Below, piece by piece: positions 1 through 64,000 of a DNA stretch of 64,000 nt. The stretch comes from Podarcis gaigeae. Taxonomy: Eukaryota. The notes under the pieces were generated by a model that made no database searches, had not been told where the DNA came from, and was given only the letters and a program-made list of their open reading frames with translations. The stretch lies in NCBI GenBank assembly GCA_964106915.2, contig OZ066921.1; one strand, written 5' to 3'. Position numbers and translations under genes: made by a program. How positions within the stretch are numbered: the first letter of the stretch is position 1; each line of letters starts with the position of its first letter.

Positions 1-42
1 GGCTTTGGCAATTGGTTCAGCTGAATTGAGCAATGATTCACA

Positions 43-558
43 TCACTGCACAAATGGACCTTGGCATATGAGGGCAAGAACGTGATTGATCCAAGTACAT
101 GCATCAGCTTTCAGAGTAACATTACACGACTTTGCCAATATGCTGAGTATTTGAGACGTGATCTCTAGTTCTTCACCTGCTCTTATTGACAAGGGAGATG
201 GGTGGGAAAGGGGCCCCACCACATTCAGATACAAAAGTTGTATGAATTATGGGGTGTGTTTCTCTTTTTGCCTGATTATCCCCCTATGACAGCCTTGCCT
301 TCCTGTCTTCTGTTTATTCAGTCACGGGAAATATTTTCAGGTTGAGGGGAGTGTGGAAAGCCATCATTTTCACAGGAAATGTGCATTTCTCTTTATTTTC
401 CAGTTAAGCAAGTTAAACCACATGAGCTGGAGGGCAGCCCAACAGCCTCTTCATTTATTTACCATCAAGTTGCAGAGGGTTGGAATGGGCTGAGATAACA
501 ACAGGCCAGAGACGCACAGTCACGATGCTTCCATATCTGCACGGTGGCTCCAGCTTAT
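43..558 (-). CDS. Possible last two exons (558-463, 176-43) of an unidentified gene
   Basis: AG/GT-bounded 96-nt phase 1-1 exon (DKLEPPCRYGSIVTVRLWPVVISAHSNPLQLD) joins in frame to the acceptor at 177-178, giving GEELEITSQILSILAKSCNVTLKADACTWINHVLALICQGPFVQ*. No firm homology recognised. Confidence 0.25.
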
Positions 559-692
559 CTGCAGTCATAAAAACAAAAATGTAGGTAGGGTAGTTCTATT
601 CCCTTCATTACAGCAGTTCGCTTATTTGTTGAAAGATGACCTGAGTGTTGTTATCTGGGGCTTCTGGAAAGCCCTCCAAGGGGTGGGGGGAG

Positions 693-861
693 CAGTGGCG
701 TAGCGTGGGTTGTCAGCACCCGGGGCAAGGCAAGTAATTTGCGCCCCCTAACCCGTGGATTTGCGCCTCCTAACCTGTGGATTTGCGCCCCCTAACCCTA
801 ACCCCCAGATGTTGCGCCCGGTGCGGCCGGCCCCCCCTGCACCCCCCACGCTACGCCACTG
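693..861. mobile_element. hAT-type MITE
   Basis: 16-bp TIR CAGTGGCGTAGCGTGG / CCACGCTACGCCACTG; 8-bp TSD ggggggag/ggggcgag (1 mismatch); internal ~21-bp tandem repeats containing CCTAACC. Confidence 0.8.
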
Positions 862-978
862 GGGGCGAGTGAGGAGGGGATGAATTTGCCCCCTTGTCTT
901 TCAAACCATATTATGAGATTCTTTGGGGGAGCAACAATATTTCTGTCTAACTCACCAATTCTATGTTGAATTACTATA

Positions 979-1193
979 CAGTGGTACCTCTGGTTACGTA
1001 CTTAATTTGTTCCGGAGGTCTGTTCTTAACCTGAAACTGTTCTTATCCCGAAGCACCACTTTAGCTAATAGGGCCTCCCACTGCTGCTGCCAGATTTCTG
1101 TTCTCATGCTGAAGCAAAGTTCTTAACCCGAGGTACTATTTCTGGGTTAGCGGAGTTTGTAACCTGAAGCGTATGTAACCCGAGGTACCACTG
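979..1193. mobile_element. Tc1/mariner-type non-autonomous element (MITE)
   Basis: TIR CAGTGGTACCTC / GAGGTACCACTG flanked by TA; a related copy lies in opposite orientation at 34571-34801. Confidence 0.85.
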
Positions 1194-4100
1194 TAGTTAT
1201 AAACATTCACATGGGCTCAGGTATGAGTGCTACATCTTAAAGGCATCAATCCTTCTATTTCAAAACATTTCTGAAAATTAGCTCTTAGATCTTCATGAAT
1301 ATTACTCCTTCTCTGCTGGAAGCCTTCCACACATCCTGTACCTAATATCTGCATTGTTGATACCTACTCTGATGGCTACCTAACAGGTGCTGCTTTGAGA
1401 TCATGGGAGTTTCAGCCCCACCAAGGGCCAGCCATACAAAATGCCTTACCAGTTCCACATTCCTTTCACAAATTCAAGCAGAGTGAAATGTAATTTATGG
1501 TTGTCCTACTCAGTCTTGTGCTTTACCACAGATTGGACTTGGATCTTGAAAACTACCCATAGGAATAGGAAACCAGAGCTGTCAAATGAACAAGCCCATC
1601 GAGATCATAATTGTTGGGAAATAACTAGGGAATGGTAGTTATTCCTGAAGTCCCATTTGTGTGGGGAACTACAAAGAAAAAACGGCTGACTGCTTAGAAT
1701 AAAAACAAACAAACATGGGACTTTACGCACTCTGTAGCCAAAACAGCCCCCAGAAGAGTTTAAAACTCAGATCTATGCAGCATTTGCAAAGTGTGGGAAA
1801 TATAGCTTATTAGACCTTTAAATGTCCAACTGTTACGTGCTTACAGTTCTCTTCTGCCTCTAGCTTTCTCGGAGTGAATAGACCACAAACTTTAGTAAGT
1901 TTAAATGCTTTACTTACAGTAAACACATGTCTCATTCATGCATTGTTCAATACAACAGCAGAAACAACACAGGCAGTATATTATTGATTACAAAACGCAA
2001 ACACTAATCTCAAACATGCAGCCTAAGTCTGGAGTCCAAGTCTCAAACCTCTGCTCTGTTTACATGGTTCAACAGAAGAAGGAAAGGAACAAGAAACAGA
2101 CAATACTTATTCCCAAGTGTGAGGGGGTGTGACCTATCTGTCCCTTCTCTAGTAATTTACAGCTCTGTGGTCTTTAACCCCTTCATTTACTAACTAGCAT
2201 AGGTATGCATTGTTAGCTTTGACTGCAAACTACTCCCACAATAATTACCCAGTTGAAATGGACAGCGACTTGGCCATAGAAAACATGGAGGTTACCAACC
2301 TGGCTCATGTTAGTGGTAACCAAAAATCCAATTGTACTTATAAAACAGATGATAGCAGCAGCTGTAAAAACCAGGCATGAAATCAATAAGCCCTAAGTAG
2401 GATGCAACAGAACAATTTCCCTCAACCAGGCACCCTCCAAATGTTTTTAACCACAACTTACATCTGTATTAGCTGGGGTGGGTGGGAGCTATAGTACAAA
2501 ACATCTGGAGGATACCAATTTGTGGAAGGCTAGAACAGAGAATTATGCCTAAATAATTACACCAGCGAGGTCTACCTTATTTGCCATTTTGTCTTTTCCT
2601 CTACATAGATCTGCTAATTAGAGGTAGTTGCTCTTGCTTAAGTCCTTTTACTACCTTCCAGAGTTACACTTTTCTCGTCTGTGGTTTGATGTCTTATGGA
2701 GTAGATCAAACCTTTCCTCAAACCAGTTACTGTCCTTGTTCCTGTGGAATACTCTGACAGAAAGCAGAAACTTCCTCTGACATACCAAATAAATAGTGGC
2801 TAATAAGAGTGGTTCTGGGGCATGATCCTGCTGGAAATCATTCCATCAGCAACACCCTATACATGTGCTCAGGGCCCTTCAAAGGCAACAAATTTCTGTC
2901 ATGGATAAGCAGACATAAGGGAGAAGTGGTTGACTGAGCCAGGTAAGGAGAAGAGATGGCAGACTATTTTTCTTTCTGATGATAATGCTGCTGACCTTTG
3001 TCTCTCTGATGTTTACTCCTCAAAAATCTCTCTCTCTGATGTTCTTATTCTTTAAGTAAAGTTTCTTTCCCTCTGCTTGTTAAACCACAGCCATTACACC
3101 AACCACTTTCTACAGCAACCGTAACTATGTTCCTGCCCTTCCCTCTTGTTCACAGTTAAGCATGTGGTCTTATGACAGAGAAGGATCGAAGGAATTTGGC
3201 ATTTGGGCTGAGGATCATGACCATTGTCAACTTTGTCATACAGAAGAATCTTCTCTGGCTAGACCTTTAAGCCCACTTTCTCGTTTCTCCACATGCAAAC
3301 TCCTCCGCCTTGGCTGTGAGTCCTAGATGTCCTGATCCCTCCCTTGCAGACTTTTTTCCCACCTGGCCTGGGAGGGTGGGTCCCTGACTGACTCTAGCTA
3401 CAAAAGCTGAAGCTTCACAAAATGTTCTTGGGGGGGGGGGGCTTGCTCTTGGTTTTTCGTATCTTTATTTTAGATCTTGTTGTGATTTATGTGGACATTG
3501 TTCTGTTTGGTTCTGTTCTGTGTATTTTTTTAATGTTTTGTTTATTGTTCATGACTTTTGTTATGTTGTAATTACATATTCATGTTGTAAACCGCCTTGA
3601 GCGTGGTTTGAACTGTGGAAAGGCAGCATACAAATACAATTATGTATCTATATATGCATGTAGCTTACTCTCCCATGTTGCCTTTATTGATGCCAATAAT
3701 TGCATAGCTGTTACCCACAGTAGGGCCTAGAAAATGCTCTTGATTCTCTCCAGGCAGGGATAGTTTCATACAGCAGCAGCCATGAGGCACTTGGCACCCA
3801 GTATATGTGCTCACCAGTGTGCCCCTTGTAATTTTCCTTTTGGGAGGGTGGGGTCACTTCCTATGACCCCCTCCCTCCCGCCTGCTTTTACAGTAACTCC
3901 TGCAGAAGGCCAGGCACACAAGACCTCAGCAATGTGTGGGTCCTGGGCCTGGAATGTTTTCTTTCATCTCTAATCGCTGCACTGAGGCTCATAAATCATG
4001 TAGCCAAGACAACAAGTAAAAACATGACTGTAATTTGTTTCTTCCTGGCCCATTTTTGGCACAGCAAAACCAGAGACTTTCTTGGCTGGGAATGATGATG

Positions 4101-6868
4101 ACACCATAACAGAAGGCGAGTGAGTGGACATCAACCTGGTGACTCTTCCCCCACCTTCCCTGCTTTCTTTTTAGAGGTGCCAGGAGGTAGTAGGATGCTG
4201 ACAGTTATCTCACTGCTGACCATGCTGGATAAAGAATAACACAATTAGCAACCGGATTGTGTGTGTGTGCCACTTCTTTGAGGGAAAGAACGTCATATTC
4301 ATGTGTGTTTATTGTCACCAAAGGCACCTGATCAGATGGTGGAAACAAAGTTTTCAGATAAACGAATTATTTTTTTTAAATTTTTCCTTTTGGAGATTGG
4401 AGGCAAAACAGGCCTGGTGGTGCAAGAAGTTTATGGACTGAAAAAAAAGTTATGTTTTACATGATTGTCTTTATTTATATCACGTCCGCAGCAATCCTCT
4501 GCAGAATTAAGTGGAAGCAAACCTCACTGAACACAGTTATATTGAATTAGAGGCAAACATCCATGGGAATGGGCCACTGTATCCTAATTTCTTGAACCAC
4601 AGGTGACATGTTCCTGCTCCTAAGTAGTTTAGTGTATGAGTTCAAAACTGTCTCCCATGAATACATAACAATTGATTGACTGTATTGTGATGGGCCACCT
4701 CATCCAGAACTGTTTCACGAAGTGGCTCTGGGAAGCTCTCAGATCAGAGCTGACAGAAAGCACCATCCCATGTCTGTCTCAAGCAAGTACACTCAGGCAT
4801 TGACAGCTGGCCACCCCATTAACCTCAAGTAGGCTTCACCACCGGATGCCACCAGATGTTGTGGACATGGCTCTTATAAGCCCCAGCATCATATGGCCAT
4901 GCTGCCTGGGGTTCATGGGAGCTGAAGTCTGAAACATCTGGAGAGCGACGGGATGGCAAAGACTGTCCTAGGATAAGCAATGGCACCACTTGAATGGGCT
5001 GTGCTGTTGGGCCAGTGCTACACAATCCCACATAATTCTTTGGTTACTATTAAAAAGAAAAGAAAAAAGATAGAAACTGTTTTTTGGGGTTTTTTTTGAG
5101 AATGCCACTGCCTTTCTACACAACTCCTAGTTGGGAGTCCTGGGAAATAAAGGCTTGGGATGTGTGTGACTTACTCATTTCTGACTAGCCTGATAAGACC
5201 CAAGATGGACCCCACCACTGTTGTCTTCCTCCTACCCCTTTCCCTCAGTGGCTGTCAAAGAATATGAAGGGGGAGGGAATTCCACAGATCTCTCTTGGGC
5301 CTCAGCTGAAACTCCCCATTCCATAGCTCACTGGAAGAAGAATGAGGAAAAACACATACTTATACCAGAGCCTGCCAAATGGAAAATTATAAAACAGTGG
5401 GGAGAGGAGCGTGATTGACACACAAATAAATAACACTTAGAATGAGACACATTGTTTAAAAAGAAGGGAAGTTTTCTTTTCGCTCCATTCCTACTGTAGA
5501 AGTTATTACAAGCAACAGCTGACATCTTGTCAAAGTTGTTGGATCCAGTATGTCCCACTGAGTTCAATGGGCCTCCTCTTACGACTGTCTCGATCCAGCA
5601 CCTTATTTGCTGCCAATAGCTACAGCTGCTCTCTCCAACTCTTTTTCTGCATAACATGAACTGGTGAAAATGTGCCTCCTTTAGCTTGATAGATAGTGGT
5701 ATAATGGTAAATTCTGTAGTACAAGAGCTCATCTTGACACAGATAAATTTATAAGTGATGAGAATAAGGTGGTGCAATCGGGGCAGAGTGAGGCAGCTGC
5801 CTCAGACAGCAGGGTGGGCAAAAAAAGAGGCAAGTGGAGCACTCAGAGGGTGAGCTTGGTATGGCAGATGGAGTAGAAACAAGCCTTTTTCACACTCTGT
5901 CTTTCTAATTTACACATGGTGGGCAAGCAATTCCATTGGTGGGCATTTAGCCCTCTCGGTAACCCACCCTTCCCCAGTGCCACCTAGATCCCAAAGATTT
6001 TATAGCATAAAGGAAGGAAGGCAACACCTCTGCTATCTTTGTTATCTGCAAACAGACATGCCGCCTCCAGAAAGGGAAATACAACAACCTTTCAAACATT
6101 AATTAAAAAGTAATTCCCAACTACAGCATTTGAAGCTTTCATGATTTGCAATTGCACATTTAATAATAAGGGGAAAAAAATTACACTTTTCCAACAGAAC
6201 TAGATATGACAATGCTGCAAGCGAGCTATTTCTGGAACTCCGCAAGGCTATGGAAACGCAAAGCTCACATTGAATTTTAAGCGGATATTTTGCTTGTGTA
6301 GTAAGAGCACAGTTAGGATCTCTTTAAGCGGGTGACAGCAGGTGTTTATTTTAAATGCAGAACAGGTAATTTATTGGTGTTCCACCCATGTGCTCTGTTC
6401 CCTGCGGGTATCCGCCCTGGCCAAGGATAGTGTTCATGATTCATGTAATAAAACCAGTTTAACAAACCCGTTCTGGTGCCCAAGGTGAAAGAGTCCTACA
6501 CGTGAGGTGTTTCACCATGTTTAAATGGCTGTTCCACTTTCATTGCAGCCTTTTGGAAGCATAACAACGTGACAACTTTCCCCAAAGACTTTTTGAAAGA
6601 TCTGTTAGTTGTGCCAAACTAGAGCCTAAAAGCAACCTCCAGTATGTGAATAGTCCAGCATCATGTTCTCATGATGAAGAAGGTGGGCATCCCTACCAGC
6701 TGGATCCATGATGTGATTTGTATTGTTTTGATGTTTTAATCTTCTTATTGACTTCATGTAATTTCGAGTCAGTATTTTGCTACACCCTGCTCTGGGATTA
6801 TTTTAGTGAAGAGCAGAACATTTCCCCATCCCTGAGCTAAGCCCTGAATGTTATAGGAAGCATGTGCC

Positions 6869-6916
<48 letters not shown>
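6869..6916. repeat. (AAT)n microsatellite, probably the tail of an adjacent minus-strand retroposon fragment
   Basis: Perfect AAT run followed by a retroposon-like 3' end sequence to ~7010. Confidence 0.8.
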
Positions 6917-9274
6917 TTCTTTATATCCTGCCCATCTGGCTGGGTTTCCCCAGCCACTCTGGGTGGTTTCCAACAAAATATTAAAAATACGTTAAAACAT
7001 CAGTCAAATAATAATAATAATGCCTGTTTTGTAGCAATACACTGCCCAAGCAGGTCTCTGGCCATTACTCCCTTCATACCTACGACCAGACTAGATTCAA
7101 GTGGGGGGAAACAATCCATGATGCCGTTCATCTGTTGGCCAGAGCCAAGGCTAAACGGGTTAACCCTCAAGCCTTTGCTGGATTGCCAAGAGAGGAATCA
7201 TCACCCGCTTCCTAGTCCTGCTCTTCAGCAGCCTCTTGTGGGATATGTACACACAGCAGCTTCAACTGGATTCAGTGCATCCACACATTGTCCTCATCCA
7301 AATGGCAGCCTGAATCCTACCCACAGCTGCTTTAATTTGGATTTCCCCAATATACAGATAACGCAGCGAAGGATATAAAGAAAATTTCATAAGGGGAAAA
7401 AAGGCCAACATTGTGTGGACGAGTATTTTTATTATAAAAAAAACAAAAAACCTGGTGATGTTTTTTCTGGATGCCCTCTATTAATACCCTCTGTTACTAA
7501 GTCCTGTACTTTCATTGGCAAACTGCCTCCATGGGCCTGAGGGAACACACTCACTTTTTAAAAAAACCACTGTTTTGTGCAAGTGTGGTATATCGGAAAA
7601 CTTGTATCTCAAAAATTAAAACAAATTGCCCAGTTCACAACGGGCCTCAGTTTTCCAGAACTCAGGGAAGATGGAGAATAACTAATTAAGAGAAAGGAAC
7701 AGCAACAGGTTGATTTCGGTAGACAACCTGTTTACTGAACGTTCTTCCTGATTTGTTTGTGGGAGGTTGTATGATATCTTATCAAGCATTTTTTTTTATA
7801 CCACACTCTCCAGGGCATTGCCCTAGCGCTTTGCTTACTGCAAAAATCCCTTTTTATTTTGAAGCAGCTTTCTTGTGTAAGAGGGCCCAATCCACTTGAA
7901 CTGCACCACCTCAATTTGCCAGGAATGTATTGAAGTCCACACCCAAAACAGTCACAGCCTGGAGACAGGTAATTAATAAATAATAATAATTTTATTATTT
8001 ACACCCTTCCCATCTTGAACCATTAATGGTGTTTGTACTCAATTCTTTCCTTCTACTCTTGTCTCTGGTTGACCAGGTTTGCCAGGTTTTTGAAAGGGGG
8101 GAATAAAAACTTTGTTTACTAAAAGCAAGGTGAGCACAGTCAAAAAAATTTACCTGCCTCCAGCTCCAGCCTGTTGTTGTCACAGGTCCTGTTGTTTTGC
8201 AAACCACACTTCCTCAGCCAGATGCATTCCTAGCCTCCCCTTCCTGCAAATGTGAGACTGGGGAGCCAATGCGAGAGCAATAAACCTGGGAGTGAGGAGG
8301 AGGAGAACGTGGCAGCACAGTGAGAGAAGCAGGAGCAATTGGTATCAGATCAACCTCATAACATTTTGGAGGGCATTATTTTATACTAATCGATAGGAAC
8401 ACATACTTTTGAGGGTAACTTTAATTATTTAACAAAACCCACATGCCACTTGATTGTAATAAAATATCTAAGTGGTTAATTAAAATTAAAGTCAAACAAT
8501 AGGAGACTGTTAAAAACAGGAATTAAAAACATTCAAAAGATAATGTTCCTGTGTGCTGGTGGAGATCTTGAATTTCACTCAGATTTCTGCAGCAGAACTG
8601 TTGCTATCTAACCACTGTGATCAAAGAAGCGCATTCAATATATGAGGCTGAAAGCAGGGGTTTCTCCCCAGAAAGGCTGCTGTGTGTTTGGACTATATTT
8701 TTAAAGGGAAACAACATGCAATAATGCAAAACAGCCTGGGACTTCAAGGTCACATTTGACATACATCAACCCTCTCCCAGCTGGTGCCCTGAAGATGCTT
8801 TGGACTACAACTCCCATCAGTTCTAGTATCACAAGGTTGTGCCAGCTGGGGACTAGGTGAGTGGTAGTCCAAAGGGTACCGGCTTGGGCAAGGCTGGTAT
8901 GCATTTTAAAGAGAGAATAAAGTAGAGAAGCTTTCTCTGGTGATGGTGTCCAGACTCTGTTTAAGGTGGCAAAAAATAATGTCAAATTTCACTGGAACCT
9001 ATTTCCAAAAAGATTGCAGATGTGATCTATTCCTATGTGCCCTCCCCACCACAATCTCGGCCCACAAGCTTTGTCATCCTCCTCTTCCTCCTAGAGTCAA
9101 ATTTCCCTGCCCGGTGTTTGTGGAAGCTGCCCAGCTGCCCCCTTGATTTCCATGGGCAAACAGAGACACCGGGAGGGCTTGGCCTCTTCCTTCTCCTGTG
9201 TTTCATGTGGGCTTCTAGCCAGAGGAGCAAGCAGAGCCCTGCTGGGACCATCTTGCCTATCCTGCCAGGTTGAG

Positions 9275-12200
9275 ATGGCGCTGAGGCCACAGGCAGCTCC
9301 CGGCTTAGCCCTGCTGCTCTGGGCCCTGTGCAGGACTGCTGTGCCTGTCACCACGCCTGAGGCTGTGCTAAGGGAGCACCAGGGACATTGCTACCAGCTT
9401 GCCCAGGAAAGATTGGCCTTTGAGGAAGCCCAGGCTGCCTGCGGCCGATGGGGAGGGCACTTGGCACAGGTCCCTTGGGAGGTGACAGGGACGTGGGGAG
9501 CTCTGAGAAGGAGGAGGGGGCAGCTGAGAGGGCCCTCTGGAGGCTGGTGGGTCTCCAAGGGCCCAACCAAGCCTACGGTGGCAGGTAAGTCAGTCCTGTG
9601 GGGGCACCAGAGAGGGCTGGGCAGAGGTGGGAAGTTGTTTCTACTCCAGAGGGTGGAGGGTGCGTCCTGGTTTCTATCACAAAGGCCAGGTCCCTTTACA
9701 CAGCTGACTTGGCTGTGGTTAAAGGCTGGGATTTGGGGAGCCACATTGAGGGGCAGGGTGTGGAGGTGGGGGGCACTGTGCTGCAGAGAGCTGGCTCTTT
9801 TGCTTGTAGTGTAGAATTCTGCTTATTTTCATCTGCTCTGTCAAGGGCATACCACCCCGCTCTGCCTACTGTGGTCAGATCTTACAAGAGGGCAAGGCCC
9901 TCACCTTGCCCTGCCCAGCTTGCCACCATGCCCATGGCAGCCTCTTGTGTCTTTGCCCAGGAGCCCAGCCTCATCTGCATGGGGCTCACCATCAGCCCCC
10001 CACCTGCACCTTCCTCTCCAACCTGGGCTTGCTGCAGGAGGCTACCGGGCCCACGTGCCGCCAGAGGCATCCTTTCATCTGCGAATTTGGTGAGAGGCCA
10101 GCTGGGCTGCCAGGGTGGGATTGTGACACTCCCACTCCACCCCACCCCTGAGGACAGAGATTGCTCCTCCTGACCCAGGAGGGGCTCCCTTTCAGGATGG
10201 TCCTTTTTGCAGGTCCTGTGGAGGGAGGTGAATGCCCAGTCAAAGTGGCCAGGAGTGCCAACAGCTCCAGGCCTTGGCAAAAACAGAAGGCTCAGCTGGT
10301 AGGTGATGGTGGCCGGTTCTCTTCCCTCCAAGTCCAAAGCAAATAGGCTTTCCCTCCTGCTGCCTGAAACCAAACTCCAGCAGATGCACCAAGGCAGAGG
10401 ATGGGGGGGCAATAAAAACAGCCTGTCTGCCACCTCTTAGCCACCCTCCAGACAATTCCTTTGGGCATGATTCCTGGGCAAGCTCCTAACAGGGAACCCT
10501 TTGCCCTGCCCCTTCCAAGAAAGCCTATTGGGTGACATATCCTACCTGGCACAGTGGCACTGCTCTGTCCCACTCTTTTTTCTCTGTCTGCCTCCAGGAT
10601 CTGACCTCCATGGGGCGGAGGCCACAAAGGCTCATGCGGCGGCATCTGGGTGATAAGCAGAAGTACCCAGGTGATGTGGGGATTTATTGATTTCTGAAAT
10701 AATGCATTGAAGAGTAGGTCATCTGCAATTATAAGCAATTGTGAGAGGCTGATCATCTTGGGTCATTCTGCTTATTTTAACAAACCCTTTAAATGCCCTA
10801 AAATAATATTTGTGGGGCTGAAAGGGGTATTTTATCTTATTTCTCATAGAGCATCTTTTCCAAAAGATTGTAGATGTCAGCACAACCAAAAGATATGCTT
10901 TCAATCTGCCTGTACAGAATTACAACTCCAACATTTACCAATGGTATTTGTTTAAGCTGTGCCCAAGGGGCAAGGCACCCGTGATTAACTGTTTTTAACA
11001 AGTTTTATTTCAGATAAACTTTTATTGCCATGTTCTACCTCTTCCATGGAAAGAGCCTGAAGCAATGCTCAGGATGAAAATAAGCAACTGTAATAATGTA
11101 AAAGCGCGAATATAACTAGTAGCCAGTGGTTCCCTTATCATGAGGCTGATCCTTTTGCCGGTCAGGGCAGTGGTTTTCCCCTGAAAGGAAGCAGCTTGTT
11201 GTTGAGACAGGCTCACCGCAAGGAGTTTGTGTTTATGGAGGCCAAAATGCCTGTTTCTCCCTGAGGGGAGAAAAGACTCTTGCTCATACTTCTCCTCTTG
11301 CCTCCAGAGACATCAGCAATCAGGGAGGCCTTGCAGGATGTTGTTCCCAGGACCTGGCAGCAGGTAAAAGAGCCCCACTGGGAGGGAGTATCTGGGGAGG
11401 GGACCCCCTTCAGCCCAGCCCCATTGAGGCCCACAGCAGAGCCACCAACCTTCCTCTGGCTCAAGACAGCCAACCTCTCTTCTGGTGGTTAGCACAGGCC
11501 TTATGTAGGCTGGGGATCCCTTATTCAGTGATCTGCATTTGCCTGCCAGCATTTGAGCCCAAACTCCTGATTCTGCCTGCAGGAGCTGCTCCAGCGACTG
11601 ACACTGCCGGTGAACAATGGTGCCTGGAGTGCCTCTGAGCTGGTATGATTGGGCCCATGGGGAGGGCGGATGCCCCAGAAGGGACTGAGCCCCAACTCCA
11701 AAGGCTATGTAGCTCCCATGGGGAACCTGAAGAAAGAGTCAGGCCAAGTCCTAAGAAGTTCTTTCCTCCAAGAGAGGTGATGGGGAACATCTCATGGAAG
11801 GAGTCGAGGGACCCCCATTAGTGCTGAGGGTCTTGGGCAATGCATGGGCATGGAGGAACATTAACATTACGTATGTGCCTTTGCGTGCCAGGAAGAGGAG
11901 GTGGGGTTTCTTCAGGCTGTCAGTGAGGACCTGCTGAAAAGGAGGCCTCCAGCCTCTCCACACTGGCACATCCTCAACCTCCTGGCAGTCCATGGCACCA
12001 GTCGGCTCCTGCAGGTCATTCTGGGCCCCTGCTCATCCAACGTCAACATCCAGGTGAGGATATGCCACACTCCTGGGTGCCCTGGTGGGGAGGACAGGCC
12101 GGTGCATGGGTCCCTTCATCCCATATTGCCCCATCTTGGATGGAGATTGAGTCCCCAGTAACTGCCCACTTATCCCTCCAGCAGCATGATGCCCTGACTG

Positions 12201-15200
12201 GCACCCTGATGCAGATCCTTCACAAGCTGGAGCAAGCTCTTCAGGAACTGGGGGGCAGCAGTGATGCCATCACCATGGAGACACCTCTCATCAGCATCTA
12301 TACACACAGGTAAGCTACCAAGCTTGCAGCCACTGGGTAACGGGGAAGGTAGGAAGCTTGACTGGTCTGGGAAGGGATGGGAGAAAGATCTTGGCAGGAA
12401 GTGTCCAGGGGAAAAGGCCTTGAGGTAGCCATCTGCCCTTCCCTCATCATGGCAGCTGGCTCACATTTGCCTGGCTGTCCTGCAGATTGGCAACTCTCCT
12501 GAGGCACCCTGATCCCAGGCACCATCTGCTGTGCCCTGGCTCTAACCCTAACTCTCTTTGTCTCCCTGGCTCAGGGTGAACTCTTCCAGGCTGGGCAATA
12601 TGGCGTTCTCCTTCCCTGGCAACCCATGGGCAGCCAGAGTCATTTTGCCAGAGCAGTCTGCGCTGGGCGCCGTCATGCCACAGAATATCCCAGTGGATGT
12701 GCAGGTCAGAGGGAGCAGGAGTGTGTGGCTGGCCCTCTCCTTTGGACTGGGCACAGGGGCCTTCCCTTTCCATGAAACGCAAACTCTCCTCTGCCATCTG
12801 CTGCTACCCCAGGAGGAGAAGGAAGGCAGAGAGCACCCAGGCAACGAGTCACTTGCTGTGCTGTGGAATGCACTGGGGCCCAGCACTCAGAAGTGACTTG
12901 GCTCCTTCAGATCAGCCTGATGACACACCCAGAGGCATCTTCCCTCCCTCCCTCTTCTGGAGCCTCATGCGTCTGGGTTGGACTCCAAACATTTCATGAC
13001 ACCCCCCTTGCCAACACCCCTGCAACCAAGGCCCCCTGACTTGGCCCTACTCAATCTACCTACCCAGTGATTCCAACAGTAAGCAGCCATGTTTCCAAAA
13101 ATGGGGAGCAGAGCGTGAGGGGGGGGGCGCCCAGCCATCCTGCCGAGTGTGGCCATGTGGCCGAGCAGGCATGGCTGGTGGGTCAGGCCCCCTCAGCAGT
13201 GGCGCTGCCCTTTCTTCTTCTCTCCCTCTCTCTTTAGATGGTGAGCTTCCTGGGCAGCCCCTTTCCCCCAAGCTCTGGGGAAGGGGTCACAGGAGCTGTA
13301 GCTGAACTGAACCTCCTTTCTGAGGGCAGCCAGATCAGCGTTAGCAACCTGAGCACCCCTGTCCAGGTATGTCCTGCCTAGAGACTTTGGGCTGAGTGGA
13401 GCCTTCCTCCCTGTAAGGGGGTGGGCTATTGAGCATCTCCAGAGGGCAAGGACAGCCCTCCAGGATCATTTCTCATGGCAGGATCTCATCGTGTGGAGAT
13501 CAGCTGGATCAGCCACCAGGTAGGCCAGCCGCTTAGCCTGGGAGAGCCTACAGTACAGGGTCTGGTCTCTCTGTCATCATCCTTCCCTCTCTCCCGCCGC
13601 AGCTCACCTCCATCAGTGAGGCTGCCTCTGCTCCGGGTGAGAGCCTGAGGCAGCTGTTCATCTCACTGTGGTGGTGCAGTAGCAGCCAGTGACATCCTGC
13701 TCTCTTTTCCCATCCCAGATTTTCCTGCCCCGGGTTGGGCCTACAGCCCCTGCCGAGCCAGCTGCCTTCCTCTCTCCAGGGGAGGCCCTCCTTCTGACTG
13801 CGAACGTGACATGGACAGGGGGATCCCTGATGATCCACGCTCACCTGGACCCTGTGGGGCCTCTGGAGCTCTTCCTGCAGCCAAGCGAGCAACTCCGGGA
13901 GCCCATTGAGCCCAACGTTGGCCTGGGTATAGCACGGGGACAGAAGAGCTGGCTTCTGTTTCCACTTTTGGCCTGGGGAGTGTGAGGACCTCTTCCTAAA
14001 ATGGTTTCCCTTTTGTGTTGCCCCCCCCCCCGCCGCCCCCATCTCCTGCAGATGGCTACACTTGGCTAGTGAAGGAGAAAGTTCTTCATGACCTGAGAGG
14101 AGCCATTCAGTTCCTGGTGGTGCCACTGAACCTCTCTGCCAGCCAGGGTCCTGCCACCTTACATGTCAGCACCTATGGGATCCAGTGCGTCTCCCGGCAC
14201 CTGCCTGATGCCCAGTGGCGAGAGGCAGGCTGCAAGGTGAGTCTTAGCGTTCAAGAAACAAAGGGAATCTGGGTACCTTGCGCCCCCTACTGCCAGAGGC
14301 AGGGAAGAATCAGAATAGCTGCCTCTGGTCCTTAATAACACTTCTATCCCATTTCAAGACCATACTGCCTGCTTCTTTATTTAAAGCATCTGGATCTCTG
14401 TTTTGTGAGAAATATCCAAGGTGATCTGCTGCCCAGAAGCGCCCTTAATCCCACCCTGTTTGCAGGTAGGAGAGAGCAGCAGCCTGGCGGAAGTCCACTG
14501 CCTCTGCACCCACCTCTCCTTCTTTGGCAGCAGCTTCTGGGTGGCGCCAGTCCAGCTGGATGTGGTGCGCACAGCAGAGTACTTTAGCCAGGTGAACAAG
14601 AACCCAGTTCTGGTCGCGGTCCTGGGAGTCGTCTATGCCCTCTACTTGGTGGGGGTGGCCTGGGCCCGCTGGTTGGACACACGCCCCCTGCAACAGGTAA
14701 GTTGCTGGGGGTGAGAGGGCCGGAGGTCAGGGGGGGGGCGGGTCTGGCAGCAAGCAGCACAAACTCACAGGCCCTTGGCAGCTCTTAAGTGGTGATGCTC
14801 TCAGAAGGGCAGGTCATGCAGCAACAGCCACCATTTGGAGGGTGTTATGTACTGAATTGAATAGGATCCAAACTGCAACAGTCTGATTGGTCCTAGAACA
14901 ATAGGATCCAAAAGGCAGCAGTCTGATTGGTCCTAGAACAATGCAGCAATATGATTGGTTGGCAGGAACCACCCAATCATGCTCCAGATAGAAGTGAATC
15001 CACAACCTGATTGGCTTACAGTAGAATTCCAGAATTAGCCAATAACGTGCAGCCCATTGTGTAAATAATGTATATAAAGCAGATACTTTGAGGGGACTTT
15101 CATTCATTCCTCCTCACCACTATGAGCTGAATAAAGAGCATGAAATCACTTTGCGACTCTGAGTATATTTCAGAGACTGAACTCTTGGAGGGTCTCCAGC

Positions 15201-18200
15201 GGCTCTCCCACGCCATGTGGAGAACAAAGGACTCTGGTCTCCTCACCCTCCACCCCTAAAGGGTGTGGCTGGCTAGGGGCGGGGAAGGCTTCTTATTTTC
15301 TACAAATGGTCATGACTGCATTTTGCTCTCTATAAACATACAGCGAGTGAGATGCAGCTAACTCTGTTCCATCTAACGATTCCATGTGGATTTATGGTTT
15401 GCACATCTCTTCGCCAGCAAAAGAGATCCCCTTATTCTGGTCTTCACTGGGGCCAAGTGGGAAGGACAACTGTATGTATGGGGCTTCAGCGCTCTCTGCT
15501 CTCCTGCGCTGCTCCATGGCAGAGCATGACCCTAGAAACGCCACCCCTCACACCCCTCTCCCTCTCCCAGGCAGGGCCAGTCCTCCTGTCCGATGATGAT
15601 CCCTGTGCCCAGTATGGCTACCTTCTCCAGATCTCCCTGCATGGGCAGCAGAAGGCCCCCGGAGGCAGCCCCTGTGTGAGTGGTCTGCCCTGAGTGATGG
15701 AGGGGGTGGGGTGCCTGGTCTTTGCCCCAGAGCTCACCCAGCCCTTTCATCTCCAGCAGGTCTGCATCTGCCTGCAGGGATCGTCTGGTGTCAGCAAGCC
15801 TCGGCGCCTGCCCCTGGATGCCAGCCTCTTCCTCCTACGGGAGCCATACCCACTGGGAGAGCTCCAGAGCGTTTGGTTGTGGCAGGAGCCCCACTCCGCC
15901 CCACAGCTGCCCTGGTCAGTCTGCCCAGAAGTAGGGTGGGCGGGTGACATCCCACTTGGAGACATTGTGCTGGCATGCGGGCACTGTCCACCTCCCATGG
16001 CTTGGCTCTGGGTGCCAGCCAGCCTCTGCTGGACATGCCACAATTCCCCCTCTCTCTGAATGGGGCAGAGGTGGTTATTGTGTCAGGGTGGCCATCCTCA
16101 GGCACCCTGAAGAGGTGGGGCTGGGGGCGGGTCAGCAGCACACCTGGCACCCGTCCAGCAGGGAAGCCTCCTGCCTCTGCCTGACAGGACCTTATTCTAA
16201 GTGGGGCACTAAGAGCACCAGCCTCCTGCCTGGCACTCATTACCCATCCCCTTCCCTCAGGCATATCGCCTACATCACAGTGCGAGACCTACAGCAAAGT
16301 AGGAGGTTCCATTTTTGTTGCCAGCCGTGGCACGTCCCAGCAGCAGGGGCCCCACACAGCACTGCCCAGCATTTCCTAGCAGCTCCACAGCACCAGCCAA
16401 CAGCATTCTGGTAGGCTTACCAAGAGACGGGGGAGTCTGTTTGGGTGTCCTCAGCCCCCACCTGCCCACTGTGCATGAACTTAGCAGGGATCTCCGAACC
16501 GCCTCCTCCCAGCCAGAGCTAGAGACTCCAGCTGTCTTCCTCCTCTGGCTCTCCCATAGCCTGGCCCACCCACCCATCTTCCGCTCTCTCTGCAGGCCCA
16601 TCTTCCGGCAAAGGACCCTGAACGGTCTTCGGGAGGAGCACACAGTGCTGACAGTGCTGCTGACCCGGACAGGCCACGGACGGCCCGTCACGCGGGTCCA
16701 GGGCCTCTCCTGCGGCTTCTGCCTCCTCCTCTGCTCTGCGCTTGTCAGCCTCATGTTCTGGGAGGTGCCCCACGAGTCACCCGAGCTCCTGAGTGTTGGT
16801 AAGGGTTGTGCCACATGGGATATCTCCCAAGGGCCACTGGCATGGAAAAGGGAGCTGTGCAACTCCTCTGCTCCAACTCCTGCCAGTGGAGGAAAGTCCC
16901 TCCTGCGGCTGCCACAACTGGAGGGACAAACACAGTCATACCCTTTGGGCCAGCAGGAGGGAGGTTCATGCATTGTATTAGGACTTCGGAAGAGCCTGGG
17001 TGCAGCTGGATCAGGCCAACTGTGGTGGGATCTAGCCTAGCATCATGCTTCTCACACAATGGCCACCCGATGCCTCCTGGGAAGCCCACAAGCAAGGCTC
17101 CTCTCCTACATTTGATCCCCTACCCCCTGAATCCGGGGGTATCCTGCCTCTGATTGTGCAGGTAGCAGTTGGTGCCTCCTTCCAGCGTCCATGGGGCACA
17201 AAGAGTGGCGACTGGTAGGTCCACTTGTAGGCACTTTCCCCCCCTGTTGATACACAGGCAGCTGCTTCTCCTTCTCCTGGAAGGACATCATGATCAGTGT
17301 GGAGAGTGCCTTGATTACCTTCCCCGTCAACTTGCTCCTTGTATTCATCTTCCGCCACGCTGAACCACGCAAGAGCCATGCAAAGCCTGGCCTGGCAACG
17401 GCTGTGCCAAGTGCCCCTGCCAGCCCAACAACCCTGGACACTGTGCATGAGGTAGGGACAAGAGCTCTCCAGGACCCAGGACATTTTCCCCATTGTGCCT
17501 CCCCTTGGAATAAGGCCACGGCTGAGCTGGCAGTGGAGAAGAACCCCCACCCGATCCCCGAAGCCCCACGTCCCCCAGGATCCTTCTTGCACCAGTGAAC
17601 TTGGTCCCAGGGAGACGTTTTTGCATTTGCAGATACAGCAAGCACTGGCTTGCCAGAGAGTTTTCTCTGTGGCAGTTATGGGATGGCTTTTAATAAGTAG
17701 GAGAGGATATGTTAATGGTAATTTATCCCTCCAGGTGCCCACATTTGTGGGTTGAACATACAAAGAGATCAGCTTATCGCTTCGTTTAAAACACAGGGCT
17801 GAGCAGAGTTCAAAGTCTCATCCTCAGCAGAAAAATAGAAAGCATAGGAAAAGGCTGTGAAGCATTCATTAAATTCAGTCCAGCAACAAAGCAAGCTGGT
17901 TGCCCCTTAACAAAGAACCAGACACAGACTGAGAAGTAAGTTTAAAATATGTTTACTTACTCATAGTCATGCAATTGTTCTCAGCAGCAACAGCAGTAAA
18001 ATAAATGCAGGCAAAATACTTATATTTACAGTATGAACAGCTTGAGGCATGTGGCCAATGCTGAAGCGATGGGATATATGTCTGTTCCATCACTGGCTGA
18101 AGAGAAAAGAGAGAGGGAAGGAACAGGAAATACTTTGATTCTTCATTTCCAAGAGAGGAGGGGAAATGACCTCACACAGAACCATCTCTACCAATTACAT

Positions 18201-20053
18201 TTCTATGATTCGAGTCTCTCTATCAATAATGTGACCCTATGGTCTTAACCCCTTCACATGCTAACTCACAAAAATATGCATTGTTAGATTTGGCTGCAAA
18301 TCTCCCACAGCACTTCTCCCATCTGCTACATCTTCTTGTGCCCAGCTTTGCCCACCTTACCCTCAGCCTGTTGGGTGCATTTGTGCCCCAGTCGCCTGCC
18401 CGTCTACCCGTGCTTGTCTTTCCCTCCCTAGAGCCTGCGTGGGGCAGTGGAGACGCTGAGCAAAGCCAGCAAGCAGAGCCAACAGCTGCTACATCCCGAC
18501 ATGGACCTTGAGGAGCTTCTGCAGTGGCTGGCTCGTTTTATCCACCCTGATCCTGGGGAGGAAGAGGAGGCAGCAGGTGAGAGCCCAGCCATGCCTGCCT
18601 GCCTGCCTTGGGCAGCCCTGCTAGACCCCCAGAGGATGGTGACGGCTGCGGCTTCTGCTTGCAGGGAGGGAGCCCAAGATCTCCAGTGTGGCACCCAGCC
18701 CTGATGCGCTGCACCAGACCTACTGCAACCGCTACCTCCTCCTGAAGCTGCGGCACATCTCCCGTCTCCTGGGGGAGCTGGAACCAGGAGTCCCGACAGC
18801 CAAGCACCCTCCGGCTCTGCAGCAGCGTGTGGAGGAGATGGCCAGACGTCTTGAGCTAGCAAGCCCCATCCGGTCTCGCTCCATGTAGGTAGCTCAGACA
18901 GGCTCTGTGAGCAGGCAGGGAAGCCTACCTTGCAGAGCCTCTTCCTCATGCCTTCCTCTTGTTCCTCCACAGCCGAAGGTGGCACTTGCCCTGGTGGGGC
19001 GCCTGGGTGGGGTGGGCCCTGCTGGTCTCCCTCAGCGCAGTGGCTACCTTCTTCTCCTTGCTCTATGGCTTCCACTATGGCAAGGAGAGCACCGAACGCT
19101 GGCTCATCTCCACTGCCATCTCCATGGGCCAGGCCCTCTTCGTCCTGCAGCCCCTCAAGGTACTTCCCAGCCAGGCTGAGCAAACCCAGCATTCCAGGGG
19201 GGCCTTCTCACGGGAGGTCGGGTTGCCAGACCTCTAAGTCTGATCTAAAGTCTTCAGGTTTGCCTAGTACCCTCCAGGTGGCAGGTGAAGGGCTGAATCG
19301 CTAGATGGGTGAGAGTTCCAGTGGTGTGTGTGTGTGTACACAGAAGACCGTGTATAGAGGGTGCACACTTTGGACCAGCAGGAGCTGGATGCAAATTATA
19401 GCATAGACACGCTGGAGGACTACCTCCACTCTTCTCCTAATTAACCTCTGTCTCTAGGACCCTTGTGACTATACCAGGGTCTGTGCCCCTGACACCACCA
19501 GGGGCAGCCCCTAGGTCTCAGGTTTGGGCCCTGAAATCTCAGGGTCTGTGATACTCCTCATCTGGCAACCCGTAGGGGAAGGGACATCTCAGCAGCAGCA
19601 GAAATCATGGTGCACATACTTCTTCCTCATCTCATGTATGTGTCTGCCACCTGCCTGGCTGGGACAGGTGTCTGGCATTGGAGCACTGCAAACACCCACT
19701 GCATCTCCTCTCTTCCTCCCATGAATTTCAAGGGGGTGGGGGAGAATTTAACCAAAGCACCCTCACACATACACCAGTTTGTTGTGGTGTTTTGGCACAA
19801 AGTGAGGGGCTTGGCTCATCTGGAGAAAGGGAAGCCTAAAGATGCTCCCTCTGTTTTATGGATGGGGGGAGATGCTCCCTCTGTTTTATGGATGGGGGGA
19901 GATGCTCCCTCTGTTTTATGGATGCGGATCCTGCCCATCCTTCTTCTTCCATGAAACCCAATGCAGGTGATAAGCTTTGCCATTTTCTGTGCCCTGATAC
20001 TGAAGAAAGCAGAGGATGAAGATGAGGCAGCCCTGGACCTGGAAGAGCGGTAA
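9275..20053 (+). CDS. Truncated polycystin-1-like protein (PKD1L2/PKD1L3-family paralog): SP, C-type lectin, GAIN/GPS, TM1, degenerate PLAT, TM2-5; no channel domain; ~1102 aa
   Basis: 22 GT-AG exons forming one 3309-nt ORF: 9275-9584, 9961-10089, 10213-10298, 10598-10670, 11308-11363, 11583-11642, 11916-12053, 12182-12309, 12575-12704, 13238-13366, 13719-13926, 14052-14236, 14466-14696, 15571-15675, 15760-15914, 16261-16410, 16596-16798, 17258-17451, 18432-18576, 18665-18884, 18973-19159, 19967-20053. Motifs: MALRPQAAPGLALLLWALC signal peptide; CYQL..AFEEAQAAC..WGGHLA and C..HPFICEF lectin; WREAGCKV..HCLCTHLSFF GPS; TRVQGLSC; LPWW..LYG..QPLKV; ends LILKKAEDEDEAALDLEER*. The small exons 3-6 are the least certain. 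Confidence 0.85.
14843..15172 (+). mobile_element. Solo LTR in an intron of the truncated PKD1-like gene
   Basis: TG...CA ends (TGTTAT...ATTTCA), repeated CTGATTGG (CCAAT) boxes, TATATAAA at ~15071, AATAAA at ~15130; TSD not clean. Confidence 0.6.
19841..19924. repeat. 30-bp tandem repeat, ~2.8 copies
   Basis: GATGCTCCCTCTGTTTTATGGATGGGGGGA repeated just upstream of the last exon of the truncated gene. Confidence 0.9.
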
Positions 20054-22351
20054 AGGGAGGAAGGAGGCTTGCAGAAGTGGAAAGGCAGGATGAATTGAAG
20101 GAGGGAAGGGGAAAGGGGCCTCTCCAGAGAGGGTGGGGACCTGGACTGCCTCCAAGTAGAGAAGGGCAAAGGTGGCACTGAGAATGTCCCGCACCAACTG
20201 CAGAAAACAAACTCAAGTTCAAAAAATTCCTTTCAAGACAGGGGCCAGGCAAGAGGAAGGGTTTTCAGTACTACGTCTGTTCCCTCTTCCTCCTCCCGTA
20301 AGGGAAGGTTATGCACACACAGAGAAGAATCACGCCTCTCCACTTTGGATCGGCATGACTAGGAGCCCACCTGGACCATTCCTCTGCTGCTTTGGGTGGC
20401 CCGGCAAGGCATGCAGGCTTGGTGGAGGAATCCAGTTGCTGGTGTGGGCACCTCTGGTTGCCAAGAGCAGGTAGCCCAGGGCCTGCTCTGGGAGAGGCAG
20501 AGGATGCAGAGAGGCTACACTAGGCATCTCCTGGGATTGCTAAACAGGAAGGAAACACATTGAACTGGAGCCCCTGCAAGGGCAGGACTGGGACTGTCCC
20601 CTGTGGAAGGGGAGAAGACTAAAAGGTGGTGACTGGCATGTGCACAGTGGGGGTGGAGAGGAGTCACCACCCAGTGGCAGAGCAGCTGCTTTGCAGGCAG
20701 AAGGCCCCCTGCCTTCCTAACTCTTGACACTCCCCGTTAAAAAGATCTCGAGTAGTCTCTTTGCTCGTGGCCTTGAAACGCCACTGCCAGTCAGACTAGA
20801 GCAGACATATTAGGTTACCAGTAATTTAACCATCCTAAGGGAGACTGCAGCTCCAGGACTGGGGCCAAGGGAGCAGAAAATATGCTGGGAAGCAGTCCTA
20901 GGGCCCCATCCTGACCCATGTCTTCGACCTCTGTGATTGCAGGCTGTGCTCTTTCCAGTGATGGGAGGACAACTTTCTGCGAGGCCACCTTGGCTTTTGC
21001 CATGCCATGTGCCCAAGACCTCCAATCAGCCTCTCCAACATGATGTCACCCACACCTGTACAAAGGCCAGGACCATCTCTCTGGAGGAACGGGAGGGCAC
21101 AGCATGGGAGGGGGACAGCGAAGTCCCATTCTGTAACCTGCCAATGGAGCCAACCCTGAACTCACTGAGTGTTGAAAGAGTTGGGATGCAACTCAGCTTG
21201 CTGAGGGTTTGCATGAGGTTAAATTGGATAGAGAAGGGAACCTCCAAGATTGCCTAACTGCCCTTTGATCTCTGTGATGACCTTTCCTTTACTATTAGAC
21301 TGATATTCTTAGGGTTCCTGACAGTGACCAAACTTCCTGCTTCCCCCTCTTCCTTCTGAAGCTGAAGGAGAGAGGACATCAATGGATGTATCTCTGCCGA
21401 GAGTAAAGAGCAAGCATAACTCCCTTGCAGCTTTAAGATTAATTAGCTAAAACTAGTAACTCTTTTCTATCCAAGTATATATTTCTTATAATAAAGCTTT
21501 ATTATATTCCAATTTTAAGTACTCTGTGTGTGATTGCAATGAAGACAAGCCTCCTCTCCCCAGTAAGAGGTCTATGTGAGGTCAGCTTCCAAGCTGTGTG
21601 CTATCTTGCAAAGTGATTCAACACTAGGCATGGCCCACACCGAATAAATGGCAGGCTACAGGTCAGTGGTGTCCGTGGAAGCTCTCTTTCACTCTCTGAG
21701 GACATCATAATTGGTTGTTCAGGGCCCCAGGCACAGATCCAGACACCCATTCCCAATTCAAGCCCCCTGGTGGCCCCCTGGCAGTGACATGCAGTAAATT
21801 GTAAAACCTCATGTGGCTGGCTGGAGACTCGCCAGCACTTGTCCAGAAGTATCATAGAACTGTAGTTTTGGAAGGGACCGTGAGGGTCATCTACTCCTAC
21901 CTCCTGAGGAATCCCACTAGCACAACCTCCCTGGAAGGAGGGTCCCTTCGCCTCCGCTTAGAAACCTCTAATGAAGGGGAGTCTGCCACCTTCCTGTCTG
22001 CCCCATTCCCAAACCCCTTGAAATCCCATTTCTTGTCACCCAAACTGCTTGGTTATCATACTGTTCTCTGGAGCAAGAAGAATGGGATGTGCCTCCTGGG
22101 CTCTCAACATTTGCCTGCCAACGTGCCTTTTATCCAGCAGACAATGCAGTTGCTCCTCCTTTCTTCCCCGTCGGGGTGCAGACAATGGCATCCTCTTCTT
22201 TGCAAACAAGAGCGCCCATCTCCAGCTGGAGCGCCAGGTGCTGCACCTGTTCAGCCTCTGGGTGTGGCGCTGCTCTGCTCCTCTTTTCAGCAGCTCCCCC
22301 ACCTGCTTTCTCAGTTCGTGGGTTGAGCGTGCACGGTGTGTGTGTGTGGGG

Positions 22352-22372
22352 GGGGCGGTTTAGACTATTAAA
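22352..22372 (+). promoter_or_regulatory. Candidate PKD1L3 core promoter (GC box plus TATA-like element)
   Basis: GGGGCGG at 22352-22358 and TATTAAA at 22366-22372, ~40 nt upstream of ATG 22412. Confidence 0.4.
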
Positions 22373-22411
22373 GCGTGGCCCCGGGCCAGCTTGCTCCAAA
22401 GAGGGAGCGGC

Positions 22412-25400
22412 ATGGGTCTCCCTATAGGGATGTGGCTCTGGCTCTGGGCCGCACAGGTCTCTTCGGAGGAATCGGAGCCCGCCTGCCTGCCCGTGGCAGG
22501 AGAGGACTGCTATCGGCTGCTCCGGTGGCCACAAGCCGCCTTGGGTGCAGTGATTTGGTGCGGACGATCCCACGGCCGGCTCCTCCACACGTGGAACCAG
22601 CAGATCCAGGACGCCCTGCGCGACCGCCTGGACGACAGGAGCAAAACCTGGATCGGGGCTGCAGCAAAGGCGCTCCCAGAAGTGAGCCACCCTGGCAAAG
22701 GTGAGAGCGGGGCGGGGGCGCAGAGGCCCAACAGCAGCACCGCAGAAGAGGGGCAGCAGCAGCCAATTCCAGTATACTCTCCCAGGATGTGTGTTATTCC
22801 CCACTCAGCATCTCTGACTCGCCCAGACGCCAAACCCCTCAGGGCAAGACCGCCACCCTCCCTACACAAGGTGGGACCACCGTCTCCTCGTGGGGATCGA
22901 GGCGGGGCAGCCAAGCTTCTCGCTTCAAGGGCCCAGCCAGGCCCTGCAGACCCTTCCCTCCGTCGAGGGACCCCGCCCACCAGCGTTTCAAGGACACCCA
23001 GGGTGGCAGCCATCCTCCCATGCCAAGCCCTGCTGCTGATGGCTCAGCTCTGCAGTCTGTGACAGGCAGTCAAGGAGTGGGGAGGGTTAAAAATAATAAT
23101 AATAATGCAAGGCTACCAGGCACTCACCCTATGTAAAGGCTCCCCTTAAACCACTTGCCACCACTGGGAGGCTCTAGTCTGGAGAGGGAGCGGAGCCCTA
23201 CAGGGGGCGCTCAGGGCAGCCTCAGCCGGAAAGCCTTATCCTAAGAAAATCCCCCAAAGGCAAACAACTGGCGGGCTGGTGCTGAGTGTGGGGTGGCGGG
23301 GAAGAGGAGTAACCGTGCCTGACGGCGGCGCCTACTCTCCGCAGACCACTGCAAAGTCCTCGTCCGGAATGGGGACCAATTCTATACCAGGAGGGAGGAG
23401 TGTGACCAGAAGCACTTTTTCATCTGCCAGTCTGGTGCGTGAGTCTGCCCGCCCACCGGGGTGGGAGTTCGTGCCCTCATTCCGCACCCACAGGGGCTTG
23501 GGCAGGGGCCTCCAGCTTCAAAGAGCGAGAAGGACCTCGTGGCTGAGCTGAGGATGAGACTCTCTGGACGGCCCCCCACGAAGCACGCCCTTTCGAGGTG
23601 GCTGCAACCCCGGAGGCAGGGCCAGGGCCAGGCTCTCCCCAGGCGGCTGGGCTGGGCCGTCGCAGGTCCTAGAACCGGCTCCTGCCGCCCAGGAAGCGCC
23701 CCTTCCATGAATTCTCCCGAGCTCAACCCCTTCTGCTCTCTGTCTGCTACAGGCCCCCCAAGGACGCCCCGAGAGACTTCCACGCCCTGGGTGGTAAGTT
23801 CCCGCCAAAGCAAGTGCCTGCGCAGCCGTCGAACAGGAACCGGCGAAGGCTCTCTAGGCCGTCGCCGCTGCGCAGCGCCCCCTGGACTGACTGCGGCGCA
23901 CCGCCGAGCAGCTGGCCCTGGTGACTTTCTCTCCCTGTCTCCCAGAGAACGACCTGCCAGCATTTGAGGTGCGGCCCGACGGAGGCGACGCCCATCCTCA
24001 CCGAAGAGCCGACAGCGACTGCTCCTCTGAGCGCCCAGGCCTCCGCCGCGACTCCTCCGCCGCCCAGTGCTCCTCCAGGAAGCAGCACAGTTCGCCAGCC
24101 GACCACCGCTGACATCCAGTCATTCCTTGGGACCAGGCCAGAACTCAGCACTCCCCGCCATTCGCCGAGCACCCCCAAGTGGGCATCCAGCACGTGGCCC
24201 ACCAGCAACAGCAACCAGACCCGCCCCAACTCTCAGACCTCAGCCCCAGAGCCCAGCACTCAGCCGCTGCCCACCAGCAAAACCACCTCGGGGGGTACCA
24301 AAAGCCACGAGTCCAACACCAGCCCAGACGCCTTCACCTTCAACCCTAGAGACTTCTCCCCTGAGGACCAGGGGAAGGTAGGGAGACATCTGGACTGGCA
24401 CCTGCCCCTACCCTGGTGGCACCTTGTCCAGACAGGCTCTTCTCTCTCTCCGTCCCATACCCCACACCCTGCTCCAGAGATATCAGGAGGCATGGGGGGG
24501 GGGGCGTTGCGGCGTTGCAGGATTCTTCCTTTGCACCTGGAAAAACCAACGCTGAAGTGCAGATCAAAGATGCGTGTGACTTGTATATGATTTCCCAGGG
24601 ATCCAAAGTCACTTAGTGAGGGATTTCCAGACTGGTTTTGCCCACTGCAGAAAGGGGGGCAAGTGGCTATGGGGAAGCGTGGGGGGGATGTGTGGCTCCC
24701 TCCAGCCTAGCTGCCTTCTCAGGTCTTCCCCCTATAGGGTAGAGGAGCCTTCCCAGAGTTAGAGATTTAGCGACAAGCTCCACTTGCAGACTCACTGACA
24801 GCGTAATAGGGCAACCAGGCCCCCTTCTCCCCCAGCCCCTCTCACTCAGGGTCTGTCCCACAGGCCCTAGAGAAGGTGCTGCACCAGTTCAGCCAGGCTG
24901 TGCAGACCCCAGACCACCCTATGGCACTGGAGCAGGCAGCCCGGATGCTGGAGAATTTGACAAATTTCCATGCTCTGCTCTCAGATGATGCCCAGGTACT
25001 GGCATGTGGCAGGGAGGGAGGGAGGGTGGGTGGCTGGCACCCCTGATCTAAGGGTCTGTCCCCTGCGGCCTATTCTCCCAGTCCTTGGTTGAACCAGGCT
25101 CTACCCAGGCTATGTACAGAGGCAAGCCTGCTGCTTGGCACAGCCAGCCTCGCCCTTGCACCCCCAAATCAGCCCCGCCAGATGATCAGCCCTGCCTTGT
25201 TCCTACAGGCCTCTGCCAGCCAGGCACTCCTCTCCCTGAGCTCTCAGCTACTGAGGGACCACCCTGCCAGCAATGCCTCCTGCCTAGACCTCGCATCACA
25301 GGCTCTTTTCCAGGCCCTCAGCAACCTCCTCCAAGCCTCAGGCAGCCAGACACCCAGCTTCGGCCCGCAACAGGTGGGGAAGAAAGAGGACCTGCAGGGG

Positions 25401-28400
25401 TCGGGTGGAGAAGGCTATTCAGAAGGATGGGGTTGCCAGCTCAGGCCTGCTGCATGGCTGGGTCTCATTCTGAAGGCACCCCCTTTTGTCCAGGCCTTCC
25501 CATTGCTCTGAGCCCATGGGAAGGGAGCTGAGCTTCCCAGCTCCCCACCCTGGCTCTGCCCAGCTCCTGACCACATCTGGCCTTTCTGCAGCAGGAACCA
25601 AAGGTCCTGGAAACAGCACTGAAAGCCCTTCCTCTGATCCAGACGGGGCTCCTGTTGGGAAGCTCCACCATGGAGGAATCCACAGTAACTGTGGTGTCTC
25701 CTGTGCTCAGCACCACCCTCAGCAGGTACCAGTCTCCTCTCTCCTAGGCACTGAAGAAGTGGGGGGGAGCTTGCTCAGGGCAACTGAATGAATTGTTTGG
25801 TTGCCAATTACCTATTATAATCCTTTTGGTACGCAGAGTAAGACATTGTTCAGATAATGCATCTTGGTTAGGGAACAGACTTTTATGAGTTACAATCTCA
25901 CACACAGGGATGTTTGTAGTTAAGATAAATGATAAAGGAGTCTATTACATGATTTTTAAAATTATTACTACATTTATAACCCACTTTTTCTCCAAAAAGC
26001 TCAGGATGGCTCACAGTTGTCTCCTTTTCTCCATTTTATTCTCATAACAACAACCCTGAGAGGTGGGTTGGGGCTGAGAGATAGTGACTGGCCCAAAGTC
26101 ACCCATTGGGTTTCATGGCTGAGAGGGGATTTGAACCCTGGTCTCCCACGTCCATGTCTTGCACTCTAACCACATAATTGGATAGAAAAGTTCCAAGTTC
26201 CAGCCTAACAAGTCTGTACTAGAGCATGGTAGCCATTCTGGCTCCTATTTTATCTCAGAGGATAATTCTTCTTGGAGAGAGAAATGTGAGAGGAGCAGGA
26301 AGTTGTGAAACAGACTGCAGCCTGAGAATATCAAAAGAGATAGAGAGGTGAGCTGAAGAAGTTAATGACACAAAGGTAGTCTGGGAGTCTGGAGGTCTCG
26401 AACTCTGTTCTATCTGTCCTAACCTACGCAAGACCCCTCTTCTGAAAATGGAGTTGCACTCAAACTTTCAACAGTAACCCCTCTCCCCACTCCCTACCAG
26501 GTGTGACAAAGCCTCCCTGTCCCATGCCTCCTTCCACCTGCTTCAGCCAAGGGGCCTGAACGTAACCTTCCCATCCAGCTCTGCTCTGGAGCCAGTTCTG
26601 AGCCAGCACCCTCAACTACAAGTCCAGGTAAGGTGGTAGTGGCTTGCTGCCCACTGGGTCCTAGGGAGACATAGTGCAGGGCTGGCAGGGCGTGGAGGTG
26701 GGGCAGAGGGCACCCCCACAGCTCGCTCTTGCTCTCATCTTCACTCTAGGTGGCCTCCTTTGCATTCAACCCTTTCCAGCACCTGGATGGGAAGCCGATC
26801 AAAAGGATGGCAAGTATCGCTCTCATGGCCAGCGAGGAGTCCATCGGTGTCCACAATCTTGCAGAGGAAATAGAGGTGAGAATGGATACTGTACTGGAAA
26901 GTTCTCTCATCAGGGGGACTCTTCTCTCTGCACCCAAGTGGCACGGAGAAGCAGCGCTGTCCAAGGTCCAGCGCTGGATCAGAGGTAAGCACTTTGTGCT
27001 GTATGGCCTGATGGGAGACAGTATGTGCTCAAGGGCCAGTGGGGGGCACTTCAGGGCTGACCATGGACATGCTGTCTGCTTCCAGATTGGGCTCAGTGCT
27101 GAGGCTAGTGCTGAGGCCCCTCACACTCACTTGACTGGCAACGTCAGGAACTTTGACATTGTGGTAAACATCACGTCAGTAGAGGATGCCCTGCTAGTAT
27201 TGGTGGAATCCAGCACAGTGGTCCAGATCACCTTGCACCTGGGCCTCCAACCTGAGCCCAACAAGAACAGCAGCCTCCTCAACACCACCCTGCCCAGCAG
27301 CGGATGGCAAGAGGGTGAGGACTTGTTAGAAGGAAGCTAGAGGGCAGGTGCTGCTTTGGGACTTCCTATTGGAGCATCTGATTGTCATCTAGGAGAATAG
27401 TGCTGGACCAGAATGGTCATTGGCCTGATGTAGCAGGTTCTTCTTATGCTCATACATACAACACACTGCTGCATGTATCCCCTTAAAAGTGAGTCTCATT
27501 GGAGTTCAGTGAAGTAACTCTCGGGTAAGTGGGCATAGCTTTGAGGTGTTAACTTCACCAACTGTTCTGGGTTTCAGCCATAAGACATGACCTATATGGC
27601 AGGCTTCCTCAAACTCGGCCCTCCAAATGTTTTGAGACTACAATTCCCATCGTCTCTGACCACTGGTCCTGCTAGCTAGGGATCATGGGAGTTGTAGGCC
27701 AAAAACATCTGGAGGGCCAAGTTTGAGGAAGCCTGCTATATGGGAACAATTTACCTCTATAAATAAAAAGGGAAAGTTGCAAAAGTATACAGATTGAATC
27801 AGCTGTGTTTCAATTATTTAATTTCCCATTAAATTCATTTAATTGCAAATTAACATGGTGTAGTGGTCAGATTTGCACTGTAGGAAACATCAATGGGAAA
27901 TTTGTTTTAAATCGCTTAGTTAAATCAGCCCGTTTCTTCATTTACATAATTGACCAAACCACTTTGATTTAAATCTGTGCACCTGGAAGTAAGCACAGAG
28001 GGAGGGGCTTGAGGAGCTGGGGCCAGGCAGGACTGTGTCCCCAGTGGGGGAATGTGTGGGTGAGGTCAGTGGGTGTGGTCCCTCTCTGCTCTCTTTGACT
28101 CACTGCTCTTGCTTCAGAGGGTACCTACACATGGGTGATTCCTCCAGAGGAGCTGCAGCATCATGGCCTGGGCACCTACTACATCTCTGCAGAGGTGGCT
28201 CCCCTCTCTCAGGGCCCCTGGAACCTCTCCATTCACACCATCATCTCCGGATGCTACTACTGGTCCAGCCAGCATCAGGCCTGGAGAACTGATGGATGTC
28301 GGGTATGCAGTAGGGTCAACCAGGCCAGAGGGCTGTTGGGCAGGCAAGCAAGCCTTTGCTTCCATGCTGGGAGGAAAAAAAAGTAGGGCAGAATGTCATG

Positions 28401-31400
28401 GGGAACCAAATGGAGCAGAACTTTGGGGACCTCATCCTCCTGTGTTGGTTTCTAATGCATCAGTGCCTCCCTCCCAGGTGGGCTCCCAAAGCACCCTCCA
28501 TAGCACCCAGTGCTTGTGCAACCACCTCACCTTCTTTGGGTGCATCGCCTTGGTCCTGCCACACCTGATTGACCTTCACAACACTGCAAAGCTCCTGAGC
28601 ACTGTGGGCCAGAACCCTTCCGGGCTGGCCTTGCTAAGCAGCTTGTTGCTGGGCTATGGAGTTGCCCTTGTTTGGGCTCGATGGAGACAGAGAACGGATG
28701 TTAAGAAGGTGAGGGGAAAGGGCAAGCAAAAGATTTATGATGGTTGTTTGGGGTTATTAGCATTTGCAGGCCAGAGACACTCCCCCCATCTGCCCTCATT
28801 CAGGCCATTCTTGTCTGATGTGCTGAAATGAGGAACAATGAGATATTTATCCAGCAAACAGCTGAGAGCCAGACACCCTGGAAAAGCCGACTTGCTGAAG
28901 TGGGGCTTGGCCATTTCTAGGGCCACCCACCCCATGTGTGTCTCTCCCCCTTCCAGGTGAAGGTCACAATCCTAGCAGATAATGAGGCCACCGCCTGCTT
29001 CCCTTACCTGATCCAAGTCTTCACAGGCTACCGCCGAGGGGCTGGGACCTCTGCTAAGGTAGGGGAGGGTCTCACTTTCCTGCAGGCCCACTTTGTACTG
29101 TTGATGCTACAAGTGCTGCCCATCAAGTTCCGTGACCTCAGGCTCCTGCCCACAGAATCTGGGCCGAGTCTGGCAGATCTCTCCCTATCGGGGAGTGGGT
29201 GTGTGGGGTGCAGGCTTCTGTGTGACTGGCTGCATGGAAAAGCCTGTCTTTGATGACATCCTTCATGTGCTCCCTGCTTGGGCAAGGAACTGAGGAAAGG
29301 AAGCAATCAATGAACCCCACCCAGCACCCACCCTCTTTTCCCTTTCCTTGATTAACCCCTTCTCCCTCCTTGGCTTGAGGTTATCCTGACCCTCTATGGG
29401 GCAGAGGGCCGGAGTGAGCCACACCTGCTACAACACCCCCAGGGGCCCTCCTTTGAGCGAGGTGGGCGGGATGCCTTCCTCCTTGCCACTCAGAAGTCCC
29501 TGGGCAACCTCCACGCCATCCGCCTCTGGCACGACAACACTGGGCCCAACCCCAGCTGGTAAGTCCATGGCCCAGCAAGGGCTGAGGGTGGGGGCCGAGA
29601 GGGTGGGGTTAGAGTGAACCAGACTGCAACCGGATGCCAGGCAAGGAGGAGGTTGGAAGCACACGACTGGCGTGGGAGAGTCCGTTGGCAGCACCAGACC
29701 TTATCAGATGCTAGTAGGCAAAGGGACACTGCAGCTGGCATACCTAGTCCTCCCATGCCATGGGGTTGTGCTGCCAGGACCTGGATACATGCAGAATTCC
29801 CAGGTCCTCAAAGATACCTCCTTTCAAGCCTATGCTGAAGAAATTCACAACATCCCTGTCCAACTGTAGCAAAACTAGCTGCAGGTCAGTTGGACATTTC
29901 AGGGGGACGATGGAACTGTGGCATGTCTTGTCCCACCCAAGGCTTATGCTCACCATATTAAAGGCCAGCTTTGGCTCCAGAGGCCACATTGTCATGTAAA
30001 ATAATGCATTATGACCCACCTTTGGTCTGAACCCCCAAACATAAAGGATACATCAGGGAGGGAATACCTTTCCATCTCCAGTCTTTTCCCAAAGCTTCTG
30101 GGCAAACGACGCTTTATGTATAGGTTAACTTGGAGCAAAGCTTCCCTTGTGCTTGAAGGAAGCCACATGCAGCTCTCTGCTTTGGCAAGGTGATGAGGGC
30201 AGAAGGAAAAGATCCCCACTGCTTCCCTTTAACCTGCAGCTCTTGAGTGATGGGGGGCAGATCCCTTGGCTGCAGCTAATGGGCACCACATGACTACTTG
30301 GCAGTGCCACCCATGTGTGGGCAAATGACTGAAAGGCCTGAGCCTCCTGCAGGTTTGTGAGGCGGCTGGTTGTCTGTGATCTGCCTGCCAAGAAGAAGTG
30401 GCATTTCCTGTGTGACTCTTGGCTGGCAGCTGACCTGGATGACGGCCATGTGGATAAAGTCTTTGCTGCTGCCTCCGAGAGGGATCTCCTGTCCTTCAGG
30501 TAAATATGAGCCCCACCCACCCACCACCTGCCAGTTTGTGGCATCTCTGGAATGTGTTTCTGCCCCTGATTTACCCAACAGGTACCTTGCCTTTGACTGA
30601 ATTATGCTAAGAACACCTGTGTGAAAAAGCAATAATCAGACATCAAAAAATAAAAGTCAGGGAACGGCAGGCTCTGACCCAGAATCTGCTTGGAATGACG
30701 AATCTCAGACCCAGTGCAGAAAGTTCCTTTGACTATACACAGAGAGGGCCTTTCTCTCCCACCCATCTGGGAGTTGGGTCTTCCTTCCAGGTCAGAGAGT
30801 GTGATGCAGCTTCCAGCTCCTCTCCATTCAGAAATTAGGTGCAGCAGGAAAGGTCCCACCCTGCTCCTGGCCCTTGACCCTCTCTGGCTCAGCCCCTACC
30901 AAATACATCTCTTACCCCACTTCACCAGGTACCAGTTCTGGTCAGGGCTGGTGGACAAATTGACGCAGGAGCACCTGTGGCTGTCGGTGGTGACCTGCTC
31001 GCCCTGGAGCCCCTTCACCCGTGTGCAGAGGCTCTCCTGCTGCCTGGCCCTCCTCTGCTGCACCTTCCTCATCAACATCATGTTCTGGAGAAAAGAGGCA
31101 GCGTCCAGAAGCCCCGAGGCTGGTGAGTCAGCTGCCAGCTGGAGACTAGCATAGCCAGTGCCTTTCCTTGTCCCCCACCCCAACATGATGCAGGTGGGTG
31201 CTAGGCTGGGGGCAGGTGAGTGGGTGGGGTAGGGAAGAGGCTGGTTTCCCACCACTTGCCATGGCTCACAGCCCCCAAGGCAGAGCCCTAAAGAGTCCTG
31301 TATTTTTGCTCCTGTCCCCATGCTCCACCTTCCATGCATAGGGCTTGTATGTCTTTAAGTAGCGCTGAGGATTCTAAGCTTCACAGTGGAGCTGGGAGTC

Positions 31401-34400
31401 CCCCTTTGGACGCCGCCCAGCATATTGGGCATCGAAACTGCCTCAGCCACAGCAGTGATCCTTCTGGCCACCCCCTCCTCCTGACTGAAGGTCTCTGTCT
31501 GCCCCTCCTCTCCCCCCCCCTGCTCCCGAGACAGGGCCTTTTATGGTGACTTGGCACGAGCTGCTGGTGAGTGTGGAAACAGCCATCTTCCTAATGCCAG
31601 TGAGCCTACTGATCAGCCACATCTTCCAGCTGGTCCAGCCTCCAGCCCCAAAGCCTCCGGCTGCCAGCTCCGAACTCCTGCAGACTGTGATGCCCCCCAA
31701 GCAGGTGATGCCCATCACACGAGTCAAGCAGGTGAGACCCCCTCCTCACAAGTCCCTCCAGTCAGCAAGAGGTTCTGAGCAGTCAGCCTCCGCCGTGATG
31801 GGTGCTTGGCACTCTTGCCCTGCTCTCTCCATTGCAGGAGCTGGAGGAGACCCTGGGCTTCCTCTACAAGAACATCCTCTGCCAGTGCAGAGCCATGGAC
31901 AAGTTCCCTGGGACTTGTGAGCAAGTACCGGAGCTTGTGGCTGCTCTGTGTGACCTCATTGAGTCCCACCTCCAGCACCAGAAGGACCTGGAAGGTCCCC
32001 CTCAGGGTAAGAGTAGCTTGCCTTGGCAACGGATGCAAATACCACTCCCTTCCTCTTAGACAGGGAGTGTGCCACCCTTCCTCATGCTCTGTGCACCAGC
32101 TTGCACCTTTGGGGAGCTGAGCAAAGGAGGGGGAATTAAGGCTCTGGAGGGTGAGAGTGATTCCTCTTTGTACTTGTTTCCAGAGAGGCGCTTCAACCTC
32201 CACAGCTACCTGAGCCATGTGCTGAATGACTTGGGGACTCAGCTCTGCAGCCTGGATTTGTGCAGCTTCCCTAACCCCTATGACCATCTGCATGCAGTGG
32301 ACCAACTACGAAGAGTCCAGCAGCACCTGGAGCAGCAGCAGGTCCAGCCCTGGCCCAGCCCTGAGGGGCCTGGCAGGTAGCCCCCACCCAGAAGCTCCGC
32401 TCATCTATCTCTTCCCCACTCTCCTGGCCCCATTTCCTGGTAAAATTTGGCAGAGATTGCTCCAAACCCAAAATAATACTTGGGGAACAAGATCCCACTG
32501 TGAAACTCTGCGGCATCTACTGTACACACCCTACGTATGTATACAAAGAAACACACCTAGCTAAGGTCAAAGTTCCTTCCATGAAATAGCTTGCAGGAAG
32601 AAACTAACCAGATGTCTTCACACTCCAGGGAATGCCTTCAGGGGCTGGGCGAGGAGGCAGGTCACTGTTACAGGAGATAGAAGTTGCTCCCCCCCCAGGA
32701 CTCACCAGTGAGGATGGGGGTCGCATATGCAGCAGAGCGTTCAAATGTGACCCAGAAACAGAGAGAGGCAACAGTACAAGGTCTCCACTGCAGTCGAGTT
32801 CAGGCAAGGTACAATGCAGCAAGGCAGGGCGATGAGAATCAGGAAATAAGGCATCAGAGACCTGTATTATTTCCTGCAACTAGAAGGCTCACTAGGGAGG
32901 CTTTATATACTCTTGTCTCCTAAACTACACTCAACCACAGCCACTGACTGCTTCCTCACAAGCAGACTGCTGCCTCCGATTCCTGAGACTGGCAGGGGTA
33001 GCTGTTCCACCTCCTGTTCTGACAGTTCCAGGGGTTTTCATCAGGTACTAACCTGGAGGGCCCCTGGATCTATAGGGTATCTGGTTCATCTTCAGAGGAC
33101 TCCGCGTCTGGTCCCGTGTCACACGCAGACCCAAAGCCAGCCAGTTTTCCCAGCCCACCCAATAATGGTCTTTTTCTTAACTGCCTATTGCTTTTTCTGC
33201 TTGGTCTGTGGGACATTTGCCCTCCCTCCCTCCACTGGTGCTCCCAAAGGCTGAGGTGCCATTTATTCTCCTGTCTCTGTGTCTCAGGCCCACCGGGCCC
33301 AGGAGCGAGCTCAGCAGTTTCCCACTTGAAGACCCTGACAAGGAGAGGCCGCCGTTCTCCCACTGTCTCCCTGGGAGATTCAGCTTCGCTTGCTGGCTCA
33401 CAGTGGGGAGCATCAGCCTGGTTTCGGCCTTCTTCACAGTGCTCTACAGCCTAGAAATGAGCAGGGACGAGGCTGGGCACTGGGCCATCAACATCCTGCT
33501 CTCAGTGCTACAGAACATCTTTGTAATGCAGCCCCTGAAGGTAACTTGGTCCTATCTGGGGTGCAGCTAACCTCTCCCCACACCCTTGCCAGAGCCAGCA
33601 TCTCCCCTCTTCTCCCTGCCTCTACAAATATCTTTGGTGTTCTGTGATTCTGCAGCAACACAGTCCAGACTCTAGGTTTAATGCTTGTCCATCTCTCCCC
33701 CAATCTGCACTGGTAATGTGTGTAATGTTACTAACCATTTGTGGTGGGGCACCTCCTACATATTCTGCTAAGAGGGGCCCCAGACACCTGCCCTGTGGGC
33801 CCCCCCCAATGGTAACCCTGTTCTCCCTCCTCCCCAGGTGTTGGCTTTGACCTTCCTCTTCTCACTGCTGCACAAGAGGGAGTTGTGGAAGGACAAGGGG
33901 CAGGAGCAGCAGCTCTGGTGGGCCCTGGGCCTCGTCACAGGTAATTCAAGCTCTCCAACCCCACCCCACCCCACCCCGCGCCTCCATCTGCAATGCTCGA
34001 TAGGGCATCTGCCTGAGCAGCATCTGACCAAAGGGGCCTTTTTCCTCTTGCTTGGGACTAACTCCAGCTTTCCTCTCCCTCTAGCAAGGGGCCTACAATT
34101 GGAAGCTTATGGGCGGAGAGACTGGGCAGACCCAGCTTACAGACCCCCTGCCCTCCAGCCCATGGTGCGGCCAAAGGAACGAGCCTTGAAAGACAAGAAG
34201 TTGTACTCCTTGATCAGAGAGATTGCAGGTGAGACCAGGCGCGAAGGCCAGTAAGGGCGTGGATGGGTTGTGCAACACTTCCTGCTTCCTCCCCGCACCA
34301 AGCATGCTCAGCATTCACACTCCTAAGCATCAGTGGTTAAGGAAGCAAGCAAGACAGAGAATGATACCAAGGCCTAGGTCAGAATGGTGGGAGCGGCAGT

Positions 34401-37400
34401 CGCTTCTAGGAACATAGGAAGAAACTGCCACATACCATGTCAGAACATTGGGCTTACCTTACATTTTCATCAAAAAATTGCTTTGCACAGGTAACTAGCA
34501 TAAAGTTAGCAAAATTTTCAAAAGTAGGGGGTCCATGGCTTGGCTTTTGAAAAATAGGGGGTCCTCAGTACAGTGTTACCTCGGGTTACAGATGCTTCAG
34601 GTTACAGATGCTTCAGGTTACAGAATCCACTAACCCATAAATAGTATCTCAGGTTAAGAACTTTGCTTCAGGATGAGAACAGAAATCACGCAGCGGCAGT
34701 GGGAGGCTCCATTAGCTAAAGTGGTACCTCAGGTTAAGAACAGTTTCAGGCTAAGAACGGACCTCTGGAATGAATTAAGTTCTTAACCCGAGGTACCACT
34801 GTAATTAGCTAATTGGGAACCACTGCTATAAACCATACATAACTCAGTGGGTGCAGAATCTGCTCAGGACAAACAAATCTTCAGATGTAATTTGCAAAAT
34901 TTAAACCACCAGCAGGGAACATCATACTCAAGGGCGTAGAAAGGGGTGTGTGTGGGGGGGGGGTGCGGTCTGCCCCGCGTGTCATTCCTGAGGGGGTGAC
35001 AAAATGGCACACCACGGGAGGGTGACACCGTGAGGCCTGGCCTGCAGTGCGCCCAAGCCATGCGTCTCTCCTGGGAGTGATGCAGTGGCTCAGGGCCCTG
35101 TGCTGCCCAAAACGGACTCCATGGGCAGATCACCACGCCACCCCCCCAGGCGGATCACCATGGCGCCCCCATGGGCGGTGCCCCCCGTTCCTGCTGCTCT
35201 GGGTGCCGGAGCAGCTAGCTACGCCTGATCATACCTGCAAGCGGGTGGGTTGCTTAGATCTGGATGGGATTATAATTTGGCCTGTGAGGTTGTTCCCCCC
35301 ACGTCGTCTGGCTGTAGGGATGCAAAATCCAACAGGACAAACTGTTTTGATCCACTTCCCTTTTCTGACACCCAGTGCAGCTTGTGTTCCTGGCTGTGCT
35401 GATGGTCCTCAGCTATACCGAGAGAAGCCCCAATGAGTTCTACTTTAACAACGCCCTCCAGAGGACCTTCACATCCCACCTGGAAGACATCCTTACCCCA
35501 GAGGAGTTGTATGGGTGGATCAGGGTGATTTTGCTGCCTGGCCTCCATGGCAATTCTGAAGGTGAGCAGCACAAGGAACAGAGATAAAAGAGACATCCTT
35601 CTGTATACAGGCAGCCCTCTGCTTATGGGCATTCTACTTGTGTGTGACTGCTTTTATGCGGGTCACCACAAAATGAATGACTGAATAAATTGAAACAGTG
35701 TGCCTTCCCTTGCTCAGGGCTGCTGCCTGGAAGTCTCTTTTTGCTGCTTACTCACTGCAATGGGAGGGATTGTGGGGAAGGCTCAAGGCAGCAGCCTCAA
35801 GTGAGGGAAGGTGTGCCGGGCAGTGGCCCCAGTGGCACACACTCTATAAATTATAAAAACATGGCCTCTTTAGGCTTTTTCAGTGTTGCCAAAGCTGAAA
35901 CCTGAAATTTACCCAGCTTTTCACATCTGTACAAATAGGTGTGCATCTGTGTGTTTTGCTTCTAAGCAGCACATTTCTCCCCTCTCTCGATCTCCCAGGT
36001 TTGGCCATGGATGGAAACTCTTTCCTTGTGGGCAGCGTGCGGCTGCGGCAGATCCGAGCCACAGGAGCCCCGCCAAAGCCAGGGCCAGCTTTTCTCCCTC
36101 TCCAAGAGGGAAAGCAGGGTCCCACAGCCAGCTGGGGGCCTCCTGCTGCAGGTGGGAGAGGTCAGGCGAGTGCCTGGGTCTTCCAGAATGAGAGCACCCT
36201 GCAAGAGTACCCCATCTGGGGGAAGTTTGCTCTCTATCCGGGAAGCGGCTACCTGGCAAACCTTGGCAGAAACAAAAGCTACGCCATGAGGTATGTGGAC
36301 TGAAGGAGCTGCAGAACAGGCATCAGGTCCCGAAAGCTCCAGGGGCTCTTTCTGGGCAGGTGTATCTCAGTCTCTGCCCACTATTTCCTGATCTGGTGAA
36401 GCTGTGGGAGAGGCAGGTGAAAGCTAAAGACCCACAATCCTGGCTAACAGTAGTGAATATGGCATTGCTAGCTGGAGTCTGGCAGGTGGTACTTGGGGGA
36501 GAACTGATCAACAGGGCAGGGCATGCAATAGTAAACTAGAGTTGTTTACTAGAGTTCTTCCCTGCCACCAGTAGATTTAGGTGCAGCCCTTAAGAATTCT
36601 CTCCCACTGCAAGGTAGAAACACAATACAACTTTTTCTGCACCATTCCTCACCAGAACCCTTCGCTATCTGGAACGGAACAACTGGCTGGACAGAAGCAC
36701 ACGAGTCGTCTTCGTTGAGTTTGTTGTCTACAATGCAAATGTCAACCTCTTCTGCGCAGTCACACTGATCTTGGAGGCCAATGGGATAGGCAAGAGCGTG
36801 TAGAAGAGACAAAGGGGGCCTGGCCTTGCAATGGACCTCAGAGGCAGGATGGCTGTCCTGGGGCTGTTGGGGAGGGAGAAGGAGAAAAGGCGTTCCCTCT
36901 CCCTGGGAACCAGCCTTGCTTGCAGCCTCCGTGCTTGACCCTGTGCCTGTTTCTGTGGCAGGGGCCTTGTTCAGCAAATCCGAGTTGCAAATTCTCCGCC
37001 TCTATCCAGACCTCCAGCTCGTCCTCCAATTTATCTGTGCCCAGATCACCTTTCTCCTGCTCATACTATACTACATCTTTGTGCAGGTGAGCGGGGCCTC
37101 TGTGAGCCAGCTTAGTTTCCTTAGCCTAGCACCCTCCGGATATTGCTGGACTACAACTTCCATCAGCTTTAGCCAGCACTCTCAAGGTGCCGAGGGTTAG
37201 TGGGAGGTATCAGCCAGCACCAGCTCAGGGGAGCTGAGATGTGGAACCTGCGGGGGCCCTCTGGGTGCTGCTAGGCTCCCATCATTCCTGACCTTTGCCA
37301 TTGGCTGCCTAGAGCAGTTGGGCATTTGGATTCCAGCAGCACCTGGAGTGCCGCAGGAGTGTCATCCCACCCTTGTTTTAGGGCAGTGTCAACCTTGGGT

Positions 37401-39003
37401 CCCCAGATGTTGTTGGACTCTAACTCCCATCATCCCTGAGCTCTGGCTTTGCTAGCTAGGAATGATGGAAGTTGTAGGCCAAAAGCATCTGGGGACCCAA
37501 GGTTGAGAAAGGCTGTTTTAGAGGGTGGTGGTGTGTGGAGGTTGCTGTATTGGCAGAGAAAGAGCATCACACCACCACTGCTCCTTCCACTTGCATTCCC
37601 CCCCCCCCCAACATGTGGCTGCCTGAGTCAAGCCTGCTTCTTCCATGGGGCCAGCAGGGCCGGCAGCTGAAGCAGCAGAAGTGGAAGTACTTCAGCAGCA
37701 AGAGAAACCTGCTGGATGCCAGCACCATCCTCATAAGTGTGGCAGCTATTGGCCTTTATGTGAAGAGGCGCGTGCTGGCAAAAGGCATCCTGAAGCAGCA
37801 TCGCCAAGACCGCAACAAGTGAGTGTCTACCATCCGAAACAAGGGGCAGGGGCAGACCCCCACTCAGCAGAGGCGGCTTTCACACACCCTAAAGCAAATC
37901 TCCCTCCACACCCCTGCCAGGTTCATCAGCTTCTATGAGATGGTGGAAGTTGACTCTGCTCTGACATACCTCATTGCTTTTCTGGTGGCCTTGACAACCA
38001 TCAAGCTGTGGAACCTCCTGCGCCTAAATCCCAGAATGCACCTCATCACACAGACATTGCAGAAAGCCTGGGATGAGGTCCTGGGCTTCCTGCTCACACT
38101 TCTGGTGCTGCTTGTGGGTTACGCCATTGTGGTAAGAAGAGACCTGCCAACTGCAGGGAAACCAACCAAGGGCGGAGGGAAGAGCCCCCCCTTCCTGTGT
38201 CCTTATACCCCTCCCCCTATATCACCTTCACTCTCTTGCAATCAGTGCAACCTCATGTTTGGATGGAGCGTAGATGACTACAAGACCTTCTTTAACTCAG
38301 CTGTGACCATCGTAGGGCTTCTCATTGGAATCTTTAATTATGAAGAGGTGAGTGCCATGCAGCCCCACTTTAGGCCGAGGCACACTGCCAGGCTGCCCTT
38401 CCAGGACACCACAGATCACAGCAGACCCCCAGCCCCATTCAGCTCCCAGCTCAGCACCCAGAGAGACCTGCATGGATTTCAGCTTTCTGGGTCTAGAATG
38501 CCATGCTTCCCTGTGCCCTGCAAAGCACAGCACGGCCAACAGCTCTCTGCTAAGTGCATATGTAGACACAGGGGACATAACTGTGCTCTTCATGCTTAGG
38601 TCATTGCTGTGGACCCCGTGTTTGGCGCTGTGCTGATAGTAACCAGCGTCATCTCCATGGTGTTTGTGATCATCAACCTGTTTGTCTCTGCCCTTTTGAC
38701 GACCTTCAGTCGGGAGATGAAGGCTGCCAAGGTAGGTGTAAGCCCAAGGGGCTGGTGCTGCTCATCACCAGCCACCAGCCAAGCTTCAAGCAATTAAGCC
38801 TTCATGAGAAGCTGCTTGTGCCGCAGCCACCCCTCAGGATCCGAGTTCATATATAAGGCATCTCGCTCTCTCTCGGTTCATCACAACAGGCCAGCAAGGA
38901 GGAATCCATGTTGCAGCTGATTCAACTGAAGATTTCCACCTTGTTTGGAATCAAGAAACAGCCACCCTTCCCAGCAGCTTCCCGAAAGGAGCCACAGGAC
39001 TGA
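22412..39003 (+). CDS. PKD1L3: Polycystin-1-like protein 3, full length, ~1771 aa
   Basis: 31 exons in one 5316-nt frame: 22412-22700, 23345-23434, 23753-23793, 23946-24377, 24864-24995, 25209-25373, 25595-25725, 26501-26627, 26750-26875, 27086-27314, 28118-28302, 28478-28708, 28957-29058, 29380-29558, 30353-30499, 30929-31122, 31535-31731, 31838-32006, 32184-32376, 33288-33540, 33838-33940, 34085-34228, 35376-35561, 35999-36290, 36656-36789, 36962-37086, 37658-37818, 37921-38131, 38246-38347, 38600-38731, 38890-39003. C-type lectin, S/T/P-rich stalk, [18 protein letters not shown] ([34 protein letters not shown]), [13 protein letters not shown] domain ([22 protein letters not shown]), S5-pore-S6. 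Tail-to-tail with IST1 as in mammals. Confidence 0.9.
25960..26175 (-). mobile_element. tRNA-derived SINE (MIR/Squam-like), antisense
   Basis: Reverse SINE head GGGGATTTGAACCCTGGTCTCCC...CTCTAACCAC and core ACAACCCTGAGAGGT...GACTGGCCCAAAGTCACCC. Confidence 0.6.
27600..27735. mobile_element. hAT-type palindromic MITE
   Basis: TIR CAGGCTTCCTCAAACT / AGTTTGAGGAAGCCTG with perfect 8-bp TSD CTATATGG. More decayed relatives lie near 2420-2530, 4820-4970, 8735-8895 and 37385-37515. Confidence 0.85.
34571..34801. mobile_element. Tc1/mariner-type MITE, same family as 979-1193
   Basis: TA-CAGTGTTACCTC ... GAGGTACCACTG-TA; internal sequence is the reverse complement of the 979-1193 copy. Confidence 0.85.
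34929..35227. mobile_element. hAT-type MITE
   Basis: Imperfect TIR CAAGGGCGTAG / CTACGCCTG, 8-bp TSD atcatact/atcatacc, GC-rich interior. Confidence 0.6.
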
Positions 39004-41328
39004 AGCGGCATCATCCCACCTCCCCATTTGGACAGTTCTTTTCTATTCTAAAATGGGAAGGGTCACCATTTCCCAAGTATCACTAATGTACATGCTATCT
39101 TTAAGAATATCAGAGGTCAGCTGGGCTGGCAAGAAAATCTGTATGGCTTTTCTCCCACTTTTAAGCTGCCCCTCCCACTCTTCAGCTAATTTACCATGTG
39201 ATCTTGACTCAACATTACCTCATGCTACATCCTACTTCCTTTATCCTTGACACGCCTTTGAGTTGTTGGGACTGACCAAGGCAGAACAAATCTGACTGCC
39301 CAGAAATCCCCTGCTGCTGCCCTGCAGGTTGAAGAGCAAAACCGATCTTACTGGCTTCCAGCCCAAAGGCCGGTCAAGTCCCTAAACAGCAGGAGCAGTT
39401 TCTTCTCTGCCCAAAGAGGCAGAGCAAAGGAGGGCTGTTCTTATTTATTGCCAATCCCAAATACTCAGTGGTGCTTAATATCAATTAAGCCTTACAAATC
39501 AAGTTATTTTTAATGTCGCTGAGGAACTCTTTACCTATTGCAGGGTTTAACCTCTGAGGAGACAAACAGGGAATTGTAGATTACACTCCCCTACCCAGCC
39601 ACAGATTTGAAGAACTTACATGACAAAGGGGGGTCTGTTGAGATGCACAAAGGATACACTGTTTCAAGGTGAACCAGAGGGAGGAGATAGAAGGGTGGGT
39701 GGGGAAGAAGAGTGACTTGCCCCTCCCCACCCAGAGAGCTCAGTTTGCTCAATGGGAGAGATCAAATCCATGACAGGAATCCAATCCTGCCTTTCCTTAA
39801 AGGCAGCCAACCTCTAAGATGCAAGGATCCTTAAGCAGCCCTTACCTTAATCCAGAGGGGACCCTTCAGCCTGGCCCAAGCAGAAAGCACTCATCCCCCT
39901 ACTCCAACCTGTAAAGGTCAGCATAAATCCTACAAGGGCTAATTTCTCAAGAATGGTGGCTTGAGAATTCTATCACATCACAGCAGTGAAGGACAGCTGC
40001 TTCAGCACCCAGGCACTTCCCCGTGCCCTGCAGGACAGGTGGCCCGCTCTTCTGAAGCTGCCACTGCTGCCACCACCCACAATGTCTTGTGGGAAGGAAG
40101 TCTAAAGGGAGCCTCATTAATTCTCCTGTGGGAGGTGGTTGTGGGCTGCACTGCAGATCCTCAGGTATGTGATCCAAACTGACAGGACTTGTTCTGAAAT
40201 ATAACTGCAAAGCCAAAGTAAAGGCAACACATTTGCATGCTGCTTTTAGCCAATATTTCCCCTTCCCTCAATAAATAGTACTCCTTGTTTGACTGGAAGT
40301 GTGACTGTCAGTCTGAAGGAACACCCATTCTCTCCATGGTAAGAACTGGTGGCAGCTGCCTCTCCATGTTGTAAGAATACCATGCCTCCTTTCCTTCCCC
40401 TCCACCACTGCCAGAAGCCAGGAAATATTATGTTTCACTTGAGACAGATCCAGTCAAGGCTATTCCTCAACTTTATTTAGAATTAATAGAGAAGATACAA
40501 ACCAATCAAATTGTCCCAGAAAAGCCACATGAAAGAGTTACATACAGAGTGTTACATGGGAGAGCTGAGGTTGGCTGCTGGCACTGCAGCTGGTCTGTAA
40601 GAACAGCAGAAGTTGCTGGATGTGTTGCTGCTGCTGTCACCACCACCACCCATGGCTTTGCCCTATAGGCAAGGGAAGAGGCTAGAGAACCAGGAGTGAT
40701 GGCACATGTCAAGCAATGGCCCTGAACCCAGCCTGATGCAGAGCCATGTTAAGGCAGAACTGGGCTCACTCAAAGCTAGGAAAATGTGCCTGCTGCTCTG
40801 CAAGCCAGAGGCAGGAGGACCACTGAGCCACAAGGAGTGTAGACTGGTCAACTCCTGTGCCCCACAGCATCCCTCCCCAAAGGAAAGTCATAATGGCCCC
40901 GGAGGGCTCCCTGAGAACGCGGCAGGCAAAACAAAGCTATCAGGGGCCCAGAGCAGCTCCCCTTCCACAGCACATGCCTGAAGGGGGGGCACGCTTCTGT
41001 CCAACTACGTTGCCCAGAATCTTCAGGTTGGTGTCCCTACACCACTGTCTGTCCAAATGAGAGGCCACCTACATCACTCCCTTTCCCCTCTAATGCCCGG
41101 CTGCAGACTGCAGAGCAATGCATTCGGAGGGATTGTTCCTGCTCCCATCTCTAAGAGGCTGTGCAGTCCCCCACTCCTGGAGCAGAATGTCAGAAAAGCA
41201 GTGGCATTTGGTGTAAGTACAGAAGGAAGAAAGGCCAAGCGGAGGAAGAGGAACGAGCACTTGGCCGTGCTAAGAGGGAAGGAGGAGGCAGCAATCAGGC
41301 CCATCGGCCCCCTGTTCAGGGGCTCTTT

Positions 41329-44300
41329 TTAAGTTTTCTTCTTCAGTTCCTCAAACCTTCGAGAGAGGTCATCGAAGTCAATGTCTTCTGAGGCGGAAGT
41401 GTTGGCACCAGCAGAAGCGGCAGGCAGCGTGTCTGGCACAGATGGCAACTCTGGCAGCACAAAATTATCGCCCGAACTAGGAACTGCAGCTGGTGGCCTC
41501 CCCCTCGGCTGTGGCTTTGGGGCTGGTCCTGCAGCAGACAAGAGTGACTGGTTACAAGCAGCGGGCAGGCTCAAGGCAGCGAAAACAGTAGTCTACCTAA
41601 CAGTAGTAGGGGCAGGGTAGGACCATTCTTCTTTTTGCTGTACTACAGTTAGTATATGTCCTGCAGAAGCGAGCACTTGCTGCACTTCAGTTGAGCCTTG
41701 CAGCTCCTAGGTAAAGGTAAAGGTAAAGGTACCCCTGCCCGTACGGGCCAGTCTTGCCAGACTCTGGGGTTGTGCGCCCATCTCACTCAAGAGGCCAGGG
41801 GCTAGCGCTGTCCGAAGACACTTCCGGGTCACGTGGCCAGCGTGACATCGCTGCTCTGGCGAGCCAGAGCTGCACACGGAAACGCCGTTTACCTTCCCGC
41901 TAGAAAGCGGTCCCTATTTATCTACTTGCACCCGGGGGTGCTTTCGAACTGCACTCCTACCAGTTGCTAAAGGGGCCCAAGCTCTCTGCCATGAAGAGTC
42001 CCAGTCTCTGCCCCCAACACACACACACACACACGCTTACCTCAGCAACTCAAGAGCGAACACGAGTGAAGGGGACCAACAATAAACACAAGCACCAGCT
42101 TTCCCCTGACATCACCACCTCCCTCCCTCCTCACTGCCTTGCCAGCTCCATAGCCTCCACCTCCGGCCCTGCACTCACCGGTCACCTGTGGGGATGGCAA
42201 TTCCTTGTCAGCACCCATGTCATCAATCTGAAACAGAAAAAAGCTGGCTTTGCATGGAGCACCCCACACAGAACCACCACCTGACAACCCCCCAGAGGCC
42301 TACATGCACAGCAGAAGCACCGTATCTGGTGTTCCCATCTTCTTCATGCAGCCTTGCCAGACAGCAGAAGGAAGGATGAAATGAGGGATCTGGAGGAGGA
42401 GGAAGCAGTGGTGGTGAGCCTGGCCTGGTGATGCCATAGGAGAGGGAGAGCCGTTCAGCATGGCTGACTACCTGACTAGCAAGCGGCCCTGGCTACGTCC
42501 CCCAAGGATGGCCTGTAGCTCTTCACCATCGCTGGCAGTCTCACCTGACATGAACCACCACCAGCAGCAACAACCACAAAAGTCTGGAGAGCAGCAGCTG
42601 AACAAGCACAAGGGCATGAAGGTGGACACTTCCCCATTTCCACACTCTCTAGCTGCTCAACCCACCCCCACATCTCATCCTCCACCCCTGCTAGCCAACG
42701 TCCTCCGCTCATGCCTTCCATGGACAGCAGCCTGAGACCAAGGTGACCTCTGAGTCACTGCCTGCAAGCTCATCCAGGCTGCTGAGATCATGCTGAGGCT
42801 CCCTCGGTATCATTATCACAGCCCCTCCCTCCTGCCTGGTAGACTCAAGTAACTGCCCTGCTCGCTCCCCTCAGTGGCTGCCTCCTCCACCACCACAATG
42901 TCAACCAAGCAAGGTGCGGCTGAAGAAGCTGGAGCAGCTCCTGGTGGACAGGCTGCAGGGCCACTGCTGGACCTCCTGGTCAGCCTCTATACCAAGTGCA
43001 GTTTCCACTCACTGCTTCAGCGGGACAGGCTTGTCTTGGACTTCCTCAAGTGGGAATGGGACTCCTGATTATTGAAAGTGACATTGGCAAGTTTTTCCTC
43101 AACAATGCCTAGGCAGTCAACATCCACCTTACCACTGGCGGTAGGCCTAACTCCTCAGTCAGTCCAAGTGGGAAGGCCTGCCAATACCCAGCACTAGACT
43201 AGGGACAGCAACAGTCCCAGCAGAGAGGACTTGCCCTCCCAGCAATTCATCTTTTGTTTTTCATCAGCAGTACTTACAGACTCATATGTTGGAGGTGTTG
43301 CTGGAATCTGAGGTGGGTGAAGGCTGGTGAAAGGCTGGTAGGTGCCCACCGGTAGCCCGTTGAAGTGCTCCTAAAGGGAGAAATTGTTAAGTCATACCAG
43401 CACCCCTTCCTAATGGCAGAATCAGATAGGCAATGCCTGCCAGAACAGCTGGTAAACCTTGTTCACACAGCAGGTATTGAGGTGTGCTCAGATGCTAACT
43501 CACCACAGTAGACTGCTATCCTTTCCTCCCCACCCCCACCACCCCCAAGCCCAACTTTACAGACTCCCCTCCTGTTTCAAGCAAGACATAGGACTTACTG
43601 GTCCCTTTGGAGGTGGGTATGCAAAAGGGGGAGCTGGAGACGGCATGGGCATGGGCATTGGCATTGGCACAACTCCATCAGGACCAGCCATTGGGGTCAT
43701 GAAGCCGCCGCCACCACCACCTCCACGGCCACCTTTCTTTGTATCATCCACGAATCCCACATCAATCAGGTCAGCTTCCACGCCTGCGGGAGCCTCAGCC
43801 TGGGAAGAGGAAGAAACTGATGTCACATGTGGGAAAGGGAGCTGCTAATGAGGGAATTGAGAGTGGAACCGCCTCCCAGTCACTCACCATGACAACAGAA
43901 TCTGGCTCATAGGGCACGTTGTAGTTCTTTGCGATCTCAATCAGGTACCTCTCCACTAGGATTTTGGGAGGTGCCTCTACGCTCAACTTGTGCATCAGCT
44001 GGAAGGGAGGGAGGGAAGAGTGAGCCCTTCACTGAGCTGGGCAGGTCAAAAACACTTAGCTAAGAGATACCCAAGCCAGAAAAAAGAAGTTTCTACCTCG
44101 CCTGGTGAAGCACCACAGACAGGACCTCCTGCTGCAAACAACTCATCTTTATGAAGCACTGATATCGTTCCCTCCCATAAAAACAGCCTGCTGGATCAGA
44201 CCATCAGCCTGTCTAGCCCAGCATCCTGTCCTCACAGTGGCCAAACAGATGCCCCAACAAGAAGCCCCTGAGTGGAGCAGCAGCAGTGCTCTCCTTCACC

Positions 44301-46044
44301 TGCGATTCCCAGCAACTGACTTCAGGAGTGGATCACCTCTGACAGCAGAGGAAGACGTAGCCATTGTGGTTAGTAGCTCCTGAGAGCTTTACCGCCATCT
44401 CACCCCCATGAGGCCCTTCCCATTCCACTCACCCTGTCATTGACGGTCCCAATCTGGTTGCTCCGGCACAACTTGCCATACTCTTTGCTGTACTTGGCAC
44501 AGAGCTGGTCAGCAACCTAGTATGGAAATGGCACACTCAAAACAGAGTCCAGGTACCACTGACTCCCCTCTATTTAAGACAGGGCACAGCAACTATCGCA
44601 GCACCCCTGGACAAAAGGTTCAGGAGTTTGGAGACTGGAGCCAACCTAAACTCCCAGATCAAACAAGAAAGTCACCAAGTTCTCTGAGCATCCTGTGAGG
44701 ATAGATCAAAGTGTTTTCCCAACTGCTGCCCCCAGATGTCCAGGAAGGCTGAGCAGCCTGCCAACACACAACTGGCACTACTCACCATTTTCAGCTCAGC
44801 CACCTCCGCTTGCAGTCGGGGGGCAGCCCAGATGAGGGTGGAGACAGCTTCTGCCAGGCCGGAGTCCAGCTCCCTGAAGGGACACAAAGTAAGGCAAGAG
44901 TGAGCAAGTAGTTGAAAGACAAGGACAAAGAGGTCCCAGACCTAGCAGACTGAGGGGAGGGGACACGTGGCAGGCACCCAGCACCCTCTTCCCCATAGAC
45001 CAAGACCTTACTTCATAGATTGTATGAGGCCAAAGCGTGCCAGAAGCAAGTCACAGTAGAGCTCCAGGATCTCCATGGCCTCCACCAAGTAGTCCTCCCG
45101 GATGATGTGCTCCACACGGATGCGAGCCCGCTCATCTTTGCCAGCAGACAGGTAGTCAGCAATTTCCTTCCGTGCCTTCTGGGCTAGCTCAGCTGCAAGA
45201 AAAGGGTTCATCATGGGGCAGCAGGGGAGGCCCACAAGCCTGCCCTGGACCTGCCTGGGGTGTTTGTGTCTGCAAAGAGAGGGGCTCCACCAAGAAGGAC
45301 TGTGGGTTGTCTCCAACTAAGTTATTCTCAGAGTAGACATATTGAAATTAAGTAACCATGTCCATTCAATGAATATAGTGGGGTTAGAACTGGACACAAG
45401 TCCACAAACCTGAGAACTCTTCACAGAATCCACACACCCATCCCAATGACCACAATTCTCAGCATCTTTGAAATACAGTACACACACACAAGCAATTCCA
45501 CACTTACACTCTGACATGTGAAAATAAATTAAAACAATTAAATTAAATAAATTAAATTAAATAAATTAAAACACACTTACACTCTGACATGTGAAAATAA
45601 ATTAAAACAATTCTTTTAAAAGATAGTTAAAAACACACTTCTTAAAAACCTAAAAACTCCCTTAAAAAAGCAAGTCTTCAAAAAAGTTATATGATCTAAG
45701 AAAGTCTTTAAAAGAATCCTTCCAAAAGAATTTAAAAATCATAATGTAGCACCTTAGAGACCAACTGAGTAGTACAAGCTTTTGTGTGCATGCACACTTC
45801 TTCAGATACACTGAAACAACATGTGCAGGCTATAAATTAAGCATCTCTTAATTTATAGCCTGCACATGGTGTTGTGGGACACCACGACTACCAGAAACCT
45901 CCTGAAGCACTACTCTGGTGATGAGGTCAAGGAATTAGGTAGGAAAGTCCACTCACTTTTCTTTTTCTCCAACAGTTTGAGGCGATTGATGACAAGACGT
46001 AGGTTGACTCGCAAGCGCTCGGCCTTGAACCCAGAGCCTAACAT
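41329..46044 (-). CDS. IST1: IST1 homolog (ESCRT-III-associated factor), 364 aa
   Basis: Coding exons 46044-45957, 45192-45012, 44873-44786, 44516-44433, 43998-43888, 43799-43599, 43370-43278, 42227-42179, 41528-41329. MLGSGFKAERLRVNLRLVINRLKLLEKKK, PMPMPMP repeat, C-terminal MIM DIDFDDLSRRFEELKKKT*. Confidence 0.97.
41710..41953 (-). mobile_element. Sauria SINE, partial
   Basis: (AAAGGT)n is the reverse of the (ACCTTT)n tail, followed by a typical body (CTTCCGGGTCACGTGGCCAG...GGAAACGCCGTTTACCTTCCCGC...CCTATTTATCTACTTGCAC...GCTTTCGAACTGC). Confidence 0.85.
45746..45815 (-). mobile_element. Penelope-like element terminal fragment with mutated hammerhead core
   Basis: Shares GCACCTTAGAGACCA with 46374-46540; minus strand reads GTAT-CTGAAGA-A-GTGTGCATGCACAC-AAAA-GCTT-GTAC. 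Confidence 0.65.
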
Positions 46045-46373
46045 GGTGTAGAATTCCTGCCAAGAACACAAAAGAGAAAAAGCCTACTGTCATGTGTGTT
46101 AAAGGCAGACAGCTAACAGTTTCCTGTGTAGATATATTCTACTTGTAATATTTATATATTGCTTTGCACATTCAGAGCCATTCCAGAGTTATTTAGAATA
46201 AAATACAAAATACATTTAAAATTCAAAAAAGTGATACAAATATAAAACACCAAAAGTGCTCAAAAATTAATCTAAACACAATATTCCCTGCTCTACACAA
46301 GCAGGACACCAGTATTCTCAAAAATCTCAATCATCAGCGCTGTCCAAATGCTGAGAATAACTTTTTTGCATGG

Positions 46374-46540
46374 TTCTAGATTCAGGTAGGCAGCTGTGTT
46401 GGTCTGACGCAGTCGAAATAAAATAAAAAAATTGTCCAGGAGCACCTTAGAGACCAGCTAAGTTTGTTCTGGGTATAAGGTTTCGTAGGTATCTGAAGAA
46501 GTGTGCATGTGCACGAAAGCTTATACCCAGAACAAACTTA
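46374..46540. mobile_element. Penelope-like element fragment with inverted terminal duplication
   Basis: ~46459-46486 and 46513-46540 are inverted repeats; the fragment contains a hammerhead core. Confidence 0.7.
46488..46527 (+). ncRNA. Minimal type I hammerhead ribozyme motif (Penelope-type)
   Basis: GGUAU-CUGAAGA-A-GUGUGCAUGUGCAC-GAAA-GC-UU-AUACC: 5-bp stem I (GGUAU/AUACC), CUGANGA and GAAA cores, stem II, palindromic AGCU stem III. Confidence 0.7.
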
Positions 46541-47039
46541 GGTAAATTGGAGCCGGGGGGGGGGGGGAGAGATCTGTTCTCTTGTTGCTACCTGCTGAAC
46601 ATCTTTTGGAGAGGCAGACAGTGAATGGTCTCAGATCTCAGGTTCTGGATTGGTTTGAATGTGGAAAGGTTGTGAGCTGTAATGTTTTATCTCCGCTGCA
46701 AATATATAATAAAGCAAACAAGCAAATATAAGTAATTTTAATGTGAATTTTTGTATACAGCAAGAATAAATGTTTGAATAGACTATAAATGCCAGCCATT
46801 TTTAAACAGAGCCCATACAGATTCAAGTGTGTGTAATAGTACAGTATGCTAAAACCTATTTATCCACTTAAGAAATGCTTTGTGTGTATGTGTCTTTATC
46901 TGTATGTATGTGTAGAGCACTTTCATCTGTGCAAGCAACAGATTTCTGGTTTTCCCCCCTTTTGTACATGATTTGATCAGCCAGGCCCAACCATATACAG
47001 CACAAGGGGCAGCTCACAACCTTGGATCTCTTTAACCAG

Positions 47040-48930
47040 TTTCAATCCCTGGAGGACAAACCTGCCCCGCTTTTCAGCACTGGAAGCGGTAGAGAGCTCA
47101 GCTCCCACCTATGTAGGAGCTGGTGGAGAATTTGCTCCAAGAGGGTGGAGGAGTTTGCAGGTAGTTGAACTACAGAGACACGAAGGCAATTCCCAACTCT
47201 TCTTCCGGCAACGGCTTCGCTTTTGGCTAGACACAGGCAGCTGCCCGCTCCGGGTTCAGAGACCCCAAAGGCGAAACACCAGCGCCGCCCGACCCGTGGC
47301 CCAGACAGCCAGTTTCGATGTGCTACAGGCCCCAAGGAGGAGCCATTCCCGGCTAGCGGCAGGAGCAAGAGCCGGAAGGGAAGGCGAGCGGTCAGGCTGG
47401 GCAGAGGCCAAGCCCGCCAGCCGCAGACCAGGAAGTGCCACTTCTTCGCCCGCGCCTCCCGCCACCGGCTGGCCGAAGGCAGCTTCAGGCGGCGGCCCCT
47501 CCGGGCCTCTCTCGCCTTTCCCGGGGCCCTTCCCTGCCTCGGCCAGTTCCTCGGGCGAAAGGCGACCGGGGAGGCTTGTGAGGGCGGCGGGAACCAGGAC
47601 CTCGAGTCGTCCAAGGAGGGCAACGGCCCCGCTCCCCGGAAAACGCAGAACCGAGCGAGGGCGGTCAGCCGGGGAGGCCTTACCCGGGGGCAGGGGGTGG
47701 GGGAGTCTTTTTGTCTCCGTCTGTCCCGGCAGGCAGCGAAGGTGGCGTCGGCGGCGTCACGGGTCCAGGCTCAACTGGGCAGGCGGAGGGATACGTCTCT
47801 TCTCTGCTTTTCAGGAGGAGGAGATGCGCGACAGCGACAGTAGCAAAAGCAACAGTCGTAGTTCTTAGCAGCGTCCAGCCCTCTGTCTGCGACGCGGCTT
47901 CTCCAAGATACAGTGCAGCGACGCACGGGGCGCTTTGTGTTTGTACGGAACTACTTTACCAGCGGAGGGATCTCTCGTCGGAGAAAGAGGGACCTCAATA
48001 AAAGTCGTACTTCCTAAAGCGAGCGTTACCTTCATTGAGGTCCCTCCATAGCCCTCAACTGCGGCTGGAGAGTTCCGACCTCGTCGGGTACGACGTCGGA
48101 GAAGGAGGAGGAAGAGGCGGCGGCCCCGCCCACTGCCCCCCTCCCTCCGAGCTGCTTCCCATCCCCGGGGGCGTCGCTCGGCAGACTGGAGCCCTCCCGC
48201 TATAGGGGCGCTCGCGTGAATGGCCTGGCGCCTTGCAGGGCATGGCGGGGGCGTCAATCGGGTCCCCCTGCTCGTGGCTTGAAAAGAGGCGGGGACGGCG
48301 GCAGCCCCGCCACTAGCACCGCGGCGCCGCCGCTCCGACAAGAGGAGAAGTGGCCCCGTGGAAGCAGGCGACTCGGGGCAAGGGAGGCGGGTTGCAGCAG
48401 CAGCAGTTGCTCCTGCTCCTCCTCCTCGGTAGCCGGGCCCGTGGAGAGCGCCGAAGGACACAACTCTGGCCCTGCTGGCTGATCTGGGTGCGTGAAGCCC
48501 CCGGAGGCGCCGGCCTGATGGCTGCGGGACCCCCTCCCGGCTGAGCGCCTGCGCCGGCCTCGGATCGGCGCCCCTGCTGCCAGGCAAGAGGCGCGCTCCG
48601 CTCGGAGGGGAGGGAAGGGCTCCAGCTCAGCGCGCCCCCGTCCGCCTGTCTGTCCGTCGGTCCCGCCGTGCACGAGCCGGGCGCTCCCGCCGTGCCGCCA
48701 TCTTCCTCTGTCTGTCTGTCTGCCAGCCTGGGCGGCCCTTTGTCCTCCTGCAGCGCTGCTGGGCGAGCCCAGGCCGGGCGACGGAGTCAGGTAAGGGCCG
48801 AGGCGGCGGCAGCCTCCTTTCGAGCGCGGGGTGGGGGCTGATCTCTCAAGGCCCCCCGCTCGCCTACCCTGGTCATCCCCCGCATGGTGACAGGGCTCTT
48901 CTTTCCGCAGGTGCGCCCCCCCTGGGGGGG
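47040..48930. promoter_or_regulatory. CpG island, divergent promoter region of IST1 (-) and ZNF821 (+), including non-coding first exons
   Basis: Very high CpG/GC content between two divergent CDSs; ETS-type CCGGAAG/GGAAGTG sites; ZNF821 5' UTR donor at ~48791 and acceptor at 48910. Confidence 0.75.
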
Positions 48931-48937
48931 GGGAACC

Positions 48938-51900
48938 ATGTCCCGTCGGAAACAGACCACCCCCAATAAAGTCCACTGTGAGTAATAAGGGGAGGGGGGC
49001 TGTTGTCACTTCCACCTTCCCCCCCTTCCCCCGCTCAAGCGAGGCATCCTCATCCGCAAAATGATGGGGGGGGGGACAGCCCTCCCCTCTACTATTTGCT
49101 GCATTCTTCTCCCATAGCCCTGGTGGGGACTCCCTGCCCAGCATCGAAGATTTGTTGGCTGAGCTGAGACATGTCCACGCACCACGTCTTGGAGCCTAAG
49201 GGCTCCTTAGGTACTCTGGGGGCTCAGAACCCCTCTCCGCCATTCTAGTGGCATTCTGTCTCTCACTGGGCCACCTTACCCACTGATGTTTCTTCTGCAA
49301 ATGAACAGCTTTTCAGCACTAGTTGGGAATGTCTGGCTAGTCTCCCTTGCACAATGAGGAACAGGGGACTTCCAGGCACCATGATAGCTTTAGGATCAGA
49401 ATTGAAATAGCAAAGGCCCAGGAAAGAGTCTGGCAATTTCAGGCAAGCACTGCCCACTTTGCACAACTTAAGAGAAAACGTATCAAGGAGGAACTAAAGC
49501 AGATAACTAAACCTGGACCACAAAATCCACAGAAGACGTCTCCCACCACAAATTTGGTTTGCAAAAGTAGAAAAGTAGATTTGCTATTGCCTACACTAAA
49601 GCATCTTTTACACACATGTAACAGCTTTACCCCTGGAGGAGAACCTGTATGGCAGGACAAGCTCTTACAAAATATGGGCCCCGGGGGTAGGGGAGCACAT
49701 GCAAATTCTAGGGCGGAGCCAGGGCATGCAAGAGCCCTCCCTGTGTGCTTAATGCTGCTGAAGGCATTTGTATTTCCAGGTCATGTTGGAAAGGATGCGA
49801 AGGGACGGATTGGTCAGGCCACCGTTGCTTTGCAGGAAGGGTTTGGGGAAAGCTGTTTTGGGGAATGGAGCCCAGGCATTAGTCCCATTCTGAGCCATCT
49901 TCAGGTAGGGGAGACCATCACTGGGCATCTGAGGAGGGGGCAAGGAATGATTGGGCTTGGGAAGGGCAATGGGCTAATGCGGCTTCTTCCTCCCCCATTG
50001 TACTTCCAGGGGAGCAAGTCTTTGCTGGGTTAGAAGAGCACACACGTCAGGCCATGATGCGAAGAGACTTTCCTGGGCTGCTTGGAGCCCAGTCACCACT
50101 CATGCAGCAGCTGCCGCCTCCGCCACAAGAAAAGGACTCCAGCAGCAGCAGTAGCAGCAGCAGCAACAGTGAGTTTCCCCACCTGGTACAGGAGGGCAGC
50201 TCTGGGACACCTGGGAGAGACCAAACACCTGCATGCTGCTTTGGAATCCTGTCAGCTGGTCTGTGGCAGAGGCCTAAAGCTGTTCTGTATTCCAGGTGAT
50301 AGCGAGGGGGATGAGACAACACAAGATGAGGTCTCCTCCCATGCTTCTGAGGAGGATGGAGCATCAGCGACAGTGAAAAAGGAACTGGAACTTACTGAGC
50401 AGCTGGGCTGCAGCAAGCAGGTCGCTCGAGGCCATGAGGCAAGTGCATCACATTGGCCATAGTCAACACATAGTAAAGCAAAAGTGCAACGCTGCTGTGG
50501 TTACTCGGTGAAAGGGACAATAGCAATAGCAGACTCTTGGATAGCCCTAGCATGGAGAAAGAGGACTGTATAGCCAACTCTGGGATTCCTGGGCCTGGTC
50601 CATTGATGTGCCCAAGTGATCACTGCAGCAGGCTCAAGTGATTGGGTCTAGGCTTTTTAGCATTAGAGTTCCCTAATGGTAATGGGGGCAAAGGGAGTGA
50701 TAGAGCTGTTGTCATCTCATTCTGGGCTTCCCAGAAGAGGCATTTGGTTGGCTGCTGTGTGTTAGAAAGACAACACACAACTAGGTAGACCCTCAATCTG
50801 ATTGCGCAGGGCTAATCTTACATTGTAGAGAATCCGTCAACATGGTTTTAAAGGGTCTGGTGCAGCATCAGTTGGGGGGAGGGGTATGTGTATGCGTGTG
50901 GCAGAATACCAGGCATGGGTCTTGTCCTCTGCTCTTTCCTTAGCCTGCCTTTCCTTGCTTGCAGATGGGTTTAAATGCCAGCCCAGATACCCTGATGGGA
51001 CTCTCCCGTTGTCCCCTCTGCCAGCTAGAGTGTGGAAGCAGGGAGCAGCTTGTCACTCATGTCTATCAGGTACTTAGAGGGGGCTTTGATGAGACCATCA
51101 CGCAAGGCTAAACCATCCCTGCCCTGGCTCCCCCTTTCCTTCCAGGCTGAAATTAGTAATCCTGGACTGGGAAAGGGTGGGGATGGGGGCAGGGGCTGTT
51201 GGCATTGGATGCAGTTTGAATCATCCCCCCCCCCCGGTGGGTTTGCACCACATCCCAGGGAAGGCCTTGCGGGTCTCTCTCCTTCTTTCCCTAACAGAAG
51301 AGGGAGCTCTTCCGTGGCATGGCCTTGGCTGCCTGCCCTCATAGGGACAGCTGAGAGGGGGACAGGGCGGCGGAGCCCTTGCCTGACAGCCCGGCCTCGT
51401 TTGCAGCATACGGCAGCTGTGGTCAGTGCCAAGAGCTACCTGTGTCCCGTCTGTGGCCGAGCACTCAGCTCCCCGGGCTCCTTGGGCAGGCACCTCCTCA
51501 TCCACTCCGAGGACCAACTGTCCAACTGTGCGGTGTGTGGGGCTCGCTTCACCAGCCATGCTACTTTCAACAGGTGAGAAGTGGGCATCTCTGACGGTGG
51601 GACTGGGACTACGTGGCCCAGGCCGCATTTTGGAAGTCCTGGAAGGGCCCTGTTCAATGGAAGCAATGGAGGTTATACCTGGCAATTTCTGGAGGCCGCT
51701 GGAATAGGTGACCCCAGCCAGAAGCATTCTGCAGGCCAGCATTCATGTGGGTGGGGTGGCTTGTAAGCATGGCCAGAGGGAGGGGGAGGGTTACAGCTAA
51801 GGCAGTAGCTTGCAAGCCTACACAATGGCTTCTTACGATCTGTGCCGACCACCTGTCATTTCTACTCTTTGACTTTCACAGTGAGAAGGTGTCAGAGGTG

Positions 51901-52551
51901 CTGTGTGGAGATGCCCTGCCCATTCCCCTCCCTGAGGCTTCTTCTGGTGCCGAGGAAAAAGCAGGTGGTGGTGCTGCTGCTGCTGTCAGCCCCACAGTGT
52001 ATCCTGCTGGCATCCTCCTGGTGTGCAACAGCTGCGTGGCCTACCGCAAGCTTCTGGAAGCTCAAGCTCCAGGGGTTCGCAAGTGGGCCTTGCGAAGGCA
52101 GAACGAGCCCCTGGAGGTGCGGCTGCAGCGCCTGGAGCGAGAGCGCACAGCTAAGAAGAGCCGTCGAGACAACGAGACGCCGGAGGAGCGGGAGGTGAGG
52201 CGCATGAGGGATCGAGAGGCCAAGCGGCTGCAGCGCATGCAGGAGACGGACGAGCAGCGTGCGCGCCGCCTGCAGCGGGACCGTGAAGCAATGCGCCTCA
52301 AGCGGGCCAACGAGACCCCTGAGAAGCGGCAGGCTCGGCTCATCCGGGAGCGTGAAGCCAAGAGGCTAAAGCGGCGGCTGGAGAAAATGGACATGATGCT
52401 GCGGGCACAGTTTGGCCAGGACCCCTCGGCCATGGCTGCATTGGCAGCCGAGATGAACTTCTTCCCACTGCCAGTGGGTGGGCTAGAGCTTGAGGGGCAG
52501 CTGCTTGGTAAAATGGCCTTTGAGGAGCCGAGTCCCAGTGCCCTGCACTGA
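48938..52551 (+). CDS. ZNF821: Zinc finger protein 821, ~427 aa
   Basis: Exons 48938-48977, 50010-50168, 50296-50438, 50965-51069, 51407-51573, 51882-52551. MSRRKQTTPNKVHW; C2H2 fingers CPLCQLECGSREQLVTHVYQH and CPVCGRALSSPGSLGRHLLIH; STPR repeats ETPEEREVRRMRDREAKRLQR. Confidence 0.95.
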
Positions 52552-55500
52552 GGAAGGTAAAAAGGAGGACCTGCTCTTGTCTGCTGAGGCCCCACTTGCT
52601 CCGCCAGTGAAGCATGGAACTGGAGTGTGACAGTGGTCTGAGGGAGGGAGGAAGGGGCGGGAGCACTGGTTGTGATCAGAAATAAATTAATTGTACATGT
52701 CCTCAGTCTGTGCCTCGTGGGCTTGGCCAGTTCACTGCAGCAGCTTGAAAGGCAGCTGCTGCTTCTGCCTTACCCAGCTTGCTTCCTTGCTGGGCAAGAT
52801 CCAGCTGGAATTTTGCAGTTCTGTAGCCTACCTACATCACGCTGGAGCTCTTAAGTGGGGACTAGCAAAGAAGGTGGAGTCCTGAAGAGGGAGGTGTATA
52901 ATACGGCTTGGAGCCTCACAAGTTACCCGCAGGGGTGTATTAGGCCTAATCATAGTGGCTGCTAGACTTAGGTACAGCAGCACCAAATGGGAGGTTTGTG
53001 GAAGAATTTTACATTCTGGGGGGATACAAGTTGGGGAGGGAGAAAGCAGCTAGATTTGAGTGCTGCTGCTCTTCTTGCCTTTGTGCTTAGAGAGATGGTG
53101 GTGGAAGGAGGCAGTTTCTCCCTGGGAGCACCAGTGAAAGGCAGACTTCTAAACAAAGGCTAGAGGAAGGCCCTAATGAGGGGTATATTTCTTTTCTTGG
53201 TCAGCAGCCTGTGTTGTCTCTAGCCCAACTTCCAAACTAGGTAAAAGGGAGAGACTTGGCTGCACAAGCGAGGAGAAGTTATCTCTGTCTTGTTAGCCAG
53301 GTCTGTTCTGTCCTATTAATCTTAAATCATAAAACCTATGTGCAGCCTGTTAAATTTTTTACACAACAGAACTGAGCTAATTGTGCCAGTGTGAAGATTG
53401 CTAATTGTGGCTTTAGTGACCATCGTATGAATTTAAGGAAGTTTCCTTTATGAGCTTTGGGGTTTCTGCCAAAATTTTCTCCAGGAGACAAGTAAGACAC
53501 AGACACATCAAAAGAAAAGCTATTGGCTTATAATTATATAGATATATATATAGATATAGATATATGTATATATACTGTTTACATAAGTCAACAAGTTAAA
53601 TGCAGTATTCATAAGAGCATTAACAATAAAAATACAATCTGTGTGTACAGAGACTTTAAATGGTAAAACAGGAAAAAGGATCTCACCCAAAATACAAATA
53701 TACAGTACAAATTGATTTATTTAAAACAGGTACAAAAAAAGCACAACAAAATAGATTATCCTCCTTAGATTGGTAATGCTTCATTAAAGATCAGGTAGGA
53801 GAAAAGGGGCTGGGCACTCGGCTAGTCCTAAGGCTTTAGAGATACGATGCAGTGGGTTTCGGAGTGAAGATGACTGTTGTTGGTTGCAGGGCTGCTACAC
53901 ACTCGCCCCTTGCCAGCTGCATACAGGAAGGTGACCCACCCCAACTAAGGTGCTATGCAAGGGATTGAAGGGTGGCAGGCTGACTCTGTTTGCTTTCTTC
54001 CGCAGTGCATCTTGAGATATAGCAAAGGAACTTTCTCTGCAATAAGCCACTGGGTCAGGCCATCGCTCAGTGTTTCTGGGCAGAGGTGGGACTTAATATA
54101 AGCGGATGTTTGCTCTTGCAGGCAAGGGCTACAGAAACAGCCGGCAAGAAGGGACGGGAAACCTTTTAGCTGGAAAGGGTATCTGGTTGGTGCCCTTCTG
54201 AAGAGCAGGACCCCAGTTCATCACCCCCTAGTTTGGCACCCCACACTGAAACGTGTCTCTTTTAGCAGCCCCCTTCCTACCCTATGGAATGGCCAAATGG
54301 ACACAGCTGTGCAGCTGCCAGTCCCACAGTATTGCATATTAGGGAGCCCTTCCCAAATATTTACTAGGGCTTGGAAAGGGGTCGTGCTGTAGTGTCACAA
54401 GAGAGAAATAGCTTATTGCTCTAGGAAGCTGGTTCTCCCAACCCTCCAGCGGCCCCAGATGGAGTAGTGCCCAATGACACTTCCATATTTTGCAGCTCTA
54501 TTCCTAACTCTGTCCTGGGCCCTAAGGGCTGTGCAGCAAGCTATCCTGAAACAGCACTGGACCGGGGTGGCAGCGGTGGCAGTAGTGTTGGGCGGTCCAG
54601 ATGAACTGAGGGGAACTGACCCTCAATAGCCATGGAGGGCCAGAGTTGGTGCCAATGAAAGAGGTGGCCAGTCAGGCTCTTCTGCTGTGATGCTGTGCAA
54701 GTGATCCAGCTCCCATGAAGCCCTGGGAGTAGAAGGGCACTCTGCCCTAATGGCATGAAGCAGACATCTCCCTGGTGGCAGGGGAGCTGAAGGACAAAGG
54801 AGAAACCTAGGCCAGCATTTACATGGAAATGAGTGTTGGTCTAGTAAGCACACAATCCAGGGGAGCCCAAGAGCAAGTAAGGAAGGCAGAGGGTGGTTTG
54901 CGGGGAAACCTGGCTCGGAATAGTGCAAAGTGCCGGGCCTTCCAGAGGAGAACAGCAAAGTCTTCCACCTTTCATATAGAGAGGGCTTGGAGTGGATGAG
55001 GTGGCTGGTCAGACAGGAAAGCAGTTCCCGTTGTGAGCCAGGAATGCCTGTAGGCAATGGCCTAAAAGCAACAACTGTAGACAAAACATCCAAGGGAAAC
55101 AAGCCAAGACTGCCCATTTGGAGCAGTGGGAGGAGCTTCCTGGCTGCTATTCTGGAGTGGGACTTGGATGGCACTGATGCAGAGTCACGGCTATGATTCA
55201 GAGCCCTAGAGCTCACCCCTGCCGAATTGAGGGCACCAGTGCAGGAGAGGGTACTCAGCCAGCGTCTAGAACTCAAGCAGTTCTACAGCTTTCTCAGCTC
55301 AAAAACTGTTAACCACTTGTACATTTCATCATCTTTCATTCTGTTTGAGTCACCAGTGCACACAGAAGAGCAATTTTCATCTTTATCAGAAGAACCTGAA
55401 TACATTTTTCTAATATCCAAAGAAATCTTACACATGTAGTGGGGGCCATTCAAGCTGGTTACAGTGGCCAGAATGTCCCCTCTCCAAACTCTCAATAGGA

Positions 55501-56377
55501 AATGCTTTAATCACCCCAAGGAAAAGCAGGAGTGTCTGTATGTGCACTAGCATGCTCTTATATACAAACTGCCTTGCACTTTTCAAGGGAGCTGGCTGTA
55601 ACTTGAGGAATCCACCTCTGTGACAAGCCTTAGCCCAGGCCATTCAGACCTGGCTTAGCTGTGAACATCTAAGGCATCTGCAACAGAAGTGGATGCAGCC
55701 TTTCTAGAAGATGGAGGTGGGGACTTAAGAGCAGGATGGAGATAGCTGAAGAAGCCAGAGCTAGAACATCCTCTCACACGTACACCTACACCATTCCCAC
55801 CTATGGGATTCGAGTTCTACCTGGCTGCAGAGCTGTGAGGCAGCACACTGCCAGGTTTGCAATTTAACAGACTATTAACCATTTCCTTTCAATCTAACAC
55901 ATGTGAGGAAATTGCATACAAATACTACCTCCCTGAGGAGAAATCCAGGCTCCCTTGACTCGGTGCCTGGAGAGGGGCTGCTGGGAGGCCCAGACAAAAA
56001 TCCTTAACTTGGGACCCGAGCAGAAGAAACCTGGCAAACTCCCTCACTGCTCCCTTGCCCTGGTAAAAGCACCCTCCTGCTATGTGTGAGCAAGTGTCCA
56101 ATAAAGTGCTTGAGTGAGGTGGTGGGGGATGTTGAGCCCTTGCTCCTCTCCTCACAGAAGCAGCGCAGTCACTGCTTCCTTCAGAGTCTCCCCTTGGCTG
56201 ACCCCAATCTACCCTACCCAGGCTCAGACCTCCCCTACAGGGGGTGGAGAGAAGGAGCCTCTGTCAGTGGAATGATTCTAGGCACACAACTGGGGAAAGG
56301 GCCGAGCATCTGAGCAGTGGCCAAACTGGAAGGAACCCAGTTAAGCGTGGCACACAATTTCGCCCACCACTGGGGCT

Positions 56378-58363
56378 TCACTTCCCTGCATTTGAACGGC
56401 CCTCGATGGACAACTTGACCTCCTGGGGAATGAATGAAGGGCGGAGGAGTGGTGGCCGGGGCTCCTCCCCAGACCTTTGGAAGCTGGGGCCTGCCCAACC
56501 ATGCAGAGAAACAGGATCGTGGTGGGTGGATTCCTGGGGGGAGCCCACTGCCACTCCACCCTTCTCCAATGGGTTTTTCTGCAGCTCCTGGAGACTCTCC
56601 CCACCCCGCCCTGGTCTCTCTCGGGTAGCACTCTGGGGGCTTGCCTGGGGCACAAGCCTCCCATTCAGACTCTGTAAACTGATGGAAATGCAAACATCTC
56701 CCACCTGCAGCCTGTGGCAGGAGAGTGAGAAGAGCCGGTTTGTCCTCTCTGGACTGCATGAGGACCAGCCCTGTCCATACACAAAGAAAGGGTGCTCAGG
56801 GGGCACATCGATGCTCACTTTGCTCTGCTGCTCCCCCACCACAAAATGCAGTGTGACGAAACCCTGCCAGGGACTCTCTTGGATGTCCACCACAGTGCTG
56901 GAGTCAATCTTGAGGCCACCACTCACCTCTGCACTGCGCACAAAGTCCTGGGTCTGCAGGTCCTCCACCCTCTTTAGCTCTCCTGTGGCCAGCTGGATGA
57001 TGGCTCCTTTCATGAAGTGGGAGGGTAAGTGGCTCTGGGAATGGGCACGTTCCGTGTCAGGTAGTCCCTCATGGGCTGTTCCCTCAGGACTTGCACCTCC
57101 CAGGCCATCCTGAGCCCCAGGATGGAGGGACCCTGAGACTGGCCGACCATTGGCCATTGTAATGCCTTTCAGTATTTGCCGATGGCGGAGCTGCTCCTCA
57201 GGGGACTTTGCCGACAGTCTCCGAAAGTGGCTTTTCTCAGCAGTAGCAGCCACCACAAGTTCCACTGGGTTCCTCATTGACTCTGCCTTCTGCTCAGGAG
57301 GATTACGATGGGAAAGGTTTAGAGGGCTCAAGCCATCCTTCTGCTGAGCAGAACAAACAGGGTAGTCCTGGGAAGCAAGCACTCCAACCACCCTCTGCAC
57401 CTCCAGGTCTGTATCTGGGGTGCTCCGCTGAGATGGCACAGAGATCTCTGTTCTCAAAATCTGACTGCTTGTCAAGAAGGTACCTTCAGTGCTGCACTCT
57501 ACCGTTGTCCTTGGCCACTGTCCTTCAGCCTCACTTTCCTTCGCCCCCATGGCAGACCTTTGCACCCCGTTTGCTGTGACTTTAGGATCTAGCTGATTCT
57601 CCTGCAGAGACTGCTCAGTGTTTGGGCCAGCAACAGAAGCTTCAAATGATGAATAGCCTGCTGGCAGACGGGACATCTGATAATAGACTGGAATTCGGCC
57701 CTGTGTAACATCCAGTGGCTGACCTCCAACATGGGGCTGCAGGGAGCCTGAAGGCAAAACTGAGGCACTGGTCTTGCCAAAGCTGTGGGCTGCCTGTGGA
57801 GAAGGAGCAGAGTCTTCAGCCAGGAGAGGTGCATAGGGCACAAAGTGTGGGATATGAGAGGCAGCAAGGCTGGCTGAAGAGGACAGAAGGTGGCTGGGCA
57901 GGAAGCCAGGAGGCACAGCGGCGGCATAGGGTACAGAATAGTGTGATCCCACAAACTGCAAGGGAGCAGGAGGAAGTTGAGTGTAATGGATAGGCGAGTA
58001 GGGGATACCAGGGTGCGGGATCAGCTGCGAGGTCATACTGAAGGCTGGAGGCAGCGGGCTGACATTCACCACAGGTGAGAAGGTGGCCGGGGGCATCGCC
58101 ACTTTGTACAATAAGCCATACTGGTCCACGGTAAGACTGGTCACTGTGTCGGAGCTGCCACCAGCCTCCGTGTAACGTGAAGGTGCCTGGCTCTGCCTGC
58201 CTGTTGCTGAGCCCCGGGACCATTCCACAGAGGTCTCGCCGCCGCCACCGCCCACCAGACCCGACTCAGCCGCCCGCCCCGGCTCTTCGTTGTTGGCTGC
58301 CACCGGCAGGTCGCGCTTCTTGGGGGGGAGGAATTCCTGGCCCCGCTCCTGAGCCGCTCTCAT
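56378..58363 (-). CDS. ATXN1L: Ataxin-1-like protein, 661 aa, single coding exon
   Basis: Start in gccATG context: MRAAQERGQEFLPPKKRDLP; AXH domain LPSHFMKGAIIQLATGELKRVEDLQTQDF...LQVGDVCISI; C-terminus RPSFIPQEVKLSIEGRSNAGK*. Confidence 0.96.
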   Translation of the reverse strand: MRAAQERGQEFLPPKKRDLPVAANNEEPGRAAESGLVGGGGGETSVEWSRGSATGRQSQAPSRYTEAGGSSDTVTSLTVDQYGLLYKVAMPPATFSPVVNVSPLPPAFSMTSQLIPHPGIPYSPIHYTQLPPAPLQFVGSHYSVPYAAAVPPGFLPSHLLSSSASLAASHIPHFVPYAPLLAEDSAPSPQAAHSFGKTSASVLPSGSLQPHVGGQPLDVTQGRIPVYYQMSRLPAGYSSFEASVAGPNTEQSLQENQLDPKVTANGVQRSAMGAKESEAEGQWPRTTVECSTEGTFLTSSQILRTEISVPSQRSTPDTDLEVQRVVGVLASQDYPVCSAQQKDGLSPLNLSHRNPPEQKAESMRNPVELVVAATAEKSHFRRLSAKSPEEQLRHRQILKGITMANGRPVSGSLHPGAQDGLGGASPEGTAHEGLPDTERAHSQSHLPSHFMKGAIIQLATGELKRVEDLQTQDFVRSAEVSGGLKIDSSTVVDIQESPWQGFVTLHFVVGEQQSKVSIDVPPEHPFFVYGQGWSSCSPERTNRLFSLSCHRLQVGDVCISISLQSLNGRLVPQASPQSATRERPGRGGESLQELQKNPLEKGGVAVGSPQESTHHDPVSLHGWAGPSFQRSGEEPRPPLLRPSFIPQEVKLSIEGRSNAGK

Positions 58364-58860
58364 GGCGCTCGCTTCGGGAAGCTGCAAGGTGGGCTGCTGC
58401 TGTCGCCTCCTCCTCCTCAAGGGGGTCTCCGGGCGGGATCACCTGCAAAGACACAGAGAAGAACACAGGGGTCAGCTGGGGGGGGCAGGCGGGCGGCTTC
58501 CGCCCGGCGGGGGGAAGGGAGCCCCGGACACTCCTGTCGCTCACCCGCCGCCACCGCCGCCGCCTCCACGGCTGAGTGCCATCCCTCTGCCCGCCGACTC
58601 CGCAGCCACCCCGGGCCTGACCCCGCCCTCTTTCTTCTCCGCCGCCGCCGCCTTGCACGGCGCGCCGGAACTGCCGAGGCTCATGACGTTAGGACGGCGC
58701 GCGCAGAGCGCACAGCGATGACGTGATCGCCGCCTGCGGTTGCCATAACGACAGTCGAGGAAGCTGCGGCGGCATCGCTATAGCGACAAACGCACCTGCC
58801 CTTCCCCTCTGCACGTGACGTCGCGCCCCGGCATCCCCCCGAGCTCTACTCCTTCGAGCC
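58200..58860 (-). promoter_or_regulatory. ATXN1L CpG island promoter and 5' UTR exon/intron
   Basis: CpG-rich; short 5' UTR intron ~58443-58544; TGACGT half-CREs and E-box GTCACGTG (58812-58819). Confidence 0.6.
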
Positions 58861-60399
58861 ATAACTGGTCTACCTGTAGGGTTGTTGTAAGGACTGCTGA
58901 GGTCTGGCTTGAGAAATAATAAGCGATGCTTGTGCACTTGAAGCGGTCTCTCCACTGTGTGGTGTGCGTCTTTATTAAGATGATGAACCCGCCAGCCTCG
59001 TGCCTTTGCGGCAGGAAAACCGAAGCGCCCCCACGGGGCTTGCTGGCATTAAACTGGGATTGGAAAGGAACGAGTAAACTGGCGCTGCTTCTCGGCTGGC
59101 TATTCCAGGCCTTAAACCGGGAAGATGCGTAAATTATGGCCACAGTCAAAATCACGCTAAGCAAATCAAGGAAGGGGAAGCAGAGAGGAGAGACCTTTAA
59201 TAGGAGCCTCACGCTATCCTGGCAAGGAACCGGTCTCTGTGTGGGTAGGCAGCCAGTAAATGTTTCCAAAACCGCAAAGAGCCAGGCCGCTTCAGTCACA
59301 GACTCTGCACGACACGAGTTCCTTTTACAAGGGCAGCAATTCTCGAAGCACTTTCCAACCTTCAAGCATAAAAGTGGCCTTGGCCTTATACTGGCCAGGA
59401 CAGGAACAGCTTGCTGGTGCTGTGTAGATGGGATGGGATAGAGCTGTCACTCGATGTTGAGTTGCTTAATCATTTTTCCTTTGTGTCTGTGAGAAAGAGA
59501 GGAATGCTCTCAGTAGGGCTTCTGTCGCCCATCGATTTGCAAGTAAAAAAAAAAAGCCGCTGTCTGGCGAGATCCTAGGAAGAGCTCTGCTTGTCCGTTA
59601 GATCAAACTAAGTGGAAGAGGGAAGGGAAGGGCTGCATGTGCTTTTGCGTGCAGACAGGACCAGACTTAAAATCCTGGAGGGAATTTCAGGTAGGCCAGA
59701 GTGAGGAATCCTGCCTAAAACTGTGAAAAGTTGTTGACCACCAGTGTAAGCAATACTGAGATAGGTGGAACAAGAGACTGACAGTTTAAGACAGCTTCCT
59801 ACAGTATCCCCATCTGTTTCCCAGCGATTAGCCAGATGCCCTGATGGAAGGCGGAAGTAGTGCAAAAAGCCGCCGACGTTGACTATCAGAGATAACGATT
59901 GAAGTGACCAATATATATTCCGTGGCGAGGCTTTCTAGTCCCCAAACCTTAATACTAGCCGCCGAACTGTAGAGCCCTAAGAGAGGCCAGAGCTGAAATG
60001 GATGTATCGGCCACATTAGCGAAAACTGTTTCACGCAAATCAGAGGAGGTTGAGCCGGGAGGCTCTCCACGTTCAAACAAGGCGCTTGCCAGCAAGCTTC
60101 TTCGTCTCTCTGCGGCCTCAGAAACGGGACACTGGAGCTCCGTGCAAAGCCTGCAGTCCTGTGTATGTCCAAAGCACTGGGATATATTTCCGAGTAAACT
60201 TGCTTAAGATTGAGCTTGCTGGAAAAGCTCGTGCTCTGTACGGACTTGGCCCCGCTACTGGCCCCCGGCAATTCGCAATTGGCGAAGACGCTTCAGTCGC
60301 CCTGACAGCTGGTTTTTTCCTCGAAGGACGGGCAGGCGCTTCGCTTCTTGGGCTGTAGGCAAGTTCCATATCCAGAACGGAACTTTAAACTTCGCTAAT

Positions 60400-61500
60400 A
60401 CGACCCGGCCGGACGCATGTCGTGAGCACAGCCGCAGCGGTGACTAGGCAGGCGTCTGACGTCATCACTACCTGCCACGGCGCAGTCTCACCGCTAATCG
60501 TGTGACACCGCTACAGATACTTCCGCGGAGGAAACGAGTTCTGGGGCCAGTTACCGCGGTTCCAAGCGCCGAGCATTCTGTCTGGCCACGAAACGCGCCG
60601 GCCGGCGGCGACGGAGGACGCAGCAACGTTAATGGATGCAGCAGGCTATCGCCGCGCCGTGCTCTGAGAGAGGGCAGTCAGTGAGTCCCGGTCTCCAGAT
60701 TCCTCCGCCTGCGGTATCGGTGCTGAGGCCGCGCCGCCGCCATTTTGGATGCCAGGCTCTAGCTACTGCCGCCGCCGCCTTCGCCGTAGGGATCCGGCCC
60801 GGTGAGTGCCGCGCGGGGAGAGAGGAGGGGCGCTGCCAGGCAGGGTAGGTGCTGCTGCTGCTTCTACTTTGGCGGTAGGATCGTGGGCTCGCCGCCGCTG
60901 CCCGGGGCAAGGCCCAGCCGCCGCCGCCTCCCGCCCCGCCTCCCGGGACTGACTGAGCCTTTGCCGCCGAGGGCCTGGCCGCTTTCCGGTCGGTGGGTGG
61001 GTCGGCTGGCTAAGGGGAGAGGCGCCGGTTCCTAGCGCAAGAAGGGAGCGCGCTGCCGTGTTCCGCGAGGGTTGCTGCCGTCTGACTTGCCAGCTGGCTC
61101 GTGAGGCCTGGCGGGGCTGCACCTCCCGGGCAAGAGGTGGCTGTTCCTTCGTCCGCTTCCCTTCTCCGCGCCGCCGCGTCCCGAGCAAAGACCAGCCTAG
61201 GCGGTGCTCCTTAGCCCATGACTTCCCTCCCGCTATTCGAGGCGTTTTTCTCCTCGCCCGGCCAGTTCTGTCTCTGCTGTCGGCGGAAGTGCCTGTGGCC
61301 TCTTCTGTTATAGACGAGGAGAGTCTTCTCCGCGCGCCGCGCCGGAGTTCACCCGGTATAGCTCGCCCGGGCTTCCGACGATCGGATCGGCTCCTATCCG
61401 AGGCCTGAGACTCGACTCGCCCCTTGACAGGCTTTGTGAGCAAGGGGCTTAGGAACACCTCGTCGGGGAAAGAGACGTGAGAGTCACTCCCGATTACGGC
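60400..61500 (+). promoter_or_regulatory. CpG island and non-coding exon 1 (donor after 60801) of the next gene, probably AP1G1 by synteny
   Basis: Full CRE TGACGTCA 60457-60464, YY1 motif GCCGCCATTTT 60736-60746, strong donor CCG|GTGAGT. No coding exon in the window, so identity rests only on conserved gene order. Confidence 0.6.
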
Positions 61501-64000
61501 AGGGTCGACACTAGGAAAAGGCTCAAGGCTGTTGGATGTGGATTCCGACGCTTTGCAAAGAATGTCTGTTCAGTGAGCGCTGGGGAAAGGGCCAAGACCA
61601 GGAGTGGGTGCGGGGAAGCGAGAGGGCAGTCCAGCCAGCTGGCTCACCTGTCAACTTGACCTGAAGAAGCCATTGCAGTTCCTTTTCTTGCCCTCCTGTC
61701 GAGAGGGAAATTTTTAAAAATTATTATTTAACAAAAGTTTTATTCCATTTGATTGTAAGAATTTCTAAGGGTCTTACAAATGAGATAAGCTGCTTTCTTA
61801 CTGAGGTTAATGATTGTGAATGAGTTATCTAGCAATACTCTTGTAGATGAGTAACATTTGGAAGAGGGTTACTCAACATCTGCAGACCTTCTGAAACTTA
61901 ACTTTATTTTAATATGGATATTCCTACCCATATCCTTAGTTGCTGCAGCTTGATTGCCCAGTTTTCTTTCCCCTAGCCTGGAACTCCTTGCAAGAAACCC
62001 TTTGTGACACCCTATATCTCTTTCTCTTCTCCTCTTCAAATACTTCCTCAAAACACATTTTCACTTTGAAGCCTGTTGTTTAATGCCTTTGGTTTCACCT
62101 TCATTGTTGCAACATGGAGTATTTGCTCACATTTCTCCTTCATCTGCCATTTAAAATTTAGAAATTGTAAGCTTATATTGATGTGATTCTCTGCAAAGCA
62201 TCATGTGGAATGATGGTGCTACCTTATAACTAATGATTAACAGAACCTGTCTGACAGAGGGCCTCTTTTTTATAAAATGTCTAACTAGTGTATGCTGAAA
62301 ATCCTCTGTTTCTCTTGAAAGAAATTGTGACGATTGGGCAGAATTGTTACATTGACTAAGTTTGGTGTAGTTCAAAGATAAATCATGAGATGTAAGATTT
62401 GCTTTTAGATAGTATTGCAGCTAGAGTATGCTTGTCTTTTGTCTGAATACAGTGGTCTTAACTTTTGTTGAATTTCTGTTGGCTATGGGCAAGTGTCCAA
62501 AATTAGCCAGGTGCATTTTGAACCTGACTGTTGACCACTCGCAACCAAGTGAAGATGCCCTGATGCTAGGATGGCGCCTGGCATACCCACCATCTGGAGA
62601 TGTATGCCTGGGGATCATTGGCTCTTGGCTGTTTTCACACATTAATACCACACCCTGTAGAATTCTATGAGTTATATTTTATCTGCACAATCAGAATGAA
62701 TTTCTGGAACCAAAATGCTTTTTCTGTGCAGCCTGAGCAGGAGCAACGTTAGTTAATTATTGTAGTTTGTCTTCACTTACCCCACCCCACTGACCTTGTC
62801 ACAGTTGTGAAGAACATTCCTATGTTCTGAATGGTCAGTGTCACCATTCAGAAAAAGACGTAGGAATAGGCCAGTATTTATGTAGACTGTCCCTGCATCA
62901 AGTGACTTTTCTTCTTTAAGTTCTCAAAGTTCTTAACCTAGTTCAAGGTAGTCATCTGAACTACCCAAGTGTTTCACTGATAATCACAATTAGTCTGCCA
63001 TTTGAAAAATAAGACTTTAGAGCCATCTTACCTTCAAATGGCAACTAGATATTCTGTTTTGGTGACTGTAACCTTGGTTTAAGGAACCCTTTGGCACCTA
63101 ACTTACATATCATAGTTTCTAACACTGCTGTGAGCTTATTCTGGATGTTTTTGTATTGGTAGTACACTTTCTTTCCAGCAGTATGGTTGCACTGTCACTG
63201 TTTTTGTTAACAATGTCTGGCTGTTAATTCAGGGTGTACCTGCATTGAGGTGGTGAATTGTGTTCTGTGTCTCTCCTCCCAAACATAGTTAATAAACTTT
63301 ACTTTGTGTGTTGGCTTGCATGTTGACCATCTTATGGCATAGTTGGATTTTAGGAGTAGTTGCAAGTATTTTTGAACCAAAGACCTGTTTTTTATTGTTT
63401 CCTCAGGTTGGGCATCTTCTGAGAGTTTTTTTGGGACCTGCAGTCAGAAACTGTTTGTAATCTGAACAGTGCTGTCTTGAGACCTCTTGCTGCCTGAGGT
63501 AGATCTCAAATTTCTGTTCTGTAGGGCTAACCCTGTACCATTCAAACAGCAGTACAGCCTCCCTCTAGCTTTGGCCACCCCCATTATGCTGTCTGAAGTG
63601 CGCTGCTTCATCCTGCTATGTATTCAGGGCCCACCCTCATTGTGAAAGTTCCGTTAAGAGTGTTGCTACTTTGAAAGAGTTCTTATATTTGGTTTATCTT
63701 GTGACTCATACCTTGGAGTACCTGAAGAGAGGTGGGGTCAACTTTTGTATTGCAAGATGAGCTTTAGGACAGCCTTGCATGTAACAACTCACCTGGTAGT
63801 CATAGGCAACCAGAAATTCCATCCTGGTGAGTGAATGCCATATTAGACAGATAGCTATCAGAGCATTTCTTACTAAACATCTGTTTACCAGAGATTATTT
63901 TAAAAATGCCATCGACTTAATAAAGGCACTTGTGGTATGTTGGCTACTCTGGAAGGTTGTGATTAACTAAGAAGCTCTTCCAAAGCGTCTTAGTAGAAGT

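What the first reader, a model, noticed from the sequence alone, without database searches (positions are those of the whole stretch)
12182..33940. Exon-for-exon colinearity shows an ancient duplication, yet the extra gene looks PKD1L2-like
Seen: 15 consecutive exons of the extra gene (128,130,129,208,185,231,105,155,150,203,194,145,220,187,87 nt) match PKD1L3 exons 7-21 (131,127,126,229,185,231,102,179,147,194,197,169,193,253,103 nt) with identical intron phases. The two GPS exons have identical lengths, but the proteins are strongly diverged and I see no intron similarity. From recalled sequences, RTAEYF..NPVLV and LPWW..VGW.L...S.VA.FF..LYG.HYG....RWLIS..IS...QPLKV..FA.F.AL.LK resemble PKD1L2 more than PKD1L3. 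Inference: a relic of an old PKD1L2/L3 tandem array rather than a recent PKD1L3 copy. An intact frame after long divergence argues for selection.
Basis: partly seen in the sequence, partly recalled or inferred. Interest (0 to 1): 0.7.

Follow-up and report, generated by a model that had tools for sequence, protein, structure and literature searches.

The report
Ancient channel-less polycystin beside PKD1L3
Just ahead of its PKD1L3 gene, this lizard carries an intact sister gene that encodes only the outer, sensing half of a polycystin and no ion-channel half; the same short protein occurs in frogs, newts and bony fishes, so it is likely a very old receptor, predicted to act through a partner channel, rather than a decaying leftover.

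Summary
The exon and phase match is real, but full-length PKD1L2, 6.3 Mb away, shares it. The extra gene (X, 9275-20961, 23 exons, 1116 aa) has an open frame. It encodes signal peptide, C-type lectin, GAIN/GPS, TM1, PLAT and TM2-5, then stops; no channel exons follow. Probable-RNA contigs support 19 of 22 introns and a separate 3' end. Orthologs ending at nearly the same place occur in other lizards, amphibians, bichir, sturgeon, gar and teleosts; databases call them PKD1L2. They form one clade (100/100) that joins PKD1L3 and shark genes, not PKD1L2. AU tests reject a recent PKD1L3 copy (p 5e-36), the fish gene as truncated PKD1L3 (p 0.001) and, weakly, X+PKD1L2 (p 0.03). The fish 'partial pkd1l3 being lost' of England 2017 is very likely X. 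Fused gene models imply the same X-then-PKD1L3 tandem in sturgeon, a frog and an agamid. Predicted mechanism (untested): a self-cleaving, pore-less receptor subunit acting through a partner polycystin channel. Verdict: ancient duplication and selection supported; 'PKD1L2-like' not.

The parts
9275..20961 (+). Gene X: 23 coding exons, 1116 aa, channel-less polycystin-1-like paralog
   Evidence: Open frame with AG/GT boundaries; orthologs; contig joints for introns 4-22
9275..10089 (+). Exons 1-2 (9275-9584, 9961-10089): predicted signal peptide and C-type lectin domain
   Evidence: Own lectin HMM 54 bits vs best reported shuffle 7.7 (161 of 200 shuffles scored), 137 of 146 residues identical to Zootoca; no Pfam hit on single exons; no contig cover
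10213..11363 (+). Exons 3-5: linker with a basic stretch near residue 182, at the place of the furin-type motif of fish and amphibian orthologs
   Evidence: only a minimal RXXR in lacertids
11583..14696 (+). Exons 6-13: GAIN domain, GPS motif (His568-Leu569 / Ser570, codon at 14517), stalk and TM1
   Evidence: Lacerta ortholog model matches GAIN of ADGRB2, Z 18.9, rmsd 3.2, 250 aligned; motif position
15571..16410 (+). Exons 14-16: PLAT domain, shortened in squamates (exon 15 is 158 nt vs 179 in PKD1L2/L3)
   Evidence: Pfam PLAT hits Sceloporus but not lacertids; still folds as PLAT, Z 14.0, rmsd 2.1, 108 aligned
16596..18884 (+). Exons 17-20: TM2, TM3 and cytoplasmic helical loop
   Evidence: Hydropathy, model
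18973..20049 (+). Exons 21-22: TM4, TM5 and acidic tail
   Evidence: match to polycystin-1 residues 3065-3624, Z 17.1, rmsd 3.7, 211 aligned
20943..21512 (+). Terminal exon: six codons, stop TGA 20959-20961, 3' UTR, AATAAA at 21490
   Evidence: Joint 20049-20943 in runs X4 and X7, shifted forms in X1 and X6; contigs end at 21427-21512; signal; equivalent short terminal peptide in Zootoca, Lacerta and Sceloporus models
22412..39003 (+). PKD1L3: 31 exons, 1771 aa, intact, with channel domain
   Evidence: Pfam PKD_channel; clade with goat and wombat PKD1L3
8250..8341 (+). Possible alternative upstream exon (approximate start) joined near 10544-10555, skipping exons 1-3
   Evidence: Loose end of one contig in run X1, matched by eye to the window; no in-frame signal peptide; weak

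Best explanation
Gene X is an intact, channel-less paralog of PKD1L3, shared by lizards, amphibians and ray-finned fishes, that encodes lectin, GAIN/GPS, TM1, PLAT and TM2-5 and is predicted to work as a self-cleaving, pore-less receptor subunit acting through a partner polycystin channel. Shown: gene structure, early stop, own 3' end, clade membership, separate PKD1L2. Inferred origin: a tandem duplication on the PKD1L3 line before the ray-fin/lobe-fin split (about 430 million years, recalled date), with the copy ending in the intron after the TM5 exon; teleosts and gar kept X and lost the PKD1L3 channel half, while mammals appear to keep only PKD1L3. Inferred mechanism: the protein enters the secretory path; a furin-type protease would release the lectin (motif in most fish and amphibian orthologs, degraded in lacertids); GAIN would cut itself at HL/S; the remaining stalk-TM1-PLAT-TM2-5 piece cannot form a pore and would dock in trans on the S1-S4 part of a PKD2-type channel or a P100-like channel half, as TM1-5 does in cis in polycystin-1 (packing recalled), tuning its delivery or gating. 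Odds: identity and age about 0.9; the trans-subunit mechanism about 0.4.
For: Open 1116-aa frame. No channel remnant in the window (best stray tblastn E 0.14); only two copies of a channel exon found in the genome, PKD1L3 and PKD1L2. Contig joints for 19 of 22 introns and a 3' end near AATAAA. Of 121 homologs examined, 113 had the TM5 motif, 108 of these end within 70 residues and 76 at exactly 42. X clade 100/100, following species order; X+L3+shark 100/99. AU rejections. Fused X+PKD1L3 models in Phrynocephalus, Pelobates and Acipenser. Cyprinid ortholog has lectin 53-157, GPS 490-528, PLAT 601-711 in 1078 aa vs zebrafish 'pkd1l3' 55-155, 493-531, 604-713 in 1083 aa (PMC5318412). 13 synonymous vs 7 replacement differences, p 1.6e-4. 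HL[ST] in 90 of 108. RX[KR]R after the lectin in 58 of 75, 0 of 75 in the next 70 residues, 0 of 7 non-X proteins. TM2-5 are the most conserved parts (0.77-0.81 vs 0.35-0.47 for GAIN). TM6-11 alone suffice for polycystin-1 channel function and arise naturally as P100 (PMC6832002).
Against: No functional datum exists for X; no partner was tested. Exons 1-3 were not covered by any contig laid, and one contig skips them; several lacertid RefSeq models start differently and the Sceloporus model has no lectin. The runs are only guessed to be RNA and come from related organisms; 17 joints were not shown and PKD1L3's first exons had almost no cover, so read-through is not excluded. The homolog search was limited to 385-1227 aa, so short forms are enriched by design. 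Squamate X has a long stem (0.91), biased composition and a shortened PLAT. AU tests used LG+F+G4 with fast searches; the mixture-model tests did not finish, and SH did not reject X+L2 or fish X+L3. No zebrafish sequence or fish synteny was examined directly. The bowfin model joins X TM1-5 to a PKD1L3 channel half. Loss in mammals, birds, turtles and crocodilians rests only on their absence among labelled hits.
Confidence: 0.6

Rival explanations
1. Same ancient gene, but it works alone: an adhesion-type sensor or scaffold whose cleaved stalk, TM1-5 bundle, PLAT and cytoplasmic loop signal or traffic lipids and arrestin without any channel.
For: Kept in teleosts and gar, where the locus has no channel domain (PMC5318412), so it does not need PKD1L3; GPS and post-lectin basic motifs conserved; polycystin-1 PLAT binds phosphatidylserine, PI4P and beta-arrestin (PMC9672506).
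Against: It lacks the TOP domain through which the polycystin-1 stalk is proposed to act and the C-tail with the G-protein site; teleosts keep pkd2 and pkd2l1, so partners exist.
Confidence: 0.3
2. X is a truncated descendant of PKD1L2, left from an old L2/L3 tandem array.
For: Higher identity to PKD1L2 (32.9% vs 26.8%); shared TM4-5 motifs; database names; SH test does not reject (p 0.30).
Against: X+L3+shark 100/99 with lamprey outside; AU p 0.031; lamprey, sturgeon L3 and shark genes carry the same motifs, so they are ancestral; X shares PKD1L3's short lectin-stalk-GAIN plan and lacks the long PKD1L2 front part.
Confidence: 0.07
3. The short genes are independent truncations or decaying relics: fish genes are PKD1L3 being lost (England 2017) and the lizard gene is a separate remnant.
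For: Position beside dhodh in fishes; fast squamate branch, shortened PLAT, weakened basic site.
Against: Fish X+L3 rejected (AU p 0.0013); sturgeon has both X and a channel-bearing PKD1L3 in tandem; stop position shared between fishes and amphibians; excess of silent changes.
Confidence: 0.04
4. X is only the 5' part of one long X-PKD1L3 gene, or an annotation artefact.
For: Fused models of 2269-2765 aa exist; bowfin chimeric model.
Against: Own stop, terminal exon, polyA signal and contig ends in four runs from four studies; PKD1L3 has its own start and lectin; close relatives are annotated as separate short genes.
Confidence: 0.03

Closest known systems
PKD1L3 (polycystin-1-like 3)
   Same: Nearest named relative in the tree; adjacent gene; lectin-stalk-GAIN-TM1-PLAT-TM2-5 plan; 14 of 14 intron phases.
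   Different: X lacks TM6-11, TOP, pore and C-tail; 26.8% identity; X has a post-lectin basic motif in most orthologs.
PKD1L2 (polycystin-1-like 2)
   Same: Same intron phases; higher raw identity (32.9%); databases give X this name.
   Different: Separate clade (100/98); true PKD1L2 lies at G000:C17:49.87-49.92 Mb with its long front part and channel exons.
Teleost and gar 'partial pkd1l3' (England et al. 2017, PMC5318412)
   Same: Length, domain order and coordinates, no channel domain.
   Different: Read there as PKD1L3 being lost and not studied further; here a separate conserved paralog. Identity of the zebrafish gene with the X clade is inferred from coordinates, not from its sequence.
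Polycystin-1 TM1-5 half, the complement of P100
   Same: Model matches polycystin-1 residues 3065-3624 (Z 17.1, rmsd 3.7, 211 aligned); profile hit 6A70 E 1.3e-59.
   Different: In polycystin-1 the split comes from proteolysis in the TM5-TM6 loop; in X it is fixed in the gene.
Chondrichthyan pkd1L4.1 / pkd1L4.2 (Mayeur et al. 2024, PMC11979771)
   Same: Described as outside the PKD1L2 and PKD1L3 clades; my shark and ray rows also show two lineages and lie near X and PKD1L3; equating them is my inference.
   Different: The sawfish and skate proteins keep the channel domain; neither lineage is accepted as sister of X (AU p 0.004, 0.010).
Adhesion GPCRs
   Same: GAIN fold (Z 18.9) and HL/S-T motif.
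   Different: Five polycystin-type helices with an internal PLAT, not a seven-helix bundle.

Membership tests
Polycystin-1 family (11-TM, channel-forming) | GAIN domain with GPS motif before TM1 | tested here: met
Polycystin-1 family (11-TM, channel-forming) | PLAT domain after TM1 | tested here: met
   Pfam in Sceloporus, fish and amphibian orthologs; fold match for Lacerta; no Pfam hit in lacertids
Polycystin-1 family (11-TM, channel-forming) | TM1-5 bundle | tested here: met
   Five hydrophobic segments; match to polycystin-1 3065-3624
Polycystin-1 family (11-TM, channel-forming) | TM6-11 channel domain with TOP and pore | tested here: not met
   Stop about 30 residues after the TM5 motif; no remnant exons
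Polycystin-1 family (11-TM, channel-forming) | 1:3 complex with a PKD2-type subunit | not tested
PKD1L2 orthologs | Falls in the PKD1L2 clade | tested here: not met
   (AU p 0.031 for X+L2; 1e-44 for squamate X+L2)
PKD1L2 orthologs | Is the only PKD1L2-type locus of the genome | tested here: not met
   Full-length PKD1L2 6.3 Mb away
PKD1L3 orthologs | Falls in the PKD1L3 clade | tested here: not met
PKD1L3 orthologs | Lies in the IST1-PKD1L3-DHODH neighbourhood | tested here: met
   IST1 in the window; DHODH 0.85 Mb upstream, not adjacent; shared with PKD1L3 itself, so not diagnostic
Fish 'partial pkd1l3' orthogroup | One clade with short fish and amphibian proteins | tested here: met
   100/100
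Fish 'partial pkd1l3' orthogroup | The zebrafish dhodh-linked gene itself belongs to this clade | tested here: inconclusive
   Only domain coordinates of a cyprinid ortholog were compared; no zebrafish sequence obtained
Adhesion GPCRs | Seven-helix receptor bundle | tested here: not met
   Five helices plus PLAT
GAIN-cleaved receptors | Autoproteolysis at HL/S-T in cells | not testable with these tools
   Motif present; cleavage needs a blot

The most novel reading that the evidence does not exclude
Bony vertebrates have had, for over 400 million years, an unrecognised polycystin-1 paralog that is a stand-alone TM1-5 receptor module: its lectin is shed by furin, its GAIN cuts itself, and it plugs in trans onto PKD2-type channels or P100-like halves, showing that the sensing and channel halves of polycystin-1 are separable working units.
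Probability: 0.35. Interest if true: 0.85.

Novelty: new variant of a known kind. Interest (0 to 1): 0.66.

Why it matters
What the TM1-5/PLAT/GAIN half of polycystin-1 does apart from the channel half is an open question for polycystic kidney disease, since TM6-11 alone support channel function (PMC6832002). X is a natural gene for exactly that half, kept under selection, with orthologs in Xenopus and medaka and very likely zebrafish, where it can be knocked out. It also corrects the family history: the fish gene is not a dying pkd1l3, teleosts lack true PKD1L3, and about a hundred database entries named PKD1L2 are a different gene, which affects expression and comparative studies.

Tried and rejected
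Channel-exon remnants between X and PKD1L3 or upstream: none. Recent duplication of PKD1L3: rejected. Either shark lineage as sister of X: rejected; X+L3 without sharks not rejected (p 0.31), so the duplication may be gnathostome- or osteichthyan-age. Mixture-model AU tests did not finish. An alignment query found only 3 hits through crowding. No run on record as RNA was listed; the laid runs are guessed RNA. Exons 1-3 had no cover in the seven runs laid, which is no evidence of silence. Pfam found nothing on single exons 1, 2 and 13. Foldseek alone listed GAIN and PLAT but not polycystin-1; the second look did. The Atlas gave only Chordata-level clusters with PLAT and GPS; a second query could not be searched. 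No turtle, crocodilian, bird, snake, mammal, coelacanth or lungfish X appeared among labelled hits, but fast-evolving lizard X was also missing's list and 46 of its 166 hits were not shown, so absence is not established. Earlier scan findings: none. Eight paper searches found no description of this clade; the library lacks most subscription journals, and the supplement of PMC11979771, whose figure 33 is a PKD1L2/L3 tree, could not be read and may already show it. No complex prediction was sent: no PKD2-type sequence was held, and X with a PKD1L3 channel half would tend to pass by likeness to solved structures.
Full report
Observation. The window is from a lacertid lizard (the closest named proteins are Podarcis, 95-97% identical). 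It holds two polycystin-1-like genes on the plus strand. PKD1L3 spans 22412-39003 in 31 exons and encodes an intact 1771-aa protein. The extra gene X spans 9275-20961 in 23 exons and encodes 1116 aa without an internal stop. The proteins are 26% identical over 902 aa, and DNA similarity is confined to two coding exons.

Colinearity is family-wide. A genome search with X exon 13 found three loci: X, PKD1L3, and one 6.3 Mb away. That locus is a full-length PKD1L2 with lectin, long front part and channel exons. Its 15 matching exons have the same phases, and exon lengths differ about equally among the three genes. The match therefore shows family membership, not which gene was copied.

What X encodes. 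Exons 1-2 give a hydrophobic start and a C-type lectin (54 bits against an HMM built from non-lizard lectins; best of 161 scored shuffles out of 200 was 7.7). An AlphaFold model of the Lacerta ortholog (pLDDT 75, pTM 0.49) matches adhesion-GPCR GAIN (Z 18.9, rmsd 3.2, 250 aligned), polycystin-1 residues 3065-3624 (Z 17.1, rmsd 3.7, 211 aligned) and lipoxygenase PLAT (Z 14.0, rmsd 2.1, 108 aligned). There are five hydrophobic helices. The protein stops about 30 residues after the TM5 motif. PKD1L3's channel half finds no remnant in the window (best stray E 0.14), and a channel exon has only two matches in the genome among 3 candidates scored.

Transcripts. No run on record as RNA holds the stretch. 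Contigs of seven runs guessed to be RNA, from related organisms, join exons across introns 4-22, 19 of 22 introns. Four runs from four studies carry the terminal exon, with contigs ending at 21427-21512, near an AATAAA at 21490. None of the 15 joints shown (of 32) leads into PKD1L3, but its first exons were barely covered. Exons 1-3 were not covered, and one contig reaches exon 4 from an upstream exon, so the signal-peptide isoform rests on conservation: 137 of 146 residues match Zootoca, and Pogona and Phrynocephalus models have the same start. Of 20 exon differences listed in the two tables, 13 are silent (expected share 0.25; p 1.6e-4, or 0.003 at 0.33). Ten of them come from a table cut to 40 of 325 rows; the uncut table alone gives 6 of 10 (p 0.02-0.07).

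Distribution. Short orthologs were found in Podarcis, Lacerta, Zootoca, Sceloporus, Anolis, Pogona and Phrynocephalus and in newts, caecilians, frogs, bichirs, sturgeons, gar and many teleosts. Nearly all are named PKD1L2. One search gave 166 hits among 1293 candidates of 385-1227 aa and listed 120. Of these 120 plus plaice, 113 carry the TM5 motif; 108 end within 70 residues of it, 76 at exactly 42; two end at 71 and 84; three run on (two PKD1L2 pieces, and bowfin); eight lack the motif. The length filter favours short forms, but not a shared stop position. Fused models place X directly before PKD1L3 in Phrynocephalus, Pelobates and Acipenser; sturgeon X and PKD1L3 pieces share a 1.22-Mb contig.

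Tree. I chose 46 rows from about 290 held proteins to span the groups, leaving out most teleosts, isoforms, fragments and invertebrate rows; 695 of 1219 columns from GAIN to TM5 were kept. Five unnamed proteins served as outgroup; the lamprey gene falls outside all jawed-vertebrate genes. Under LG+C20+F+G4, X is one clade (100/100), PKD1L3 including sturgeon 96/97, PKD1L2 100/98, and X+PKD1L3+shark genes 100/99. Six of the 17 L2 and L3 rows are unnamed and grouped by the tree alone. AU tests under LG+F+G4 with fast constrained searches reject squamate X+squamate PKD1L3 (p 5e-36), fish X+PKD1L3 (p 0.0013) and X+PKD1L2 (p 0.031); SH rejects neither of the last two. The mixture-model tests did not finish. 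Squamate X has a long stem (0.91) and biased composition. Whether the duplication predates sharks is open.

Link to print. England et al. 2017 (PMC5318412; passages and section 21 part 1 read) describe a 1083-aa zebrafish 'pkd1l3' beside dhodh with lectin, GPS and PLAT but no channel, likewise in other teleosts and gar, and suggest it is being lost. A cyprinid X has nearly the same coordinates. I did not obtain the zebrafish sequence, so this link is inferred. Mayeur et al. 2024 (PMC11979771; passages; supplement unreadable) named two shark duplicates pkd1L4.1 and 4.2. Eight searches showed no description of a conserved channel-less clade; one hit was a false match (PMC6140781, one passage). 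Other listed papers were seen as listings only.

How it likely works. The GPS reads HL[ST] in 90 of 108 orthologs and H-x-[ST] in 106. A furin-type RX[KR]R follows the lectin in 58 of the 75 orthologs whose lectin end was found (of 116 examined), against 0 of 75 in the next 70 residues and 0 of 7 non-X proteins; lacertids keep only RXXR. TM2-5 are the most conserved regions. In polycystin-1, TM6-11 suffice for channel function with PKD2 and occur as the P100 fragment (PMC6832002, passages); the stalk is proposed to act through TOP, and PLAT binds phospholipids and arrestin (PMC9672506, passages). X lacks TOP, pore and C-tail, so it cannot be a pore subunit. I infer a twice-cut receptor module that docks its TM1-5 bundle on a partner polycystin channel (about 0.4); acting alone is the main rival (about 0.3). 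Nothing here tests binding or function. In lizards PLAT is shortened and the basic site weakened, so the role may have shifted.

Verdict. A real, intact, ancient gene: a new variant of the polycystin-1 family, seen before in fishes but read as a remnant and misnamed in databases. Interest 0.66.

Noticed in passing
P0028 (Amia calva model, 1158 aa): TM1-5 half groups with gar X and the channel half with sturgeon PKD1L3 (100/100): either a natural X-PKD1L3 fusion restoring 11 helices or an annotation join.
   Followed up: partly
P0022, P0023, P0306: Database models of 2400-2765 aa fuse X and PKD1L3 in an agamid, a frog and a sturgeon; likely annotation joins, useful as synteny evidence.
   Followed up: yes
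window 36789-36962: PKD1L3 intron 25 has a GC-AG boundary; two PKD1L2 introns in my model also use GC donors.
   Followed up: no
G000:C17:42.68 Mb and L019 region: DHODH lies 0.85 Mb upstream of X, not adjacent; a reverse-strand gene start about 40 kb upstream of X looks like NFAT5 (name recalled), suggesting an inversion of that block.
   Followed up: partly
window 41200-58438: IST1 (minus strand, Pfam Ist1) and a 686-aa ATXN1L-type frame (minus strand, 56381-58438, Pfam AXH) follow PKD1L3.
   Followed up: partly
window 12182/12185 and 15757/15760: Tandem splice acceptors three bases apart; both are used at exon 8 in different runs.
   Followed up: partly
window about 14840-15200: A high-copy repeat sits in intron 13 of X (contig depth in the hundreds to thousands).
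   Followed up: no
window about 8250-8341: Possible alternative first exon of X that skips the signal-peptide and lectin exons; one contig only.
   Followed up: partly
P0033, P0034, P0048: Sawfish groups with basking shark rather than skate, pointing to two cartilaginous-fish paralogs, perhaps pkd1L4.1 and 4.2 of PMC11979771.
   Followed up: partly

What the first reader, a model, noticed from the sequence alone, without database searches (positions are those of the whole stretch)
9275..20053. Channel-less polycystin-1-family gene in tandem upstream of PKD1L3
Seen: 22 exons with canonical splice sites join into one uninterrupted ~1102-aa ORF. It carries a signal peptide, C-type lectin, GAIN/GPS, TM1, PLAT and TM2-5, then stops after a short acidic tail (LKKAEDEDEAALDLEER*). 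I found no TOP/S1-S6 exons in the 2.3 kb before the PKD1L3 start. Known: PKD1, PKD1L1-3 and PKDREJ have 11 TMs and use the last six to form 1:3 heterotetramers with TRPP subunits; mammals have only PKD1L3 at this position. Inference: this may be an undescribed 5-TM, adhesion-receptor-like polycystin that cannot contribute a pore. It could act as a stand-alone lectin sensor, a shed ectodomain, or a modulator of the neighbouring PKD1L3/PKD2L1 channel.
Basis: partly seen in the sequence, partly recalled or inferred. Interest (0 to 1): 0.9.

Follow-up and report, generated by a model that had tools for sequence, protein, structure and literature searches.

The report
Ancient channel-less polycystin beside PKD1L3
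This lizard gene encodes the sensing half of a polycystin-1-type protein without its ion-channel half, and fish, amphibians and lizards have kept it intact for over 400 million years, so it is an overlooked gene of its own rather than the decaying PKD1L3 it was taken for in fish.

Summary
Real, intact gene in a Podarcis-type lizard. One correction: there are 23 exons, not 22. A donor at 20049 joins a short terminal exon (20943-20961), giving 1114 aa ending LCSFQ, with a poly(A) signal at 21490. No channel exons or gaps lie before PKD1L3. Zootoca keeps all 23 exons without indels (dN/dS 0.31-0.38). Of 106 fetched relatives (lizards, frogs, newts, caecilians, bichirs, sturgeons, gar, bowfin, teleosts), 94 end within 50 aa of TM5; frog and fish Logan contigs show the spliced, stopped ORF. 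They form one clade (100/99), close to but separate from PKD1L3, although databases call them PKD1L2. Fish members match the 'partial pkd1l3' that England et al. 2017 read as a gene being lost. Here it sits in tandem with full PKD1L3 in lizards, a frog and bowfin, so it is a separate paralog older than the ray-fin/lobe-fin split, absent at this locus in a turtle and broken in a gecko. It keeps the GPS site, stalk and a furin-type site; the lectin fold lacks sugar-binding motifs. Likeliest role (inferred): cleavable sensor acting in trans on polycystin channels. No lizard RNA could be tested. No earlier scan note on it was found.

The parts
9275..9584 (+). exon 1: ATG, signal peptide, first half of C-type-lectin-like domain
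9961..10089 (+). exon 2: second half of lectin-like domain
10213..10298 (+). exon 3: linker
10598..10670 (+). exon 4: linker with minimal furin-type R-X-X-R site (10628-10639); strict R-X-K/R-R in 35 of 50 family members
11308..11363 (+). exon 5
11583..11642 (+). exon 6
11892..12053 (+). exon 7: helical GAIN subdomain A
12185..12309 (+). exon 8: GAIN
12575..12704 (+). exon 9: GAIN
13238..13366 (+). exon 10: GAIN
13719..13926 (+). exon 11: GAIN
14052..14236 (+). exon 12: GAIN, start of GPS motif
14466..14696 (+). exon 13: GPS cleavage site H-L|S (14511-14519), stalk peptide, TM1
15571..15675 (+). exon 14: PLAT
15760..15914 (+). exon 15: PLAT (the conserved FERG loop is deleted in lizards)
16261..16410 (+). 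exon 16: PLAT end
16596..16798 (+). exon 17: TM2
17258..17451 (+). exon 18: TM3
18432..18576 (+). exon 19: helical cytosolic loop
18665..18884 (+). exon 20: helical cytosolic loop
18973..19159 (+). exon 21: TM4 and first part of TM5
21490..21495 (+). probable poly(A) signal AATAAA, same distance from the stop in Zootoca
   Evidence: use in vivo not tested
22412..39003 (+). neighbouring full-length 11-TM PKD1L3 (tandem paralog; 26% identical to the channel-less protein over the shared part)

Best explanation
What it is (about 0.9): a separate polycystin-1-family gene. It arose by tandem duplication in the PKD1L3 lineage before ray-finned and lobe-finned fishes split, and lost the whole TRP-like half (S1-S6, TOP, pore, coiled-coil/G-protein tail) once, when a short new terminal exon replaced everything after TM5. 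It has been kept under purifying selection since. How it works (about 0.45, inferred): it is a cleavable sensor module without its own effector. Furin-type processing frees the N-terminal lectin-fold domain. GAIN autoproteolysis at H-L|S leaves a stalk peptide on a 5-TM/PLAT membrane anchor. Ligand or force on the ectodomain exposes the stalk, and the protein acts in trans on a polycystin channel complex in the same membrane (an 11-TM PKD1-type subunit plus PKD2/PKD2L1), docking through its conserved TM2-5 bundle much as the same bundle sits beside the channel half within polycystin-1. Shown here: architecture, truncation point, conservation, selection, phylogeny, retained cleavage motifs. Inferred: that cleavage occurs, the partner, the ligand, the tissue.
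For: Intact 23-exon frame, no indels against Zootoca where ~32 would be expected at the intron rate; dN/dS 0.31-0.38, p<1e-7. 94 of 106 fetched family proteins are channel-less and end within 50 aa of TM5; the five with a channel are models fused to the next gene. Intronless frog and fish Logan contigs carry the ORF, stop and 3' UTR with AATAAA. One clade from bichir to lizard, 100/99; AU rejects a lizard-specific duplication (p 2e-45) and 'fish gene = pro-ortholog of tetrapod PKD1L3' (p 0.0035). Tandem with a channel-bearing gene in bowfin, and with a second long gene in spadefoot frog. 11 of 13 introns sit at the same aligned position and phase as in PKD1L3. The frog model aligns with polycystin-1 residues 3065-3623 only (Z 19.9, rmsd 2.8 A, 214 residues) and with adhesion-GPCR GAIN domains. 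GPS H-L|S/T and a stalk like that of PC1 are kept across the family. Strict furin motif in 35 of 50 against 3.7% in shuffles. TM4-5 is more conserved than in PKD1L3 (lizard-frog 56% against 38%). Literature: free PC1 stalk peptide activates stalkless PC1/PC2 from outside but not PC2 alone (PMC12513491); the channel half works without TM1-5 (PMC8357825); PC1 is naturally cut between TM5 and S1 (PMC9672506).
Against: No expression, localisation or binding data. It lacks the TOP domain and C-tail that PC1 stalk signalling needs in cis, and no trans-acting polycystin N-half is known. The lizard branch is long (0.93), its PLAT domain has lost the FERG loop and is not significantly constrained (dN/dS 0.55-0.68), and the lacertid furin site is only minimal, so lizard function may be reduced or changed. 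The gene is broken in a gecko and absent at this locus in a turtle.
Confidence: 0.5

Rival explanations
1. Stand-alone adhesion-type receptor or source of a shed ligand. The 5-TM part is an anchor or scaffold that signals through PLAT, the helical TM3-4 loop or the short tail, and the cleaved lectin-fold/GAIN ectodomain does the work, with no direct tie to a polycystin channel (as for the 1-TM sea-urchin SpREJ1).
For: Two conserved cleavage motifs. Kept in teleosts that lack full PKD1L3 (PMC5318412). Amphibian tails often end in a PDZ-type E-T/S-x-L motif and tail length is fixed near 43 aa in fish and amphibians. Channel-less polycystin relatives act as receptors in sea urchin (PMC1934368).
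Against: A bare anchor would not need five conserved helices; TM2-5 are the most conserved part. The tail motif is not kept in lizards. No G-protein-binding tail.
Confidence: 0.3
2. Decoy or trafficking regulator: it competes with 11-TM polycystins for ligand, PLAT partners or ciliary entry and so dampens channel output.
For: Truncated paralogs of receptors often act as decoys (general knowledge); the ectodomain and PLAT are homologous to those of the neighbour.
Against: Only 26% identical to PKD1L3, so shared ligands are uncertain; the lizard PLAT is degenerate; it persists where PKD1L3 is gone.
Confidence: 0.1
3. The exons are mainly an alternative N-terminal half of PKD1L3: read-through transcripts splice exon 21 (phase 0) to the homologous PKD1L3 exon at 33838 and make an 11-TM chimera.
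For: The splice would be in frame; fused database models exist for bowfin, Phrynocephalus and Pelobates cultripes.
Against: Own terminal exon, stop and poly(A) signal conserved in lacertids; frog and fish contigs end in a 3' UTR; teleosts have no downstream channel exons (PMC5318412); the fused models contain two N-halves or skip a whole second gene, as gene-prediction errors do.
Confidence: 0.07
4. A decaying duplicate or assembly artefact (the England et al. 2017 reading for fish; the reader's own refutation case).
For: Real losses exist (gecko remnant, turtle absence); long lizard branch.
Against: No N, collinear with Zootoca across the gap; dN/dS well below 1 and no indels; same truncation point in about 90 proteins across bony vertebrates.
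Confidence: 0.03

Closest known systems
Teleost and gar 'putative partial pkd1l3' (England et al. 2017, PMC5318412; zebrafish ENSDARG00000091803, 1083 aa)
   Same: Lectin-GPS-PLAT order, no channel domain, similar length, next to dhodh; a gar and many teleost proteins of this type fall in one clade with the lizard protein.
   Different: [quoted passage not shown] Here it co-exists with full PKD1L3 in lizards and bowfin and is under purifying selection. The zebrafish sequence itself was not retrieved, so orthology rests on gar and other teleosts plus synteny.
PKD1L3 (polycystin-1-like 3)
   Same: Nearest named paralog; same N-half architecture without REJ/SUEL, shared intron positions, tandem neighbour, post-lectin furin motif in several members.
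   Different: PKD1L3 has 11 TMs, TOP and pore and forms 1:3 channels with PKD2L1; this protein stops after TM5 and is only 26% identical.
PKD1L2 (the name databases give it)
   Same: TM4-5 and acidic juxtamembrane stretch look PKD1L2-like (65% frog to frog).
   Different: No REJ, no SUEL lectin, no channel; different locus; the tree puts it with PKD1L3 and the shark/ray genes (99/99), with A+PKD1L2 only marginally rejected (AU p 0.046).
Chondrichthyan pkd1L4.1/pkd1L4.2 (PMC11979771)
   Same: Probably the ray and sawfish genes that branch with this clade and PKD1L3; one sits next to DHODH in sawfish.
   Different: Those proteins are full 11-TM with channel domain; order of branching among the three groups is unresolved.
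Adhesion GPCRs
   Same: GAIN fold, H-L|S/T autoproteolysis site, stalk peptide, N-terminal adhesion-type domain, furin site.
   Different: 5-TM polycystin bundle with PLAT instead of a 7-TM GPCR; no evidence of G-protein coupling.
Sea-urchin SpREJ1, 2, 8, 9 (PMC1934368)
   Same: Polycystin-1-family proteins without a channel half that act or may act as receptors.
   Different: 1-2 TMs, REJ domain, echinoderm-specific; not the 5-TM N-terminal bundle.

Membership tests
Polycystin-1 family (PKD1-like) | GAIN domain with GPS motif before TM1 | tested here: met
   H-L|S at 14511-14519; Pfam GPS in orthologs; GAIN fold match
Polycystin-1 family (PKD1-like) | PLAT domain after TM1 | tested here: met
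   Pfam PLAT above cut-off in frog and tarpon orthologs, below cut-off and partly deleted in lizards
Polycystin-1 family (PKD1-like) | TM1-TM5 N-terminal membrane bundle | tested here: met
   hydropathy; frog model aligns to PC1 3065-3623, Z 19.9
Polycystin-1 family (PKD1-like) | S1-S6 TRP-like half with TOP domain and pore (11 TMs in all) | tested here: not met
   no remnant downstream in five genomes; no Pfam channel hit; terminal exon and stop
Polycystin-1 family (PKD1-like) | 1:3 heterotetramer with a TRPP subunit | not testable with these tools
   needs co-IP or cryo-EM; the half that forms it is absent
PKD1L2 orthologs | groups with PKD1L2 in the tree | tested here: not met
   groups with PKD1L3 and ray genes 99/99; AU p 0.046 for A+PKD1L2, a marginal rejection
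PKD1L2 orthologs | SUEL lectin and REJ domains, channel domain | tested here: not met
   absent from precomputed and fresh Pfam hits
PKD1L3 orthologs | one clade with tetrapod PKD1L3 to the exclusion of paralogs | tested here: not met
   separate 100/99 clade; true PKD1L3 lies beside it; AU p 2e-45 and 0.0035
Fish 'partial pkd1l3' of England et al. 2017 | lectin-GPS-PLAT, about 1080-1130 aa, no channel domain | tested here: met
Fish 'partial pkd1l3' of England et al. 2017 | adjacent to DHODH | tested here: inconclusive
   met in sterlet, frogs, agamid and gecko remnant; no DHODH in the 9.3 kb upstream in this window or 10 kb in Zootoca
Fish 'partial pkd1l3' of England et al. 2017 | direct match to the zebrafish protein | not tested
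   zebrafish sequence was not among the hits; gar and other teleosts were used
Adhesion GPCR | GAIN autoproteolysis site and stalk | tested here: met
   motif level only; cleavage itself not tested
Adhesion GPCR | 7-TM GPCR fold | tested here: not met
   five helices matching the PC1 N-terminal bundle
Ca2+-dependent C-type lectin | C-type-lectin fold | tested here: met
   Zootoca domain model, pLDDT 77, all top matches are CTLDs, best Z 11.6
Ca2+-dependent C-type lectin | EPN/QPD and WND sugar/Ca2+ motifs | tested here: not met
   0 of 31 aligned domains

The most novel reading that the evidence does not exclude
Bony vertebrates carry a naturally split polycystin: a dedicated 5-TM sensor half that docks in trans on polycystin/TRPP channels and gates them through a cleaved stalk, i.e. 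an unrecognised class of auxiliary subunit for polycystin channels, present and testable in zebrafish and Xenopus and lost in mammals.
Probability: 0.35. Interest if true: 0.85.

Novelty: new variant of a known kind. Interest (0 to 1): 0.66.

Why it matters
What the TM1-5/PLAT half of polycystin-1 does is an open question in polycystic kidney disease biology: the channel half works without it in oocytes (PMC8357825). This gene is a natural experiment in which that half has been kept on its own for more than 400 million years, and it exists in zebrafish-type teleosts and Xenopus, where it can be knocked out and co-expressed. It also corrects the vertebrate catalogue: the fish 'partial pkd1l3' is not a dying PKD1L3, and about a hundred database entries named PKD1L2 belong to a different gene, which can mislead expression studies.

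Tried and rejected
A candidate exon at 12911-13078 was dropped (in-frame stop, not needed for phase). Pfam on single exons gave only sub-threshold GPS and PLAT hits. The joined window model was built only inside scripts and never sent to a search tool; searches used single exons by reference or tool-returned protein ids. The 53-row mixture-model tree did not finish (quick tree only); a 28-row LG+G4 tree was used for bootstraps and AU tests. The order among this clade, PKD1L3 and the ray genes is unresolved. The Sceloporus locus was not on record; frog and reedfish loci came without DNA. I could not place the Phrynocephalus terminal exon. Snakes, monitors, skinks, birds, crocodilians, coelacanth and lungfish were not checked at DNA level; their absence from hit lists is not proof. 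Ten literature searches found no paper naming this paralog beyond England et al. 2017; closed journals are not covered. One script returned no answer and was rerun.
Full report
Observation. The window contains no N. I rebuilt the gene by hand from the sequence. Twenty-two exons from 9275 to 20053 have GT-AG sites and join into one stop-free frame of 1109 aa. Hydropathy gives a signal peptide and segments for TM1 (599-617), TM2, TM3, TM4 and TM5. Annotated lacertid proteins all end in five further residues, and these are encoded by an exon at 20943-20961 behind a good acceptor; the corrected protein has 1114 aa and ends LCSFQ, with AATAAA at 21490. The downstream gene (22412-39003) is a complete PKD1L3 with a channel half and is only 26% identical over the shared region. 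Its channel half and four others find nothing between the two genes. The window is collinear with Zootoca across the interval, so a collapse is unlikely. Identity of 96-97% to Podarcis proteins points to a Podarcis wall lizard (inference).

Selection. Zootoca vivipara has all 23 exons at identical lengths with conserved splice sites and the same end. Pairwise dN/dS is 0.31-0.38 (95% interval 0.21-0.53, p below 1e-7). There are no coding indels where about 32 would be expected at the intron rate. The GPS-TM1-PLAT part alone is not significantly constrained (0.55-0.68).

Distribution. An exon-21 search and three protein searches returned the same kind of protein from lacertids, iguanians, agamids, frogs, newts, caecilians, bichirs, sturgeons, gar and many teleosts, almost all named PKD1L2 by pipelines. 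Of 106 fetched proteins of this type, 94 have no channel similarity and end within 50 aa of the TM5 proline. Five carry a channel and are fusions with the next gene; seven are partial or odd models. Tail length is about 43 aa in fish and amphibians and 33-37 in lizards. Two Logan contigs, one frog-like and one teleost-like, hold the intronless ORF, its stop and a 3' UTR with AATAAA; I take them for transcripts, tissue unknown. Gene order is DHODH, this gene, then a 1836-aa gene 3 kb on in Pelobates fuscus, and the same in Phrynocephalus. In bowfin the annotated model is a fusion: the DNA holds the channel-less gene (2130-about 15810) and then a second, channel-bearing polycystin (19260-34560) before IST1. 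Sterlet has DHODH, this gene, and the start of a second lectin-bearing gene. In a turtle DHODH lies 1.8 kb from PKD1L3 with no trace of it; the leopard gecko has a remnant with stops and frame changes. In sawfish the gene next to DHODH is a full 11-TM protein.

Phylogeny. On the GAIN-to-TM5 stretch the channel-less proteins form one clade (quick 53-row tree 100; careful 28-row tree 100/99) that splits into ray-finned and tetrapod halves. PKD1L3 with the second bowfin gene is another clade (95/97). Both group with ray and sawfish genes (99/99) apart from PKD1L2. AU tests reject a lizard-specific duplication (p 2e-45) and a tree in which tetrapod copies and tetrapod PKD1L3 arose after the split from fish (p 0.0035); union with PKD1L2 is only marginally rejected (p 0.046). 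Whether the duplication came before or after the shark split is open. Eleven of 13 introns match PKD1L3 in position and phase. In bowfin and sterlet the intron after the TM5 exon keeps phase 1, as in PKD1L3, and in bowfin it leads to a short terminal exon. The simplest history is one duplication and one truncation before the ray-fin/lobe-fin split (over 400 million years by standard dates, from my own knowledge), then loss of PKD1L3 in teleosts and of the short gene in several amniote lines. The lizard stem branch is long (0.93), and lizards have deleted the FERG loop of PLAT.

Anatomy. An AlphaFold model of the frog ortholog (pLDDT 75, pTM 0.44) matches polycystin-1 residues 3065-3623 (Z 19.9, rmsd 2.8 A), adhesion-GPCR GAIN domains, PLAT domains and C-type-lectin domains. 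The Zootoca N-terminal domain folds as a C-type-lectin domain, but none of 31 aligned domains has EPN/QPD or WND, so Ca2+-dependent sugar binding is unlikely. The GPS site H-L|S/T and a PC1-like stalk are kept throughout. A strict furin motif follows the lectin fold in 35 of 50 members (3.7% in shuffles); lacertids keep only a minimal form, and several PKD1L3 share the motif. TM2-5 are the best conserved parts, more so than in PKD1L3.

Mechanism. The protein has the input side of a polycystin and none of the output side. In PC1 the exposed stalk acts on the channel half, and a free stalk peptide works from outside on stalkless PC1/PC2 but not on PC2 alone (PMC12513491). The channel half of PKD1L3 works without TM1-5 (PMC8357825), and PC1 is naturally cut between TM5 and S1 (PMC9672506). 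I therefore think it most likely acts in trans as a cleavable sensor for a polycystin channel complex (about 0.45). A stand-alone receptor or shed-ligand role is the main rival (0.3), then decoy (0.1) and read-through chimera (0.07). All of this step is inference. The partner cannot always be PKD1L3, since teleosts lack it.

Prior knowledge and verdict. England et al. 2017 described the fish and gar copies as a partial pkd1l3 being lost and set them aside. The catshark paper names full-length shark duplicates pkd1L4 and notes how poorly this group is understood. I found no paper that treats the channel-less gene as a separate conserved paralog. It fails the defining channel test of the PKD1 family, so I file it as a new variant derived from that family, not as a PKD1L2 or PKD1L3. 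Interest 0.66.

Noticed in passing
L002:2130-34560 (bowfin): The GenBank model P0022 fuses two tandem genes (channel-less gene N-half plus the second gene's channel half). The second, PKD1L3-like gene has an in-frame stop in a PLAT exon near 27585, next to an N gap, so it may be a pseudogene or a sequence error. It shows that a channel-bearing PKD1L3-like gene existed in ray-finned fishes.
   Followed up: partly
L008:3355-5789 (leopard gecko): Unannotated broken remnant of the channel-less gene between DHODH and PKD1L3, with stops and frame changes.
   Followed up: partly
L003:10001-76071 (sawfish): Full 11-TM polycystin next to DHODH and a second one tail-to-tail on the other strand; probably the pkd1L4.1/4.2 pair of PMC11979771.
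   Followed up: partly
window:1-9274 and L006:1-10000: No DHODH upstream in either lacertid, whereas agamid, gecko, turtle, frog, sturgeon and sawfish have it close by; an earlier scan note places NFAT5 about 21 kb before the window. Suggests a lacertid rearrangement or long insertion just upstream of the gene.
   Followed up: partly
L001:193-4739: One frog Logan contig holds spliced DHODH (minus) and the spliced channel-less ORF (plus) head to head, 164 bases apart: overlapping 5' ends from a shared promoter, or an assembly join.
   Followed up: no
window:14841-15172: About 330-base insertion in intron 13 absent from Zootoca, with internal repeats and AATAAA; looks like a solo LTR.
   Followed up: no
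window:36789-36962: PKD1L3 appears to use a GC-AG intron here.
   Followed up: no
amphibian orthologs (P0009, P0162, P0163, P0175): C-termini often end in a class I PDZ-type motif (E-T/S-x-L/F) that lizards and most fish lack.
   Followed up: no
window:40000-52600: IST1 (minus strand) and a ZNF821-like gene (plus strand) follow PKD1L3, head to head around a CpG island at about 46800-49000, as in mammals (read by eye).
   Followed up: no
P0002, P0005, P0160, P0161: Database models of Phrynocephalus and Pelobates cultripes that fuse the channel-less gene with PKD1L3 into one protein with two N-halves; likely prediction errors.
   Followed up: partly
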